DNA from: a virus
Taxonomy: Duplodnaviria > Caudoviricetes
Length of the DNA stretch: 57,337 nucleotides
Strand: one strand, 5' to 3'
IMG/VR virus record: IMGVR_UViG_3300042402_000779
Span: 1-57,337 of that record
The notes under the pieces: generated by a model
Seen by the model: only the letters and a program-made list of their open reading frames with translations
What the model was told of the DNA's origin: nothing
The model's database searches: none
Program-made: the position numbers and the translations under genes
Part shown: positions 1 to 57,337 of the stretch, piece after piece
How positions within the stretch are numbered: the first letter of the stretch is position 1
How the letters are laid out: every line of letters starts with the position of its first letter

Positions 1-2
1 TT

Positions 3-245
3 GACAATGTAAGTCTTGATAACTTTGCACATAACAGTTATTACACTTCTATGAGAGAATTCATTAATGAGTTACATAAGGAAGATGGTAGGGATACATT
101 TATGACATACATTAAAACAAGGAGTGGTGTACACATCATCACACAACCATTCAATACAATGAGATTCAAGGAAAGATATCCTGATGTTGATATTCAAAAG
201 AAAAATCCAACATTGCTTTATTTACCAAATAGTTTAGATATATGA
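3..245 (+). CDS. hypothetical protein, 5'-truncated by the window edge
   Basis: The frame of the 51..245 ORF is open back to position 3; its stop overlaps the next ATG (ATGA at 242-245). Confidence 0.6.
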   Translation, partial: DNVSLDNFAHNSYYTSMREFINELHKEDGRDTFMTYIKTRSGVHIITQPFNTMRFKERYPDVDIQKKNPTLLYLPNSLDI

Positions 246-892
246 AATTAGTTTTAGAAAAGGGTCAACGATTGTGGTTTACATCAGATACCCATTATTC
301 ACACGCAAACATTTGTTCAGCTACTACGACTTGGAAAGATGCTGATGATACGTCACGTCATTTCGATTCGATTGAAGACATGAATAACACCATCGTAAAC
401 AACATTAATGAAGTGGTTGGTGAGAATGATATTTTAATTCACTTGGGTGACTGGTCATTTGGTGGGTTTGATAAAATAGAAGAATTTAGAAATCAAATCA
501 ATTGTAAGAATATACACTTGGTATTAGGTAACCACGACCACCACATTCGTAAAAATAAAGAAAACATTCAGAGGTTATTTAATTCCATTCACGATTACTT
601 ATACCTTGACCTACGAATTCCAAATGGTAAATTCGTTGATAAGTTTTCATTTGTATGTATGCACTATCCAATTGCAAGTTGGGACAATATGAATGCTGGC
701 GTTATACATTTACATGGTCATTGCCACTTATATCTTGAACATCGTATTGCAGAAGGTAGGGCTATGGATGTCGGTATGGATGGTAACGGATTGTATCCAA
801 TTGGATTATCTGAAATCTTATCACTATTAAGTGACCGACCTATCAAGAAATTATGTTTACCTAAAGACCACCACGAAAAAAGACTATTATGA
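242..892 (+). CDS. calcineurin-like metallophosphoesterase
   Basis: Motifs FTSDTH, HLGDW, GNHD, MHYP and HGHCH in canonical order. Confidence 0.9.
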   Translation: MKLVLEKGQRLWFTSDTHYSHANICSATTTWKDADDTSRHFDSIEDMNNTIVNNINEVVGENDILIHLGDWSFGGFDKIEEFRNQINCKNIHLVLGNHDHHIRKNKENIQRLFNSIHDYLYLDLRIPNGKFVDKFSFVCMHYPIASWDNMNAGVIHLHGHCHLYLEHRIAEGRAMDVGMDGNGLYPIGLSEILSLLSDRPIKKLCLPKDHHEKRLL

Positions 893-1290
893 AAGAATTA
901 TTTTTATTAAGAGGAGTACCCGGTTCGGGAAAGTCAACGCTTGCTAAATCGTTGGGCGGTATTCACATGGAAGCCGACCAATACTTTATGGAAAATGGTG
1001 AGTACAAGTTTGACGCATCTAAAATTAAAAGTGCTCACGAGTATTGTCAAACACAAACACGAGCATGGATGTCTACTGATGGTACACAAGTGAACGTTGA
1101 CCGAATTGTTGTTTCGAATACATTTACCCAAGAGTGGGAGATGGAATATTACTTCAATTTGGCTAAAGAATTCGGCTATCGTGTTTATTCAATAATTGTT
1201 GAGAATAGACATGGTGGGATTAATGAACACGGATGTCCAGCGGATAAAGTAAAACAAATGTCAGACCGATTTGAAATTAAATTATGTTAG
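889..1290 (+). CDS. P-loop polynucleotide-kinase-like protein (AAA_33-like)
   Basis: Walker A GVPGSGKST at the N-terminus, then EADQYF and VVSNTF; coupled to both neighbours. Confidence 0.8.
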   Translation: MKELFLLRGVPGSGKSTLAKSLGGIHMEADQYFMENGEYKFDASKIKSAHEYCQTQTRAWMSTDGTQVNVDRIVVSNTFTQEWEMEYYFNLAKEFGYRVYSIIVENRHGGINEHGCPADKVKQMSDRFEIKLC

Positions 1291-2315
1291 AGTTATTAAA
1301 CAAATATCATAACGATGGTTTGTTGTACAAACAAACACATCCGACACTTCCTTTGACTATATGGAACTATACCGAGAAGGTACAATACGAAGGTTTGTGG
1401 GATGAGGTTACTTTGATGTGTCGTGGGTTGGTGACCGATTCTGAAGGTACTATTATAGCTAGACCTTTTAGGAAATTCTTTAATATGGAAGAGGGTAAAC
1501 ACGCTCCAACTTCTGAATTTGAAGTATATGAAAAAATGGATGGGTCGTTGGGTATATTCTTTTACTATGAAGGTAATCCCGTATTTGCTACCCGTGGGTC
1601 GTTTACTTCAGACCAAGCGATTAAGGGTAGAGAAATCCTAAATAAATACAATTGGCAGTACGGAACATATGAGGGTTACACTTACTTGTTCGAAATTATA
1701 TACCCTGAAAACCGAGTTGTAGTAAATTACAATGGGTTAGAAGAACTGATTGTTTTGGGTGTGATTGAAACCTCTACCGGTAAGGAATGTAAATATTCAG
1801 AAATGGAGAATGAGGGATTTGTACTCGTTAAAAAATACGATGGTATTAAAAATTACTCAACACTAAAGTCACTCATATCAAATGATGCTGAAGGATTTGT
1901 AGTTCGTTTCTCCAATGGAGACCGAATGAAAATTAAAGGTGAAGAGTATCTTCGTCTCCATAAGATTATGACCAATCTATCTACTACAGCAATATGGGAG
2001 TTGGTTTCGAGTGGTGGTAATATTGACAACATCCTTAAAGATGTTCCCGATGAGTTCTACAAGAAAGTTAAAATGTATGTAAGTAGCTTAAATTACGGAT
2101 ACTACCAATACTGGAATCAATTGGGTAAAACATATGATTACTTCAGATTTGGTAAGTATGGTGATATAGAAGTAGAACCAACCAAGAAAGAATTCGCAGA
2201 ACACATCAAAGACCATCACCCAATAGCTAAATCAATAATGTTTGCTATGTGGGATGATAAAGACTATGATAAGATAATTTGGAAAGCTTTAAAACCAAAA
2301 TTTGAAAAACTTTAA
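1284..2315 (+). CDS. RNA ligase, T4 Rnl1-like
   Basis: CRGLV, RPFRKFFN, motif I EKMDGS, FEII, motif IV EGFVV, motif V MKIK. Confidence 0.88.
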   Translation: MLELLNKYHNDGLLYKQTHPTLPLTIWNYTEKVQYEGLWDEVTLMCRGLVTDSEGTIIARPFRKFFNMEEGKHAPTSEFEVYEKMDGSLGIFFYYEGNPVFATRGSFTSDQAIKGREILNKYNWQYGTYEGYTYLFEIIYPENRVVVNYNGLEELIVLGVIETSTGKECKYSEMENEGFVLVKKYDGIKNYSTLKSLISNDAEGFVVRFSNGDRMKIKGEEYLRLHKIMTNLSTTAIWELVSSGGNIDNILKDVPDEFYKKVKMYVSSLNYGYYQYWNQLGKTYDYFRFGKYGDIEVEPTKKEFAEHIKDHHPIAKSIMFAMWDDKDYDKIIWKALKPKFEKL

Positions 2316-2324
2316 AATAAAATG

Positions 2325-2354
2325 AAAAAGGGCTTGTATAAGTCCTTTTTTTTT
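2325..2354 (+). terminator. intrinsic terminator after the RNA-repair operon
   Basis: AAAAAGGGCTT-GTAT-AAGTCCTTTTT hairpin (one G:U) followed by a T-run. Confidence 0.75.
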
Positions 2355-2364
2355 ATTACATTTG
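2334..2364 (+). promoter_or_regulatory. Bacteroidota-type housekeeping promoter upstream of uvsE
   Basis: TTG (2334-2336), 20-nt spacer, TACATTTG (2357-2364), matching the -33/-7 consensus TTTG...TAnnTTTG. Confidence 0.65.
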
Positions 2365-2380
2365 TATATAACTAAAAGAT

Positions 2381-3286
2381 ATGACACAATTAGGTTACTG
2401 CTGTATTAACATGACCCTTGGTAAGAACAAGATTACTACCAACCGGTCTATGATACGAAAAACATTTCTTGCCGAAGGTATTAGTAGGTCATCTGACCTT
2501 GCTCTACAAAACGCAAAAGACTTGGTAGAGATTATCAAGTGGAATCATACTAACGGATTTGGATTATTCCGTATGACCTCTGACCTTGTTCCATGGGCTA
2601 GTGAGTTTGAGCTCAATCAGATGCCAGACTATCAAAAGTTTTCCAATGTACTCAAGGGTGCAGGTACTTTGGCTAAATCATATGGCCAACGTATTACATC
2701 ACATCCTGGCCCATTCAACGTGTTGGTATCACCTAACGAGAAAGTTGTTGAGAACACCATCAAAGACCTTTCTCTACACGGAGAGCACTTTGACCTTATG
2801 GGATTAGAGAGAACTCCGTACAACCTAATTAACATACATTGTAATGGTGTGTATGGTGACAAGCAATCTGCTATGGATAGGTTTTGTAAAAACTTCGAAC
2901 GTCTGCCAGAATCAGTTCAGACTCGACTGACTGTTGAGAACGATGATAAGGCTAGTATGTATTCAGTCAAAGACCTTATGTACATCCACGAACGTATTGG
3001 TATTCCGATTGTCTTCGATTATCACCACCACACGTTTAATACAGGTGGACTGACTGAACAAGAAGCTCTCGAACTTGCTATGTCCACATGGGGTAACATC
3101 AAACCACTTGTTCATTATTCAGAGTCCAAGACCTTGGAAGACCCTACTGCTAAGCCACAAGCACACTCTGACTACATCTATTCAGAAATCAATACATATG
3201 GTCATAACCTTGACATTGACATTGAGGCTAAGATGAAAGAGCTGACTGTTTTAGATTATTTGTCTAAATTTGGTAAACACTCATAA
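2381..3286 (+). CDS. uvsE: UV-damage endonuclease UvsE/UvdE
   Basis: LGYCCIN, FRMTSDLVP, HPGPF, NIHC, ENDD, FDYHHH, HYSES, AHSDY, IEAK: the UVDE TIM-barrel motif set. Confidence 0.92.
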   Translation: MTQLGYCCINMTLGKNKITTNRSMIRKTFLAEGISRSSDLALQNAKDLVEIIKWNHTNGFGLFRMTSDLVPWASEFELNQMPDYQKFSNVLKGAGTLAKSYGQRITSHPGPFNVLVSPNEKVVENTIKDLSLHGEHFDLMGLERTPYNLINIHCNGVYGDKQSAMDRFCKNFERLPESVQTRLTVENDDKASMYSVKDLMYIHERIGIPIVFDYHHHTFNTGGLTEQEALELAMSTWGNIKPLVHYSESKTLEDPTAKPQAHSDYIYSEINTYGHNLDIDIEAKMKELTVLDYLSKFGKHS

Positions 3287-3339
3287 GGGCATAGTATGGG
3301 GAATGCTTGATAATATATCATTATTAACAATCTGCTTGA

Positions 3340-3346
3340 TATTTAT
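3340..3346 (+). promoter_or_regulatory. candidate late promoter TATTTAT
   Basis: Intergenic copy of the recurrent motif, about 110 nt upstream of ORF 3456. Confidence 0.4.
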
Positions 3347-3455
3347 GTTAGTCACAAGCAGCTTGTTTGCTTAAGCGTTAAGCGGTTATCATCAACTTGA
3401 TTGTGATAATAAGTACAGATTGGAAAGTTAATAAAATCAGGTTTTAGAAAAAATA

Positions 3456-4562
3456 ATGAAAAAGTTTTTAACAAGGGAAAATGGCTTTATCGTATTGATG
3501 GTTATCAGTACGTTTGCACTCGCCGGTTCAGCGGCTTATTATTCGGTATTTGGATTGAGTTCGCTCTTCGCAGGTGCTCGTACTGAAGTTATAATCATGG
3601 CTGGGGCTTTGGAGTTCTCTAAACTTATCCTTGCATCATACCTACATAATCATTGGAATAAAGCCGGTTGGATGAAATGGTATCTAACTCTCGCAGTCGG
3701 GGTTCTTATGTTAATCACATCGGCAGGTATCTATGGATTCTTAACATCAGCATATCAATCAACCGCTGATAAGTTAGGTGCTACTGACAAGTTAGTTAGT
3801 GTGGTCGAATTAAAGAAGGGTAGATTTCAAGAACAATTAACATACTACAATGATGAAAAAACTAAACTAAACGAATCAATCAATTCACTTCGTGGCGGTC
3901 TTGCTAACAATACTCAAAGTCGAGTTGATTCTCGTGGTAATGTAATAACAAGTACATCATCAGCTCAACGTAAATCATTAGAATCACAATTAACCACAGC
4001 CGTAGAACAACGAGAATCTATATCAAAAAAAATAGAAGTGTTATCAGACTCCGTTACAAGTTTGGAGTTAGAAATATTAGACCTACAAACCAATAACGAA
4101 GTAGCTGCTGAAGTAGGGCCGCTTCGCTATATGTCTGAAATAACAGGCAAACCAATGAATACCATAGTCAACTGGTTTACACTTTTGATTGTGTTTGTAT
4201 TTGACCCATTAGCCATATCGATGGTTATAGCTCTAAATAAATTAACTAAAAAGGAATCGCAAGATGACAAACTCAATATTGATGTTGATAACAATCATAC
4301 TAACGTTGTTGATAATGGGATTTCTACTATCAATACCATTGATGAAGAAGTACCACAGCCAGAAATTACAAATTCAGAACCAATCGATACAAACGGAGAA
4401 GATGCTCCGATTGAAGTTGAACAACCTAAAGTCGAAGTTAAAAAAGAAAAAGAAGAGGTAGTCTTCATACCCACGGATGATGATATTGCAAAAGAATTAT
4501 ATGGTGAGATTGACAAAGGTTTACCAAAAAAACAAACTGTACACAGATATAAACGAAAATAA
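3456..4562 (+). CDS. membrane protein with long coiled coil
   Basis: Three N-terminal hydrophobic segments, an ~130-aa heptad region, a fourth TM (WFTLLIVFVFDPLAI) and an acidic tail. Confidence 0.7.
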   Translation: MKKFLTRENGFIVLMVISTFALAGSAAYYSVFGLSSLFAGARTEVIIMAGALEFSKLILASYLHNHWNKAGWMKWYLTLAVGVLMLITSAGIYGFLTSAYQSTADKLGATDKLVSVVELKKGRFQEQLTYYNDEKTKLNESINSLRGGLANNTQSRVDSRGNVITSTSSAQRKSLESQLTTAVEQRESISKKIEVLSDSVTSLELEILDLQTNNEVAAEVGPLRYMSEITGKPMNTIVNWFTLLIVFVFDPLAISMVIALNKLTKKESQDDKLNIDVDNNHTNVVDNGISTINTIDEEVPQPEITNSEPIDTNGEDAPIEVEQPKVEVKKEKEEVVFIPTDDDIAKELYGEIDKGLPKKQTVHRYKRK

Positions 4563-4594
4563 TTTGGAAAACTGAAATATTTTTCGTATATTTG
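4563..4594 (+). promoter_or_regulatory. Bacteroidota-type housekeeping promoter upstream of clpP
   Basis: TTTG (4563-4566), 20-nt spacer, TATATTTG (4587-4594). Confidence 0.75.
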
Positions 4595-4628
4595 AATCAA
4601 TATAAAACAAAAAATAAAAGAAAACGAT

Positions 4629-5264
4629 ATGGATGAATTGTATGTAACTACCACCGGAGACACGACTAATATTAGATATGAAGATACCGATTCGGTTGGT
4701 AGAGATTCGGATAACCAACGTAAGTATTTCCGTGAGTTTGATTACGGAATTGATTTTACCGATAATGTTATACTCATCCAAGATGAGATTGTACATGGTT
4801 TAACTTTTGATATTATCTCTAAAGTTAGATTGATTCGCAAAATCAATCCAAATGCTGATACGATAAATGTCATGTTAAATTCACCAGGTGGTGATGTTGT
4901 AGAAACTCTTGCTTTGATTGATTACATTCATACTATGAAATCTCAAGGTATTACATTTAATATTATTTGTCGAGGTATGGCAATGTCAGCTGCTGCTTTA
5001 TTACTCGCTTCTGGTACGGGCGTTCGTAGTGCAAGTAAACACTCAAAAATTATGGTACACCAATTGTCTACATTTGCTATTGGTAAATTGAGTGATGTTA
5101 AATCAAACGCAAAATTCTCCGAACAACTTGAGGATGAATGTAATGAACTCATGAGTCAATTCACCAAAAAGGATAAAACGTATTGGGAAGAGAATCAAAA
5201 GTCAGATTATTTTTTAAATGCTCAACAAGCATTGGATTTAGGAATTATTGACCAAATTATTTAA
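4629..5264 (+). CDS. clpP: ClpP-family protease
   Basis: LNSPGGDV, GMAMSAAA (catalytic Ser), IMVHQ (His), DYFL (Asp), LGIIDQI. Confidence 0.9.
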   Translation: MDELYVTTTGDTTNIRYEDTDSVGRDSDNQRKYFREFDYGIDFTDNVILIQDEIVHGLTFDIISKVRLIRKINPNADTINVMLNSPGGDVVETLALIDYIHTMKSQGITFNIICRGMAMSAAALLLASGTGVRSASKHSKIMVHQLSTFAIGKLSDVKSNAKFSEQLEDECNELMSQFTKKDKTYWEENQKSDYFLNAQQALDLGIIDQII

Positions 5265-5267
5265 TAT

Positions 5268-6050
5268 ATGATTAACTATTTTAGCGCAGAAGAATTGGTA
5301 TCGAACTACGAAAAATTCCGTTCTGTCATCAACAAAACATTCACTGGAGAAAGACTTGATGCTCTAAACAAAATGTACGACCACTTTGAGGAACGTATGA
5401 TTTACACCCCAGCATCATCTACTGAACATTTTCACAATGCTTTTCCAGGCGGCTACGTTGACCACGTTCTTCGTGTTACCAAGAACGCTCTGAAGATTTA
5501 TGACCTATACACGGAACTTGGAATGGGTCAGGGTGATTACACTCGTGAGAATGTTATATTTACAGCACTACATCACGACCTTGGTAAACTTGGTACTCCT
5601 GAAGAGGATTTGTACATCAAGAATGATTCTGAATGGCACGTAAAAAATCAAGGTAAGATTTACAAATATAATTCAAACATTCATTGGATGAATCTAACCG
5701 ATAGGACTTTTTACTTGTTGAATTATTTTGGAATTAAATGTACTCAAGAAGAGTGGATTGGTATTAAACTTACCGATGGTCTATATGATGAAAATAACAA
5801 AGAGTATTTTATCAAGTTTGATAAAGACCTTGCATTAAAAACTTCATTACCATTTGTAATGCATACTGCTGATTTATTCGCTGCTCGATTTGAAAACGAA
5901 CGATGGTTAAATGAAATGTCAGCTGAAAAGTCAACTCGTAATCCAAATGGTAGACCATCCGCAAAACCAAAACTTGCTGAAACCTTTACAAATGGTGGGT
6001 TTGGTACTACTGATGTGTTTGATGCGTTTAAAGATTTAATCGAAGACTAA
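5268..6050 (+). CDS. HD-domain phosphohydrolase (YhaM-like HD domain)
   Basis: PAS...HNAFPGGYVDHV, ALHHDLGK, HTAD. Confidence 0.8.
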   Translation: MINYFSAEELVSNYEKFRSVINKTFTGERLDALNKMYDHFEERMIYTPASSTEHFHNAFPGGYVDHVLRVTKNALKIYDLYTELGMGQGDYTRENVIFTALHHDLGKLGTPEEDLYIKNDSEWHVKNQGKIYKYNSNIHWMNLTDRTFYLLNYFGIKCTQEEWIGIKLTDGLYDENNKEYFIKFDKDLALKTSLPFVMHTADLFAARFENERWLNEMSAEKSTRNPNGRPSAKPKLAETFTNGGFGTTDVFDAFKDLIED

Positions 6051-6051
6051 T

Positions 6052-6360
6052 ATGATTATTACTATTTTATTATTACTCGTTGTGTGTGTTTTATTATACT
6101 CAACATACAACCTATTAAACAAATATGAAGCCCTTGAAGCTGAATACGACATTTTGTATGCTGAATATGAAATGTCCGAAACTCAATTATCAAATATGGC
6201 AGGACACATTGATAATGCTATTGCTCGTATGAAAGAGATTGACAAAATTGGGTCGTTTGAAGCTGATGATGAGACCGGTTTTATTTTTAAGGAGATGTAT
6301 CAAATTGTAGAAGATTTAGAAGAATATTATGGCGAGACGAGCGGGCAAACCGAAGAGTAA
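6052..6360 (+). CDS. small membrane-anchored coiled-coil protein
   Basis: N-terminal hydrophobic helix followed by an acidic coiled coil. Confidence 0.6.
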   Translation: MIITILLLLVVCVLLYSTYNLLNKYEALEAEYDILYAEYEMSETQLSNMAGHIDNAIARMKEIDKIGSFEADDETGFIFKEMYQIVEDLEEYYGETSGQTEE

Positions 6361-7054
6361 AAGGTATTTTACATCAATCACCGAAATGGCCATAAATGCT
6401 TATAATAAGTGTGATGACCAACGGTTGAAAAATAAAATCTATAATAGGTTTATACACTACCCATTTGATAAGTTAGTTGAGAATGTAATTCACACATATA
6501 AAACTTATTATTTTGATGTACCTTATGAGGATGTTAAACAAAACGTAGTTGCATTCCTAAACGAAAAGATTCATAAGTTTAAGGGTGAAAATGGTAGAGC
6601 GTTTTCTTACTTTACGGTTATCGCAAGAAACTATCTTTTTAATGAGAACAATCAGAACTACGCTCAGTTCAAAGCTCGTGAAGACGTTGACTCAATTGAC
6701 ACATCACGAAACATTGTGAATGAAGTTTGGGAAACACAACATTCAGAAATGCAGTCTGACTTTATGGACTATTATGTCAGATACATGGACCATAACATTT
6801 ACAGCTTATTTGAAAAAGACCGAGATAGGAAAATTGCAGATGCTCTTACTGAATTATTCAGAACTCGAAAAAACCTATACTCATATAATAAAAAGGCTCT
6901 TTATATACTTATAAGAGAACGAACCGGTGTACAAACTCAATATATCACAAAGGTAGTTGGTAAGATGAAATCCATATATGTAATACTATATACCGACTAT
7001 AGCCGTGGTGATAATATTAGTATAACACACCGAATTGGAGAATTTAATGGATAG
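6329..7054 (+). CDS. putative late-transcription sigma factor (T4 gp55-like)
   Basis: RAFSYFTVIARNY resembles the sigma region-2 'FAYFT' motif of gp55-like proteins; size and position before the structural genes fit. Confidence 0.65.
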   Translation: MARRAGKPKSKRYFTSITEMAINAYNKCDDQRLKNKIYNRFIHYPFDKLVENVIHTYKTYYFDVPYEDVKQNVVAFLNEKIHKFKGENGRAFSYFTVIARNYLFNENNQNYAQFKAREDVDSIDTSRNIVNEVWETQHSEMQSDFMDYYVRYMDHNIYSLFEKDRDRKIADALTELFRTRKNLYSYNKKALYILIRERTGVQTQYITKVVGKMKSIYVILYTDYSRGDNISITHRIGEFNG

Positions 7055-7412
7055 ACACGAAGAAATATTTAAAGGTAAAACGTTTTCTGATTTAATGAAA
7101 GATGTTTATGAGAATCAGAAAAAGAAAGACCGACAAATAAAATTATTGATAGCACAACTTGAGCCGCTCGTTAGGAATCTTAACGATGCGGCTGTTGTCG
7201 TTCCACTCATTAAGGAATATCTCGATGTATCAGTTAAGAATGACGATGCTCTTATAAAGTTAGCCGCTATCGTACAACGTATGATGAAAGACAGCGCTGT
7301 TGCTGAAACTGGTGGATTTATATTATCTGATGAAGAGAAAAAGCAGTTAATGGCTGCTATGGATGAAGTTGAAAAAGACTTACCTAAACAATCAGACGAG
7401 GATGATGAATGA
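7047..7412 (+). CDS. hypothetical helical protein
   Basis: The ORF track starts at TTG 7035; the in-frame ATG at 7047 is preceded by GGAG (7037-7040) and is the likelier start. Confidence 0.6.
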   Translation: MDRHEEIFKGKTFSDLMKDVYENQKKKDRQIKLLIAQLEPLVRNLNDAAVVVPLIKEYLDVSVKNDDALIKLAAIVQRMMKDSAVAETGGFILSDEEKKQLMAAMDEVEKDLPKQSDEDDE

Positions 7413-8374
7413 AATTAGGTACAGTACAAAAAATAAACCTAAACGATAAAGACCCGAATTTAGTAAATTCAATTACAGTATCAAGTAATTCAGGTGGAGT
7501 TGGTAGTAACATAGAGTGCTATCCGCTATCTATGAATTTTAGACAAATTCCTGTAATCGGTGAACAAGTATACATAGTTGTAGGTTCAGACGCAGCATCA
7601 TCAGCTGTTGCTAGAAAAGCCAAAAACTATTATCTATCTCCCGTATCTTTACAATTCAATGTTAATCATAATTCATTACCCAAATTAAATTACCTACAAC
7701 CTGGTACATCTGCTGGGGCAGCTATAGTACAATCTTCAGCTGGTATTCCTGCTAGAGCATCAACCGACTCTTCAGTTAACTTTGGTAATGGATTCGTTGA
7801 ATCTCCAAACGTATCTCAACTCCAAGGGTTTCTTGGTGATGTTATTTTAGAAGGTCGATTTGGTCAATCTATAAGATTTGGGTACACTCCAAGGAATGTA
7901 AAAAAAACTGACATATTGGTAGATGGTGCTACCATTGAACCAACGTGGACATCGACAACTCCTGAATCACCAATTACAATATTTAGAAATGGAGCTGGTA
8001 TCAGTCGTGGATATAATAAGTTTGTAGTAGAAGATATCAACAAAGACGATACTTCGATATGGATGACATCTGCTCAAACAGTACCTCTTAAAACTCAAAC
8101 GTTACCAATAACGACAACTCCTATTTCTTTTTACAATAAACCACAATTGTTAATTAACTCTGGTCAAGTTGTTATAAACTCCAAAACTGATAGTGTAATT
8201 TTATCATCTAATAAAGATATAGTTTTAGCTACGCCTGCTAATGCTACAACAATAGATAAAATAATTGAAGCAATAGAAATATTGGCTCAAGGATTATATC
8301 CGACAGCAGTAGGTCCGACAGGCCCACATCCAAGGATTGCCGAAATACTTTTAAAAATAAAACAAGGTTTATAA
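7409..8374 (+). CDS. putative baseplate hub/spike protein (gp5/gpV-like)
   Basis: OB-fold-like N-terminus (PVIGEQVYIV), GDVILEGRFGQSIRF, beta-rich C-terminal part; lies upstream of the gp25/gp6-like genes. Confidence 0.55.
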   Translation: MKLGTVQKINLNDKDPNLVNSITVSSNSGGVGSNIECYPLSMNFRQIPVIGEQVYIVVGSDAASSAVARKAKNYYLSPVSLQFNVNHNSLPKLNYLQPGTSAGAAIVQSSAGIPARASTDSSVNFGNGFVESPNVSQLQGFLGDVILEGRFGQSIRFGYTPRNVKKTDILVDGATIEPTWTSTTPESPITIFRNGAGISRGYNKFVVEDINKDDTSIWMTSAQTVPLKTQTLPITTTPISFYNKPQLLINSGQVVINSKTDSVILSSNKDIVLATPANATTIDKIIEAIEILAQGLYPTAVGPTGPHPRIAEILLKIKQGL

Positions 8375-8375
8375 T

Positions 8376-8561
8376 ATGGCTCTTAATAAAACAGAACTCA
8401 AAAATGAAATAGCTACAAAACTTGAAGAGTTGAGAAAAAGACCTGGTGGTGGTTCTACTGAAGACTTTGCTAGGATTATAAGTGATGCGATTGATACTTA
8501 TATTAAAAAAGCTCGTATCAATAATAAAAATGGTGATGATACCGAAAACAAAATAAACTAA
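8376..8561 (+). CDS. small hypothetical protein in baseplate cluster
   Basis: 61-aa ORF that fills the gap exactly; AAGG upstream. Confidence 0.6.
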   Translation: MALNKTELKNEIATKLEELRKRPGGGSTEDFARIISDAIDTYIKKARINNKNGDDTENKIN

Positions 8562-8569
8562 AGTAAAGA

Positions 8570-8576
8570 TATTTAT
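8570..8576 (+). promoter_or_regulatory. candidate late promoter TATTTAT (possibly leaderless transcript)
   Basis: AGATATTTATTACTATG; the ATG lies 4 nt after the motif. Confidence 0.55.
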
Positions 8577-8580
8577 TACT

Positions 8581-9060
8581 ATGGACACAAATAAACTATT
8601 TAAAGCGATTCAAATAATCGTTAAAGAGGAAGTAAAAAAGGAGATGGCTAAACGTGAAAAAGCTATCCGTGAATCCATTATTAACGAAATTAAATCCAAG
8701 CCGGTTAAAAAATCAATATTAGAAAAAGACCCGCTGGATGTTGAACATATATTTGAATCAACTCCAAAGAAAAAATCAAATGTATCATTTGGTGGTAAGT
8801 TCTCTGAACTTTTAAATGAGACCGCTGATAGTGGTGAATGGCGTAGTATTAATTCCATGGGTGGTGGTCGAGTATTTACTTCGAATATGGCACAAGGATT
8901 TGGTTCGGTTCAAAGCGGAGTATTAGAAAGTGCTGACGGTAAATCCGTATCAGTAGAACAACTTCAACAAACTGAAGCTGGTGCTGCTGTTGTTGACGCT
9001 CTTACAAAAGATTATTCAGCTTTGATGAAAGCCATTGATGCCAAGAAGAAAGGTATGTAA
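8581..9060 (+). CDS. hypothetical protein
   Basis: 159-aa ORF with several I/L/V-x-E motifs (IVKEE, IINE, LLNE). Confidence 0.65.
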   Translation: MDTNKLFKAIQIIVKEEVKKEMAKREKAIRESIINEIKSKPVKKSILEKDPLDVEHIFESTPKKKSNVSFGGKFSELLNETADSGEWRSINSMGGGRVFTSNMAQGFGSVQSGVLESADGKSVSVEQLQQTEAGAAVVDALTKDYSALMKAIDAKKKGM

Positions 9061-9494
9061 TGGCTACTCGTAGAGAATGGAAAATAAATCCACTTGATTT
9101 AAAAAGGAACACTGCTATTGGTGTTATGCTACCATTGGGTGGTGAACCTTTGTTTAAACTATCATATACCACGGAAGAACAATCCATCTCTAACTTAAAA
9201 AATTTGTTGTTAACTCGAAAGGGTGAACGCCCATTTCAACCATTCTTTGGTACTGATGTTTATTCATTATTATTTGAACAACTTACCGATGACCTTGAAG
9301 AGTCTTTATCAAATTCATTAACAGCTGATATAAAGTTTTGGTTACCATATATTATAATCAATTCGATTTTAATAAATGTAAATGAAGACACTAATAGAGT
9401 AAACATATCATTGAATTACAAAGTAACCGAAACTGGTGCTAATAGAAACATAACAATGAATATATCATCACAAGGAAGTATGACATTAGTTTAA
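9060..9494 (+). CDS. baseplate wedge subunit, T4 gp25-like
   Basis: NLKNLLLTRKGERPFQPFFGT...LLFE, the gp25/GPW signature. Confidence 0.88.
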   Translation: MATRREWKINPLDLKRNTAIGVMLPLGGEPLFKLSYTTEEQSISNLKNLLLTRKGERPFQPFFGTDVYSLLFEQLTDDLEESLSNSLTADIKFWLPYIIINSILINVNEDTNRVNISLNYKVTETGANRNITMNISSQGSMTLV

Positions 9495-9503
9495 GGAATA
9501 TAA

Positions 9504-11423
9504 ATGGCAGACAAAGTAAAAAAAGAAGTAAACTTAATTGGTCGTGATTTTGGTGACATAAGACAAAATCTTATAGACTTTACAAAGAACTACTTCCCAC
9601 AAACATATAATGATTTTAATGAGGCTTCGCCTGGAATGATGTTCATGGAAATGGCATCATATGTTGGTGATGTACTTTCATATTATACCGATGTTCAATT
9701 AAGAGAATCAATTCTTGAAGAAGCTCAAGAAAAGAAAAACGTATTTACGATAGCTCAATCATTGGGATACAAACCCAAACTAAATGTTCCAGCAAATACC
9801 ACGCTGAGTGTGTATCAGCTTGTACCATCAAAGGGTGTTGGTGATAACGTTTCTCCTGATTTCGATTATGCTCTTACTGTAAAAGAAGGTATGAAGGTAT
9901 CATCGGTATCAAATCCAAACGTGACATTTTCTACTATAGAGAAAGTAAATTTCAGCTTTTCATCATCGTATGACCCAACTGAAGTAACTGTTTATCAAAT
10001 TGACGAGACAACTAACGAGCCGGTTTATTATCTACTTAAAAAGTACGTCAAGGCTGTTAGTGGTGAAGAAAAAACTGCTACGTTTACATTTACAACTCCA
10101 AAAATTTATGATAAAATCAAAATAGAAGATGATGGTCTGATTGATGTTATAAAAATAACTGATGATGATGGTGACGTGTGGTCAAAGGTAGAGTACCTCG
10201 CTCAAGACACTATATTTGAACAAGTACCCAATACCACAGACTATTCTTTACAAATGTCAGTATACGCTTCGGAAACTCCGTATTTGCTAAGACTTAAAAA
10301 AGTACCAAAAAGATTTGTTACACGAATCGTTGATGATGGTTCTATTGATGTTCAATTTGGTGCTGGAGTATCATCAAATGCTGATGAAGAAATTTTACCA
10401 AACCCAAGTAATGTGGGTTCTGCTTTATATACAGCTACATCAAATCTTGACCAAGGAATTGACCCATCTAACTTCTTATATTCAAAGACGTATGGAGTTG
10501 CTCCTGCTAACACTACACTAACTGTTACATATAGAGTCGGTAATGGTGTTGTTGATAATGTACCATCTCAAGATTTAACACAAGTATCGGATTTAATTTT
10601 AGAAAATGATTCAAGTGACTTGGACAACACGGTTGTTAGAGTAGTTGAACGTTCGGTGGCTGTAACCAATGAAGCTGCTGCTGGTGGTGGTAAGTATGAA
10701 GAGGATATTGAAGACGTTCGTCAAAATGCTATATCATATTTTAGAGCCCAAAATAGAGCAGTAACTCGTGAGGACTATGTGTTAAGAGCATATGCAATGC
10801 CACCACAATTTGGGTCGGTTTCTAAAGCATACGTTGCTCCTGATTTTCAAGTATCAACATCTTTAGATGGAACTTACATTTCAAAAGGTGGTATTCCAAA
10901 TCCGTTAGCTATCAACTTCTATGTTCTTGGATATGACGCTAATCAAAGATTGAAAAACTTAAACACCGCAACAAAAGAAAATCTTAAAAACTATTTGTCA
11001 TATTATAGAATCCTAACCGATGCTGTTAATATTAAAAATGCTCATATTGTAAACGTTGGTATTGACTTTGAAATTATTGTATTACCAAATTACAATTCAA
11101 ATGAGGTTTTATTAAGATGTGTTGATGCTCTTAAAAAATATTTCCATATTGATAATATGCAAATTAATCAACCAATAAACTTATCAGATGTGTATGTATT
11201 ATTGGATGGTGTAAAAGGAGTTCAGAGTGTTATTAGACCGAATGAAAATGGTGAGGGTGGTCTACAAATAGTAAACAAATATGATGGGTTATATTCATCT
11301 AACAAATACGACATGAAAAATGCTACACGGAATGGTATGATATACCCACCAAAAGACCCTGCTATTTTTGAAGTAAAATATCCTGACACGGACATCCGTG
11401 GTAAGGTAGTTAGATTGTTTTAA
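9504..11423 (+). CDS. baseplate wedge protein, T4 gp6/baseplate J-like
   Basis: RDFGDIRQNL, YVGDVLSYY, AQSLGYKP, VQFG, AQNRAVTREDY. Confidence 0.88.
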   Translation: MADKVKKEVNLIGRDFGDIRQNLIDFTKNYFPQTYNDFNEASPGMMFMEMASYVGDVLSYYTDVQLRESILEEAQEKKNVFTIAQSLGYKPKLNVPANTTLSVYQLVPSKGVGDNVSPDFDYALTVKEGMKVSSVSNPNVTFSTIEKVNFSFSSSYDPTEVTVYQIDETTNEPVYYLLKKYVKAVSGEEKTATFTFTTPKIYDKIKIEDDGLIDVIKITDDDGDVWSKVEYLAQDTIFEQVPNTTDYSLQMSVYASETPYLLRLKKVPKRFVTRIVDDGSIDVQFGAGVSSNADEEILPNPSNVGSALYTATSNLDQGIDPSNFLYSKTYGVAPANTTLTVTYRVGNGVVDNVPSQDLTQVSDLILENDSSDLDNTVVRVVERSVAVTNEAAAGGGKYEEDIEDVRQNAISYFRAQNRAVTREDYVLRAYAMPPQFGSVSKAYVAPDFQVSTSLDGTYISKGGIPNPLAINFYVLGYDANQRLKNLNTATKENLKNYLSYYRILTDAVNIKNAHIVNVGIDFEIIVLPNYNSNEVLLRCVDALKKYFHIDNMQINQPINLSDVYVLLDGVKGVQSVIRPNENGEGGLQIVNKYDGLYSSNKYDMKNATRNGMIYPPKDPAIFEVKYPDTDIRGKVVRLF

Positions 11424-11433
11424 GAGGTAAGAA

Positions 11434-13527
11434 ATGATTTATAGACTTTATCCAAAGAAAGACGCAACAATCTACGAAGATACACTTCGTAAGAATCAGA
11501 ACACCGGCAAGGATGAGATTCTTGAAGTTGTAAAATTATATGATACTGATAACACTACGTTGTTAGGAAACAGTCGTGTTTTATTACAATACGACTTATC
11601 AGAAATCAGTCAGTCTATCGTTGATGGTGATATCAGCGGAAATATAAAATATTATCTACACCTTGAATCTATTGATGAAACTGAAGTAGCTCCAAACTAC
11701 ACACTATATGTTTATCCAATCAAAGAATCTTGGGAAGAGGGTGTTGGTTCTGAACCAGATACCCCACACAACACTCAAGGTGTATCTTGGGTATATCGTG
11801 ATGGTGTTACTGAATGGAATATTGTAGAATCTAATTCGTTCAATGGTTTAAATGCTAATACTGTTCCAGGTCTGCTTGGTTATTATGATTTTATATCTAC
11901 AACATCCCCATTCCAACTTGTAGACCAAATCAATGGTATTAATGGCATAGCTCCTGTACTTCAAGTAAACAATGCTTACCATATGGAATTATCTGCGTCT
12001 TACTATGGTGGTGGTACTGCTAACCTTTCAGCTTCATTACAAAGTGGTTCTACATACTATGTAAATTTTGAAATAAACCCAAATACCATAGAAGCAATTG
12101 ACTTTAGAATTCAGAGACCGAGTGGTTTATATTTCACATCAAATGAGGTTACAAATTACACCTCATCTATCAGAACAGCATCTACACAATCAGTATCGTT
12201 TACACCAAATACCACCGGAAATCATAACATACAATTTACTTTCTTCGACCAAGACGCAAGTAATGGAGTAACTGCTACAATTGATAACTTCTTTTTGTAT
12301 AAACAACAAGAAGCGGGCGTACTGCTAAACGATACTTTTGTAATTACCGGCACACCTGCTTCCGCCAGTTACTTTTTAAGTGAACCAATCACAGGAAGTT
12401 TAGGTGAGGTTGCTACTATATTTGTTAGTCAAAGTAGACTAAACATGAGCGCTTCTAATTTTGGTGGAGCTACATTAGTTAAAAGATTTGAATTGTATGG
12501 TGGTGTTGGATATACCGCCAGTTTTAATTTGAATAGCGGTAATATGTTTGCTTCGTCATCCGATGCAAGTAGTTCAATAGCATTTTCAATATTAGAACCG
12601 GATGGTAGACAATTACAATCTACTGAAATAAATGGATACTCACAATATATAAGTGGGTCATCGCCACACACTTCAAGTTTTGTAGCATCACAAGATGGTT
12701 ATTACTTTTTTAGATGGACATACTTCAATGATACAGTTGGTGACGCTAGTGCTTCTTTGTCATCATTTTTATTAAGAACCGACCCGGCATTATACCCAAC
12801 TGGTTCATACTATACTGATAAGACATTTGAATCAAGATATAATGTAAATCAAGGTGGTGGTACTTGGTACACATCTTCATGGGGAACAAATACATCGTAT
12901 TCACAATCCTTTGATAGATACGTTCAAAATTTAAATGTTGAAGTTACCGACTACGTTAATGATTGGTTGGTTGGTGATAGAACTAACAATGGGTTTATTG
13001 TATTAAAAAGTAGAATTGATGAATCGTCTACAAAGAAATTTGGGTCGATGAAATATTTCTCAACTGATACTCATACGATATACCCACCGACCCTTGATAT
13101 TAGGTGGAATGACTTTACATTCACAACTGGTTCATTGTCACCTCTAGCAAGTGCAAGTGGTGCTGATGATATTATATTATATCTTAAAGGATTGACAACT
13201 GAATATAAAGAAAGCTCTAAAGCAAAAGTTAGAGTTTTTGGTAGAGAGAGATATGCTACAAGAACGTTCTCATCATCACCTACTAAAGTTGTAAAATACT
13301 TACCACAAACGACATATTACTCATTGGTAGATTCCGAAACCAATCAAGTAATTATTCCGTTCCATGATACTTATACAAAGATAAGTTGTGATTCAACCTC
13401 AAATTATTTTAATTTTTGGTTTAATGGGTTACAACCAGAAAGATTCTATAAGTTTGTATTTAAAGTTGTCATGAATGGTACTACAAAATACTATGATGAT
13501 AATTTTTATTTCAAAGTGGTTAAATAA
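11434..13527 (+). CDS. virion protein, DNRLRE-like domain interrupted by two beta-sandwich repeats
   Basis: KDATIYE...SRVLLQYDLS...SWEEG at the N-terminus; VTDYVNDW..NNGFIV..FST..PPTLDI after an ~330-aa insertion. Confidence 0.6.
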   Translation: MIYRLYPKKDATIYEDTLRKNQNTGKDEILEVVKLYDTDNTTLLGNSRVLLQYDLSEISQSIVDGDISGNIKYYLHLESIDETEVAPNYTLYVYPIKESWEEGVGSEPDTPHNTQGVSWVYRDGVTEWNIVESNSFNGLNANTVPGLLGYYDFISTTSPFQLVDQINGINGIAPVLQVNNAYHMELSASYYGGGTANLSASLQSGSTYYVNFEINPNTIEAIDFRIQRPSGLYFTSNEVTNYTSSIRTASTQSVSFTPNTTGNHNIQFTFFDQDASNGVTATIDNFFLYKQQEAGVLLNDTFVITGTPASASYFLSEPITGSLGEVATIFVSQSRLNMSASNFGGATLVKRFELYGGVGYTASFNLNSGNMFASSSDASSSIAFSILEPDGRQLQSTEINGYSQYISGSSPHTSSFVASQDGYYFFRWTYFNDTVGDASASLSSFLLRTDPALYPTGSYYTDKTFESRYNVNQGGGTWYTSSWGTNTSYSQSFDRYVQNLNVEVTDYVNDWLVGDRTNNGFIVLKSRIDESSTKKFGSMKYFSTDTHTIYPPTLDIRWNDFTFTTGSLSPLASASGADDIILYLKGLTTEYKESSKAKVRVFGRERYATRTFSSSPTKVVKYLPQTTYYSLVDSETNQVIIPFHDTYTKISCDSTSNYFNFWFNGLQPERFYKFVFKVVMNGTTKYYDDNFYFKVVK

Positions 13528-13961
13528 TGGCAGTTGAAAGAAGTATTAAAAGGAATGGTAGGGGTCAGATAATATCATACCCCGTTTCATTTGATGAAAA
13601 TGGAACTCCGTTACAACAATACGGAAAGCTTGGTATTGGTGCTGGAGATTCAACGGATACTGAAAAATACACAAAGTATTCTTTTTTCAACGAATTCATA
13701 GATACAATTTCAGATGAGTTAAGACAAAAGCCAACCATTGTAAATATAAATCCGGCCCCAATATATACAACGGAAATTATAGTAACTGAAGAGGGTACTA
13801 CAACATCCAATACAAATACAGGTACAACTTCAGGTGGTATCGGTGTACCAATCGTATATCCACCATTTGGACAAGCTGGCGTTCAAAATGGACAACTCCG
13901 ACAATATCAAGGTGTGACTTATAGATGGAATGGTTACGCTTGGGAAACACAACAGGTTTAA
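13527..13961 (+). CDS. hypothetical virion-associated protein
   Basis: Coupled ORF in the tail cluster with a C-terminal YRWNGYAW motif. Confidence 0.6.
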   Translation: MAVERSIKRNGRGQIISYPVSFDENGTPLQQYGKLGIGAGDSTDTEKYTKYSFFNEFIDTISDELRQKPTIVNINPAPIYTTEIIVTEEGTTTSNTNTGTTSGGIGVPIVYPPFGQAGVQNGQLRQYQGVTYRWNGYAWETQQV

Positions 13962-13962
13962 T

Positions 13963-16900
13963 ATGTCATTAAATAGATTTACAAATATAGACGACATTAC
14001 GGGATATGTTCCGGTATTTGGTGAGACTATTCCATCAAGTAGTAAAGATGCCTTATCAAAAACAATATTAAAAATCACCGAAAATGATTTGAGAGGTGTT
14101 TACGATGAGGGTGATGTGGATACTGTTTCCGAACTACACATATACGCTGGTGAAAATCGTATACAATCCTACTATAGTAATCCGTTAGATTACATTGGGT
14201 CTAAACTATACATTCAGCCAGAAAAAGATATTAGAGATGCTGGAATTAATCAAGGTACATATTCTTTGGTTTATAATTTCCTACAAAGGTTTAATGGTAC
14301 TCCTAAAAATTCAGATGTAATTGTAAGTAGAATATCAGCCGATAGAACGGAATTAAAATTATCCTTTAAATCTCCAACATCTGGAAAAGCTAGTGCTGGT
14401 AACATTCCACAATTATCCTCTGGGTCAACCGGAGAGCTTGACATTGAGGATGAACTTGCGCCTGCTGAAAAAGATTTTAACTTATTAAATGAAGTCTACA
14501 ATACAAATAGTGTTCAAAACTCTTTTAATAGGTCTACCAATATTCATAGAGATTTTGTATTAAACTTTGGTGACAATAACCTATATGATGTTGTATCCAT
14601 GGAGTTTTTTGGCGCTCCTGTTGGTGTTGTAGAAACTGAATTACAATGTCCTCGTGGTACTTTCCAAAATGTAAGTACACGATTTCTAAAAACAAACCAC
14701 GCTGATTCTGATGGTGATTTTTTGTTCATAGAAATATTTACCCCACCTACAGTTATCGGTGGCTCTAACACAAATCAAGATTTAGCCGGAAAAGCAACTG
14801 GTCGTTTTTATTACTATAAATTAGAATCAACGGGTGTTAATGGTGGCTATGGGTTTACTCGTAAGGGTGGTTTGGTTGATGTGGATAATCTACCGGATGG
14901 TGTTTACGCTCCTGACTTGGAAACTAAAATATTAAATTTAACAGCCGGATTTGATAAGGTAACTTATTCAAGATTTGAAGCATCACCATCAAAGTACACT
15001 TCATTGATTGTTAAATTAACAAAACCATTAGGTAACGAAGTACAAGTCAGAAATAGCGTATCGGTATGTGGTCGTTTGTTAAAATCATATGTAGAAAAGA
15101 TTATAGTATTTCCGGAATCATCGGTGAGGCCGGATAGAGATGACTTTTCAGAACCAAACTTTGCTATAGATGTAACATCAAATTCGGGCAATTCAACCGA
15201 TTGGCAAACTTGGAATAGTTTGTTGGATGCTGATATGACAACATCCCAACAAATCATAAATCATTATTTTAGTGGGTCACTTGGTCAAACTAAATTAAAC
15301 ATAGACTATTCTGATTTTGCCAATTTTATACACTTCTCATCAGCAACCGAACGTGTTGATAATTTTGTGTATAAAATTAGACAAGTTGAAAATTACAATT
15401 CAAGAATAAATTTACTAACAGGTGTTAGTGGTTCTGAAGCAATAACAAACATATCTCAATCGATTGTTCGTAGAGATAGAATCATTGGTGGCTTTGACGA
15501 CTTCGAATCATGGATGTACTATGATGTAACTAAAAATAATTATACGTTTTGGTCATCATCGGCATACCAGATTGAACCATATCCAAAGGTATCAACATAT
15601 CCTCACGTTTTGAGACATCTTACAAGTTCACAAGCTGAATCTTGGTATGCTGGTGTTTATCAGTCAGCGTCTTTATATGATGAATTAAACGACTCTCGAT
15701 TAAGAAACTTTATTCCAATCCATCTACAAGAAGATGACACCAATTCCGACTACATCACATTTGTAGACATGATTGGTCAACACTTTGATGTTTATTGGAC
15801 TTACATAAAAGCTCTTACTGATATAAACAAACGTGAAGAGCATCCCAAAGATGGTATGCCTGATGAAGTTTTAAAATCAGTAGCACAATCGTTGGGGTGG
15901 CAATTATCAAATGGTTACTCGGATGTGAATCTTTGGAAATACGCTTTAGGGGTTGAGAATAATGGTACACTATATCAAACCGGCTCTTTACAATCTAAAG
16001 CTAGAGAACAAATTACCCACGAAACTTGGAGACGTATTGTAAATACAATTCCAATGTTGTATAAGACAAAAGGTACGGCTCGGTCAATAAAAGCTATTCT
16101 TGCATCATATGGTATCCCACAAGCATTTTTACAAATTCGTGAATGGGGTGGGCCTGCTATTAATGAAAAAAAGAATATCTATGAACATGAGAGATTCTTG
16201 TATAAACTTGAATTAAGTAAAGACCAGTATTCAACACATCCATGGGGAACTATAAATACTCAACGACCATCGACCATTGAAATTATTGGTAAAATGCCAA
16301 TGGGAGATTATCACATCATGCGATTGACAAGTGGTTCTGATTATCTTGATTATTTTTGGGACTATAACTCCAATTCAAAACAAGCACGAATTAGAGCGGG
16401 TATCAATGGTAGTAATATAATCAGTTCAAGTTATGTACCATACAAAACAAGACGTGACGTTGTATTCACAATAGCATCTTCAAGTCTATCAATAAATGCA
16501 GCTATGGTTGATGATTTTGGATTTATTTTGGCAAACCCAACAGCATCGACCTCAACATCAAATAGTACATTAAATTCTATATGGTCAGTTGCAAAAGCTA
16601 CGTTACAAGTTCCTGGTCCATACACATTCCCATCGAACAATTATACAGCAAGTGTTCAAGAAGTTAGATATTATACGAGTGTTTTAAGTAATGAGATTGT
16701 ACAAGAACACGCTAAAAATAGAGAAGCGTATTTTGCTGACGACAATACAACTGACCTGAATATGTTGACAGCATATGATAAGTTATTATACAGAATCTAT
16801 CCAGATAGTTCATTTAACTCATCATCTATTGTATCAGTTCATCCAAATCAAAAAGTAACACAAACCGACCAAGGTTCTATATTAAGTGCTTCATTTGTTA

Positions 16901-18111
16901 ATGTCTCATCATCAAATCTTGTTGGAGAGGTGGATACTCAATGGGTAACGATTCCATCGGTGGGTGCTCTGAATCTAATGAATAACAAAATTAGAATTGA
17001 GTCCGCTTCACTAAAAGGTGTACTAAACCCAGACTATAGTGTTGAGAAAAGTGAATACGATTATGCTCCTTTAGATTCAAATCTAATTGGAACATACTTT
17101 TCAACTGTTGATACAATCAACTATGACATATATAATTCCGAAGGTTATTTTGAAATTGATGATTGGGTTGGTGATTCTGATGAAAGATTCAATGATGACT
17201 ATCCGCTACTAAAATTCAAAGCTAGAAACTACTTTCAAAAGTATACAACCGGTACTGCTATTGATTTAATCATGGATATGTTAGCTCGTTATGATATGTC
17301 AGTATTCGAACAAATCAGACAACTACTGCCGGCTCGTGTTGATTGGCGTAAGGGAATTTTAATAGAACCACACGTTCTTGAGAGAAGCAAATACCGTAGA
17401 CCTCGTGGTATATCATACACTAAACATGACTACTCCGCTAATATTGGTAGAGTTTTACCATCAATAATAGCTTCAAGACAAGACTATGGTTTAAGAAGTG
17501 GTTCGTCCGATATAACTGATGGTACAATTGACCTATACAACTATCAATCCGCTACCTACAAATATTACATTGCTCAATTAAGTTCATCTGGTGAATACTT
17601 TACAACAACAAATGGTTATTGGGAATACATTCCAACCGGTAGTAGTGCTTTGAGAGCTAGACCATCTCAAAATGGTGGACAAGTTGTATCTTTATTTTAT
17701 AGTACGGCTGCTTCTGCTAGTTTTGGATTACCATACTCGTCTTCGTATAAAGCGGCTGAAGGCTCCGACTATCAAGGTCTTGCTCTTGAAAATTTAAAAT
17801 ATAATGGATGTAGAGTTAGTTCGGATTCATTAACAACCAATTCGCCTGATACACCTGATGGTGGTCCTGTAATTGTGGTTACAAAAGTAAAACCAAATAA
17901 ATTGGTATTCTCTACCACAACTGCAGGCGGTGGTGTTCTTGATGTGAAGAGTCCTACTGGAAAAGTTGTCAAGGCAATGAATCCTAAAAACTTGGTTGCT
18001 ACTAATTATAAAGGTAGTGGTTCTGCTAGTGCTGGTATAATTAAGTCTCAAGCAAGTCTATTTAAGGCAGAACCTATCAAGAATGTGAAAAGTAACATAC
18101 AAAGACTATAA
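13963..18111 (+). CDS. large baseplate/tail protein (gp7-like)
   Basis: DMIGQHFD, AQSLGW and LYKTKGTARSIKAILASYG resemble the P2 gpI/T4 gp7 'KGT' motif; likely start is ATG 13963 rather than 13930. Confidence 0.65.
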   Translation: MSLNRFTNIDDITGYVPVFGETIPSSSKDALSKTILKITENDLRGVYDEGDVDTVSELHIYAGENRIQSYYSNPLDYIGSKLYIQPEKDIRDAGINQGTYSLVYNFLQRFNGTPKNSDVIVSRISADRTELKLSFKSPTSGKASAGNIPQLSSGSTGELDIEDELAPAEKDFNLLNEVYNTNSVQNSFNRSTNIHRDFVLNFGDNNLYDVVSMEFFGAPVGVVETELQCPRGTFQNVSTRFLKTNHADSDGDFLFIEIFTPPTVIGGSNTNQDLAGKATGRFYYYKLESTGVNGGYGFTRKGGLVDVDNLPDGVYAPDLETKILNLTAGFDKVTYSRFEASPSKYTSLIVKLTKPLGNEVQVRNSVSVCGRLLKSYVEKIIVFPESSVRPDRDDFSEPNFAIDVTSNSGNSTDWQTWNSLLDADMTTSQQIINHYFSGSLGQTKLNIDYSDFANFIHFSSATERVDNFVYKIRQVENYNSRINLLTGVSGSEAITNISQSIVRRDRIIGGFDDFESWMYYDVTKNNYTFWSSSAYQIEPYPKVSTYPHVLRHLTSSQAESWYAGVYQSASLYDELNDSRLRNFIPIHLQEDDTNSDYITFVDMIGQHFDVYWTYIKALTDINKREEHPKDGMPDEVLKSVAQSLGWQLSNGYSDVNLWKYALGVENNGTLYQTGSLQSKAREQITHETWRRIVNTIPMLYKTKGTARSIKAILASYGIPQAFLQIREWGGPAINEKKNIYEHERFLYKLELSKDQYSTHPWGTINTQRPSTIEIIGKMPMGDYHIMRLTSGSDYLDYFWDYNSNSKQARIRAGINGSNIISSSYVPYKTRRDVVFTIASSSLSINAAMVDDFGFILANPTASTSTSNSTLNSIWSVAKATLQVPGPYTFPSNNYTASVQEVRYYTSVLSNEIVQEHAKNREAYFADDNTTDLNMLTAYDKLLYRIYPDSSFNSSSIVSVHPNQKVTQTDQGSILSASFVNVSSSNLVGEVDTQWVTIPSVGALNLMNNKIRIESASLKGVLNPDYSVEKSEYDYAPLDSNLIGTYFSTVDTINYDIYNSEGYFEIDDWVGDSDERFNDDYPLLKFKARNYFQKYTTGTAIDLIMDMLARYDMSVFEQIRQLLPARVDWRKGILIEPHVLERSKYRRPRGISYTKHDYSANIGRVLPSIIASRQDYGLRSGSSDITDGTIDLYNYQSATYKYYIAQLSSSGEYFTTTNGYWEYIPTGSSALRARPSQNGGQVVSLFYSTAASASFGLPYSSSYKAAEGSDYQGLALENLKYNGCRVSSDSLTTNSPDTPDGGPVIVVTKVKPNKLVFSTTTAGGGVLDVKSPTGKVVKAMNPKNLVATNYKGSGSASAGIIKSQASLFKAEPIKNVKSNIQRL

Positions 18112-18130
18112 CATAAAAAAGAAAAAACAA

Positions 18131-18137
18131 TATTTAT
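18131..18137 (+). promoter_or_regulatory. candidate late promoter TATTTAT
   Basis: Intergenic, 23 nt before ATG 18161. Confidence 0.6.
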
Positions 18138-18160
18138 ATTATATAAATTAGGAAAACAAC

Positions 18161-18832
18161 ATGGGATTTTTAGATAACTCATCAGTAACTGTAGACGCTA
18201 TCCTTACAAAAAAGGGTAGAGAGTTACTTGCACAAGGTCGTGACAAATTTCAAATTACTCAATTCGCATTAGCCGATGATGAGGTCGATTACGAATTATG
18301 GAATCCAGCCCATCCGCTAGGGACTGACTACTATGGTATTATCATTGAAAATATGCCTGTAGTTGAAGCCATCACGGATGAAAACTACTCGATGAAATAC
18401 AAGTTATTGTCTCTTCCAAAGACTACATTAAAACTACCATACATTCAAGCATCGGTAACAACTTTAACTTTGGATGAATCGGGTAGAACCGCTACAATTG
18501 ATTTGACAACCAAAAATGGTGGTAATGAAAATCTTGGATATACTGCAATCTTATTGAATTCGGACGCTGCAAGTATTTCGGGTAATCCTGGTGTTCCTGG
18601 TGGTGTTAATCCTATCGTGAACGTTTCTTCATATTCAAGAAACTTGACTCAAAGTGTTGTTGGTAAAAACCAAATCAAAATAACTACTAAAGTTCTTCCG
18701 ACAAGAACTGCTATTACAACTCGTATTGTTGTAATTGGTAACGAAACTGGTGGTAGAGTTGAAATTGATTTGACTGTGACTCCGATTAATGATGTAATCA
18801 CTGCAACAAGAACCACATCAACATTTTCATAA
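18161..18832 (+). CDS. baseplate/tail structural protein
   Basis: DAILTKKGRELLA...ITQFALAD resembles the N-terminus of tail-collar/fibre attachment domains. Confidence 0.55.
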   Translation: MGFLDNSSVTVDAILTKKGRELLAQGRDKFQITQFALADDEVDYELWNPAHPLGTDYYGIIIENMPVVEAITDENYSMKYKLLSLPKTTLKLPYIQASVTTLTLDESGRTATIDLTTKNGGNENLGYTAILLNSDAASISGNPGVPGGVNPIVNVSSYSRNLTQSVVGKNQIKITTKVLPTRTAITTRIVVIGNETGGRVEIDLTVTPINDVITATRTTSTFS

Positions 18833-18848
18833 TTAAGGAAGGAATAAA

Positions 18849-20048
18849 ATGCCAGTAGTAAGTTTAGGACAAGGACAAGGTGGAGCAGGTACAGGTGGAA
18901 CTATGTTTGGTGGTGCTCTATCAGGCGCAACATCAGCAGGTAATGCTCAACCATCAGCCGCAAGTCTATTAGCAAACGATATTAAACAAGATGCAACTCC
19001 AACTGTACCTGCGGGTGCTTATGATTATGGAAGTGGTAAAGTTTATAACGCATTCACTATTGAAGATGTAGTAGAAGGTGGTACTCAACGAGTAACTCGT
19101 GGATTGTGGAGTGGTAATGTTGCGGAATTAACAACATTCTTTACATCATCATATCAATCCTCTACTCAAAAACAATACTATTATGAAATCTATAATGGTA
19201 TTCCAACTGCTTCTGTATCAGAACCACAATTTGCAATAGCTTATGGTCATAGATTGGGTAGTGGTTCTTATGGTCAGAATGAGGATTCCCCATCTAAAGC
19301 AATCTATTCACAATTTCAACAAATCTTATTACCATCAAATCAAAGAACATTTACATTTGGCGGTGTTACTCAAGATGACGTTTATGTAATTGCTATCAAC
19401 AGAGCCAGATTAAAAGACAAACTTGATCCTGGAAACTGGGAACTTTGTATTTCGGGTTCACCTCATGGAGTTTTACGTTTAGTGGATGATAGTGGTGATA
19501 CAAACCAAACCGGAATCTCATCTGCTGCAAGTTATAATGTTGTAAGTGGTTCTCTATTGAATGGTGTGTATAGTACAGGTGTATATGGTGCTGTATATCC
19601 ACAACAAGGTATAATCGTTTTAAGTGCTACAAAATTAGATGCAAGTGCGTCAATGCTTACTGAAAGAAGTTCAAGTTCTGTAACTGCTTCTTTGACCGGT
19701 GGTGAAGATAGACACAACCATAAGAAGTTGTTCACAAGAATTAGTTCATCTGCTGTTTTAGTTGCTACTAATGGTTTCCAAGCGAGAAACGAAGAAGAAG
19801 TAAAATCAACATTCTTCTTTGTGAGAGCTAAAAACGCAGAATACAATTTTTCAAACAACCCATCATTTGTAACTGGTTCCAATGGTCAGTTAAAACAACA
19901 AACATTTGTTGGTGACCCTAAAGTATACATTACACAGGTTGGTCTTTACAATAATGACAATCAATTATTAGCTGTTGCTAAACTATCCAAGCCAATCTTA
20001 AAATCATTCTCGAATGAAATTTTGATTAAGGTTAAATTAGACTTTTAA
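18849..20048 (+). CDS. tail/baseplate structural protein
   Basis: C-terminal YITQVGLYN...LLAVAKL domain, paralogous to the end of ORF 20636. Confidence 0.6.
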   Translation: MPVVSLGQGQGGAGTGGTMFGGALSGATSAGNAQPSAASLLANDIKQDATPTVPAGAYDYGSGKVYNAFTIEDVVEGGTQRVTRGLWSGNVAELTTFFTSSYQSSTQKQYYYEIYNGIPTASVSEPQFAIAYGHRLGSGSYGQNEDSPSKAIYSQFQQILLPSNQRTFTFGGVTQDDVYVIAINRARLKDKLDPGNWELCISGSPHGVLRLVDDSGDTNQTGISSAASYNVVSGSLLNGVYSTGVYGAVYPQQGIIVLSATKLDASASMLTERSSSSVTASLTGGEDRHNHKKLFTRISSSAVLVATNGFQARNEEEVKSTFFFVRAKNAEYNFSNNPSFVTGSNGQLKQQTFVGDPKVYITQVGLYNNDNQLLAVAKLSKPILKSFSNEILIKVKLDF

Positions 20049-20060
20049 AGATGAACCCAA

Positions 20061-20636
20061 ATGGGAATGGTTTTCAAAAAAATATTTCGAGAGGGTATTC
20101 AACAACGACCCTTTGAAGCTCATAAACGATATGAGGTGACTGATGTTAATTATTCGTCATCATTCGAAATATCAATATTAAGAGCCATTTCTGATGGTGG
20201 TGTTTTATTAGATGTATCAAGTTCGGTGGCCGGAGTAAACGTACCCGACCCACGAATTATTAGTGGTTCTGGTGCTGCAAGTGATGAGCTAAATCATATA
20301 CCACAGCAGATTAATTGGTATTCACTTAACTCTACATTCTTTAAAAGAAGACGTGATATTACTTTATACGAAACTGCATCAATCATGTCCATACCACAAA
20401 ATAAATTTGGGGATGGTATAAAGCCGGAATCGGTTACTGTAACGGATAATAGCCATTATCCATCATCTTCTATTTCACTATCCGATATTAAGGTTGATGA
20501 AGAATATGGAATTCTAATATCAAATGAATTAACAAGTTCGGCGTATGTTAATACTCGTGATGTTCTCGTTTATTTAGATTTCAATGGTGATTTAAATGAC
20601 AGGTCTAACTATTCAAGTGAAAATAGGATTATCTAA
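20061..20636 (+). CDS. tail structural protein (N-terminal part of an apparently split paralog of ORF 18849)
   Basis: SIPQNKFGDGIKPESV resembles AINRARLKDKLDPGNW in ORF 18849; ends in YLDFNGDLNDRS, like a LamG-domain start. Confidence 0.55.
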   Translation: MGMVFKKIFREGIQQRPFEAHKRYEVTDVNYSSSFEISILRAISDGGVLLDVSSSVAGVNVPDPRIISGSGAASDELNHIPQQINWYSLNSTFFKRRRDITLYETASIMSIPQNKFGDGIKPESVTVTDNSHYPSSSISLSDIKVDEEYGILISNELTSSAYVNTRDVLVYLDFNGDLNDRSNYSSENRII

Positions 20637-22060
20637 TGTCATATTCATTAAGAACAAACTATACAAACAACGTAACCAATTCTACATTAAGGGCGGATAC
20701 AAATCCATATGGGTCTGCTATTACAACCCGAGTAGTTACAGGAACACAAACAGGCGCATATCTATACAATGTAGCATATCTTCACCCTGACAGTGGTTAT
20801 GAGTTTACATCCGTTGGTGATATTTCTTTTGTCCTTGATGGTATGCCATATACAAATGGCTCTGGTGTTATCGGTGCTGTTTTAACAAATGGGTTAATAC
20901 TGATTCAAACAGTAAAGCTAAACCCCAACGTCATATATGGTTTAGTAATCAATGGAGCTGCTACAATAGCATCTGAACCAACTACATATAGTAGTACGAT
21001 TCCGGCTGGTGGAATAGCTTCAAATCCAAGCTTGGGTGTTGGTAATTTTTACAATTTTAACCAATACAACAATATCCAAATTAAACACAAACAAAATTTT
21101 AATATACTTAATAAAGTAGATAATTGGGCTGTTTCATTTTGGGCTAATATACCACTATCTCAATCATTGGCAGGTGTTGGAACTCAAACCATTTTACAAA
21201 AAAGAAACGTAGAAACTTATTTTGATTCGAATGGTATAGAACGAACTCAAAATAATAGTTCAGCTCAATACCCGTTTGATTTTTCACTTTATACGGAACA
21301 ACATCCAACCTTAGCGGGTCGAGTCTTTGTCAGAGCATCAGATGGTATATCTACTCTAAACATATCATCATCGACTGCTGTTAATGATGGCATGTTTCAC
21401 CACTACACTTTGAACAAAGTAGGAAATCAGTTATCACTATACATTGATGGTGTTAAACATACCAGTGGCTCATATTCGTTTGCTGAATTGGTTAGTAATG
21501 ATAGAGACATAATGATAGGTAGTGATACTTTGAGTCCCGATGGTTTGGGATTCTCTGGTTCAATAGCACAATTTAGAGTACATAGAAATGAATTATCATC
21601 AAGTGTAATATCATCATTGGCTGATAATTCTACAAGTGGTTCTGCTCTTCAACGAAAAGAAGTTGGATATGTTTTTTATAAACATGGTATGATTGTGGTA
21701 ACCGACCCGAGACCAAGGTATCAAAATATTTTTTTAGGTAATGGTGATTTTGATTATACAAACAAAGGGTTCGAATTAACTTACAAAGGTACAAAGCAAA
21801 TTGAAGAAGTATCAATTCTTTGTGAAATAAATCGTGATGAGTATAATGTATCATCAAACCCATCATTAAAATTAACATATGATGAAAATGAACCAAGACT
21901 AAAATCTATGGTAACTGGTTCCGACTTTAGACCATACATCACCCAAGTTGGATTATATAATGATTTTGGAGATTTGTTAGCAGTAGCTAAACTTGGAGCT
22001 CCATTAAAGAAACGACAAGATGTTGATGTTACAATCAATGTAAAATTTGATTTGGATTGA
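20636..22060 (+). CDS. LamG/concanavalin-like domain tail protein
   Basis: WAVSFW, FHHYT, LYIDGV, IMIG and FSGSIAQFRV (LamG-like), plus a C-terminal YITQVGLYN domain. Confidence 0.7.
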   Translation: MSYSLRTNYTNNVTNSTLRADTNPYGSAITTRVVTGTQTGAYLYNVAYLHPDSGYEFTSVGDISFVLDGMPYTNGSGVIGAVLTNGLILIQTVKLNPNVIYGLVINGAATIASEPTTYSSTIPAGGIASNPSLGVGNFYNFNQYNNIQIKHKQNFNILNKVDNWAVSFWANIPLSQSLAGVGTQTILQKRNVETYFDSNGIERTQNNSSAQYPFDFSLYTEQHPTLAGRVFVRASDGISTLNISSSTAVNDGMFHHYTLNKVGNQLSLYIDGVKHTSGSYSFAELVSNDRDIMIGSDTLSPDGLGFSGSIAQFRVHRNELSSSVISSLADNSTSGSALQRKEVGYVFYKHGMIVVTDPRPRYQNIFLGNGDFDYTNKGFELTYKGTKQIEEVSILCEINRDEYNVSSNPSLKLTYDENEPRLKSMVTGSDFRPYITQVGLYNDFGDLLAVAKLGAPLKKRQDVDVTINVKFDLD

Positions 22061-22112
22061 TTATGACACATTTTATACAAAGAACTTTCAACGCTGGTTA
22101 AAAATTATAGTT

Positions 22113-22532
22113 ATGGCAAAAGGAAATTGGAGTCATATTCAAAAGACCAAAGGACACAAATCCGGTCTTGAGGATAAGATAAACGAACAACTACGAATTG
22201 TAGGAATTGATGGACAATATGAGCAACATGAGATTCAATATATTGTCCCAGCATCAAACCACACTTACAAGCCGGATTTTAAATTACCAAATGGTATTTA
22301 CATAGAATCCAAGGGTTGGTTTTTACCTGAAGATAGAAAAAAACATTTGTTGATAAAAGAACAACATCCTGAATTGGATATTCGATTTGTATTACAATCA
22401 CCAAATGGTAAAATCTACAAGGGGTCTAAAACTACTTATGCACAATGGTGTGATAAATATGGATTCAAGTGGGCCAAGAAGGAAATCCCACAGGAGTGGT
22501 TAGATGAAAAACCAATTGAATCTTTTTTTTGA
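22113..22532 (+). CDS. T7 endonuclease I-like Holliday junction resolvase
   Basis: KSGLED, YKPDFKLPNGIYIESKG, HPELDIRFV, TTYAQWC; ATG 22113 is likelier than TTG 22047. Confidence 0.9.
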   Translation: MAKGNWSHIQKTKGHKSGLEDKINEQLRIVGIDGQYEQHEIQYIVPASNHTYKPDFKLPNGIYIESKGWFLPEDRKKHLLIKEQHPELDIRFVLQSPNGKIYKGSKTTYAQWCDKYGFKWAKKEIPQEWLDEKPIESFF

Positions 22533-22558
22533 TAATTCAAAATAATTTCGTATATTTA
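22528..22558 (+). promoter_or_regulatory. Bacteroidota-type promoter upstream of primase
   Basis: TTTG (22528-22531), 19-nt spacer, TATATTTA; shares TTTCGTATATTT with the clpP promoter. Confidence 0.6.
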
Positions 22559-22563
22559 ACCTA

Positions 22564-23496
22564 ATGGAAGATAGACTACTGGCTCTATTAGAACTCGTAT
22601 TAGGTAAATCGAAGAAAACTTCGGGTGACAATTATGCGTTCTATTCTCCGTTTGTAGACCACTACAAACCAAAGTTGGAAATTAATATACGAATTAATTC
22701 CAAGGGAGACAACCCATGGCATTGTTGGATTTCTGATGAAAAGGGTAAGACTATCAAATCCCTTTTTAAAAAGATTCGAGTATCAAAGCAAGTTTGGGAC
22801 GAGTACAATTACATATTCAGTAAGGTTAGTAGATATAGTATAACTGATAATGTTAACGACATTACTCACGTTGAATTACCACGAGAGTTTATACCCCTAT
22901 ATAAAAAACAAAATACAATACAATACAAACACGCTCTAAACTATGTACTTAATCGTGGTATAACCCCCGAACAAATTGTGAAGTACAACATAGGGTATTG
23001 TGAATCGGGAGAATATAATGAAAAGATTATTATACCATCTTATGACGAGAATGGTAAACTCAACTTCTTTGTTGGTAGGTCATTTTACGAAACCAAATTT
23101 AAACACAAGAATCCAAAGGTTTCAAAAGACATCGTTGGTTTTGATTTATTTGTCAACTGGAATATTCCATTGGTATTGTGTGAGGGTGCTTTTGATGCTA
23201 TTGCAATTCGTAGGAACGCCGTTCCGTTATTTGGTAAAACAATACCATCGAGTCTTGAAAAGAAAATCATAGACCACAAAGTAAGTAAAGTATACATATG
23301 TCTCGATTCGGATGCTCTGAAAAACGCAATTAAATTTGCTGAAAAATTCATGAACTATGGAATCGAAACTTATCTTGTGGATTTAGGTGAAGATGACCCA
23401 AACGAGATGGGTTATGAAAAAATTAACAAAGAAATTTATAATACAACTCCAATGAATCTTCAGAAACTAATGGAGTATAAATTATTTCGCGTATGA
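22564..23496 (+). CDS. DNA primase (DnaG/TOPRIM type)
   Basis: YVLNRGI, IGYC, IIIP, FVGR, LCEGAFDA, LDSDA, DPNE; the N-terminal Zn-binding region is degenerate. Confidence 0.85.
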   Translation: MEDRLLALLELVLGKSKKTSGDNYAFYSPFVDHYKPKLEINIRINSKGDNPWHCWISDEKGKTIKSLFKKIRVSKQVWDEYNYIFSKVSRYSITDNVNDITHVELPREFIPLYKKQNTIQYKHALNYVLNRGITPEQIVKYNIGYCESGEYNEKIIIPSYDENGKLNFFVGRSFYETKFKHKNPKVSKDIVGFDLFVNWNIPLVLCEGAFDAIAIRRNAVPLFGKTIPSSLEKKIIDHKVSKVYICLDSDALKNAIKFAEKFMNYGIETYLVDLGEDDPNEMGYEKINKEIYNTTPMNLQKLMEYKLFRV

Positions 23497-26400
23497 GAAA
23501 AGCAAAGAAATTAAACATTACGTCACCAATTGGTAAAATATATCATGTAGCTGATATTCATATTAGAAACTTAAAAAGACACGCTGAGTATAGTGTAGTG
23601 TTTGATAGATTGTATGAATACATAAAGTCCACCATGAACCCCAACGATATTATTGTGGTAGCTGGTGATGTGGTTCATGCCAAAACTGATATGACTCCTG
23701 AAGTTATAGAAATGACTCAAAAGTTTTTGAAGTCATTGGCTGATTTGCTACCAACAATTCTAATACCGGGAAACCACGATGCTAATCTGAACAATCCAAC
23801 TCGAATGGATGCGCTTCAGCCAATTGTGAACGCATTAGACCATTCTAATTTATTTTATTTAAGAGATACTGGCGTATGGCAGACTTTGGATGGTGAATAC
23901 ACATTTTCACACCAATCGGTATTTGATGAGGCAAAAGGATTTATACCATCTTCAGAAATAAAAGATAGTACCAAAATTGCTTTATTCCATGGGGCTGTTG
24001 ATAAAATACAAACCGAACATGGATTTGAAATCGAAAATAAAAATATTAATGCAGAATCGTTTGATGGGTATGATATTGTTTTATTAGGAGACATCCACGT
24101 TCCAAACAATGCTGTGTGTGGTAACAAACGTATTATGTATCCGGGTTCGTTGATTATGCAAAATCACAGCGAGTCTTTGTATCCGGAACATGGATTATTA
24201 GTTTGGGATGTTGAAAGTCGTACTCATGAATTTGTTACTATAGAAAACGATTTTGGATACGTCACTATTGATGTTGAAGATGGCGTAATAACAAACAAAC
24301 CAAAATTACCAACAAAATCACGAATGAGGTTAAGGGTAAAAGATACCAAACAATCTGATTTGAATGGGTTAGTTGCCGAACTTAAAAAAGAAACTAAAAT
24401 TGAAGAACTGACTATTCAGAAAATTGTAAGTCGTAATTCACAAAATGGGGGGCAACAAATAACATTACAAAATGTAAGAGATGTTGCTTTCCAAAACAAA
24501 TTGATTGAGGACTATCTGACAACCTACGACCAAATTTCAGATGACCAACTTCAGATTGTAAAGTCAATCAACAACGACATAAACGCGAAGTTGGGGTCAA
24601 ATCATACGATGAAAAATTCTATTTGGACTCCTGTTAGATTTGAGTTTTCAAATATGTTTTCATATGGTCCTAATAACGTAATTGACTTTACAAACATGAA
24701 GGGTGCTTATGGTATCTTTGCTCCAAACGCAAGTGGTAAGTCTACCCTATGGGATGCTCTTGCGTTTTGTATCTTTGATAAATGTTCTCGTACCTCAAAA
24801 GCCGAGGATGTAATGAATTACTCAAAAATGTCATTTGAGTGTAAGTTTACATTCGATGTAAATGGTGAAGAGTATGTTATTGAAAGAGCTGCAAAGAAAA
24901 GTCCAAAACGTGGTACTGTAAAGGTTGATGTTGATTTTTACAAATTAGTAAATGGTGTAAAGGAATCCTTAAATGGTGAACAACGTAGGGATACTAACTT
25001 TATCATCCGTGATTACGTTGGTACATATGATGACTTTGTACTGACTGCCATGTCAACACAATCAAACAATAGTGGATTCATTGATAAATCACAAAAGGAA
25101 CGTAAAGAACTTCTTGCTCAATTCTTGGACATGGATGTATTTGAAGATTTGTATCAAGTTGCAAGTGAAGAGATTAAAGAACTATCAGCCCTACTGAAAG
25201 ATTATAAGAATCAAGATTTGCCAGGTCAACTTGCAGATTCCCAAACTACCTTAACGTCAATCACGGGGTCATTGACCGAACTCCAAACAAAAAAAGACGA
25301 GTTAGAATCAAAACAACTTGATATACAAACTCAAATATCAGATTACATTATGACTCTAAAGCCGGTTGAGGATATAGAGGGTCTTCAATCACTCGAAACA
25401 AAGCTTGGTCAAGTTGTTGAAAAACTTGAAAAACACCAAGAAGAATGTAACTCGATTAAAATTGAGCTTGATGATGTTGAAGAGAAACGTAAGATGGTTT
25501 CTGAAAAACTTATTGAACTTGATGTTGATAAGTTAAAAGAAATGGATACTGAATGGCAGCGTTGGAATACTATCGAATCTGACATTCGTATTGACCAAGA
25601 CCGAATCGACTCGGAGATAAAACACAAACAAAAACACTTGGATGGGATTGGTTCGTTAACGTTTGATGATAATTGTGAACATTGTATTCAGAACAAGAAT
25701 ACACCATTTGCTAAACAAGCTGACACTTTACAAAAAGAAATCAGAGAGTTAGCTTTGATTGGTGTGACACGACTTGGTGAGTTAGAAACTGCTATCGAGA
25801 ACAAAGAAAAATACAATGTAAAAGACTCATTAGAAAAAGTTTCTAAATTAAAAGACATGGATGTTAAGTTGTCCAAGTTAAGTTATGAAACTTCTAAAAA
25901 CTACGATTCTTGTAATTCACTACTCATGACATATAGTCGTGAGATTGATACTTTGATTGAAACCATCGGCCGTGCTAAAATGCAGGAAAAGGCAGTTGAG
26001 TTCAATGCTCAAGTGATGATGAATGTAAATTCTCTTAAAATCACACAAACCGAAATTTCTTCTCAAATTCAAGATATCAACAATGAAATAATGTCCGTTT
26101 ATAGTGATATAAAAATTGCCGAAAAAACAATAGAAATGGTAAATCAATCCATTGGTAAACTTCAACATATGGAAGCCAAATATGATGGGTATGAATACTA
26201 TTTGAAATGTGTTAAACGTGATGGAGTTCCATATCAGTTAATTTCTGAAATCTTACCAAAACTTGAAATCGAAATCAATAACATATTACAACCAATTGTA
26301 GACTTTCAAATCTTGTTAAACACCGATGGTAAAAATATTAATTCATACATTTGTTATGGGGATGATAAAGTATGGCCTTTGGAGTTAACAAGTGGTATGG

Positions 26401-26663
26401 AAAAATTTGTTAGTTCAATTGCTATTAGAACTGCTCTGATTAACGTATCAAACTTACCACGACCAAACTTTATTGCAATTGACGAAGGATTTGGGTCACT
26501 TGACACGGACAACTTTAATTCACTCTATTTATTATTTGATTACTTAAAGACACAATTTGATTTTATTATTACAATATCTCATATTGACAAGACGAGAGAC
26601 ATGGTAGACCAAATTATAGATATCAATAAAGTGAAGGGGTTTTCATCTATTAGATATTTATAA
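23493..26663 (+). CDS. fused Mre11/SbcD-like nuclease and Rad50/SbcC-like ATPase (T4 gp47-gp46 fusion)
   Basis: ADIH, AGDVVH, PGNHD, FHG, LGDIH and YPGS, followed by Walker A APNASGKST, coiled coil with CEHC hook, TSGMEK, IAIDEGFGSLD and ISH. Confidence 0.92.
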   Translation: MRKAKKLNITSPIGKIYHVADIHIRNLKRHAEYSVVFDRLYEYIKSTMNPNDIIVVAGDVVHAKTDMTPEVIEMTQKFLKSLADLLPTILIPGNHDANLNNPTRMDALQPIVNALDHSNLFYLRDTGVWQTLDGEYTFSHQSVFDEAKGFIPSSEIKDSTKIALFHGAVDKIQTEHGFEIENKNINAESFDGYDIVLLGDIHVPNNAVCGNKRIMYPGSLIMQNHSESLYPEHGLLVWDVESRTHEFVTIENDFGYVTIDVEDGVITNKPKLPTKSRMRLRVKDTKQSDLNGLVAELKKETKIEELTIQKIVSRNSQNGGQQITLQNVRDVAFQNKLIEDYLTTYDQISDDQLQIVKSINNDINAKLGSNHTMKNSIWTPVRFEFSNMFSYGPNNVIDFTNMKGAYGIFAPNASGKSTLWDALAFCIFDKCSRTSKAEDVMNYSKMSFECKFTFDVNGEEYVIERAAKKSPKRGTVKVDVDFYKLVNGVKESLNGEQRRDTNFIIRDYVGTYDDFVLTAMSTQSNNSGFIDKSQKERKELLAQFLDMDVFEDLYQVASEEIKELSALLKDYKNQDLPGQLADSQTTLTSITGSLTELQTKKDELESKQLDIQTQISDYIMTLKPVEDIEGLQSLETKLGQVVEKLEKHQEECNSIKIELDDVEEKRKMVSEKLIELDVDKLKEMDTEWQRWNTIESDIRIDQDRIDSEIKHKQKHLDGIGSLTFDDNCEHCIQNKNTPFAKQADTLQKEIRELALIGVTRLGELETAIENKEKYNVKDSLEKVSKLKDMDVKLSKLSYETSKNYDSCNSLLMTYSREIDTLIETIGRAKMQEKAVEFNAQVMMNVNSLKITQTEISSQIQDINNEIMSVYSDIKIAEKTIEMVNQSIGKLQHMEAKYDGYEYYLKCVKRDGVPYQLISEILPKLEIEINNILQPIVDFQILLNTDGKNINSYICYGDDKVWPLELTSGMEKFVSSIAIRTALINVSNLPRPNFIAIDEGFGSLDTDNFNSLYLLFDYLKTQFDFIITISHIDKTRDMVDQIIDINKVKGFSSIRYL
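26655..26661 (+). promoter_or_regulatory. candidate late promoter TATTTAT
   Basis: Overlaps the end of the Mre11-Rad50 gene, 20 nt before ATG 26682. Confidence 0.55.
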
Positions 26664-26681
26664 GAAAGTTGGAGTTAATTA

Positions 26682-29600
26682 ATGGCTTTAGAACTCAAAG
26701 TAAAGAGTAAAGAGAACCTAAAAGATATAGACGTATACATCGAAGATACTTCCGTAGATTCGGCTGAATACTTTGCAATCGTGGATTTCCCCACCTATTT
26801 GGGTGAGGGAAAATCTTCTATTAAAGTTCGTGGTAACTCCAAGAATCTTGAAGACAATACTGAAATTGACATCGAGGTATTGGACCAATCGGGTCGACCT
26901 GTCTATTGGGAAATTTCTGATATCAAGGATGAAGATGAAACTCGATTGATATCAATTTGGGTTTATGCAAATAGAAACGACAAATATGATACGGCTCCTG
27001 GAGTTGGTGAAGTTATTTTTGTAGGAACTGCTGCAAATGTACCATCAAATTGGAATGGTCGTTCTAATATCAGATGGTCTCGTAAAGTCCCAATCAGAGT
27101 GGACTTACCATCCACATCAAGAATTGTATTTGATAGGACTTCATTACCAAAATGTACAATATCAGCATCAGTTGAAACTTTTGTAAATATACCATCAACG
27201 AGTGGTAGTTTAAATGCTGTAACAGCATCATCGCTTGTATACTACAAAAAATCAAATTGGGGTGACCAAATCTCAATAGAACGTGTTAGTGGTACGTCTT
27301 TCAATGGTGAAATGAAAAGCGGTTCAATCTATTTAGATTTTGGTACGACTACATTATTTCCGAGACTAACTGGCCAATCGCAACCAACTCGATTCACATC
27401 AAGTATTACTGATGTTTACTCTACGAACGTATTACGGATTCAATCACCAATAACTCAAAGTGATAATAGAAGTTCTAAATCAGTTCATACATACGACTAT
27501 TCAGATGGTGTGGTTTCTGCTAGTATTTCTTATTATTCAACCGCATCATATGTAGCAACTCAAAACCAAGTTTCCTTTGCTAATATCACATTAACAAATC
27601 TTGAACCATCGGTTGGTAGTGTTTATTCAATAAACACATTAATAAAATCAAAAGGGCTGTCTGGTGATTTCCAAATCATTGGAAGCACCAGAGTTCCATT
27701 AACAGGTAGTCAGTATTTTAGAGTTCCAATTCCAACCGAACATCTAAACGACCCAAAGACTGTTAAACTACAATTTTTAAATGTCAATGGTGATATATCA
27801 GATTATTCATTAATAGTAGATAATATTGTATTTCCTGGCGGTAACGTTTATATCGCAGGTAACCAATCTATAATCACAGGTTCATTTTATATTGGAAACA
27901 CAATTGGAAGTGGTATAGAACTTGCTGGAGTATCGAGTGGATTTTTACGTTCGGTTGGATATGAAGGACAAACATCAGCGTCACTTGGAATTGGACCTGG
28001 TGGGTTTATAATCTATAGTGGTAGTGGTGCTCTACAAGTTGGTGCTGATACACTTCAAGGTGTTGGTATGCAGTTGGTGGGGCCAAATGATAACGCTCAC
28101 TTAATATTCTCGACTGAAGATGGTGGTAGTCTTGATATTAAAGCTGAAAAATTCTTCATTGGTACAACCGGGTCACAATTCATAAGTGGGTCTGAAGGTA
28201 ATATTGAAATTAGTTCATCGTTATTTCACCTTGACCCTCAAAACAATTTATTGATAATTGGGGCTGATGCTGTAATCAACGCAAATTTATCGGTCAACCA
28301 ATTATTTACACCCGCCACAATTGGTGGTGCTCCATCGAATATAAACAACGCATCATCTTCAATAACTTCACAAGGTTTTGCCAAATTTGTATCAGCAAGT
28401 ATTGGTGGTTGGAGTGTAAACACTGGAAGTATTTTTAGTACAAACCTTGATATCAATTCAAGTGGTAAAATTCAAACACGAGATTTCGCAAGTGGAGTTA
28501 AGGGTTGGAAGATTGGTCAAGATGGTAAAGCCGAATTTGAAAACATATCAGTCAGAGGTACATTAAAAACAACAACCTTTGAGAAAGAATCAGTAAACGC
28601 TGTTGGTGGTCAATTATACATTGCTAACTCAACAACATTAAGTGGTTCGGCTGTAGTTACGGCTACAACCATATCATCATCGATAATTACTTCATCTACA
28701 AGTTTACCAAGTGGATTTGGTAACGAAATTGGTAAAGACTATGTTAACTATAGTGGTACTGATTATCTATTAGTATCAAAAACAGATTCAACTCATTTTA
28801 CAATTGGTACTCCAATATATGCTAATGCTGCTTTAGCTACCTTATATTACTCACAAAGTAATACAAATACAAGTATAACAGTAACTGCGTCTCGTCAAAT
28901 ACAGACATTGGTAAATACATATCTTCAAGCACAAACGGATTTAAAAAACGATTACTATGGTAATGAATCCGATTTTGAAGTAAATAACTATACAGCACAA
29001 TTACCATCATCAAACATACCCACGTCTTCGTTTGTCGGTAATTTGTTGGACTTGATTACGTCACCACCATCACCCATATTTCTCGATGGTGGTAGTCCGA
29101 GTGAAAATGCTCGTGGTAATATAACAACTATATCGGCCGGTGTTATTACGATAGCGTTTGACGCAGGATACACGTTTGACCCAAATGCTGCTCCAATAAG
29201 TACCGGTACAAAAATCGCTATATCGTATACGTCAGCTTCGTACTCTTCATCAATAACCTCATCAAATATAGTATCTACGTTGGGTGGGTCATTTCCTGTG
29301 TCAATAGCTGAGAAGGGTAGAATTACATTTGATGCTGGTGGCACTACACGAACATATCCTATTCTTGAAAGAATAAATGCTGCAAACATAAAAATTGATA
29401 CATCTTCAATTCAAGCACCATTACAAACAACTTACACTTCAAGTGTAATTATTTATTCAAGTTCTACAAATACATCTGCGACTATAACAGCCGGAAGCCA
29501 GAGTAATATTGATACGCTTTATACAACCATATCACCCTCGGCAAGTATTTTTGTTGTAGACAACGTTACGGGATTTGTTAATGGTGAAATTCTTGTTCTT

Positions 29601-31085
29601 AAAAAAGTAACGGATACTGGATTTGCTACTGAATACGTTTTAGTAAACACATCATCGAGATTAGACCCATCAAGTGGAACTGACTTTAAAGGATATCTAT
29701 ACGTTACTCGTTCATATGGTTATGGTATCACGGGAGATTCATCATCATTAGGTGATGCTCCTGCCATTTCACAATCATATGAGGCTGGTCAAGTTTTAGT
29801 ATCTACTGGTAAATTAAACACCGGGTTTATTCGTATAAATGCAAATCCAAATGACCAAGCTACCCCGTATATGGATATTGTGGAACGAACTGGTAGTGGA
29901 ATTTATGATGTTGAGTTAAAAGCACGTTTGGGTGACTTGAGTGGTTTGGCTGGAAGTAATATGGTATTTGGTAATCCAAATCCGGGATTTGGTCTTGCTA
30001 CTGATAATGTGTATCTTCAAGGTGGTATAACCGCTACGTTTGGTTCTATTGGTGGTTATGGTATTTCAACAAATACAATCAGTTCATCCAATGGAAATAT
30101 CATATTAAGAGACAATGGTCAGATTACAGCATCCGCTGCTTTGATTAGTGGTAGTGATGTTACAATTGCTGTTGATAACTTTGTATTGAACTCAACAAAC
30201 TTTAAAGTAAAATCCAATGGTGATATCACAGCATCAAATGCTTTACTGAATGGTGGACAAATTGGTGGGTTTAGATTAACCGATACTGCGATATCTTCAT
30301 CAAATGGATTATTATCTTTAAAATCAAATGGGCAAGTAACTGCATCAAATGCTTTATTGGATGGTGGTATTGTTGGTGGATTTGTTCTAAATCAAACGTC
30401 AATAAGTTCGTCCGCTAAACAAATATCAGGTTCATTTTCCACTCCAAATTTGGCATTAAAATCGAATGGACAAATTACAGGGTCAAACGTACTTATAGCT
30501 CGTGTTATTGAAGGTACTTACTACACGCTCATAGACACCACAAATGGTTTGGTCGATGCAAGAAATGTTGGTAGACAAATTGTAAGTGATTATCATGGTA
30601 TGACATTAGTAGGACAAGATACACCTGTGTATGTAAGTTCATCTGATTTGTATTTTCCAGTGCATATACTTCCTGGTGAAAATAAACTATTATGGGCGTT
30701 TACATTGTATGGTGCTAAAGGTGGAGCAAGTGCAGTAACACATGGCAGTCGAATAACAATATCAAAAGCAATCACAGGTTCATCTACAACTGATAGTTTA
30801 TTTGATACTTGGGAAAATGAAACGATACTTGGTACATATACAATAGCATCATCAGCAGCATTTCCTGAAAGAAGTTTTTCGGGAAATGTATATCCAACAG
30901 GAATGGAAATTCCATCAGACTTTCAAGGTAAGTATTGTTTGATAAAAGTTTTAGGTTATTCAAATGTATCAAGTGGTACGCCTGATGGGAATACTAAAAC
31001 TTATATACGAAATGTAACTTTAACCGCTACACGAGCATTCTCCGCCGTGTATAACGGATTTAATGAAGCCTCGTTGCCATCGTAA
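26682..31085 (+). CDS. large tail fibre / receptor-binding protein
   Basis: 1467 aa, S/T/G-rich, with GWKIGQDGKAEFENISVRG and IGGW/IGGF beta-repeats typical of tail tip and fibre proteins. Confidence 0.7.
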   Translation: MALELKVKSKENLKDIDVYIEDTSVDSAEYFAIVDFPTYLGEGKSSIKVRGNSKNLEDNTEIDIEVLDQSGRPVYWEISDIKDEDETRLISIWVYANRNDKYDTAPGVGEVIFVGTAANVPSNWNGRSNIRWSRKVPIRVDLPSTSRIVFDRTSLPKCTISASVETFVNIPSTSGSLNAVTASSLVYYKKSNWGDQISIERVSGTSFNGEMKSGSIYLDFGTTTLFPRLTGQSQPTRFTSSITDVYSTNVLRIQSPITQSDNRSSKSVHTYDYSDGVVSASISYYSTASYVATQNQVSFANITLTNLEPSVGSVYSINTLIKSKGLSGDFQIIGSTRVPLTGSQYFRVPIPTEHLNDPKTVKLQFLNVNGDISDYSLIVDNIVFPGGNVYIAGNQSIITGSFYIGNTIGSGIELAGVSSGFLRSVGYEGQTSASLGIGPGGFIIYSGSGALQVGADTLQGVGMQLVGPNDNAHLIFSTEDGGSLDIKAEKFFIGTTGSQFISGSEGNIEISSSLFHLDPQNNLLIIGADAVINANLSVNQLFTPATIGGAPSNINNASSSITSQGFAKFVSASIGGWSVNTGSIFSTNLDINSSGKIQTRDFASGVKGWKIGQDGKAEFENISVRGTLKTTTFEKESVNAVGGQLYIANSTTLSGSAVVTATTISSSIITSSTSLPSGFGNEIGKDYVNYSGTDYLLVSKTDSTHFTIGTPIYANAALATLYYSQSNTNTSITVTASRQIQTLVNTYLQAQTDLKNDYYGNESDFEVNNYTAQLPSSNIPTSSFVGNLLDLITSPPSPIFLDGGSPSENARGNITTISAGVITIAFDAGYTFDPNAAPISTGTKIAISYTSASYSSSITSSNIVSTLGGSFPVSIAEKGRITFDAGGTTRTYPILERINAANIKIDTSSIQAPLQTTYTSSVIIYSSSTNTSATITAGSQSNIDTLYTTISPSASIFVVDNVTGFVNGEILVLKKVTDTGFATEYVLVNTSSRLDPSSGTDFKGYLYVTRSYGYGITGDSSSLGDAPAISQSYEAGQVLVSTGKLNTGFIRINANPNDQATPYMDIVERTGSGIYDVELKARLGDLSGLAGSNMVFGNPNPGFGLATDNVYLQGGITATFGSIGGYGISTNTISSSNGNIILRDNGQITASAALISGSDVTIAVDNFVLNSTNFKVKSNGDITASNALLNGGQIGGFRLTDTAISSSNGLLSLKSNGQVTASNALLDGGIVGGFVLNQTSISSSAKQISGSFSTPNLALKSNGQITGSNVLIARVIEGTYYTLIDTTNGLVDARNVGRQIVSDYHGMTLVGQDTPVYVSSSDLYFPVHILPGENKLLWAFTLYGAKGGASAVTHGSRITISKAITGSSTTDSLFDTWENETILGTYTIASSAAFPERSFSGNVYPTGMEIPSDFQGKYCLIKVLGYSNVSSGTPDGNTKTYIRNVTLTATRAFSAVYNGFNEASLPS
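30049..30490 (+). repeat. imperfect protein-level repeats in the tail fibre
   Basis: About four copies of (IGGF..)ISSS....LKSNGQITASNALL; boundaries approximate. Confidence 0.65.
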
Positions 31086-31103
31086 ATATAAAGGAAATTT
31101 AAT

Positions 31104-31589
31104 ATGACAGAATTCGCTAAATCGGGAACATATTCGGCCGGACTTTATTCGAAGTTTTATGACACTAATATATTTGGAGCTGATACAAGCTGGACTTCAT
31201 ACACTCCAGAGTGGTCAAGTGCTGGAACACAACCATCAATTGGTAATGGTAGTAGAACTGGTAAATACAAAGTAATTGGTAAAACTTGTTTTGTGAGAGG
31301 TAATATAGTAATGGGTTCGACTACCACATTTGGTACGGGCGAGTGGTATGTGTCAATGCCACTTACAGCATCAAACGCTGATGCTATTTTGATGACTGCA
31401 CAATTATTAGATAATTTAAGTGCTTGGTACAATGCAACCATAAATGGTGCTCGTGCTGGGTTTAGTTATAAAACAGCAATACAATACCAAGCGACTGGTG
31501 GAACTGCTAATGATGTAAACGCAACTCAACCATTTACATGGGTAAGTGGTGATAGATTTCTTTGGAATGGTTCATATGAGATTGCATAG
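31104..31589 (+). CDS. tail fibre-associated beta-sandwich protein
   Basis: WTSYTP...GKYKVIGKTCFV...SMPLT...GSYEIA pattern common to fibre distal domains. Confidence 0.55.
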   Translation: MTEFAKSGTYSAGLYSKFYDTNIFGADTSWTSYTPEWSSAGTQPSIGNGSRTGKYKVIGKTCFVRGNIVMGSTTTFGTGEWYVSMPLTASNADAILMTAQLLDNLSAWYNATINGARAGFSYKTAIQYQATGGTANDVNATQPFTWVSGDRFLWNGSYEIA

Positions 31590-31603
31590 AATTATAAAAT
31601 AGA

Positions 31604-31610
31604 TACTTAT
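31604..31610 (+). promoter_or_regulatory. candidate late promoter TACTTAT (possibly leaderless transcript)
   Basis: AGATACTTATTATTATG; the ATG lies 4 nt after the motif, the same geometry as at 8570. Confidence 0.5.
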
Positions 31611-31614
31611 TATT

Positions 31615-34077
31615 ATGGGAAATATAATTAAAGAATGGGTTAAGTCCGTAATCGTTGAAGCTAATATTAAACGAGAGGTTGTTGTTTATGCTGGTAGATT
31701 CCAACCATTTCACAATGGTCACTATGCAACATACTCACATCTTGTTAAAAAATTTGGTAAAGAAAATGTCTTTATAGGTACTTCAAATCAACAAGGTGGG
31801 CCGAGACATCCATTTAATTTCAAAGAGAAACGTGAGATAATGGTAAAGATGTTTAACATCCCATCATCACAAATTGTTCAAGTAAAAAATCCATATGCTC
31901 CGACTGAAGTCATTTCAAAATTTGACGAAAGTTCTACCGCTTTTATCACTGTAGTTGGTGAGAAAGATGAAGCAAGGTTAGGTGGTAAGTATTTTAAAAA
32001 ATACGATGGTAACCCTGAATTTGGATATAAAGAGCATGGATATGTTTATGTATCACCAAAACAACCAAATGCTATAAGCGGAACGGATGTTAGGAACTGG
32101 TTATCAGCGTCTGAAGATTCTCAAAGAAAAGCTGGATTTAAAAAAGCTTATCCAAAATTTGACCCTAAAATTTACAATCTGATTTCAACTCGATTATTAA
32201 AAGTGGAATCGATAATGGAAGAGTTCTTTAAAAGATTTGACATCAAGTCTTTGTTAGAAGGAGCTACATATGGAGCTGAAGCTGGTGAACCCGACACCAT
32301 GTTTGTTATGCCGGGAAAAACTCGAAAACTTGGAGTAAAAAATCCCGGTCAAAAGGATGATGTCTGGTTTGTAAATGGTGGTTACACTCAAATGCACTTT
32401 CCAAAAGCTGATGTTATCATTTCACCCGATGCTAAAGGTAGTTCTGATTACTATCAATATTCTTCCAAAAGAAATATTAGAAATAATACTGATTTAGAAA
32501 TACCACCCGTAAGTGATGATTTCACCACAGCCCAATCGGGAAGAAAAGAAGTTGATGTTCAAGATTTAAAAAAAGAACATGCGATTCGAATTGGGTATGA
32601 AATCATAGAATATTCCATTGGAAAATTACCCCTTACTGAAAACTCCACAAGTATAGCTTATAATTTAGGTATGGAATTTTTAAACTTTTTAGATGAGGAT
32701 ATTACTATTCCAATTAACATAGGTGACACTGTACTTGGTGGTAAATTTAAAAACAAAAGAGTAGTCGTAAAATCAATTGGTAAAAATGAAAAGGGTGATA
32801 TCACAATTAATGATAAACCACTTCTTAAATTCAGATTGATTGATAAACTTGACGAAGGTATGTTAATGGAAGGTGGTGCTTATGGACATATGGCTCACCC
32901 ATTTGATACTGAAATGAATCTCACGTTTGGTGATTTAAAACAAATCATTAGTGGTGCTTTAAATGGTGAGTTGGAACTTGCCAGAGAAAAAACCGATGGT
33001 CAAGCTCTTGCCATTTCATGGAGAGATGATAAGGGTGGGTTGATTGCTGCTAGAAATAAAGGACATCTTGCTAATCGTGGTGAGAAAGCTCTTGATATTA
33101 GTGGAGTTGCAAGTAAGTTCCAAGGTCGTGGTGGTCTTACCGATGCTTACAACTTTGCCATGAAAGATTTGACATCGGCTATTAAAAGTTTGTCAAAGGC
33201 TCAACGAGATAAGATATTTAAACAAGGTGCAAAGTTCATGAACCTTGAAGTAATATGGCCTACGTCCGTTAACGTAATCCCATATGGCCAACCTCTTTTG
33301 GTATTTCATAATACAACCGAATATGATGAGAGTGGTGTGGCTATTGGTGCTGAGCAAAGTGATGCTAAAGTATTGGCTGGTATGATTAAACAAGTTAATG
33401 CTGACGTTCAATCAAAATATACAATCCAAGGCCCACCTGTACAACAATTACCAAAGTCACAAAAACTTACATCATTAAAGTCAAAGTTTGAATCTCAACT
33501 TGGTAAGTTGCAAAAGCAATTCAATTTAAAAGATACGGATGGTGTAGCTGAATATCACCAGAGATGGTGGGAAAATTATGTTGATACAAAATCACCATCT
33601 ACAATTGACAACAAAACAAAAATGGGTCTTGTAAAACGATGGGCTTTCTACGACAAGTCATTCCGATTGGATAGTAAAAATATAACCGATTCTAAAGTAT
33701 TAGAATGGGCTCAAGGTGTCGACAAGAATGACCATGCTAAAATTGCAAAAGATAACATTAGACCATTTGAAGATATTTTCTTGGGTGTGGGTGCCGAGGT
33801 TCTTTCGTTTATGTCATCTGTATTGACCGTCAACCCCGATACAGCCGTTCGTAACATGAAAGACCGACTTGACCAAACAATCAAAGATGTTCAGAAATTA
33901 GGTGACCCTAAAAAGATTGCAAAATTAAGATTAGAATTAGAAAGACTTGCTGCTATTGGTGGTAAAGATAAGATTGTACCAAATGAGGGTATTGTCTTTG
34001 TTTATAAAGGAAACACTTACAAACTCACTGGCACATTTGCACCATTGAATCAGATACTTGGTCTTTTCTATGAATAA
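31615..34077 (+). CDS. HIGH-family nucleotidyltransferase fused to a ligase-like (KxDG) domain
   Basis: N-terminal YAGRFQPFHNGH...ISGTDVR; C-terminal EKTDGQ, NLEVI, EGIVF and YKLTG. Confidence 0.7.
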   Translation: MGNIIKEWVKSVIVEANIKREVVVYAGRFQPFHNGHYATYSHLVKKFGKENVFIGTSNQQGGPRHPFNFKEKREIMVKMFNIPSSQIVQVKNPYAPTEVISKFDESSTAFITVVGEKDEARLGGKYFKKYDGNPEFGYKEHGYVYVSPKQPNAISGTDVRNWLSASEDSQRKAGFKKAYPKFDPKIYNLISTRLLKVESIMEEFFKRFDIKSLLEGATYGAEAGEPDTMFVMPGKTRKLGVKNPGQKDDVWFVNGGYTQMHFPKADVIISPDAKGSSDYYQYSSKRNIRNNTDLEIPPVSDDFTTAQSGRKEVDVQDLKKEHAIRIGYEIIEYSIGKLPLTENSTSIAYNLGMEFLNFLDEDITIPINIGDTVLGGKFKNKRVVVKSIGKNEKGDITINDKPLLKFRLIDKLDEGMLMEGGAYGHMAHPFDTEMNLTFGDLKQIISGALNGELELAREKTDGQALAISWRDDKGGLIAARNKGHLANRGEKALDISGVASKFQGRGGLTDAYNFAMKDLTSAIKSLSKAQRDKIFKQGAKFMNLEVIWPTSVNVIPYGQPLLVFHNTTEYDESGVAIGAEQSDAKVLAGMIKQVNADVQSKYTIQGPPVQQLPKSQKLTSLKSKFESQLGKLQKQFNLKDTDGVAEYHQRWWENYVDTKSPSTIDNKTKMGLVKRWAFYDKSFRLDSKNITDSKVLEWAQGVDKNDHAKIAKDNIRPFEDIFLGVGAEVLSFMSSVLTVNPDTAVRNMKDRLDQTIKDVQKLGDPKKIAKLRLELERLAAIGGKDKIVPNEGIVFVYKGNTYKLTGTFAPLNQILGLFYE

Positions 34078-34084
34078 TTTTTTA

Positions 34085-34091
34085 TATTTAT
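34085..34091 (+). promoter_or_regulatory. candidate late promoter TATTTAT
   Basis: Intergenic, 19 nt before ATG 34111. Confidence 0.55.
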
Positions 34092-34110
34092 ATAATGAAA
34101 CAAAAAAGTT

Positions 34111-34713
34111 ATGGCAAACGATAAATTAAAAAATGTAAAAGCGGTCAAAGAGATGTTGGCCGGAACTCACAAAACACAAACTCGTAAAAGTATTACATTT
34201 GGTGAAAGTGTTGACTATGTAAAACGTGAAGTTGGTGAACAATGGTCAGACGAAGAGGGTAATTTGTGGGAACAAAAAAAAGGTTACAAAGTTAAACTTG
34301 GTAAACTTTCAGATTTAAGAAATGAACTAAAAACATTTCCAAATTGTCCAAAAGAAACGTGCACTTGTAAAAAACCATCAAGAGCTGATGAGAAAATGAA
34401 AGCTTTTCATGGTATGTGTTTGGATTGTGTAATTGATATGGAACATCAGTTGCAAATTCAAGGTAAGTACGAAGAATACGAACGTGAGAAAATATTAAAC
34501 AATGCAAAAGCTTGGTTAAAACAAGCTGAAGTTGAAAAAGAAGTTTTAAAAGCCGGATTAAGAACTCAATATATAAATGAAGATGGTTCATTTGAAGATT
34601 GGTCTGGTGGTATGTCATTTGAGGAATTTGAAGCAAAGTTAGATTCCGATTTTGAAAAATTTAGAACCGAATTTATAGCAAAATTAGAAAACCCAACCGA
34701 AACTAACGTATAG
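34111..34713 (+). CDS. hypothetical protein with putative Zn-binding cysteines
   Basis: CPKETCTC...MCLDC. Confidence 0.65.
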   Translation: MANDKLKNVKAVKEMLAGTHKTQTRKSITFGESVDYVKREVGEQWSDEEGNLWEQKKGYKVKLGKLSDLRNELKTFPNCPKETCTCKKPSRADEKMKAFHGMCLDCVIDMEHQLQIQGKYEEYEREKILNNAKAWLKQAEVEKEVLKAGLRTQYINEDGSFEDWSGGMSFEEFEAKLDSDFEKFRTEFIAKLENPTETNV

Positions 34714-34737
34714 AATACGAAAGTGTAATAAACTACC

Positions 34738-34744
34738 TATTTAT
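34738..34744 (+). promoter_or_regulatory. candidate late promoter TATTTAT
   Basis: Intergenic, followed by SD GAGGGAG and ATG 34764. Confidence 0.6.
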
Positions 34745-34763
34745 TTCTTGAGGGAGACATATT

Positions 34764-35234
34764 ATGAGATTAAAATCACTTATAACCGAATCTAAAAAAG
34801 TCAATGAATCCACCATGGGTGAAATTGATATTATGGTTCAAGAAGCAGAAACCTTTCAAGATTTCGTAAAGGAATTTAAAAAAGAATTTCCAAACTTTGA
34901 TTTGACCAAAGACGCTCTTGTCTGGTTAAAGGGTATGTATACCAACAATAAAAGAAATGAATCGGTAATCAAAGAATCCAACTATAAAGTTTACCACAAT
35001 ACATATACTTCAGCGATTCAAACCGCATTGGAATATGCTAAAAAAGCTGGGTACGACTTTGATGATGACGAAACTTCACGAGAAATTGGATTAGGTCCAA
35101 AAAAACCATCGGAAGGAAAAACCAATAGATTTATAATCTCCCTTACAAAAGGTGGTAAACCACAACGTAAAGCTTTACAAATTCAAGTATACGGAATGCG
35201 TAACGCATATGAACTGAACGTTTATATTTCATAA
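34764..35234 (+). CDS. putative head-internal modular protein
   Basis: N-terminal MRLKSLITE leader; two modules separated by NESVIKE. Confidence 0.55.
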   Translation: MRLKSLITESKKVNESTMGEIDIMVQEAETFQDFVKEFKKEFPNFDLTKDALVWLKGMYTNNKRNESVIKESNYKVYHNTYTSAIQTALEYAKKAGYDFDDDETSREIGLGPKKPSEGKTNRFIISLTKGGKPQRKALQIQVYGMRNAYELNVYIS

Positions 35235-35242
35235 GGAATCTA

Positions 35243-37372
35243 ATGGGTACTAAAAAAGATTTATATGTTAAGTTGGTAGAATCTCTCCAAAAATTACAAG
35301 AAGAAAACGAACCCACAAACCCAGCTCTTTGGTCAAGAGCCGTTGCTGCTGCTAAAGCTAAATATGATGTGTATCCATCTGCGTATGCTAACGCATTTGC
35401 TTCTAAATGGTACAAAGAAAAAGGTGGTAGTTGGAAAACCAAAAAAGAATCTATAAGTGAAGATAGCCCATGTTGGGATGGCTATAAACAAGTGGGTATG
35501 AAAATGAAAAACGGAAAACAAGTACCAAATTGTGTACAAGAAGGTTCTACATTTAAAATTACAAATACAATTACTAAAAAAGAATGGGCTAAAACGCCAA
35601 AGGATTATAAATCGGTAATTGATGGTGTACATTATGTAATGAAGATGACCGATAAAGGCACAGCATTAGTTCCTGTTAAGATTGTTGAAATGACAGTAAC
35701 CGAAGCAAATGTTGGTGATTTCGAGATTGGTGATTTTGTTCATTTTAAATCTAAAAACAAAACCGGAATGGTAATGAAGATTAGTGGTAACAAAGTTACT
35801 ATTAATACCCTTAATGGACCTTTTACTGGTGATATTAAAGATATTCAAGTTTTATATCAAGATGGTGTTGAAGAATCACACAGCGGTGACCCAAATGACC
35901 GATATGTTGTTAGACCATGTAAGAATCCAAAAGAACCATGGGCTGTATGGGAAGGTGAAGTTAGGGTAAAGGGATTCGCTACCAAAGAAGAAGCCCAAGC
36001 ATTTGCAGACGCAAAAAACAAAGAACAATTTGGTGAGGTTACTGATTCTGAAGAAGAAGATTTTCATATGAAGCTTGACAAGTTGGTTCATTCCACATTT
36101 GGTATGAGTCCTGACGAAGAAAAGAACGAAGCAACTACATCAGATGTAATCAAAGATTTAGATAAAGTAAAAAATGATTTACTTAAAAAAATCGAGGTAT
36201 TGATTGCTAAAAAGAAAAAACTTTATTCCGATGTTGACATCGAATCTCCAATGAGTGATGATGAAAAAAAACTGGATAAAGAAATTGCAGATTTATTCTC
36301 AAAAATCAATCAATTAGTTCTTCAGAAACGAAACTTGAAAAAAGAATCTGTAACTGAAGGTAATGCTTTTACCGGCGCTTTGTTTAAAGCTCGTCAAGAA
36401 GGATTGACCGAATTCGAATTTAACGGAAAAATGTATCCTGTTAAAAAGCTCGATGAGGAATCTGATGAAAAAGAAGAAAAGTTAGAAGAATCAAAAACTA
36501 ACATTCTTAAAAAAATCATCAAAGAAGAATATCACGCTATTAAATCATTCATGGAACAAAATGGTATGGAGATTGGTAAAGTCTATTCTAATCCCGTAGC
36601 AAAATCATTCATCAAAGAAGATGAAGAAGAAGTTGTTGATGAGTATGATGTTGAAAACTATGAAGAGACTGTTGATTTCAAAGAGTTTTTAGAATCTTAC
36701 ATGAAATCTGAAAGAGCCGAATTGCGAGAGTTGAAATTTAAATCAGCCGGCGTTAAAGAATTACTTACTACAATTTTCAACAATAAAAATCTATTACCTA
36801 AACTTGGATTTAAGACATTCAAAGAAGTTCTTGAATTCATAAAGTTTGGTGACCAAGAAGAACAAGCTGAACTCGAAACAAAACTTAAAAAGTTAGGCGT
36901 TCAAGTTCCTGTTTTTGAATCCAATCTAAAAGAAATGAATCTTGCTTCGGCTGGAGTTAAAGAAGTGTTGAAACAATTATATTCTGATAAGAAGCTTGTA
37001 CAATATTTGGGATTCAAAGACTTTAAAGGTGCTGTCTACTTTATCAAAAATGGTATGTGGTCAGACTTTGAAGAACTCCGTGATGATATTGCAAAATACA
37101 AAAAACAATTGGGTGAGGCTGAATACCAAGGTCGTAAAGTAAAACTTGGTAAGATTATGCAGGGTGATGTTAAGAAGTTCAAAGTATACGTTAAAAACGA
37201 CAAAGGTAATGTTGTTAAAGTAAACTTTGGTCAAGGTGGTGATGCTAAAGGTGGTACTATGAGAATTCGTAAGAATAATCCAGAGGCTAGAGCATCATTC
37301 AGAGCACGTCACAATTGTGATAGTCCAGGTCCAAGATGGAAGGCTCGTTATTGGTCTTGTAAAAAGTGGTAA
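35243..37372 (+). CDS. putative head-internal mosaic polyprotein
   Basis: String of short, unrelated-looking modules separated by xxE linkers (ESISE, VTE, ESVTE, IIKEE, LKE, LGE). Confidence 0.6.
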   Translation: MGTKKDLYVKLVESLQKLQEENEPTNPALWSRAVAAAKAKYDVYPSAYANAFASKWYKEKGGSWKTKKESISEDSPCWDGYKQVGMKMKNGKQVPNCVQEGSTFKITNTITKKEWAKTPKDYKSVIDGVHYVMKMTDKGTALVPVKIVEMTVTEANVGDFEIGDFVHFKSKNKTGMVMKISGNKVTINTLNGPFTGDIKDIQVLYQDGVEESHSGDPNDRYVVRPCKNPKEPWAVWEGEVRVKGFATKEEAQAFADAKNKEQFGEVTDSEEEDFHMKLDKLVHSTFGMSPDEEKNEATTSDVIKDLDKVKNDLLKKIEVLIAKKKKLYSDVDIESPMSDDEKKLDKEIADLFSKINQLVLQKRNLKKESVTEGNAFTGALFKARQEGLTEFEFNGKMYPVKKLDEESDEKEEKLEESKTNILKKIIKEEYHAIKSFMEQNGMEIGKVYSNPVAKSFIKEDEEEVVDEYDVENYEETVDFKEFLESYMKSERAELRELKFKSAGVKELLTTIFNNKNLLPKLGFKTFKEVLEFIKFGDQEEQAELETKLKKLGVQVPVFESNLKEMNLASAGVKEVLKQLYSDKKLVQYLGFKDFKGAVYFIKNGMWSDFEELRDDIAKYKKQLGEAEYQGRKVKLGKIMQGDVKKFKVYVKNDKGNVVKVNFGQGGDAKGGTMRIRKNNPEARASFRARHNCDSPGPRWKARYWSCKKW

Positions 37373-37391
37373 TTTATTAATTTGAAAACAA

Positions 37392-37398
37392 TACTTAT
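37392..37398 (+). promoter_or_regulatory. candidate late promoter TACTTAT
   Basis: Intergenic, 15 nt before ATG 37414. Confidence 0.45.
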
Positions 37399-37413
37399 TG
37401 TAAACAAGTTTTG

Positions 37414-38361
37414 ATGAAGGTTTACCACGTCTACATAATTCGTAACAGAGAACCAGAGACATTTGAATTAATAACTCATATGTATTCTTGTATAAATCAC
37501 AGGAACGTCAACCCAGATGTTCCATTGTCTTTAATAACGGATTCAAAAACAAAAGAATTCTACGATAAATGGAAAATCACAAGTTTATATGACGAAGTGA
37601 TTACAAATTTCTTTGACGACTACCCATATGATAGAATATCTCATAATTTTTGGGCGTCTCCAAAGATTTGGGCTATGGGTAAGTTAAAAGCTCCATTTAT
37701 TATACTCGATACTGATTTACTATTACACAATCCGTTAAGTACATACACAAATTGTGACCTTGCGTATCTACATAGAGAGACTAGCGTCTCATATCCAAAC
37801 ATTTTTGATGTACATGGGCCGGAAGGGTTTGTTTGGGACGATGATATGTTGAAATCGTTCAGAAACACCCAACCGATGAATTGTGCTGTAATTGGTATGT
37901 TTAATGATTCGTTCAAATCTGATTTTGTGAAACGTTATTTTGATTTTGTATTGGATTCGAGTGGTGATGTATCATATGCTACCGAACATTCACATAGAAT
38001 GCAACCATTATCATCAGCACAAATAATGATGGAACAATGGTTCATCGCTGCTCTTGCTAATTATTGGACATATGTTTTAAATGTTCCAATAAAAACACAA
38101 GCGGTGTGTAAAGTTTTGTATTCATCTGAAGGATTCTTTACATATGATATGGATATGGGTCATGATGTTGCTTCTCCTGAATTAAACAATACATTGTATC
38201 ACTTATGGGGCGCTAAACAATATCAAAACGACAAAACCCATGAACTACACATCTCAACCCGAGATATGTTATATGGTGGTAAACACCTTGTCGAGTCGAG
38301 TTCTCATTATAACATTCTAAAAGAACCATTTGACAAATTGTTGACCGATTTATTTAATTAA
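37414..38361 (+). CDS. putative GT-A-fold glycosyltransferase-like protein
   Basis: LITD, FWASPKI, PFIILDTDLLL (DxD), MNCAVIG, MEQW, YHLWG. Confidence 0.55.
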   Translation: MKVYHVYIIRNREPETFELITHMYSCINHRNVNPDVPLSLITDSKTKEFYDKWKITSLYDEVITNFFDDYPYDRISHNFWASPKIWAMGKLKAPFIILDTDLLLHNPLSTYTNCDLAYLHRETSVSYPNIFDVHGPEGFVWDDDMLKSFRNTQPMNCAVIGMFNDSFKSDFVKRYFDFVLDSSGDVSYATEHSHRMQPLSSAQIMMEQWFIAALANYWTYVLNVPIKTQAVCKVLYSSEGFFTYDMDMGHDVASPELNNTLYHLWGAKQYQNDKTHELHISTRDMLYGGKHLVESSSHYNILKEPFDKLLTDLFN

Positions 38362-38372
38362 TTAAAAATCAA

Positions 38373-38379
38373 TATTTAT
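38373..38379 (+). promoter_or_regulatory. candidate late promoter TATTTAT
   Basis: Intergenic, followed by TAGGA and ATG 38397. Confidence 0.6.
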
Positions 38380-38396
38380 TTTAAAATAGGAATATT

Positions 38397-38690
38397 ATGA
38401 AAACACTAACAAAAATTTGGAATTGGATTTTGGGTAAGACAAACATTGACGAAAAGGTCATGGAAACTGTATCCCAAGTTAAAAAAGAAGTTGAAGTTGT
38501 TAAAGAACAAATCAACGTTGTAGAAAAAAAAGTTGTTGAGACTAAAGCTGCTGTAAAAGAAGTTAAAAAGTCAGCTAACAAACCTAAAGGTTCTGCAAAT
38601 GCTTCTGCCGGTCAAGTTAAACCAAAGAAGAGATACTATCCAAAGAAAAAAGGCTCATCTGCAGCCTCTGCTGGTAAAGTAACCAAGTAA
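38397..38690 (+). CDS. small basic protein
   Basis: Amphipathic N-terminus, short coiled coil and Lys-rich tail (KPKKRYYPKKKG). Confidence 0.65.
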   Translation: MKTLTKIWNWILGKTNIDEKVMETVSQVKKEVEVVKEQINVVEKKVVETKAAVKEVKKSANKPKGSANASAGQVKPKKRYYPKKKGSSAASAGKVTK

Positions 38691-39031
38691 TGAAACTTAA
38701 ATCACTACACATTGTAATCATTGTAGCGGTGGGTCTTTTGTTGGCTCAACATTTATTCATGTCAAATTCTTATAAGAAAGAGTACATGAAGATGCTCAAA
38801 CAACAAGAAGAAACTGCCAAACAAGAAATCCAAAGATTGCAGAGTAGTGTGGATTCATTGAAAGTTGTAAACTCTGAAATTGATAAAGAGATTGCAAAAG
38901 TGGATGCACAGCTTGATGCAAAAGATTCTCAAATTAAAAAACTAAAGAAACAACATGAAAAAGACGTTGCTAAGTTTAATTCTATGTCTGATGACGAGCT
39001 CACATCTGCTTTCACAGACGCATTCAAGTGA
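38690..39031 (+). CDS. putative inner-membrane spanin-like protein
   Basis: N-terminal TM helix plus a long coiled coil; overlaps the next ORF. Confidence 0.5.
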   Translation: MKLKSLHIVIIVAVGLLLAQHLFMSNSYKKEYMKMLKQQEETAKQEIQRLQSSVDSLKVVNSEIDKEIAKVDAQLDAKDSQIKKLKKQHEKDVAKFNSMSDDELTSAFTDAFK

Positions 39032-39362
39032 TTCTACTCTAATTGCAGTTCCAAGACACACTTTGGAAAAAGCATTGGTCATAAAGGCTAAGTACGAACT
39101 ATGTGATGCTGAACTAATCCTTGTAAAGGATAAGGTTGTATTGCTGGAAAAAAAAATCGAATTAAAAGATTCACAAATTGTGAACTTAAATAAGATTGTA
39201 AAAGATGTAGAATCTATTGTTGTTGAAAAAGACAAAATCATAGAGATAAAAGAATCTGAAATCAAAGTTTTAAAATCAGAAAAACGAAAAAAGTATTTTA
39301 GTGGATTAGCGACCGGTGGTAGTATTGGTATTTTGGCTATGACATTGATATTTTTATTATAA
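38955..39362 (+). CDS. secreted/membrane coiled-coil protein, putative spanin partner
   Basis: Signal-peptide-like N-terminus, coiled coil and C-terminal hydrophobic segment; 77-nt overlap with the upstream ORF. Confidence 0.45.
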   Translation: MKKTLLSLILCLMTSSHLLSQTHSSDSTLIAVPRHTLEKALVIKAKYELCDAELILVKDKVVLLEKKIELKDSQIVNLNKIVKDVESIVVEKDKIIEIKESEIKVLKSEKRKKYFSGLATGGSIGILAMTLIFLL

Positions 39363-39371
39363 AAATTACCT

Positions 39372-40946
39372 ATGGCAAAAACTTTAAAGGAAATGATAAG
39401 GGAAGAGTACATTAAGTGTGCGAAAGACCCTGTATATTTCTTTAAAAAGTATTGTTACATCCAACACCCACACCGAGGTAAGATTCTATTTAATTTGTAT
39501 CCGTTCCAAGAAGACTTGATGACGGACTTCAACGATAATAGATTTAACGTAATCCTAAAATCACGTCAGTTAGGTATCTCGACATTATCCGCTGGATATT
39601 CATTGTGGTTGATGTTGTTTCATGAAGATAAAAACATATTGGTAATTGCAACTAAACAAGAAGTAGCGAAAAACCTTGTTACAAAAGTTAGATTCATGCA
39701 CGATAGTTTACCAAGTTGGTTAAAGAGTGAAACTGTCGAAGATAATAAATTATCATTAAGATTACGGAATGGTTCTCAAATTAAAGCAACGTCTGCCGCA
39801 GGTGATGCTGGTCGTTCTGAAGCATTGTCAATGTTGATTATTGACGAGGCTGCGTTTATTCAAAATATTGAGGATATTTGGACATCTGCTCAATCAACCC
39901 TTTCTACTGGTGGTAAAGCTATCGTACTTTCAACTCCAAATGGTGTTGGTAACTGGTTCCACAAGATTTGGTTGAAGGGTGAGAATGGTGATAGTTGGAA
40001 TCCGATTAAACTTCACTGGACTGTACACCCTGAACGAAATCAAAAGTGGAGAGATGACCAAACCAAACTCCTTGGTGATAAAGGTGCTGCCCAAGAATGT
40101 GATTGTGACTTCATCAGTTCAGGTTACACAGTTGTTGACCCATCTATTTTAACATGGTATACTGAAACCTATATAAAAGACCCTGTGGAAAAACGTGGGT
40201 TTGATAGTAACTATTGGATATGGGAATATCCGAATTATTCTCGTGATTATGTAGTTGTAGCTGACGTTGCCCGTGGTGATGGGCAAGACTATTCGGCATT
40301 TCACGTTATAGATGTAGAGACAGTCGAACAAGTAGCCGAATATAAAGGTAAAATTGAAACCAAACAATTTGGTGCCATGTTAACTTCTATTGCTGCTGAA
40401 TGGAACAACGCAATGTTAGTGATTGAAAACGCAAATATTGGTTGGGCTGTAATTCAAGAAGTAATTGACCGAAATTATACCAATCTATATTATTCATATC
40501 GTGAAGTTGGATATGTTGACGAGGATGTTCATCTTCGTAAAGGTTGGGACTTGAAAAAGAAAGAGGACATGGTTCCTGGTTTTTCTATGACATCAAGAAC
40601 TCGACCACTTGTGATATCAAAGTTAGATACTTACATGAGAGAAAAGGCACCAATCATTCATTCTAAAAGATTGATTGATGAATTGTTTGTTTTTATTTGG
40701 AATGGGTCAAGAGCGGAAGCTCAACAAGGATATAATGATGACTTGGTAATGTCATTCTCCACAGGTCTTTGGGTAAGGGATACTGCATTAAAATTAAGAC
40801 AACAGGGTATTGATTTAACAAGAACAGCTCTGACTCACATTGGAAAATCAAACACAGGTGCTTACAATTCAAGACTTGGTAATAAAAATCCATGGGTTGT
40901 TAAGGATGGTCATGGTAACGACCTTGACATGACTTGGATTCTTTAA
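39372..40946 (+). CDS. terL: terminase large subunit (T4 gp17-like)
   Basis: LYPFQ, KSRQLGIST, LIIDEAAF, STPNG, ADVARG.G.DYS, IENAN, NDDLVMS. Confidence 0.95.
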   Translation: MAKTLKEMIREEYIKCAKDPVYFFKKYCYIQHPHRGKILFNLYPFQEDLMTDFNDNRFNVILKSRQLGISTLSAGYSLWLMLFHEDKNILVIATKQEVAKNLVTKVRFMHDSLPSWLKSETVEDNKLSLRLRNGSQIKATSAAGDAGRSEALSMLIIDEAAFIQNIEDIWTSAQSTLSTGGKAIVLSTPNGVGNWFHKIWLKGENGDSWNPIKLHWTVHPERNQKWRDDQTKLLGDKGAAQECDCDFISSGYTVVDPSILTWYTETYIKDPVEKRGFDSNYWIWEYPNYSRDYVVVADVARGDGQDYSAFHVIDVETVEQVAEYKGKIETKQFGAMLTSIAAEWNNAMLVIENANIGWAVIQEVIDRNYTNLYYSYREVGYVDEDVHLRKGWDLKKKEDMVPGFSMTSRTRPLVISKLDTYMREKAPIIHSKRLIDELFVFIWNGSRAEAQQGYNDDLVMSFSTGLWVRDTALKLRQQGIDLTRTALTHIGKSNTGAYNSRLGNKNPWVVKDGHGNDLDMTWIL

Positions 40947-40979
40947 TTTGGTAGTTAAGTTTATTTTTTGTATATTTAT
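40947..40979 (+). promoter_or_regulatory. overlapping host-type and candidate late promoter upstream of portal
   Basis: TTTG (40947-40950), 20 nt, TATATTTA (40971-40978), overlapping TATTTAT (40973-40979). Confidence 0.55.
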
Positions 40980-41014
40980 AACTTGTAAGAGTATACAAAT
41001 TAGAGAAACACAAT

Positions 41015-42868
41015 ATGGCAGATAATTCAATATATGGTAGACTGAAAAAATTATTCAACACCCAAGTAGTCGTTAGACGAATTGGTAAGGATAAAGTTCA
41101 GACTGTCGATACTCAAAGACTCCAATCTCAAGGTAATATGAGACAAAGCTCGTATTATGACCGATTTGGTAGACTACATTCGTCTCGTAGAAACTGGGAA
41201 ACCTATAATCAACAATTCAATTACTATTCTAATAAATTGGAATTGTATACCGATTATGAATCTATGGACAAAGACTCAATCATCGCTTCGGTTCTTGATA
41301 TTTACTCCGATGAATGTACTTTAAAAAATGACATGGGTGATGTTTTACGAATCAAATCATCCGATGAGAATCTAAAGAAAGTTCTTCACAATTTATTTTA
41401 CGATGTTCTGAATATTGAATTCAACCTATGGGCTTGGATTCGTGGTATGAACAAGTATGGTGATTACTACTTACACCTTGACATTGAACCTGAAGTTGGT
41501 ATTGTAAACGTATCACCAATGTCTACATACGAAGTAGAACGTGTTGAAGGATTCAATCCTGACAATCCGTATGAAGTTAAGTTTAAATTAAGTTCAATGT
41601 CATCCGCTCCAAACTCATATAACATTATGGGTAAAGCTAGAGAGGGTGTTGAATTTGATTTCTATCAAGTAGCTCACTTCAGACTTATGGCTGACTCAAA
41701 CTTCTTACCATATGGTCGTTCTATGTTAGAGCCAGCTCGTAAGACTTGGAAACAATTAACTCTTATGGAAGATGCTATGATGATTCATCGTATCATGAGA
41801 GCTCCCGAGAAAAGAATCTTCAAAATTGACGTTGGTAATATCCCACCTGGTGAAGTTGACCAACACATGAGGAACATCATTGACCAAATGAAGAAAGTTC
41901 CATACATCGACCAGAATACCGGTGACTACAACCTTAAATTCAATATGCAGAATATGTTGGAAGACTATTATCTTCCTGTAAGAGGTGGTCAAAGTGGAAC
42001 TGAAATCGATTCGTTGAGTGGTATGGAGTTCGGTGGTATTGATGATATCGAATATTTAAAAAATAGAATGATGGCTGCTTTAAAAGTTCCTAAAGCATTC
42101 ATCGGATACGAAGAAGGTGTTGAAGGTAAAGCTACACTTGCTCAACAAGACATTAGATTTGCACGTACTGTTGAACGTATCCAAAAAATTGCTGTTTCTG
42201 AACTTACAAAGATTGCAATAGTTCACTTATATACTCAAGGTTACGAAGGTGCTGACCTTGTAAACTTTGAATTGGAGTTAACGACTCCATCTGTTATCTA
42301 CGAACAAGAGAAAGCCGCTCTTTGGACTGAAAAAACAAGTTTAGTTAGTTCAATGAAAGAGTTAAAAATGATTTCTCAAGAATGGATGTATAAAAACATC
42401 TTTAATATGTCAGATGATGAGTGGAAACTCGAACAAGCTAAAGTTATCAATGACTTAAAACTTGGTTTCAGACAAGAACAAATCGTAAATGAAGGTAATG
42501 ATCCTGTTAAAACTGGTGAATCCTTTGGTACACCACATGATTTGGCTGTAGTATCACAACAACCTGCTGAAGAAGAGGGTGGTTCACCGGAAGGTGGATT
42601 TGAAGGTGCTGGTAGACCAACTGAAGGTGGTACATATGGTACTGATGATGCTAATATGGGTCGTGACCCGTTGGGTAAAAAGACCGATGTTGGTACTGAT
42701 TCAGCATATCACACATTTAGAGGTTCGCCGAACACATTAGAGTCCTTAAAAAAGTCTATGAGTAAGGTTAAGACCAAAAAAATGATAATTGAATCGTTAA
42801 AAACTGAAGAAGAACCAAAAGAGTTTGATATGTTGGATGAATCTAACTTGTTAGACGATACGATTTGA
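41015..42868 (+). CDS. portal protein (T4 gp20-like)
   Basis: LMEDAMMIHRIMRAPEKRIFKIDVGN, EDYYLPVRG, GTEIDSL, ALKVP. Confidence 0.95.
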   Translation: MADNSIYGRLKKLFNTQVVVRRIGKDKVQTVDTQRLQSQGNMRQSSYYDRFGRLHSSRRNWETYNQQFNYYSNKLELYTDYESMDKDSIIASVLDIYSDECTLKNDMGDVLRIKSSDENLKKVLHNLFYDVLNIEFNLWAWIRGMNKYGDYYLHLDIEPEVGIVNVSPMSTYEVERVEGFNPDNPYEVKFKLSSMSSAPNSYNIMGKAREGVEFDFYQVAHFRLMADSNFLPYGRSMLEPARKTWKQLTLMEDAMMIHRIMRAPEKRIFKIDVGNIPPGEVDQHMRNIIDQMKKVPYIDQNTGDYNLKFNMQNMLEDYYLPVRGGQSGTEIDSLSGMEFGGIDDIEYLKNRMMAALKVPKAFIGYEEGVEGKATLAQQDIRFARTVERIQKIAVSELTKIAIVHLYTQGYEGADLVNFELELTTPSVIYEQEKAALWTEKTSLVSSMKELKMISQEWMYKNIFNMSDDEWKLEQAKVINDLKLGFRQEQIVNEGNDPVKTGESFGTPHDLAVVSQQPAEEEGGSPEGGFEGAGRPTEGGTYGTDDANMGRDPLGKKTDVGTDSAYHTFRGSPNTLESLKKSMSKVKTKKMIIESLKTEEEPKEFDMLDESNLLDDTI

Positions 42869-42880
42869 GTATAAGTGTAA

Positions 42881-42887
42881 TATTTAT
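42881..42887 (+). promoter_or_regulatory. candidate late promoter TATTTAT
   Basis: Intergenic, 28 nt before ATG 42916. Confidence 0.6.
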
Positions 42888-42915
42888 AAAGTAGAAACAA
42901 AAGAGAAAGTTTAAG

Positions 42916-43764
42916 ATGACGAAACTTAAACATAGTAAATTTAAGAATACGGGTATCCTATTTGAATTACTCGTAAGACAAATCGCTTCAGACACATTAG
43001 CGGGTAAAGACTCTCTTGCCCTTGAAATTATTAAAAAACATTTCAAAAAAGGAAGCGAATTAAGTAAAGAATTGAAATTATATCAATCTCTGACAAAGGA
43101 AACCTTTGATTCACAATATAAAGCTCAAGAATTTGTAAATATTATTTTACAAGAACGTGGGTCGTTGACCGAGACTACTTTGAAGAGACAAAAATACAAC
43201 TTAATTAAATCCATCAAAGAATCTTTTGTGATGGAAGACTTTTTTAAGTATCGTGTATCAAACTATAAGCAATTGGCTTCTATATACAAAGTGTTTGAGT
43301 ACACACAATCGGTTTCACCAAAAGAATACGTTGATTGTAAAACGAATATCCTTGAAACCATCACTACAAAAGATGTAGAAATCATTTCAGAATCAGCAAC
43401 TACCAAAGAATACGCTGAACAACCTAAAGAGGTTCGTATGTTGGCTTACAAATTCTTGGTTGATTCGTTTAATTCAAAATATACAACACTTTCAGAATCT
43501 CAAAAAAAGGTACTTCGTAATTATATCAATAATGTCGATAATTCTAACAATTTGAGAAAGTTTGTGTTATCTGAAGTTAAAAAGTTAAAGTCCGAATTTG
43601 CTAAAGTAAAGGTTACTGATAAGGTTGCAAGTATTAAGGTAAATGAGACTGTTAATTTAATTGATAATATTTCAAATTCAAAGGTAATCAACGAAAATCA
43701 AATTTTATCGTTGTTAAGATACCATGAATTGTTACAAGAATTAAGGAGAGTATCTAATGTCTAA
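42916..43764 (+). CDS. head-cluster hypothetical protein
   Basis: Helical 282-aa ORF between portal and prohead protease. Confidence 0.65.
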   Translation: MTKLKHSKFKNTGILFELLVRQIASDTLAGKDSLALEIIKKHFKKGSELSKELKLYQSLTKETFDSQYKAQEFVNIILQERGSLTETTLKRQKYNLIKSIKESFVMEDFFKYRVSNYKQLASIYKVFEYTQSVSPKEYVDCKTNILETITTKDVEIISESATTKEYAEQPKEVRMLAYKFLVDSFNSKYTTLSESQKKVLRNYINNVDNSNNLRKFVLSEVKKLKSEFAKVKVTDKVASIKVNETVNLIDNISNSKVINENQILSLLRYHELLQELRRVSNV

Positions 43765-44260
43765 ATTTTTATTAGAACAACTTGACTTAAAATTTAAGCA
43801 ATTCGAAGAAGAAGAGCTTGAAGAGGCAAATGTCACTGGAAATATGGATGGTGGCGCTGGACCCCCACGGACTCCGAACGCATTTGCCAAATCACAAGAT
43901 GAAGACGATTTAGACACAGACCACATTGAGGTGTTGGGTTACAAAAAGTCCAAAAAAGAAAAGCAACACTTTGAAGCTATTTCTCGTATGGAAACTCAAC
44001 TTGAAAGTCTAATCGAAGCCACTTATAGGGCATATAAAAAAGACGAAACACTTTCTGCTAAAAAGAAAGTGAATTTGGCTATCAAAGAAATCAATCGAAA
44101 ATTGTATGAGGTTGAACAATTGGTAAACCAGAACACAAAATTAAAAACCGAAATGGGTGTAGACCAAGGTCAGTATTGGGAATCAACTAAAATGAGATTT
44201 TCAAAGATTTCGGAAAGAATGTTAAAGATTTCTCGTAAAATTAAAGAATTGGGTGCTTAA
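43757..44260 (+). CDS. head-cluster hypothetical protein (possible prohead core)
   Basis: SD TAAGGAG; acidic N-terminus with LLE/LEE/LIE motifs; coiled-coil C-terminus. Confidence 0.6.
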   Translation: MSKFLLEQLDLKFKQFEEEELEEANVTGNMDGGAGPPRTPNAFAKSQDEDDLDTDHIEVLGYKKSKKEKQHFEAISRMETQLESLIEATYRAYKKDETLSAKKKVNLAIKEINRKLYEVEQLVNQNTKLKTEMGVDQGQYWESTKMRFSKISERMLKISRKIKELGA

Positions 44261-44261
44261 T

Positions 44262-44405
44262 ATGTCTTGCGGATGTAACAAAAATAAAAATTTAAAGGAA
44301 GCTCTTGAAGTCGATGACCTTGAGCAAGTCCGTTATATAATCCGTAGAGAAATTGCAAGAATATTCTTTGATTTATATCGTAAAAGACAAGTTTGGGAGA
44401 AATAA
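44262..44405 (+). CDS. 47-aa small protein missed by the ORF track
   Basis: MSCGCNKNKNLKEALEVDDLEQVRYIIRREIARIFFDLYRKRQVWEK*; fills the gap exactly and its TAA overlaps the protease ATG (TAATG). Confidence 0.7.
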   Translation: MSCGCNKNKNLKEALEVDDLEQVRYIIRREIARIFFDLYRKRQVWEK

Positions 44406-45043
44406 TGAAACAATTATTAATAGATGTTAGTTTATTTGAGATTACACCTCAAATGTTGAAAGAATCACACGATAAAAGTGGTAGATTCATTGTAAGTGGT
44501 GTACTTCAGAGAGCTAATGCTAAAAACCAAAATGGTAGAGTCTATCCCAAAGAAATCCTTGAACGAGAACTCGAAAAATACAAGGGTAGAGAGATTAGAG
44601 AGAATAGAGCTTATGGCGAACTCGACCACCCTGAATCATCGGTAGTTGAATTGAAGAATACTTCACATATCATTCGTGATGTGTGGTGGAATGGTGATGA
44701 TGTTGTTGGTCAGGTGGAAATATTAAATACACCTGCTGGTAAAATCTTACAAGAACTGGTTAAGGCTGGTTGTACTGTTGGTATTTCATCAAGGGGTATG
44801 GGTTCTGTTAAACAAATCAAAGAAGATGGTACTGTTGCTGTTGAAAACGACTTCGAATTGATTTGTTGGGACTTTGTATCAAATCCATCAACTCAAGGTG
44901 CTTTTTTGAGACCTACAAATGAAGGTGTCATTAAAGAAAGTGTTCAAAGAAAACAAACTAATTATACTAAAGCTAATACCATCATGAGAGATATCATTTG
45001 TGAAGTTGGTGGTTATTGCGAATGTGATTTTGGAGTAAAATAA
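44405..45043 (+). CDS. prohead core protease (T4 gp21-like)
   Basis: NQNGRVYP, GELDHP, GISSRGMG, DFVSNPS; start at ATG 44405 with GGAG upstream. Confidence 0.93.
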   Translation: MKQLLIDVSLFEITPQMLKESHDKSGRFIVSGVLQRANAKNQNGRVYPKEILERELEKYKGREIRENRAYGELDHPESSVVELKNTSHIIRDVWWNGDDVVGQVEILNTPAGKILQELVKAGCTVGISSRGMGSVKQIKEDGTVAVENDFELICWDFVSNPSTQGAFLRPTNEGVIKESVQRKQTNYTKANTIMRDIICEVGGYCECDFGVK

Positions 45044-45044
45044 A

Positions 45045-45893
45045 ATGAAAATGATGTCATTATTAAAAGAAGATGTTAGTAAATATACTAATGCTGGTAT
45101 TAGCAAATTTGCAGTAGCGATTGCTTCATTAACTACAACAAGACCTGATGCAGTTCAAAAATTCGTTGATACTAACGAGTTGAATATTGAAAAATTATAC
45201 CAATTTCTTAAAAAAAGTAAGCTAGATGGTAAAATGGATTTTGTAACTGCACTTGTAGGTAAACCTAATAATCCTATCCAAAGGAAAATGATTAAAATGT
45301 TTTCTGAATCAGTAAACGAAGAACAAGACCACGAAGTGAAAATGTCTCAAAACTCATTAGATTCAATTATCAAGTACGCTACTGAATTGAAGCAAAAAAT
45401 GGGTGAGATGGAAAAAGATATTCCTGCTTGGATTCAAGACCACATCACTAATGCTGAAAACTACATTTCACAGGCATCTTCAAACTACCATGAATATAGT
45501 GGTGTTAATGAAAACTCAATCAATGAAATGAACCCAGCCGTTAATAAACTTGTTCACAAACTTTTAAGTAAAGAATTGAATGGGTTACGAGTTGGTGGTG
45601 CTAATCACCAATACGCATTAATGCACATTTTGATTGGTGCTTTAAGAGACGCTAATTTCTCTGCAGCTATTAAGAATGTTCCAAAGATATTTCCTAAAGC
45701 TAAATACGAAGGTGACCCTATGGGTGAACAAGACCTTGAGGATATGTACGAATATGAAATCGGTCCAAAAATTGCTTCTATGGCAAAGTGGGATGGTAAG
45801 GATATCGTAGATGCTGTTGGGTTTTATGTATCAATGACAATTGGTAGACCGATGGGTCAGAAAGTTGAACAACTTGTTGAAGGAAAAAAATGA
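45045..45893 (+). CDS. putative head-internal modular protein
   Basis: MKMMSLLKE leader; three modules separated by ESVNEE and VNENSINE. Confidence 0.6.
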   Translation: MKMMSLLKEDVSKYTNAGISKFAVAIASLTTTRPDAVQKFVDTNELNIEKLYQFLKKSKLDGKMDFVTALVGKPNNPIQRKMIKMFSESVNEEQDHEVKMSQNSLDSIIKYATELKQKMGEMEKDIPAWIQDHITNAENYISQASSNYHEYSGVNENSINEMNPAVNKLVHKLLSKELNGLRVGGANHQYALMHILIGALRDANFSAAIKNVPKIFPKAKYEGDPMGEQDLEDMYEYEIGPKIASMAKWDGKDIVDAVGFYVSMTIGRPMGQKVEQLVEGKK

Positions 45894-46177
45894 AACTAAA
45901 ATCATTACTTGAATCTAAAAAGACAATCAACGAAGCTTCTGAAGTTAAGTTCAACGAGATTGACCAACTGAAACAAAAACAAATCAAAGCATTTGAAAAT
46001 GTTATTGGTGGTAAACACACTGCTATCTTTGATGGTATTCACGGAATGATTGTGGATATCAAAAAACCATCAATGGGTGGTTCATATAGATTTGATTCAG
46101 CCGACCTCAAACAATTATTGGCACTCAAGATTCGTTGGGTCGAAGGTGATAAAGATGGTGTTTCAATCGGATTTTAA
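45890..46177 (+). CDS. putative head-internal small protein
   Basis: MKLKSLLESKKTINE leader followed by an ~80-aa module. Confidence 0.6.
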   Translation: MKLKSLLESKKTINEASEVKFNEIDQLKQKQIKAFENVIGGKHTAIFDGIHGMIVDIKKPSMGGSYRFDSADLKQLLALKIRWVEGDKDGVSIGF

Positions 46178-46200
46178 TTTTAAAACAAACGGATAATAAA

Positions 46201-47772
46201 ATGAAAAAGTTAAAAGACTTATTAAAAGAATCTCAAGAATTAGATTACCGCAGAATGAATGTTGGTGAAGAAGATGCTCAAGGAATGACCAAAGAAGAAA
46301 AACGTGCATTCGTTGAAGCCGTTGCTGCATATCGTCAATTAGGTGAGATGATTTCTCACAAAGGTAATCTTGCTGAAATTCACGATTCAATCAAAGGGAT
46401 TGTTGAAAACGCAAATTCAATTACTTTAAAAGAAACTGGTGATTGGTTTGATAGAGTAACTGTTCAGAGACACATGAAATCTATGAATGAATCATTCAAG
46501 GTTTTCTCAAACACAATCAAAGAGGTTTCTACTTTACAACAACGAATGGAATCTGCTTATGATGAGATTGGTGAAGTTCTTGGTAAATACTATGAAATCA
46601 AAGAAGGTAACGAGTTTGGTGCCGAAAGAGCAAAAGCTATTGCTGCTGGCGAAGATTCGTTTGAGGTTGATGGTAAGTCATTCAAAGTGACTGGTGTTGA
46701 TGATGAAGACAAAAAGAACGCTGAAGAGTTTGCTAATGAGTCTATGAAGTTGACTTCTTTATTGAAGAAAGAAGAACTTAAAGGTAACCAAGACAAAATT
46801 GATTTTGACGATGATGGTGAAATTGAAGCATCTGACTTGGCTGCGTTAAGAGCCGGTAAGAAAAAAGATGAATCAGTAAACGAAGGTAAGAAAAGATTCA
46901 AAACTGGATATGGTATTGGTAAAGCTAAATATGTAATCTCTCACCACAATGGTGTTGATAAACATGATGATGGTAGTGATTTCTATGGTATCTCAATCTA
47001 TAATAACCAAAAAGATTTTGAAAAAGGAAAGCAAGATTTTTTATCAAAAGGATATGTTGCCGAATCAGTAAACGAGGCATTTAGTGATAATAAAAACCTT
47101 AACTACATAATGAAGGGTAGAAAAGTTACAAATGTGGCGTATGATAGTGATTTTGGATTTGCTGTTATTTTGGATAATGGTAAATATGTTCTATTTAATA
47201 CACATAGTGCTAGACCAGGTCAGTCAAAAGATATGGAATTTGAATCAGTAAACGAAGGATTATCACCAGAGATTGCAAAACACATGAGTTCTATTCATAA
47301 AGGATTTGTTTCGGTAACCATGGATGGTGTAATGGTTTATGAAACCCCAGCTGCTGCTAAAAAAGCTTCTGACTTCTTAAATTCAAAACAAATCGCAGCT
47401 ACAGCCAATGGTAAAACATTATATATCGAATCAGTAGTAAAAAAATCTAATATTAACGAAGTATCAGCTGCCACACTCTTAAAGTCAGTTGCTAAAGGTG
47501 AATCTTCTCGTGTTCAAGGTGTGAAGATATCAAAAGCAATGGCTGAACACTTTTTGTTTTGGTTGCGTACATCTCCTTATGGTAAAAAGTATGATTCATT
47601 ACCATTCCATATGTTGTTTACTGCTGCTTTCAATTGGGGACTTCATAGATACATGGACCCTGCTTTGAAAGGTGAATATGAAACATTGAAAAAAGTTGCT
47701 ATTGAAATGGAAAAGAAACGCCGTGAGATGAAAAAACAAATGGCTAATAGCATCGCTCCCAAAAGAAAGTAA
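46201..47772 (+). CDS. putative head-internal mosaic polyprotein
   Basis: MKKLKDLLKE leader, internal MKLTSLLKKEE, EF-hand-like loop and three ESVNE junctions. Confidence 0.65.
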   Translation: MKKLKDLLKESQELDYRRMNVGEEDAQGMTKEEKRAFVEAVAAYRQLGEMISHKGNLAEIHDSIKGIVENANSITLKETGDWFDRVTVQRHMKSMNESFKVFSNTIKEVSTLQQRMESAYDEIGEVLGKYYEIKEGNEFGAERAKAIAAGEDSFEVDGKSFKVTGVDDEDKKNAEEFANESMKLTSLLKKEELKGNQDKIDFDDDGEIEASDLAALRAGKKKDESVNEGKKRFKTGYGIGKAKYVISHHNGVDKHDDGSDFYGISIYNNQKDFEKGKQDFLSKGYVAESVNEAFSDNKNLNYIMKGRKVTNVAYDSDFGFAVILDNGKYVLFNTHSARPGQSKDMEFESVNEGLSPEIAKHMSSIHKGFVSVTMDGVMVYETPAAAKKASDFLNSKQIAATANGKTLYIESVVKKSNINEVSAATLLKSVAKGESSRVQGVKISKAMAEHFLFWLRTSPYGKKYDSLPFHMLFTAAFNWGLHRYMDPALKGEYETLKKVAIEMEKKRREMKKQMANSIAPKRK

Positions 47773-47776
47773 TAAA

Positions 47777-48175
47777 ATGAGTAATACCGACATACTACAA
47801 CAATTATCATTGGATTTTTCAAAGTTTATAAAAAACAATCTATCTGATATTAAAAAGTTAAGTCCTCAACAACAAAAACACATTGGTGGGTTGTTCATGG
47901 ATTTTAAAGATGGATTGGATTCTATAAGTGAAAATACCGATTCAGTAAACGAAGCATATTGGGACCAAAAACGAAACGATACTGTTAGAAAAACTATGCC
48001 AGGATATGTTGGAGTTAAATTTGCTAAAGTTGCTTCTGAAGAAGATTTGGATTTGATGATTCGTTTAAAACAAGCAAATTCAGAACACGCTAACGCAATG
48101 TTACCAAATATAAAGTCAATGGACTACTTGTACAAAAAATACAAAATCAGTTCCAAAAAAGGTATTGAACAATAA
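47777..48175 (+). CDS. putative head-internal two-module protein
   Basis: Two segments joined at ISENTDSVNE. Confidence 0.55.
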   Translation: MSNTDILQQLSLDFSKFIKNNLSDIKKLSPQQQKHIGGLFMDFKDGLDSISENTDSVNEAYWDQKRNDTVRKTMPGYVGVKFAKVASEEDLDLMIRLKQANSEHANAMLPNIKSMDYLYKKYKISSKKGIEQ

Positions 48176-48203
48176 ACAATTGATTTTATAAAAAAGATTT
48201 TCA

Positions 48204-48210
48204 TATTTAT
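48204..48210 (+). promoter_or_regulatory. candidate late promoter TATTTAT upstream of bS21
   Basis: Intergenic, abutting the hairpin at 48211. Confidence 0.55.
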
Positions 48211-48247
48211 ATACACCTATCAGTAACATGGTAGGTGTATTTTTTTT
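48211..48247 (+). terminator. intrinsic terminator/attenuator hairpin upstream of bS21
   Basis: ATACACCTATCA-GTAACA-TGGTAGGTGTAT (12-bp stem, one G:U) followed by T7. Confidence 0.75.
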
Positions 48248-48258
48248 AACAAGAATTT

Positions 48259-48519
48259 ATGAATAGAAAAAACGACAATTTTAAAAAGAAGAAAAAGGGC
48301 CGTAAGGATGATATGTTCATGTACGGAAACGCCCTTGGTGTGAAAGTAGTGGATGGTAACTTGGAAGCTGCCATTCGGTTATTAAAACGAACTGTTAAAG
48401 ATAGTGGTATGATGGATATCTTACGAGATAAGAAAGAATACACTAAACCAACAACACTTCGTAGAAAACAAAAAGAAGATGCTCAACGCAGAGAGTATAT
48501 TCGAAGAATAAACGAATAA
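48259..48519 (+). CDS. rpsU: phage-encoded ribosomal protein bS21
   Basis: VKVVDGNLEAAIRLLKR...G...LR....YTKPT..RR matches the bS21 pattern; position in the head cluster is typical of phage bS21 genes. Confidence 0.85.
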   Translation: MNRKNDNFKKKKKGRKDDMFMYGNALGVKVVDGNLEAAIRLLKRTVKDSGMMDILRDKKEYTKPTTLRRKQKEDAQRREYIRRINE

Positions 48520-48557
48520 TAATGGTAAACACTTTATCGTTTCAGAAAAAGTAACCC

Positions 48558-48564
48558 TATTTAT
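48558..48564 (+). promoter_or_regulatory. candidate late promoter TATTTAT for the scaffold-capsid operon
   Basis: Intergenic; followed by a structured ~105-nt leader. Confidence 0.6.
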
Positions 48565-48573
48565 TTTAAAAAT

Positions 48574-48639
48574 ATCACTCCCCAATGAGTGATTACTATT
48601 ATTTGAAAAAATATTCAATTAAGATTCTCAATAATCTTA
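48574..48639 (+). promoter_or_regulatory. three-hairpin structured 5' leader
   Basis: ATCACTC-CCCAAT-GAGTGAT, TTGAA-AAAATA-TTCAA and TAAGATT-CTCAAT-AATCTTA. Confidence 0.55.
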
Positions 48640-48672
48640 TTATCCAAAAAGCTTAATTTAGGAGAAAAACAA

Positions 48673-49644
48673 ATGAAATCAGATTTGTTAAAAGAAGCTA
48701 TCGCTGATGCCAAAGCCGTTAAGGAAACTGCATTAGCTAACGCTAAAATGGCTCTTGAAGAAGCATTTACTCCAAAACTACAATCTATGTTGTCTCATAA
48801 GATTGCTGAAGAGTTGGAAGAGGAAGACGAAGAAGAAGTTGCTGACGAAATGGACGCTGCTGCTACTATGGACGAACCTGCTGAAGACGAAATGGCTACT
48901 GAAGAAGACGAAATGGGTGTTGAAGAAGAAGAGGAAATGTATTCTGAAGAGGGTGAAGAAGACATGACAATGGACATGGATTCTGAAGAAGATGGTGAAG
49001 AGTACGATGTTACTGGCGACGAGGAAGAAGAGACTGAAGAAGACGATTTAGACCTCGAAGCTGTAATCAGAGAACTTGAAGACGCTATGGCCGGTGAAGA
49101 AGAAGTTTCTGAAGAAGATGAAATGGGTGAAGAACCTGTTGCTGAAGAAGAAATGGAAGACGAGCCCGTTGCTGAGGAAGAAGAACTTGATATCAATGAA
49201 ATTATCAGAGCCTTGAAAGAAATGGATGGCGAAGAAGAGACTGTTGAAGAAGAGGAAACTCAAGAATCATGGAACGAGGAAAAAGAAGAAGAATTGGCTG
49301 AAGCTTACAACGTTATCACTTCTTTGAAGAAAACCATTAACGAGGTGAATCTTTTGAACGCTAAATTGTTATACACTAACAAATTGTTCAGAACATTCGA
49401 CTTGAACGAAAATCAAAAGATGAAAGTTATCGAGAACTTCGATAGAGCTGCATCTTTGAGAGAAGTTAAATTAGTTTACGCTACATTGGGTGAAAACTTA
49501 AATGTTGCAAGAAAAAACAAAACTGTTGTAAAAGAATCACTTGCTTCTAAACCTATGAAGTCATCTGCTCCTAAAAAAGAAATTCTTTCTGAAGGTGCTG
49601 CTGTTGCTGAAAGATTTAAGAAGTTAGCTGGTTTAAACAAATAA
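48673..49644 (+). CDS. prohead scaffold protein (T4 gp22-like role)
   Basis: Extremely acidic coiled-coil protein directly upstream of the capsid gene; ends in RFKKLAGL. Confidence 0.75.
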   Translation: MKSDLLKEAIADAKAVKETALANAKMALEEAFTPKLQSMLSHKIAEELEEEDEEEVADEMDAAATMDEPAEDEMATEEDEMGVEEEEEMYSEEGEEDMTMDMDSEEDGEEYDVTGDEEEETEEDDLDLEAVIRELEDAMAGEEEVSEEDEMGEEPVAEEEMEDEPVAEEEELDINEIIRALKEMDGEEETVEEEETQESWNEEKEEELAEAYNVITSLKKTINEVNLLNAKLLYTNKLFRTFDLNENQKMKVIENFDRAASLREVKLVYATLGENLNVARKNKTVVKESLASKPMKSSAPKKEILSEGAAVAERFKKLAGLNK

Positions 49645-49675
49645 TTTAAAACCAAAAGAAAAAAGGAAAAATAAG

Positions 49676-51310
49676 ATGAAAATCAATAACATTTTGAATG
49701 AATCTGCTGGTTTCAACAAAAGAATGACCGAAGAGACTAAAGGTATCGTAGCTAAATGGGCTAAGACCGGTCTTTTGGAAGGTATCAAGTCTGACTTCGA
49801 AAGAAGTGGCATGGCTACTTTGTTGGAAAACCAAGCAAAACAATTGGTATCTGAAGCTTCAAGCACAGGTACTTCTGCTAACTCTGAAGAATGGGCTGGT
49901 GTAGCTCTTCCTTTAGTAAGACGTATTTTCTCTGAAATCGCTGCTAAAGAATTCGTTAGTGTACAACCTATGAACTTACCATCAGGTCTTGTATTCTATT
50001 TGGATTTCAAATATGGTACAGGTCAACCTGGTTTCACTACCGGTTCTGGTAAAGATTCACAAGCTGACTCTGTATTCGGTATCACCGAAACTGGTTCTGC
50101 TGCTGTTGGTGGTCTTTATGGTGCTGGTCGTTTCGGTTACACTATCAACGAAGCTAGTGCACAACTGAATAAAGCTGCTAACTTGACTACTGCTGCTAAC
50201 TTTATCACTGGTTCTGTAACTGATGCTGATATTGATTACGATACAGCGTTTTCTCAATCAGTATTGGTTGGCGCAACTGGTGTCATCAAGGTACAATATT
50301 CAGCATCTCGTGACTTGACTGATGTTGACCTTGAAGGTGTACGTGCGTTCCAACTTTACTCAACTTCATCTGCTATTGTTAACTACCCACAATTCACTAA
50401 AGTGAATGCTCAAGGTTTGGTAACAACTATCGTTAAAGTTGCTGACCCATTATCAATCAATGGTGTTAAATACCAAAAACAACCGACTGACATCACTCGT
50501 GGTGACTTCGAACAAACCACTTCAGGTTTCGCTGCAAACCCTGAAACTGACCTTGGTATTCCTGAATTAAACGTTGAGCTTCGTTCAGTTCCTATCGTTG
50601 CTAAGACTCGTAAGTTGAAAGCACAATGGACTCCTGAATTTGCTCAAGACTTGAACGCTTACCACTCAATTGACGCTGAAGCTGAATTGACTTCAATGTT
50701 GTCTGAATATGTATCTCAAGAAATCGATTTCGAAATCTTGGATATGTTGATGCAGAACGCATTGACTACAGGTTACTGGTCAGCTAAAGTTGGTTACGAG
50801 TGGAATGGTTCAGGTTTCGCACAATCAGCTGCTAACTACACTGCTTACATTCAAGGTACTTGGTTCGCTACATTGGGTACTGTACTTCAGAGAGTTTCTA
50901 ACCAAATCCATGCTAAAACCATGAGAGGTGGAGCTAACTTTATGGTAGTATCTCCTGATGTTGCTACAATCCTTGAGTCTATCCCAGGATATGCTGCTAA
51001 TGGAACTGGTGCTGAAATGTCATTCGCTATGGGTGTATCACAAGTAGGTTCGTTCGCTAACCGCTACACTGTGTACAAAAACCCTTACATGACTACTAAC
51101 CAAATCTTGTTAGGTTTCAAAGGTGCTCAATTCTTGGAAACTGGTGCTGTATACGCTCCTTACATTCCATTAATCATGACTCCTTTGGTGTATGACCCGA
51201 AAAACTTCCAACCTCGTAAGGGTGTTATGACTCGTTACGCGAAGGAAATGATTCGTGGTGAGTTCTATGGTAAGGTATACGTTCATGGTCTTGAGACTTT
51301 GGGCGCCTAA
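49676..51310 (+). CDS. major capsid protein (T4 gp23-like)
   Basis: LLENQ, LPLVRR, VQPMNLPSGLVF, AKTRKLKAQWTPEFAQDLNAYH, YAPYIPL, GVMTRY. Confidence 0.96.
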   Translation: MKINNILNESAGFNKRMTEETKGIVAKWAKTGLLEGIKSDFERSGMATLLENQAKQLVSEASSTGTSANSEEWAGVALPLVRRIFSEIAAKEFVSVQPMNLPSGLVFYLDFKYGTGQPGFTTGSGKDSQADSVFGITETGSAAVGGLYGAGRFGYTINEASAQLNKAANLTTAANFITGSVTDADIDYDTAFSQSVLVGATGVIKVQYSASRDLTDVDLEGVRAFQLYSTSSAIVNYPQFTKVNAQGLVTTIVKVADPLSINGVKYQKQPTDITRGDFEQTTSGFAANPETDLGIPELNVELRSVPIVAKTRKLKAQWTPEFAQDLNAYHSIDAEAELTSMLSEYVSQEIDFEILDMLMQNALTTGYWSAKVGYEWNGSGFAQSAANYTAYIQGTWFATLGTVLQRVSNQIHAKTMRGGANFMVVSPDVATILESIPGYAANGTGAEMSFAMGVSQVGSFANRYTVYKNPYMTTNQILLGFKGAQFLETGAVYAPYIPLIMTPLVYDPKNFQPRKGVMTRYAKEMIRGEFYGKVYVHGLETLGA

Positions 51311-51335
51311 TCATTAGGATAACTGATTTTTGAAG

Positions 51336-51366
51336 AAGGGGGTCGATTTCGACCCCCTTTTTTATT
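51336..51366 (+). terminator. intrinsic terminator after the capsid gene
   Basis: AAGGGGGTCG-ATTT-CGACCCCCTT followed by a T-run. Confidence 0.9.
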
Positions 51367-51376
51367 GCCATAGGGA

Positions 51377-51383
51377 TATTTAT
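51377..51383 (+). promoter_or_regulatory. candidate late promoter TATTTAT upstream of phoH
   Basis: Immediately downstream of the capsid terminator. Confidence 0.6.
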
Positions 51384-51409
51384 TCTTATAAAAGAAGGTT
51401 TACGAAAAT

Positions 51410-52081
51410 ATGGAGAACAATATGCCCGACAATATTCAAAAAAGAGTTCCGAAAAATGATATTAAGTTTTCGATAACCTTATCTGACGAACAGAAAGCTG
51501 CAAAAGCACAAATAATCGAGACTCCGTTTAATTTTATTATTGGTAAAGCCGGTAGTGGTAAGACGTTGCTCGCCTGTCAGATTGCATTGGATTTATTTTT
51601 TAAGAGACAAGTTAATAAAATCATAATGACACGACCCACTGTATCAAATGAGGACAATGGGTTTCTTCCTGGTTCATTGGAAGAGAAATTAGAACCATGG
51701 TTAGTTCCAATTCGTGATAATATGAGAAAAGTTTACAACAAACCTGATATTTTAGAAAGAATGGAAAAGGATGGTAACCTTGAGTTGGTTTCATTGACCC
51801 ATTTTAGGGGTAGAACGTTTGATAACGCTGTGTGTATTGTTGATGAGTTTCAAAATTTAACAAAACAACAACTTCAGATGGTATTGGCTCGACTTGGTAA
51901 AGGTTCTACCATGATTTTATGTGGTGATTCCCAACAAATCGACTTAAAATATCAAAATGATTCCGCAATCCATGAAGTTCCTAAACTAAAGGGAAGTAAA
52001 TACGCTTATACTGTTGTTCTTAAAGATAATCACCGACATGAAGCGTTAGATGACATATTAATGTTATTGGCTTCATTTTAA
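51410..52081 (+). CDS. phoH: PhoH-family ATPase
   Basis: GKAGSGKT, TRPTV, GFLPG, FRGRTF, IVDEFQN, RLG, GDSQQID, HRH; the start may be ATG 51422 (GGAG at 51412-51415). Confidence 0.93.
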   Translation: MENNMPDNIQKRVPKNDIKFSITLSDEQKAAKAQIIETPFNFIIGKAGSGKTLLACQIALDLFFKRQVNKIIMTRPTVSNEDNGFLPGSLEEKLEPWLVPIRDNMRKVYNKPDILERMEKDGNLELVSLTHFRGRTFDNAVCIVDEFQNLTKQQLQMVLARLGKGSTMILCGDSQQIDLKYQNDSAIHEVPKLKGSKYAYTVVLKDNHRHEALDDILMLLASF

Positions 52082-52104
52082 AATCAGTTCCGTATAAATC
52101 TTAC

Positions 52105-52111
52105 TATTTAT
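52105..52111 (+). promoter_or_regulatory. candidate late promoter TATTTAT
   Basis: Intergenic, upstream of SD GAGGA and ATG 52149. Confidence 0.55.
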
Positions 52112-52148
52112 TTAGAGATAGTAATACAAATTATATGAGGAAAACATA

Positions 52149-55100
52149 ATGCCGGATTACAGCGGTTCTTTTAGCGGCTCTTTTCAAGGGACAATTAGTG
52201 GTTCACTACTTGGTAGCGGTATATTATCATCGTCTACTCAAATAGATTTTACATCTATCCCAAATAAACCTGCGCAAAATCAGTACATAACTCCGTTTCA
52301 ATCAAATCAGATACGAGCTTTAACTGAATTTAAACAAGGTAGTGTTTTAACGCCGGGAACATTCCCATACTTCTCTGCCTCAATGCAAGATAGAGTTGTA
52401 TCTGTATCTCAAAACGTAACAACACTTTCAAGTTCAATATTAACGACTGTATCTAATTTATCAAGCTCTATAGCTTCAAGAATGACTGCTATTGAACTTG
52501 ATGTTGATGTCACAGGTTCAGATGCACAAAATCTATCATTTAATTCATCAACATATGCGCTTAGTATATCAAATGGTAATTCGGTAGATTTATCAAGTTT
52601 AGCTGGTGGTGGTAGTGGTGGTTCTGGATTAGCAATCACCGCATCATATACGGGTAGTGTTTTATCACAAAATATTAGAAGTATTGATTTTACTGGTAGC
52701 GGTGTTAGTGTTACAAACGTTGGTAACGCAATAACTGTTTTAGTAACTAGAGCTGATAGTGTATCTAATGCAGCAACCGCTTCTTACATTAGTCCAACGT
52801 TTATATCCGCTTCGGTTGCTGCTGCTGGGTTTGGTGGTGGTTCTGATGCTGCTTTATCTCAATCTACAAACCCATTAACAACTTTCGATGGAAATCGTGT
52901 TGTTTCTAATACAAGTTTGCCTGCTGGTATTTATAATACTAATTTTGGTACAAGTGGGTCACTTGCTAATTTTATTGAAAAAGTATTTTTCCCAAATAGT
53001 GTTCCTGTAATTACAACTACCGGATTTACAATTCAAGAATTTGAAGCAAGCGGTTCGGTTGTGGGTACAGTATCTGCTACTGATGCTGAAGCTCAATCTA
53101 TAACATTTAGAACATCAAGTTTATATACTGCTAATTATTTTAGAATATCATCCGCTGGTCAAATTACATTAAATACAAAATCGACATCATCAATGAACAC
53201 GGATTCAACTCCAGGTTCAGGTTCTCATCCATTTTTAGTTGAGGCCGTTGATACATTTAATGGAGTCGGTTCTCAAACAATTTATATTCGTGTTAACCCA
53301 AATACGGCTCCGGTTTGGAGACAAACCTCAACCAATGGTAGTATTATTACCAGTTATACCGCATCGCTCAACGAAAATTCAGCACCTGGTACTAAATTTA
53401 CTGTTTATTTTACTGATGCTGAAAATGATACAATTACTATAAACGCATCATCAATACCATCAGCGTTCTCCGCTACAATTAATCCTACGAACGTTGTAAT
53501 TAGTCAAGTAACCGCTTCGTTGGATTATGAGGCAACTTCAAGTTATTCTTTCACCATGACAGTGCAAGACCAACACTATACAAGTGGTGATGATACTACG
53601 TCAATTACATCTCTACCGGTATTGATTCAAGTTACCGATAACATAAGTCCAATAGTTAATAATCAGACTTTAACTGCTATAAATGAAAACTCATCAAATG
53701 GTACTACTGTTGGTTCTATAACTGCTACTGATTCTGAAGGTGACACAATTGTATTTAGTAATTTTACATTATTATCAGCTTACCTGAATTCCGTTGGAAC
53801 AAACGTAACATCATCATTAGGTGGTACTTCATTATATGACCCACACGCTGACCCATTCCAATGTTCATCGGGTGGAACTGTAACTCGTAAAAATGGTGTG
53901 TATTTAAATTCAGATGTTGCTGATAGATATGTTTACTTGGTAACTATTAGTGATGCCTATAACACTACAACCGATACTGCCGAAATAACAATACCAATTG
54001 ACGCTGATGCTTCTTCAACTATTGGTTCTGATACACAAACATATTATATTGTAGAATCTGCTGTATCTGGTGCTGATTTAACTACAAATACAAATGGATA
54101 TACCGCAGGTAGTGTTACATTTTCGTCAGCAGTATCTCAAATGTGGAAAGTAAATAGTGTTCCTGCTGGATATGTTAGATTTACTAACGGAACTACTCAA
54201 TATACAGGTTCCACCTCACTTGGTCTTGAACTTGCTAATAATATAAGTGGTTCTATATACACATCGGGCTCTACCTTACAAATACAAATTACCGCATCTG
54301 AAACTTCATTTGAAACTACAAAACAATATAGAACTCATACATTAAAAGTGACTCCAAATTTGGCATATGGTGTTACATTTAGTACGGCATCATATAGTTC
54401 AAACTGGAATACAAACGGAGCTAGACCAAGTAACTATTTGGCCGTAATATCATTTGGGGAATATCAAGTAGGAATTGGTGACACTGTAAACCATTCAACT
54501 TTCCAATTAGTATCATCTTCTGCCGGATTTAGTAGACTTCAAAGTGGTGATAACTATTATATTTACGCCAACTCAAATATTTCAGCTGGAACTTACACGT
54601 TTAGTGCTAGTATTGCCGATAGTTTCGGTAAAATTGGTAGTAGTTCCGCTACATTCACAGTAGCACAAGCATCGACTGGCTCTCTTACTACAAACGGAAC
54701 ATTCTATGTAATTGAAACTGCTAGGAGTGGTGCTTTTATTTATACAAGTACAAATGGTAGAACTGGTACTCAAGGTGATTTGGGTGTTACTTACTCACCA
54801 CAATACAATTCGGCCGCAGTTGCTTCATTTACATCATCAAACGCACTTGTTAGTGTAACAACTGCTGGTGCTTTGTCGATAGGACAAAATGTGAGTGGGT
54901 CGTATACTTCGGGCCAAACTTTTACATCAACTATAACTTTCCGTGACCAATACAATAATATTGGTAGTGGTAGTATTACAATTAACGTTGCTCCGAATAG
55001 TGTACCAACTGCATCATTTACTCCAATAGCTGCAAACTTAACCGCTTCGATATCAGCAAATACCGGCCTTATAAGTGCAAGTATAAGTGATATGGAAACT

Positions 55101-55859
55101 GATACTCCATTCTCTATGTCATTGGGTGGAACGAATGCTGCTGATTTGTATTTAGTACCACAAAACGCAAATTCATCATCATATGTTATAAAGAATGTAT
55201 CTACAATATCAACCGGACAAACATTGACATACGATGCTACAATTAAAGATGTTCATGGAAAAACACGAACATACTCATCAAACACGATAACTATCGCAGA
55301 CCCCGTTGCTCTTGTTTATGCTTATGGTTGGAGTGGTGGTTCTGCCGCAAGTGAAGCTACGGCTATTGCATCTTTAGGTGATAATGGGGCTGATGGTATT
55401 GCTATTGATAGTGGTTCGGTAATTGCTATGTTCCAAAGTGGTTCGTTGGGTAGTACGTTTACACCATCATATATTGGTGGCGCTTGTACCCTATATAAGA
55501 GTTCATCATTGACAAACCTGTCAGATACATCTGCTACCGGATTGTCAACACTTGGATACTTGAACTTTAGTTCGACCTCACAGCGAGTTTTAATATTATT
55601 TGCTTCAGCTTCTAATTTAGGTGGTAAGCCGGCTTCTATGTATGATAGTGCTCCGCCTGACCCAACGGGAACTCCAAACGAATACTATGTATATGCTAAA
55701 GATGCTGCTATTCCTGGAACAATGGGTACTGGTATTTACTATTTTAACTTACAAACACCACATCAAGGTTACTCTCGTTGGGGAATGATTTTCGGTGAAG
55801 GTAAAAACAATAACAACACAAGATACTATTTGATGCCAGATTCGGCATCTGCACCATAA
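52149..55859 (+). CDS. virion surface protein with cadherin-like repeats
   Basis: IQE..SGSVVGTVSATDAE, LNENS..TDAEND..LDYE..TVQD and INENS..GSITATDSEGD motifs; N-terminal SGSFSGSFQG. Confidence 0.75.
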   Translation: MPDYSGSFSGSFQGTISGSLLGSGILSSSTQIDFTSIPNKPAQNQYITPFQSNQIRALTEFKQGSVLTPGTFPYFSASMQDRVVSVSQNVTTLSSSILTTVSNLSSSIASRMTAIELDVDVTGSDAQNLSFNSSTYALSISNGNSVDLSSLAGGGSGGSGLAITASYTGSVLSQNIRSIDFTGSGVSVTNVGNAITVLVTRADSVSNAATASYISPTFISASVAAAGFGGGSDAALSQSTNPLTTFDGNRVVSNTSLPAGIYNTNFGTSGSLANFIEKVFFPNSVPVITTTGFTIQEFEASGSVVGTVSATDAEAQSITFRTSSLYTANYFRISSAGQITLNTKSTSSMNTDSTPGSGSHPFLVEAVDTFNGVGSQTIYIRVNPNTAPVWRQTSTNGSIITSYTASLNENSAPGTKFTVYFTDAENDTITINASSIPSAFSATINPTNVVISQVTASLDYEATSSYSFTMTVQDQHYTSGDDTTSITSLPVLIQVTDNISPIVNNQTLTAINENSSNGTTVGSITATDSEGDTIVFSNFTLLSAYLNSVGTNVTSSLGGTSLYDPHADPFQCSSGGTVTRKNGVYLNSDVADRYVYLVTISDAYNTTTDTAEITIPIDADASSTIGSDTQTYYIVESAVSGADLTTNTNGYTAGSVTFSSAVSQMWKVNSVPAGYVRFTNGTTQYTGSTSLGLELANNISGSIYTSGSTLQIQITASETSFETTKQYRTHTLKVTPNLAYGVTFSTASYSSNWNTNGARPSNYLAVISFGEYQVGIGDTVNHSTFQLVSSSAGFSRLQSGDNYYIYANSNISAGTYTFSASIADSFGKIGSSSATFTVAQASTGSLTTNGTFYVIETARSGAFIYTSTNGRTGTQGDLGVTYSPQYNSAAVASFTSSNALVSVTTAGALSIGQNVSGSYTSGQTFTSTITFRDQYNNIGSGSITINVAPNSVPTASFTPIAANLTASISANTGLISASISDMETDTPFSMSLGGTNAADLYLVPQNANSSSYVIKNVSTISTGQTLTYDATIKDVHGKTRTYSSNTITIADPVALVYAYGWSGGSAASEATAIASLGDNGADGIAIDSGSVIAMFQSGSLGSTFTPSYIGGACTLYKSSSLTNLSDTSATGLSTLGYLNFSSTSQRVLILFASASNLGGKPASMYDSAPPDPTGTPNEYYVYAKDAAIPGTMGTGIYYFNLQTPHQGYSRWGMIFGEGKNNNNTRYYLMPDSASAP

Positions 55860-55873
55860 GGAGACAATATAGA

Positions 55874-56464
55874 ATGGCAACTACAGTAGGCGATATTTAT
55901 ATTAGAGGTGGGCTATCCGGTTCATTCACCGATATTAGTTATGTACAAGGTGGTTGGATTACTGTTGCGTCATCCTCTACCATGTACTCCCTATACCATG
56001 ACCGATTAAAAGATGGTCAAATTATATACATTCAGAATTCGGATTCATTATATAAGGTAACAAAGTATATTGCATTTGAAACCCCTGGATATGGTGGACT
56101 TATTGATTCTGCTTCGTTTACATCATTTACCTTTCCAGGTGGTGCTGTGGCTGGAACTATATCAAGTTCTGCTCAAATTGCATCTGATATAAGTGGTGCT
56201 TTTGTATCTTTATCATCATCAATTGCTTCAAGATTTGATACACTTGGTGGTGTTGGTGGTATATTTGCATTAACAGGTTCATTCTATTCAACAACAAACA
56301 ACATTCAAATAACAGGTTCACTGTCAGTATCAAGTGGGTCTTTCGAAGGATTTAAAGTTGACAATGTTGGTAGAACAATTATAGGTGATAGTTCAAACTT
56401 GAATTTACAACCAATTGAAGGTGGAATATTATATTCTTCATCATTGTTTTATTTAGGAATGTAA
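55874..56464 (+). CDS. Ser/Gly-rich virion protein
   Basis: SD TAAGGAG; composition and motifs shared with neighbouring fibre genes. Confidence 0.6.
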   Translation: MATTVGDIYIRGGLSGSFTDISYVQGGWITVASSSTMYSLYHDRLKDGQIIYIQNSDSLYKVTKYIAFETPGYGGLIDSASFTSFTFPGGAVAGTISSSAQIASDISGAFVSLSSSIASRFDTLGGVGGIFALTGSFYSTTNNIQITGSLSVSSGSFEGFKVDNVGRTIIGDSSNLNLQPIEGGILYSSSLFYLGM

Positions 56465-56471
56465 TATTTAT
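56465..56471 (+). promoter_or_regulatory. candidate late promoter TATTTAT
   Basis: Directly after the stop codon, upstream of ORF 56528. Confidence 0.55.
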
Positions 56472-56527
56472 TCTTGTATACAAAACACATATGTCAATTT
56501 TAATCGATTAAAATAGGAGAAATTTAA

Positions 56528-57337
56528 ATGGCAACATGGAAAAGAGTCATAGTATCAGGCGATAATGCTTCATTATTGAGCTTCGCTGGTACTGGTATTT
56601 TGTCTGGGTCTGGCGCTGTGACCGCCGTGAGTGACACGACAACAATTGATTTAACACTATCAAGTGGTACTATTAGTGGTGCTGTAGTATCCGGTTCAAT
56701 TGACCAAGGTCAGTTAGCTACTGCTGCTGTAATAACTGCTAAAATTGCCGATGGTGCTGTTACAAATGCTAAAATTGCATCGTCTTCAGTTGACCAAGGT
56801 CAATTGGCTGCTGGTGCTGTAATAAGTGCTAAAATTGCTGACAACGCTGTAGTAAGTTCTAAAATTGCTGCCGGTAACGTAGTTGCTGCTGCATTGGCTA
56901 CTGATTCTGTAGAGACTGCCAAAATTAAAGATTTAAACGTAACTACTGCTAAGATTGCTGACGCTGCTATTACGAATCTTAAAATCGCATCATCTTCAGT
57001 TCAAAACGGACACCTTGTAGCATCTACTGTTACTATCGGTTCTACTTCAGTAACCCTTGGTACAACGGCTACATCGCTTGCTGGTTTAATAAGTGTAGCT
57101 TCGGCTAACTTCGTTGGTAACTTAACAGGTTCTGCTTCAAATGCTACATCGGCTTCCTTTGCTACATTAGCAATGACCGCTAACTCGGCTACAAGTGCTA
57201 CAAGTGCTACATCGGCTTCTTACGCTAACTTGACAAACGTAAATGGTGATATCACTGTTACTGCTGCTGGTACTGCTACAATTGCTAACTCGGCTGTAAC
57301 TACTGCTAAAATTAACGATAGTGCTATCACGAGTGCT
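56528..57337 (+). CDS. fibre protein with 10-aa repeats, 3'-truncated by the window edge
   Basis: Not in the ORF track (no stop in window); SD TAGGAG, MATWKRVIVSG..., repeats of AVxxAKIADG type at about 56690-57010. Confidence 0.8.
   Translation, partial: MATWKRVIVSGDNASLLSFAGTGILSGSGAVTAVSDTTTIDLTLSSGTISGAVVSGSIDQGQLATAAVITAKIADGAVTNAKIASSSVDQGQLAAGAVISAKIADNAVVSSKIAAGNVVAAALATDSVETAKIKDLNVTTAKIADAAITNLKIASSSVQNGHLVASTVTIGSTSVTLGTTATSLAGLISVASANFVGNLTGSASNATSASFATLAMTANSATSATSATSASYANLTNVNGDITVTAAGTATIANSAVTTAKINDSAITSA

Follow-up and report, generated by a model that had tools for sequence, protein, structure and literature searches.

A phage that encodes its own ribosomal protein bS21 and places SD motifs before its late genes raises the question of whether the two are connected. 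The original prediction for this locus held that phage bS21 replaces the host copy in ribosomes that normally ignore SDs, frees the anti-SD and redirects translation to phage late mRNAs. The window, that is, the whole stretch of DNA analyzed (57,337 nt), is a 57-kb part of a freshwater (lake) T4-like myovirus genome with a T4-like gene set (gp23, gp20, gp21, gp25 and gp6). Its modules and main genes are:

51..7054, plus strand, early-type module: phosphoesterase, kinase-like ATPase, RNA ligase, UvdE, ClpP-like protease, HD hydrolase
4629-5264, ClpP-like gene in the early module
22047..26663, plus strand, second non-structural module without SD: endonuclease I-like, primase, fused SbcCD-like nuclease
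39372..42868, plus strand, large terminase (39372) and portal (41015) genes, late, without SD
48259..48519, plus strand, phage ribosomal protein bS21 (86 aa, PF01165), in the head-gene block
49676..51310, plus strand, gp23-type major capsid protein, the marker for finding relatives

An SD core was defined as AGGA, GGAG or GAGG with a motif start at -16 to -7. The SD sites of the window are:

7037..7040, plus strand, core GGAG before ATG 7047, spacer 6
7398..7402, plus strand, core GAGGA before 7409
9492..9497, plus strand, TAAGGA before the gp6-like baseplate gene (9504)
11424..11428, plus strand, GAGGT before 11434
18149..18153, plus strand, TAGGA before 18161
18834..18843, plus strand, TAAGGAAGGA before 18849
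20625..20628, plus strand, core AGGA before 20636, LamG-domain virion protein
26671..26674, plus strand, GGAG before 26682, 1467-aa protein
31091..31095, plus strand, AAGGA before 31104
34750..34756, plus strand, GAGGGAG before 34764
35232..35237, plus strand, TAAGGA before 35243
38388..38391, plus strand, core AGGA before 38397
43742..43748, plus strand, TAAGGAG before 43757
44396..44399, plus strand, core GGAG before ATG 44405, likely the true prohead protease start
45032..45035, plus strand, GGAG before 45045
45881..45884, plus strand, core AGGA before 45890
48659..48664, plus strand, TAGGAG before 48673, gene between the bS21 and capsid genes
49663..49667, plus strand, AAGGA before the major capsid gene (49676)
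52137..52141, plus strand, GAGGA before 52149
55857..55863, plus strand, TAAGGAG before 55874
56514..56519, plus strand, TAGGAG before the tail-fibre gene (56528)

All 15 late-gene motifs named by the original prediction were recovered at precisely the coordinates given, ending 5-10 nt before the ATG, and four to six SD-led genes (7047, 7409, 20636, 38397, 44405, 45890) were missing from its list. Counted over the 52 plus-strand genes whose upstream sequence is long enough, 27 SD 4-mers start at -16 to -7, where 2.8 are expected, and all 27 fall at -15 to -9; an SD core precedes 19 of these genes, as compared with a rate of 4.6% over all positions (binomial p = 7e-13). The pairing energies that had been proposed as a check agree with the motif counts: an anti-SD duplex dG <= -5 is found at 22 of 53 real starts versus 21% of 1264 internal ATGs, and duplex energy is lower at the real starts (Mann-Whitney p = 0.006).

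The window contains two leader classes, as had been claimed. SDs lead none of the 12 genes in the modules at 242-7054 and 22047-26663 and 19 of the 40 elsewhere (Fisher p = 0.002), and the early-type module contains neither an SD nor a TATTTAT within 70 nt of any start. Each of the 11 early starts described as SD-free lacks AGGA, GGAG and GAGG at -16 to -7; one of them, 22113, is an ATG within an ORF that opens with TTG 22047, and neither start has an SD. Terminase and portal were correctly said to lack a clear one. The SD cores are short (4-7 nt), about half of the late genes carry one, and operon-internal genes without a promoter motif can also be SD-led. For the prohead protease, the probable start is ATG 44405, preceded by the GGAG at 44396, and its orthologue in a 98%-complete relative (G001) is likewise SD-led.

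The leaders also differ in their promoter motifs:

18131..18137, plus strand, TATTTAT late-type promoter motif
48204..48210, plus strand, TATTTAT late-type promoter motif at the head of the bS21 transcription unit, invariant in 22/22 aligned loci
Starts at 8570, 26655, 34085, 34738, 38373, 40973, 42881, 48558, 51377, 52105 and 56465, further TATTTAT motifs
48211..48250, plus strand, hairpin with T-run directly after the TATTTAT at 48204..48210, from a terminator scan
2357..2364, plus strand, TAnnTTTG element preceding the UvdE gene; TTG lies 20 nt upstream, and the element follows a terminator-like hairpin
4587..4594, plus strand, TAnnTTTG element preceding the ClpP-like gene; TTTG lies 20 nt upstream

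Among 7-mers upstream of SD-led G001 genes, TATTTAT ranks first (18/48 versus 11/184). The hairpin before bS21 shows compensatory changes in 9 of 12 pairs across 22 loci and, judged by its sequence, looks like a terminator for upstream transcripts that overlaps the bS21 promoter; the leader that follows, up to 48258, is A/T-rich and SD-less. TTTG-N17-22-TAnnTTTG precedes 11 G001 genes against a background of 0.45%. As the cultured Flavobacterium phage vB_FspM_immuto (MW353176) has no TAnnTTTG promoter sites, this motif is a host marker without a positive control. Non-SD starts show a -1/-2 T and A-rich context, the same as in immuto, a further hint at a Bacteroidia host.

The bS21 protein matches PF01165 over residues 28-79 with 47.3 bits (cut-off 27) and has a basic N-terminal extension of 23 residues that is conserved in relatives. 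Its Arg77-Arg78 occupies the columns of the anti-SD-masking Tyr54-Ile55 of Bacteroidia, with Tyr80 three residues on, a register given alike by MAFFT in three modes, by the Pfam match and by helix prediction, which shows residues 64-85 as one unbroken helix. The C-terminal helix is more basic than in Bacteroidia bS21. Across 49 bS21 proteins of the clade, the Tyr54 column holds Arg in 41, and the aromatic residue three positions further is kept in 31. Three (L039, L083, L092) have Tyr or Phe in that column while 36-67% of their genes are SD-led, and loss of Tyr54 alone thus does not explain the pattern. Arg is also found there in bS21 from bacteria that use SDs and from Bacteroidota outside the Bacteroidia; the residue is ambiguous and may reflect no more than a host of that kind. 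Only 5 of the 49 bS21 genes have an SD of their own, which fits synthesis by ribosomes before conversion; a host-type rpsU from a Flavobacterium MAG has both a long SD and Tyr54-Ile55.

The relatives extend the division seen in the window. In G001, SDs lead 38 of 89 late-module and 10 of 141 early-module genes (p = 2e-10; background 5.6%); its late genes include lysis and chaperonin genes, and those of the window virion genes. By annotation, 11 of 18 virion and lysis genes are SD-led versus 2 of 20 DNA and nucleotide-metabolism genes. Over 110 related loci, SDs lead 567 of 1308 genes (43%) where bS21 is present and 39 of 591 (7%) where it is not. Among the 110 loci in which bS21 presence could be scored, 75 have the gene in the head block, and SD use tracks it. 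The capsid-gene leader bears an SD in 48/50 bS21-positive and 3/32 bS21-negative loci, and bS21-less relatives, including immuto, have G-poor, SD-free leaders. A preprint passage describes Cellulophaga phages as lacking the SD feature. This should be read with the capsid tree in mind, as the bS21 state changes only twice among its 89 rows (2 independent pairs); the co-occurrence is thus not independent statistical support and might reflect no more than two clades that differ in host. There are also exceptions: L082 has bS21 but an SD on only 1 of 20 genes, and L094, L096 and L100 have no bS21 in the neighbourhood of the capsid gene, yet 21-33% of their genes, the capsid gene included, are SD-led.

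The best reading of these data, which we hold tentatively and at somewhat less than even probability, is that phage bS21 re-tunes host ribosomes that normally ignore SDs. The anti-SD is reported to be hidden by Tyr54 and the pocket (PMC7797042) and to be freed by pocket mutations or bS21 loss, and on replete ribosomes only SDs stronger than about -13 kcal/mol are described as competing (PMC13000457). The window belongs to a large clade of aquatic T4-like myoviruses that use two modes of starting translation. Genes of the early and replication classes have no SD but an A/T-rich leader or a promoter abutting the ATG, and late genes lie in TATTTAT-headed units, about half of them with a 4-7-nt SD 5-10 nt before the ATG, bS21 itself being a late, SD-less gene. 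Bacteroidia host ribosomes would keep the anti-SD hidden until, late in infection, phage bS21 displaced host bS21 on 30S subunits; the pocket would then let go of the 16S tail, short SDs would become usable, and phage late mRNAs would be favoured over SD-less host mRNAs. The two leader classes, the promoter motif and the altered bS21 residues are observed in the sequences; the Bacteroidia host, the incorporation of phage bS21 and the unmasking we infer, together with a confidence that falls a little short of one half. The original prediction thus stands in part: SDs are confined to late TATTTAT-headed modules, the phage bS21 is present with changed pocket residues and bS21-less relatives are SD-free, while the roughly two evolutionary changes, the four exceptional loci, the bS21 proteins aromatic in the Tyr54 column and a genome-wide avoidance of SD-like words inside genes weaken it.

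An alternative that we consider less likely is that the host, a non-Bacteroidia bacterium such as a cyanobacterium, reads SDs natively, SD strength scales with late-protein demand, and bS21 does another job, for example keeping ribosomes supplied or active. The depletion of SD-like words inside genes is not late-specific (0.70 in early and 0.67 in late modules) and is as strong as in T4 (0.70), the pattern expected if the host reads SDs natively. G001 and cyanophage P-SSM2 have the same overall share of SD-led genes (21%), the GenBank record of a cultured clade member, Mel-JY01 (PP395634), names Microcystis elabens as host, the Arg in the Tyr54 column is that of non-Bacteroidia bS21, and a single host shift predicts that bS21 and SD use change together about twice. 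Nonetheless, the early-module genes of G001 show no enrichment over background, whereas T4 has SDs in every 20-kb bin, and the host, on indirect evidence, is likely one of the Bacteroidia. Related capsid genes occur on 12 MAG contigs, of which 6 are labelled Bacteroidota or Ignavibacteriaceae and none belongs to a cyanobacterial bin; the closest (72%) is in a Flavobacterium MAG, and the sister clade infects Flavobacterium. Chen et al. 2022 (PMC9723584) assigned bS21 myoviruses to Bacteroidetes via one CRISPR spacer and gene affiliations.

It is improbable that in a Bacteroidia host the anti-SD is freed by another route, with host bS21 lost or degraded (the ClpP-like protease of the phage being one candidate) or with ribosomes free of bS21 accumulating after host shut-off, and phage bS21 serving, for example, to restore general initiation. 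Ribosomes lacking bS21 are described as reading SDs (PMC9976891, PMC13000457), McNutt et al. speculate on a phage protease against host bS21 (PMC9976891), the window has its ClpP-like gene in the early module, and L094, L096 and L100 bear SDs without a nearby bS21. The ClpP-like gene, however, is present in G001, Mel-JY01 and G002 and absent from immuto and G052, the same clade split, and is thus no more independent than bS21; G002, moreover, has no SDs near the capsid gene. Such a route also leaves unexplained the changed pocket residues of phage bS21 and the tracking of SD use with bS21 in the head block. A role of the purine motifs that does not involve the anti-SD at all, as nuclease processing sites, binding sites of a different factor or an element of the late promoter region, is very hard to believe: the cores are short and late leaders have TATTTAT in common around -25 to -30, as well as A at -1, but the spacing is strictly SD-like, the motifs complement the 16S tail, operon-internal genes lacking the promoter motif are SD-led, and the strongest SD words, GGAGG (0 versus 32.6 expected) and AGGAG (10 versus 38.8), are avoided within genes in the sense direction only, with no depletion of the reverse complement CTCCT.

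No paper tying phage bS21 to SD-led late genes was found in the literature searched. The closest known phages, those of Chen et al. 2022 (ISME Commun, PMC9723584), are described as lake T4-like myoviruses with bS21 in a block with terminase, portal, prohead protease and capsid genes, tied to late expression, and with Clp protease and chaperones; replacement of host bS21 by phage bS21 is also their idea. Their bS21 is reported on the reverse strand, whereas that of the window shares the strand of its neighbours. As they take the aromatic residue as the Tyr54 equivalent, the anti-SD stays blocked in their account, whereas every alignment here has Arg in that column and the aromatic residue three positions later. 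In the available text of that paper the SD term occurs 3 times, and an SD-site analysis of phage genes was not found there.

Immuto and its IMG/VR relatives are likewise T4-like, with a syntenic head module and similar G+C, and the immuto capsid protein is 54% identical to that of the window; unlike the window, immuto lacks bS21, has SD cores at only 6 of 218 genes and shows no avoidance of SD-like words inside genes (O/E 1.9; 1.08 versus a synonymous-codon shuffle). Mel-JY01, bS21-positive, has a capsid protein 58.5% identical, RpsU in the head block and SDs before 21 of the 36 genes of the head region, but its SDs (68/237 genes) are spread fairly evenly over the genome, its bS21 is of a short type without N-terminal extension or aromatic residue, its bS21 gene has its own SD, and its recorded host is a cyanobacterium. 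T4 shares the gene set and the use of an A/T-rich late promoter motif, which in T4 is TATAAATA, and is not known to encode a ribosomal protein. Measured in the same way, 137 of 254 T4 genes, early and late alike, are SD-led (41-65% per 20-kb bin), so an SD-free early class is not the T4 norm.

The bS21 of Pelagibacter phage HTVC008M (Mizuno 2019, cited in PMC9976891) and the Francisella bS21 paralogues (PMC9578407) are, as described there, variants that alter, or are proposed to alter, which mRNAs are translated, but with neither an anti-SD-hiding host lineage nor a temporal SD split within one viral genome. In Flavobacterium johnsoniae, the pocket-forming bS21 is reported to decide SD reading, the rule that the switch would exploit, and rpsU autoregulation there involves one gene with a very strong SD read by bS21-lacking ribosomes (PMC7797042, PMC9976891, PMC13000457, PMC13000453). 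The phage clade, in contrast, has many genes with ordinary short SDs and a variant bS21 supplied by the virus.

The pattern of SD-led late genes and SD-less early genes is real and holds across a large clade of phages. We defined an SD core as AGGA, GGAG or GAGG starting at -16 to -7 of the start codon, and refer to a gene with such a core as SD-led. For the 52 genes of the window, 27 cores were observed and 2.8 were expected, all 27 falling within -15 to -9, and 19 of the 52 genes were SD-led, as compared to 4.6% of positions (p = 7e-13). All 15 SD motifs that the original prediction had listed before late genes are present at their coordinates, with spacers of 5-10 nt, and the 11 early starts that it had described as lacking SDs indeed have no core (11/11). 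Duplex energies to the 16S tail, calculated for the starts in the window, agree with this enrichment, and the proposed division by gene class holds as well, with 0/12 SD-led genes in the two non-structural modules vs 19/40 elsewhere (p = 0.002). Terminase and portal are late genes without an SD, as had been noted, while an SD is probably present at the ATG start of the prohead protease. Late transcription units are a mixture of SD-led and SD-less genes.

By its Pfam and PHROG matches, the window is from a T4-like myovirus, with gp23 capsid, gp20 portal, gp21 protease, T4-type terminase, and gp25 and gp6 baseplate proteins. All of its genes lie on the plus strand. The source record is a 57-kb fragment, and near-identical DNA is present in many lake-water metagenomes.

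Features of the window
51-7054, plus strand: non-structural block (phosphoesterase, kinase-like ATPase, RNA ligase, UvdE, ClpP-like protease, HD hydrolase)
9060, plus strand: gp25-like baseplate protein (Pfam/PHROG)
9504, plus strand: gp6-like baseplate protein (Pfam/PHROG)
22047-26663, plus strand: non-structural block (endonuclease I-like protein, primase, fused SbcCD-like nuclease)
39372, plus strand: T4-type large terminase (Pfam/PHROG)
41015, plus strand: gp20 portal (Pfam/PHROG)
44393 or 44405, plus strand: gp21-type prohead protease (Pfam/PHROG)
48259-48519, plus strand: bS21, 86 aa (PF01165)
49676, plus strand: gp23 major capsid protein (Pfam/PHROG)
51410, plus strand: PhoH (Pfam/PHROG)
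56528, plus strand: tail fibre (Pfam/PHROG)

In the first non-structural block, the calcineurin-like phosphoesterase, the kinase-like P-loop ATPase and the T4 Rnl1-type RNA ligase form one cassette (242-2315) that resembles the RNA (tRNA) repair systems with which anticodon nucleases of the host are counteracted. In the second, 23493-26663 is one ORF of 1056 aa, in which an SbcD-like metallophosphoesterase is fused to an SbcC/SMC-like ATPase. Four lake metatranscriptome libraries contain RNA contigs that lie on parts of 38000-57337, including 48146-48463, and it should be noted that such contigs can neither rank genes nor prove transcription.

The same division was found in G001, a 186.6-kb IMG/VR contig (98% complete) that is syntenic with the window and encodes a 96% identical bS21. 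Here, 48 of 232 genes are SD-led, 38/89 in late and 10/141 in early modules (p = 2e-10; background 5.6%). Tail sheath, tube, head-tail adaptor, endolysins, GroEL/GroES and capsid protein are SD-led, and no SD core precedes the genes for DnaB, UvsX, SSB, clamp, clamp loader, the large ribonucleotide reductase subunit and thymidylate synthase; by annotation, 11/18 virion and lysis genes are SD-led, as are 2/20 genes of DNA and nucleotide metabolism. At 95503-98769 of this contig (L011), the GroEL and GroES genes, both SD-led, flank a gene for an HNH endonuclease that is SD-led as well.

Two capsid-protein scans of IMG/VR yielded 157 distinct loci. A locus was considered bS21-negative if no bS21 was found with at least 5 kb available upstream of the capsid gene, and 34 further loci with too short an upstream region were set aside. 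SD-led genes numbered 567/1308 in the 75 loci with bS21 near the capsid gene and 39/591 in the 35 loci without it, a co-occurrence that is not independent statistical evidence because bS21 changes state just twice on the capsid tree (FastTree, 89 rows), with two independent pairs. A sign test of co-evolution was rejected as impossible with only two such pairs. The capsid gene itself is SD-led in 48/50 distinct bS21-positive vs 3/32 bS21-negative loci, and vB_FspM_immuto (immuto), a cultured Flavobacterium phage of the sister clade, has no bS21 and 6/218 SD-led genes. L095 (157-kb contig) has no bS21 and 0/23 SD-led genes. Its neighbours L094, L096 and L100 (G+C 0.40-0.53) are exceptions to the link, with no nearby bS21 and yet 21-33% SD-led genes. 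L082 / L191 (the 62.9-kb contig G003) is a counter-example in the other direction. On the capsid tree, it is the basal branch of the bS21-positive subclade that includes the window; it encodes a bS21 and carries SDs on 1/20 genes, and its internal SD words are not avoided (O/E 1.03). This bS21 is of a short, host-like form that lacks the extension and ends in an acidic C-terminus.

An early-module gene for a ClpP-like protease (window 4629-5264) shares the clade split of bS21, being found in G001, G002 and the cultured clade member Mel-JY01 (GenBank PP395634) and absent from immuto and the comparison genome G052. McNutt et al. speculated about a protease that might remove host bS21 (PMC9976891), and the phage protease is a candidate for this role.

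TATTTAT occurs in 19 copies on the plus strand of the window, 13 of them just upstream of late-module genes and none within 70 nt of early-module starts. In G001 it is the top-enriched 7-mer before SD-led genes (18/48 vs 11/184), usually at -31 to -23. We take it, by analogy only, to be similar to the T4 late promoter. As a gene-by-gene predictor of SDs in the window it was rejected (5/20 vs 5/28, p = 0.72); TATTTAT is a marker of transcription units rather than of single genes. At some starts it lies merely 10-13 nt before the ATG (window 8570-8583; G001 genes 27911, 53913, 107001 and 157110), and these late mRNAs may be leaderless, in which case there would be no room for an SD on them. As for early genes, at least six small ones in G001 share a near-identical leader ending in ...TCTTTACTCTGTAATCA immediately before the ATG (e.g., 68019, 86606, 104313, 160682 and 161445), and others carry the element TATATTTG only 4-6 nt before it, which suggests, from sequence arrangement, near-leaderless early mRNAs.

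The bS21 gene of the window has no SD of its own, and among 49 distinct clade genes (48 from related loci and that of the window) only 5 have one, none of these 5 being among the genes with an N-terminal extension. Upstream (48204-48258) are found, in order, an invariant TATTTAT, directly followed by a hairpin and T-run, and an A/T-rich leader. The arrangement of TATTTAT, hairpin and T-run is kept in 22/22 aligned loci, with compensatory changes in 9 of 12 hairpin pairs, and a terminator scan concurs. The hairpin looks like a terminator that stops transcripts from upstream, overlaps a late promoter and isolates the bS21 unit. With TATTTAT before it and an SD-less leader, bS21 counts among the late genes and does not use an SD for its translation, and this fits a factor that is needed before ribosomes turn SD-competent.

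The protein matches the bS21 profile (PF01165, 47.3 bits with a cut-off of 27, E = 1.7e-12, residues 28-79) and PHROG 21469, ribosomal protein S21. An AF2 model predicts the two-helix bS21 fold (helices 35-58 and 64-85, mean pLDDT 80), the helix 64-85 being unbroken with pLDDT > 90. The top structural matches of the model are mitochondrial and plastid bS21 (weak, Z 2.8-4.2), and a sequence search matched bacterial bS21 chains. As no Bacteroidia chain is among the 12 chains listed by the fold search or those listed by the sequence search at E <= 0.01, the Tyr54 register rests on alignment and the predicted helix. A word-based protein search returned only 4 close relatives. A tblastn search against a phage collection gave nothing at E <= 1e-3, a blank considered a sensitivity miss because Mel-JY01 carries an annotated RpsU.

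A Bacteroidia bS21 that sequesters the anti-SD was characterized by Tyr (or His) 54 stacking on A1534, an Ile55 contact, a weakly basic C-terminal helix and an extended SD of its own. The host-type bS21 of G007, a Flavobacterium MAG, has 64 aa, Tyr54-Ile55 and a long SD before its gene, fitting the Flavobacteriales bS21 as described (PMC9976891, PMC13000457). In the window bS21, the Tyr54-Ile55 columns hold Arg77-Arg78 under three MAFFT settings (C-terminal helix gapless), and the Pfam coordinates and a KP-anchored register agree in placing Arg77 in the Tyr54 column. By alignment, neither Tyr/His54 nor Ile55 is thus present, and Tyr80 lies three columns on, one turn later. The C-terminal tail contains more Arg and Lys than that of the Flavobacterium MAG bS21. 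Among the 49 clade proteins, 41 have Arg in the Tyr54 column, 2 have Tyr and 1 has Phe; 31 have an aromatic residue at +3, and most are extended at the N-terminus by a conserved, basic stretch of about 15-30 residues. Arg-Arg at these columns is also found in non-Bacteroidia Bacteroidota. Chen et al. 2022 equated the aromatic residue with Tyr54, such that the anti-SD stays blocked (PMC9723584); our alignments do not support equating the +3 aromatic with Tyr54. Three loci with Tyr or Phe in column 54 nonetheless have SD-led genes (L039 56%, L083 36%, L092 67%), which indicates that more than the tyrosine is involved.

According to the original prediction, the phage bS21 replaces that of the host, frees the 16S anti-SD and favours SD-led late mRNAs. 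This mechanism is coherent with published ribosome work and with the changed pocket residues of the phage bS21, its comparative support amounting to about two evolutionary events, and we consider its chance of explaining the SD-led late genes to be just short of even. In F. johnsoniae, anti-SD availability is set by bS21 status; the pocket of replete ribosomes is opened only by very strong SDs, whereas the anti-SD becomes free when the pocket is defective (PMC13000457). The phage bS21 would be a naturally occurring ribosomal-protein variant that breaks the pocket. Through the late exchange of this single small protein of the subunit, SD-blind Bacteroidia ribosomes would come to read SDs, and SD-led virion mRNAs would then gain priority. 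We propose this joint reading tentatively, with somewhat more doubt than belief.

A host that natively reads SDs is the first alternative, and here the host evidence should be considered. In favour of a Bacteroidia host, the sister clade infects Flavobacterium, the context of non-SD starts is the same as in immuto, and related capsid genes are carried by 12 MAG contigs, of which 6 are labelled Flavobacteriia, Flavobacterium, Bacteroidetes, Bacteroidales or Ignavibacteriaceae and none has a cyanobacterial label. The closest MAG capsid match, a 72% identical fragment, sits beside a phage-type bS21 in G007, and the phages described by Chen et al. 2022 were attributed by these authors to Bacteroidetes (PMC9723584). 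In all, this MAG contains three contigs with phage-type bS21 (C196, C197, C207) along with its own. The promoter-like TTTG-N17-22-TAnnTTTG precedes 11 G001 genes (background 0.45%) and two window genes; it was rejected as proof of a Bacteroidia host and is a hint only, as it resembles sigma-70 -35/-10 elements at 17-nt spacing and no such sites are found in immuto. Against a Bacteroidia host, the phage bS21 residues are of non-Bacteroidia type, and the record of Mel-JY01, which has RpsU and numerous SDs, gives it as a Microcystis phage; our literature search found no paper on it. The bS21 clusters returned by the protein atlas were all viral and gave no host clue. We regard a natively SD-reading host as rather unlikely.

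Internal SD-like words were also considered. Relative to a synonymous-codon shuffle, their ratio is 0.64 in the window, 0.68 in G001 and 1.08 in immuto. As 4-mers, SD words do not differ from the many other words that are depleted, some of them, such as GATC and CTAG, far more strongly, and only the 5-mers GGAGG (window 0 vs 32.6 expected; G001 16 vs 111.5) and AGGAG (10 vs 38.8; 71 vs 153.8) stand out; the reverse complement CTCCT is not depleted inside genes. Early and late modules are equally depleted, to the same degree as T4, and internal avoidance was thus rejected as a late-specific signal. This analysis shows that the mRNAs of the window and G001 evolve as if meeting SD-reading ribosomes, which fits the switch and a natively SD-reading host alike. 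In G001 coding sequences (L007-L016), GATC occurs 12 times vs about 456 expected (synonymous shuffle), CTAG, GACGG, CCTTC, CTTAG and CGACG are also strongly avoided, and three Mom-like DNA-modification proteins are encoded, which suggests restriction avoidance plus DNA modification.

That the anti-SD of the window's host is unmasked by another route is, in our judgement, improbable. A non-SD role of the motif is very improbable; the sites complement the 16S 3' tail, are spaced 5-10 nt from the start and are more frequent than the background, and so appear, from sequence, to be canonical SDs.

Phage-encoded bS21 has been known since 2019-2022 and, to our knowledge, has no demonstrated function. 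The window and its clade connect work on phage bS21 with that on the F. johnsoniae anti-SD, and our literature search found no publication tying phage bS21 to SD-led late genes. If the bS21 switch is true, a virus re-specifies the initiation mechanism of its host via ribosomal-protein exchange, and this would account for bS21 being the ribosomal protein most often encoded by phages. The prediction that phage bS21 turns on short SDs is suited to F. johnsoniae reporter, in-vitro and cryo-EM systems; if it holds, a widespread viral gene gets a function and a clear case of virus-imposed ribosome specialisation is obtained. If the host is natively SD-reading, this is an ordinary phage whose early gene class is unusually SD-free, and the finding is smaller.

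As for known systems, 137/254 genes of T4 are SD-led by the same measure and are evenly spread over the genome, and in cyanophage P-SSM2 the number is 66/312 (background 9.2%). As in the bS21-encoding myoviruses of Chen et al. 2022, the window bS21 lies in the terminase/portal/protease/capsid block (39372-51310); however, while theirs is on the reverse strand, that of the window shares the strand of all the genes around it.

Follow-up and report, generated by a model that had tools for sequence, protein, structure and literature searches.

A phage bS21 with a basic N-terminal tail and arginine at the Tyr54 position, encoded by an SD-less gene among SD-led late genes

Results

A phage bS21 gene in a T4-type head module

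We analysed the whole of an IMG/VR virus record of 57,337 bases (hereafter the window), which has a CheckV completeness of approximately 32% and a GC content of 34–38% (per 5-kb window). All 47 of its non-nested long open reading frames (ORFs; at least 100 aa) are on the plus strand, as is a shorter ORF for a homologue of ribosomal protein bS21 (Table 1). The bS21 gene is located in a T4-type head module, behind a 132-aa ORF and ahead of an acidic scaffold-like gene, 1.2 kb upstream of a Gp23-type major capsid gene (Pfam E = 9 × 10−77). The same synteny was found in the relative L005 and in Microcystis phage Mel-JY01. The best matches of the capsid protein among GenBank phages were to Mel-JY01 (58% identity), Flavobacterium phage immuto (54%) and Rhodothermus phage RM378 (37%). 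At the level of the locus, neither megablast with 6 kb nor tblastn with bS21 gave a match in 50,697 GenBank phage records, and a tRNA scan of the window found none.

Table 1. Features of the bS21 locus, with positions in the window.
Feature	Position	Strand	Remarks
TATTTATA, candidate late-promoter motif of the bS21 gene	48204..48211	+	Role inferred
Upstream hairpin and T run	48211..48247	+	12-bp hairpin (48211–48240), then a T8 run (48240–48247); intrinsic-terminator-like; directly upstream of bS21
bS21 coding sequence	48259..48519	+	Pfam match; 86 aa; no SD before start
N-terminal extension, residues 1–26	48259..48336	+	Basic tail, then a D-M-x-x-x-G motif
TAAGGA (48303–48308) with in-frame ATGs at 48313 (Met19) and 48319 (Met21)	48303..48321	+	Not a conserved start site
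CGC codon of Arg77	48487..48489	+	Position of F. johnsoniae Tyr54
Tyr80-Ile81 codons	48496..48501	+	Tyr80 is the clade-conserved aromatic residue (Tyr/Trp) at KP+17
Second terminator-like hairpin	48574..48593	+	3′ of bS21
AGGAG	48660..48664	+	Precedes the acidic scaffold-like gene (48673–49644), 8 nt ahead of its ATG
AGGA	49664..49667	+	Precedes the Gp23-type major capsid gene (49676–51310), 8 nt ahead of its ATG

The bS21 protein, which begins with MNRKNDNFKKKKKGRK and contains KPTTLRRKQKEDAQRREY, matches Pfam Ribosomal_S21 (PF01165) over residues 28–79 (47.3 bits against a cut-off of 27, E = 1.7 × 10−12), covering positions 2–54 of the 55 in the profile, and PHROG 21469, 'ribosomal protein S21' (E = 2.8 × 10−6). 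Both matches agree with the original prediction, made from the letters of the window, that this ORF is a phage bS21. In the AlphaFold2 (AF2) model (mean pLDDT 82) helices span residues 35–49, 51–59 and 64–85; the last of these, which follows a KP(S/T) hinge (K63-P64-T65), is unbroken with pLDDT above 90, and block means over residues 61–86 are 92–96. A Foldseek search of the model against the PDB returned no significant match (best E = 6.9) and was uninformative on residue equivalence, so the fold assignment rests on the AF2 model and the sequence profile. Thus, the ORF is a real, full-length phage paralogue of bS21 that starts at the ATG at 48259. A search for homologous proteins gave four close relatives, and the clade to which the window protein belongs is marked by three traits: a basic tail at the N terminus, Arg where Flavobacterium johnsoniae bS21 has Tyr54, and a conserved Tyr or Trp three residues later.

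A conserved promoter-like motif and two hairpins flank the gene

The bS21 gene is its own small unit within the late head module, flanked by a promoter-like motif with a hairpin on one side and by a second hairpin on the other. Motifs of the form TATTTAT[AT] lie 26–63 nt ahead of many late gene starts in the window, and TATTTAT is present in 15 of the 22 late-zone upstream regions of the relative G001, a 98%-complete genome of 186.6 kb. The T4 late promoter is the model for our reading of TATTTAT[AT] as a putative late promoter. In an alignment of 24 distinct bS21 upstream regions the motif and the outer stem of the hairpin were near-invariant, while the inner stem and loop varied. Across these sequences 96.5% of cells were paired, with compensatory changes at five pairs, values that only 1–2 of 500 shuffles matched; the folding energy was −17.1 kcal/mol (z = −4.2). 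G001 holds a single site for the hairpin, just upstream of its bS21 gene and listed on both strands as it is palindromic. An Rfam search of positions 47,700–48,800 gave nothing meaningful (one lncRNA match, E = 0.58). The two arms of the hairpin resemble an anti-Shine–Dalgarno/Shine–Dalgarno (anti-SD/SD) pair, ACACCU and AGGUGU.

In four lake metatranscriptome runs the head module is represented by RNA-library contigs, two of which cover the bS21 ORF (X15, 48229–48522; X17, 48146–48463); these are Logan contigs rather than reads, and are no proof of transcription, transcript ends, strand or level, just as gaps in coverage in some runs carry no information.

The N-terminal extension is conserved as protein

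It was originally predicted that approximately 20 basic residues precede the bS21 core. The Lys-rich extension is real, but it is some 26 residues long ahead of the Pfam core, with Lys or Arg at nine of its first 18 residues. In the closest relatives (L002–L004), whose core is 96% identical, the same ATG is kept, and the extension carries an in-frame 18-nt indel and several substitutions without a stop. A [FY]KK[VI]R[RK]EDM.IPG segment is present in all 33 distinct clade proteins, and in wider relatives, from a library of 1.84 billion proteins, the extension is again basic and leads into D/E-[FYM]-x-[IL]-P-G. This conservation indicates that the extension is maintained at the protein level as part of bS21. 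AF2 pLDDT was 54–70 over residues 1–20, and in the free protein residues 1–15 are probably disordered.

The original prediction also proposed that a short, SD-led bS21 starting at Met19 or Met21 behind the internal TAAGGA could give positive feedback; such a form would be made once the anti-SD is free. The TAAGGA and both in-frame ATGs are where they were said to be (Table 1), the former 4 and 10 nt ahead of the latter, and Met19 is near-invariant within the clade, yet such an isoform is highly improbable. L002–L004 have TAAAGA instead, through a synonymous Lys codon (AAA for AAG), and an SD core (defined below) precedes the equivalent internal Met in just one of the 33 distinct relatives. In the wider relatives Phe, Tyr, Leu or another residue stands at this position, so the internal Met cannot be a start there and is better seen as a residue of the protein than as a start signal; the [FY]KK[VI]R[RK]ED segment upstream of it is likewise kept as protein. 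The internal TAAGGA is a lineage-specific synonymous Lys codon and no more.

Arg77 occupies the Tyr54 position

In F. johnsoniae bS21, Tyr54 is stacked on A1534, and this residue has been described as a hallmark of the phylum (Jha et al. 2020, PMC7797042). According to the original prediction, which counted from the KP motif, the phage protein has Arg at the equivalent position and a Tyr three residues later. The F. johnsoniae protein (PDB chain 7jil_z) reads K40-P41 ... A52-A53-Y54-I55 and the window protein K63-P64 ... A75-Q76-R77-R78-E79-Y80-I81; counted from KP, Tyr54 corresponds to Arg77 (KP+14), with Tyr80 three residues on (KP+17). Comparison by hhalign of a clade profile (23 sequences) with 22 Bacteroidia bS21 gave a single ungapped block, residues 31–83 on 8–60, with a probability of 98.2%. 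A MAFFT alignment of 47 sequences also ran from KP to the helix end without a gap, and it placed window Arg77 in one column with Tyr53 of P0141, which is F. johnsoniae Tyr54 by alignment with 7jil_z. Four loci of the same clade (L066–L069) combine Tyr at KP+14 with Trp at KP+17, and KP+14 and KP+17 are therefore two separate positions.

An alignment laying the later Tyr on Tyr54 had been named in advance as evidence against the prediction. Two pairwise alignments do this, BLASTP against the bS21 of a Flavobacterium metagenome-assembled genome (MAG) and phmmer against F. johnsoniae bS21 (E = 0.21), both of which open a three-residue gap and set Y80-I81 on Y54-I55; the MAFFT and hhalign alignments do not. 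The family-level alignments outweigh the two pairwise ones, and by them Arg77 is at the Tyr54 position.

Arg77 was invariant in the clade alignment (23 of 23 sequences). Across 53 clade loci in IMG/VR, KP+14 was Arg in 49 and Tyr in four, and KP+17 was Trp or Tyr in 51. A sample of Bacteroidia, the class of a Flavobacterium MAG, had Tyr at KP+14 in 25 of 26 bS21 ORFs and an aromatic residue at KP+17 in none (30 loci, four of which gave no ORF under the search pattern). Viral loci were not found with the Tyr-type bS21 queries P0030 and P0021. Arg or Lys at KP+14 with an aromatic residue at KP+17 is shared with the bS21 of Staphylococcus aureus (Lys, Phe) and human bS21m (Arg, Tyr), so at these two positions the phage protein looks generic rather than of the Bacteroidia type. 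Its best matches among solved structures were two bacterial bS21 with Lys at KP+14 (one from S. aureus) and mitochondrial proteins (E = 2 × 10−5 to 4 × 10−4). Counted by eye, the window protein has eight Lys/Arg and four Asp/Glu in the 22 residues after KP, and the Flavobacterium MAG protein four and two in 23 residues. The traits of the Bacteroidia-type masking protein that are absent from the window bS21 are Tyr at position 54, a markedly less basic C-terminal part and a strong SD before the gene, which in Flavobacteriales serves autoregulation. Roughly one helical turn separates Tyr80 from position 77, and Tyr80 may yet stack against the 16S tail.

Evidence on the host

Intergenic regions of G001 contain 24 TTG-N17-21-TAnnTTTG sites, many of the form TTTGG-N19-TATATTTG, which we take to be the −33/−7 promoter type of Bacteroidota; several lie only 10–14 nt ahead of an ATG. 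This early promoter did not emerge from an unbiased intergenic k-mer count in G001, in which a GC-rich repeat region dominated, whereas the upstream-only count was usable. The SD-poor zones of G001 (see below) have an adenine peak at −13 to −11 like that of the Flavobacterium phage immuto, which is absent from Mel-JY01. In the representative genomes, clade bS21 genes were also found on a pair of small contigs that share a bin with a Flavobacterium MAG; the MAG's own rpsU has Tyr54 and a strong SD, AGGAGGTG. The 54% identity of the window capsid protein to that of immuto points the same way. The promoter sites, adenine peak and binning make a Bacteroidota host likely, though not certain. Mel-JY01 has the same promoter pattern, yet its recorded host is Microcystis.

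SD sites are concentrated in late genes

We scored a start as SD-led when AGGA, GGAG or GAGG (an SD core) was present at −18 to −5. In the window this held for 17 of 47 starts, against 2.4 ± 1.5 expected at random positions; the set consists of the bS21 start and 46 starts of plus-strand ORFs of 100 aa or more, all those in the window apart from the overlapping ORF 38955; eight nested minus-strand ORFs were also left out. Unlike approximately 40% of its neighbours, the window bS21 gene has no SD: no core lies at −18 to −5 of 48259, nor ahead of the first ATG in any of the 33 distinct clade bS21 genes.

Immuto, which has no bS21, had SD cores on two of 46 annotated starts (6.9 expected) and, in a wider count, on 8 of 210 (31 expected), a depletion. 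Mel-JY01 had them on 21 of 36 annotated starts. In G001, where starts were taken from a naive caller (first ATG, at least 60 aa) as for genes outside the window generally, 44 of 214 genes were SD-led, and these were clustered: 19 of 41 in the structural part at 130–186 kb, 3 of 61 at 20–70 kb and 4 of 67 at 90–130 kb. The SD-poor zones include genes inside operons.

In G001, G044, G046 and Mel-JY01, genes lying up to 150 nt past a host-type promoter were compared with those that follow the late motif; four other bS21 genomes had too few promoter sites. The ratio of genes without to genes with an SD was 17:1 behind host-type promoters against 15:18 behind the late motif in G001 (P = 0.0006), 12:1 against 15:14 in G044 (P = 0.015) and 11:0 against 11:13 in G046 (P = 0.002), while Mel-JY01 showed no early/late difference (8:8 against 6:10). 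When the genomes were divided into 10-kb bins, the SD fraction tracked late-motif density in five of seven IMG/VR bS21 genomes (rho 0.61–0.73); the correlation was weak and not significant in G045 and G049 (rho 0.32 and 0.33) and absent in Mel-JY01.

SD use goes with carrying any phage bS21

We analysed the best 80 of 582 capsid relatives, using the 53 in which 4.5 kb or more precedes the capsid gene and dropping 27. Head regions with bS21 (41 loci) had 320 of 741 genes SD-led and an SD before the capsid gene in 33 of 41 loci, compared with 25 of 203 genes and one of 12 capsid genes in the 12 loci without bS21 (P = 5 × 10−6, Mann–Whitney test on loci that are not phylogenetically independent). 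With one locus per distinct bS21 protein, near-duplicates removed, the bS21-bearing figure was 284 of 663. Broken down by GC content, the bS21-less loci had 5 of 122 genes SD-led in the seven at or below 0.36 and 20 of 81 in the five above. In a quick capsid tree (SH-aLRT support only) bS21-less lineages fell at four or five places, one of them (3 of 64 genes SD-led) nested in a bS21-bearing, SD-rich clade.

The original prediction implied that loss of the Tyr frees the anti-SD. The Tyr is indeed replaced in the window protein, but its loss alone does not explain SD richness, because Tyr-type phage bS21 are equally SD-rich: SD-led genes made up 120 of 273 in head regions whose bS21 has Tyr, His or Phe at KP+14 and 200 of 468 in those of the Arg/Lys type. 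The capsid gene had an SD in 8 of 14 and 25 of 27 of these loci, respectively. We also tried the rule that Tyr at this position goes with a lack of SD sites, and rejected it, as SD richness in L066–L069 and in the 14 loci of the Tyr/His/Phe type matches that of the Arg/Lys type. Thus, SD use goes with carrying any phage bS21, and not with the Tyr-to-Arg change in particular. Either another feature common to all phage bS21 is involved, or the SD sites are served otherwise; all the phage bS21 compared have an N-terminal addition.

Discussion

Phage-encoded bS21 is not new, being the ribosomal protein that phages carry most often (McNutt 2023, PMC9976891). Its location in head modules, late expression and Bacteroidetes hosts are already known from Chen et al. 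2022 (PMC9723584), whose large T4-like lake phages resemble ours in having bS21 within a block of terminase, portal, protease and capsid genes. There, bS21 is expressed with late genes and was proposed to replace host bS21. Those phages differ from the present clade in that all 61 proteins have Tyr (54), His or Phe at position 54, where the window clade has Arg, and in that their bS21 is on the strand opposite its neighbours, whereas the window gene is on the same strand; the Tyr/His/Phe-type relatives found here look like the Chen et al. kind. In its main text that paper analyses neither SD sites nor an N-terminal extension. More widely, the main texts that we searched describe no Arg-54 clade, N-terminal tail, upstream hairpin unit or SD pattern, and the literature searched, largely as abstracts, held no paper tying phage bS21 to SD-led late genes.

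Three other systems bear comparison. F. johnsoniae bS21 (PDB 7JIL chain z; PMC7797042, PMC9976891), a late-binding platform protein beside the 16S 3′ tail, shares with the window protein the fold family, the KP(S/T) hinge and an Ala two residues before position 54; the host protein differs in its 64-aa length, absence of an N-terminal tail, Tyr54 and less basic helix 3 (four Lys/Arg after KP against eight), and a host-type rpsU, that of the Flavobacterium MAG, has a strong SD where the phage gene has none. The RpsU of Mel-JY01 (PP395634.1) is likewise encoded between prohead protease and scaffold/capsid genes, among SD-led head genes, but this protein is 75 aa long, its N-terminal piece is short and not basic, none of its residues after KP is aromatic, and Mel-JY01 lacks the conserved upstream hairpin. 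In Francisella tularensis, swapping bS21 paralogues shifts the mRNA preference of the ribosome (PMC9578407), which resembles what we propose below; those paralogues are, however, cellular and belong to an SD-using gammaproteobacterium without anti-SD masking.

In F. johnsoniae, translation of mRNAs with a strong SD increases 3- to 5-fold when bS21 carries Y54A or loses helix 3 (McNutt et al. 2023, PMC9976891). A 2026 structure paper (PMC13000457) reports that without bS21 the 16S tail beyond A1534 is freed, and that an SD–anti-SD helix clashes with helix 3 of F. johnsoniae bS21 but passes between the two bS21 helices in other bacteria. We tentatively propose, from sequence comparison, that the phage bS21 unmasks the anti-SD in a Bacteroidota host, to the gain of SD-bearing late mRNAs. 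The host would be a member of the Bacteroidota whose ribosomes hide the anti-SD, and its ordinary ribosomes would translate the SD-less bS21 mRNA. The product would then take the bS21 site on 30S subunits, helped by the basic tail, as the lysines could raise affinity for rRNA. With a more basic helix 3 and Arg in place of Tyr (Lys in two SD-using bacteria), it would not steer the 16S 3′ tail to the bS18/bS6 pocket and would tolerate an SD–anti-SD helix; SD-bearing late mRNAs (capsid, scaffold, tail) would then be favoured over SD-less host and early mRNAs. A generic basic helix 3 with Arg at position 54 is thus a plausible way of filling the bS21 site while leaving the anti-SD usable.

An extended version of this proposal, in which we have less confidence, is a switch: early genes, being SD-less, would use unmodified ribosomes, after which bS21 would open a phage-private, SD-dependent channel for virion genes, with the Arg77 clade and its long lysine tail representing the form furthest from the host protein and the promoter–hairpin unit timing or dosing synthesis. 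Several observations run against the proposal in either form. Arg77 is not the discriminating feature, since the Tyr/His/Phe types are equally SD-rich; in Mel-JY01, the cultured relative with the most similar capsid, SD cores are found on early as well as late genes; the five bS21-less loci with GC above 0.36 are not free of SD cores (20 of 81); and the SD/late-motif correlation is weak in G045 and G049.

It has been proposed for the phages of Chen et al. 2022 (PMC9723584) that a diverged helix 1 or tail gives preference to phage mRNA. Were the window protein a mimic of its host counterpart in the same sense, it would still pocket the anti-SD, with Tyr80 stacking in place of Tyr54; mRNA preference would come from helix 1 or the basic tail, and late SD sites would be served otherwise, for example by bS21-free ribosomes. 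The near-constant Trp or Tyr at KP+17 in the clade and the echo of Y54-I55 in Y80-I81, which the pairwise aligners superpose, speak for this, as do the SD-rich late genes of phages with a Tyr-type bS21 and the aromatic residue at position 54 in all of the Chen et al. proteins. We nevertheless consider it unlikely. The multiple and profile alignments are ungapped, L066–L069 show KP+17 to be a position of its own, and no sampled Bacteroidia ORF has an aromatic residue there. S. aureus and human mitochondrial bS21, which to our knowledge do not mask the anti-SD, are also aromatic at KP+17. Mimicry would, moreover, leave unexplained the enrichment of SD sites where phage bS21 is present.

We are similarly doubtful that the host is an ordinary SD-using bacterium, to which Tyr54 would be irrelevant. 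Phage bS21 would then sustain SD-dependent initiation, or supply bS21 after host shut-off, and late SDs would be stronger by reason of high expression. In keeping with this, the C-terminal helix is of the generic basic type, the window protein matches Lys-type bacterial and mitochondrial structures far better than that of F. johnsoniae, and Mel-JY01, with its similar capsid, syntenic bS21 and abundant SD cores, is recorded from Microcystis. It does not fit, however, with the SD-poor zones of G001, operon-internal genes included, with the 40:2 ratio of genes without to genes with an SD behind −33/−7-type promoters in three genomes, or with an adenine signature like that of a Flavobacterium phage. 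The binning of clade contigs with a Flavobacterium MAG and the SD depletion of immuto, a bS21-less relative that infects Flavobacterium, also count against it.

The clade described here joins a natural Tyr54-to-Arg protein, an added basic tail and an SD-less gene among SD-led late genes, a combination that hints at, without proving, a retuning of host ribosomes by the phage. The reporter and cryo-EM system already established for F. johnsoniae would allow unmasking by the phage bS21 to be tested directly. If true, such unmasking would be a clear example of a virus redefining start-site recognition through the swap of one ribosomal protein, and would provide a handle to switch on SD use in Bacteroidota.

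A conserved hairpin upstream of bS21

The window bS21 gene is preceded by a conserved hairpin whose arms resemble an anti-SD/SD pair: the 5' arm reads ACACCU, comparable to ...UCACCU... in 16S rRNA, and the 3' arm reads AGGUGU. As the SD-like arm lies 21 nt upstream of the bS21 AUG, it is too distant to be placed as a normal SD. Judged from sequence, the likeness of the arms may be due to chance or may represent a regulatory mimic.

Features of the window phage, its relative G001 and the Bacteroidia genome G043
Feature	Sequence	Coordinates	Details
Conserved hairpin upstream of bS21	Window	48211-48238	Arms resemble anti-SD/SD pair
Early starts near a TAnnTTTG box (examples)	G001	26379, 33042, 51654, 81195, 120815	Reverse-complement coordinates
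tRNA cluster	G001	66587-77395	Original coordinates; Met x2, Gln, Gly, Thr, Ser, Glu, Arg, Leu
bS21 ORF (L122)	G043	1477-1668 (-)	64 aa; ...NRAIRRQELY

Candidate promoter patterns in related phages

Many early genes of G001, a near-complete 186.6-kb relative of the window phage, begin 10-14 nt past the start of a TAnnTTTG box, and their mRNAs would therefore be leaderless or almost so. An additional repeated motif, ...CTTTACTCTGTAAT..., occurs in approximately seven of its intergenic regions, and a stretch dense in GC-rich hexamers (AGGTGC x80) was left uncalled by the naive gene caller; the motif may mark a middle promoter, and the stretch may be a repeat-rich gene. G001 also carries nine tRNA genes in a single cluster; a tRNA scan of the 57,337-nt window found none.

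Phage Mel-JY01 (PP395634.1) has 19 intergenic sites matching the Bacteroidota-type pattern TTG-N17-21-TAnnTTTG, in the form cTTGCAT...TTTCG-TAnnTTTG, despite a GenBank record giving Microcystis as its host. SD cores are found on its early and late genes alike. Either other sigma factors also read this pattern, or the host record merits rechecking.

Other bS21 forms in Bacteroidia genomes

The only bS21 match in the sampled Bacteroidia genome G043 is a protein in which Arg occupies the place of Tyr54 and which has no N-terminal tail. The Flavobacterium MAG G003 has three bS21 genes beyond its own rpsU (L107-L109), one encoding a 101-aa protein with a long basic C-terminal tail. They lie on contigs of 1.6-2.2 kb each (C196, C197 and C207), which are probably phage contigs binned together with the host.

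Distribution in lakes

Metagenome runs from lakes or fresh water, at least 14 in number, contain DNA near-identical to window positions 47000-51400. Portions of this region are also present in six metatranscriptome runs with differing study codes. By these sequence matches, the window phage is widespread among lakes.
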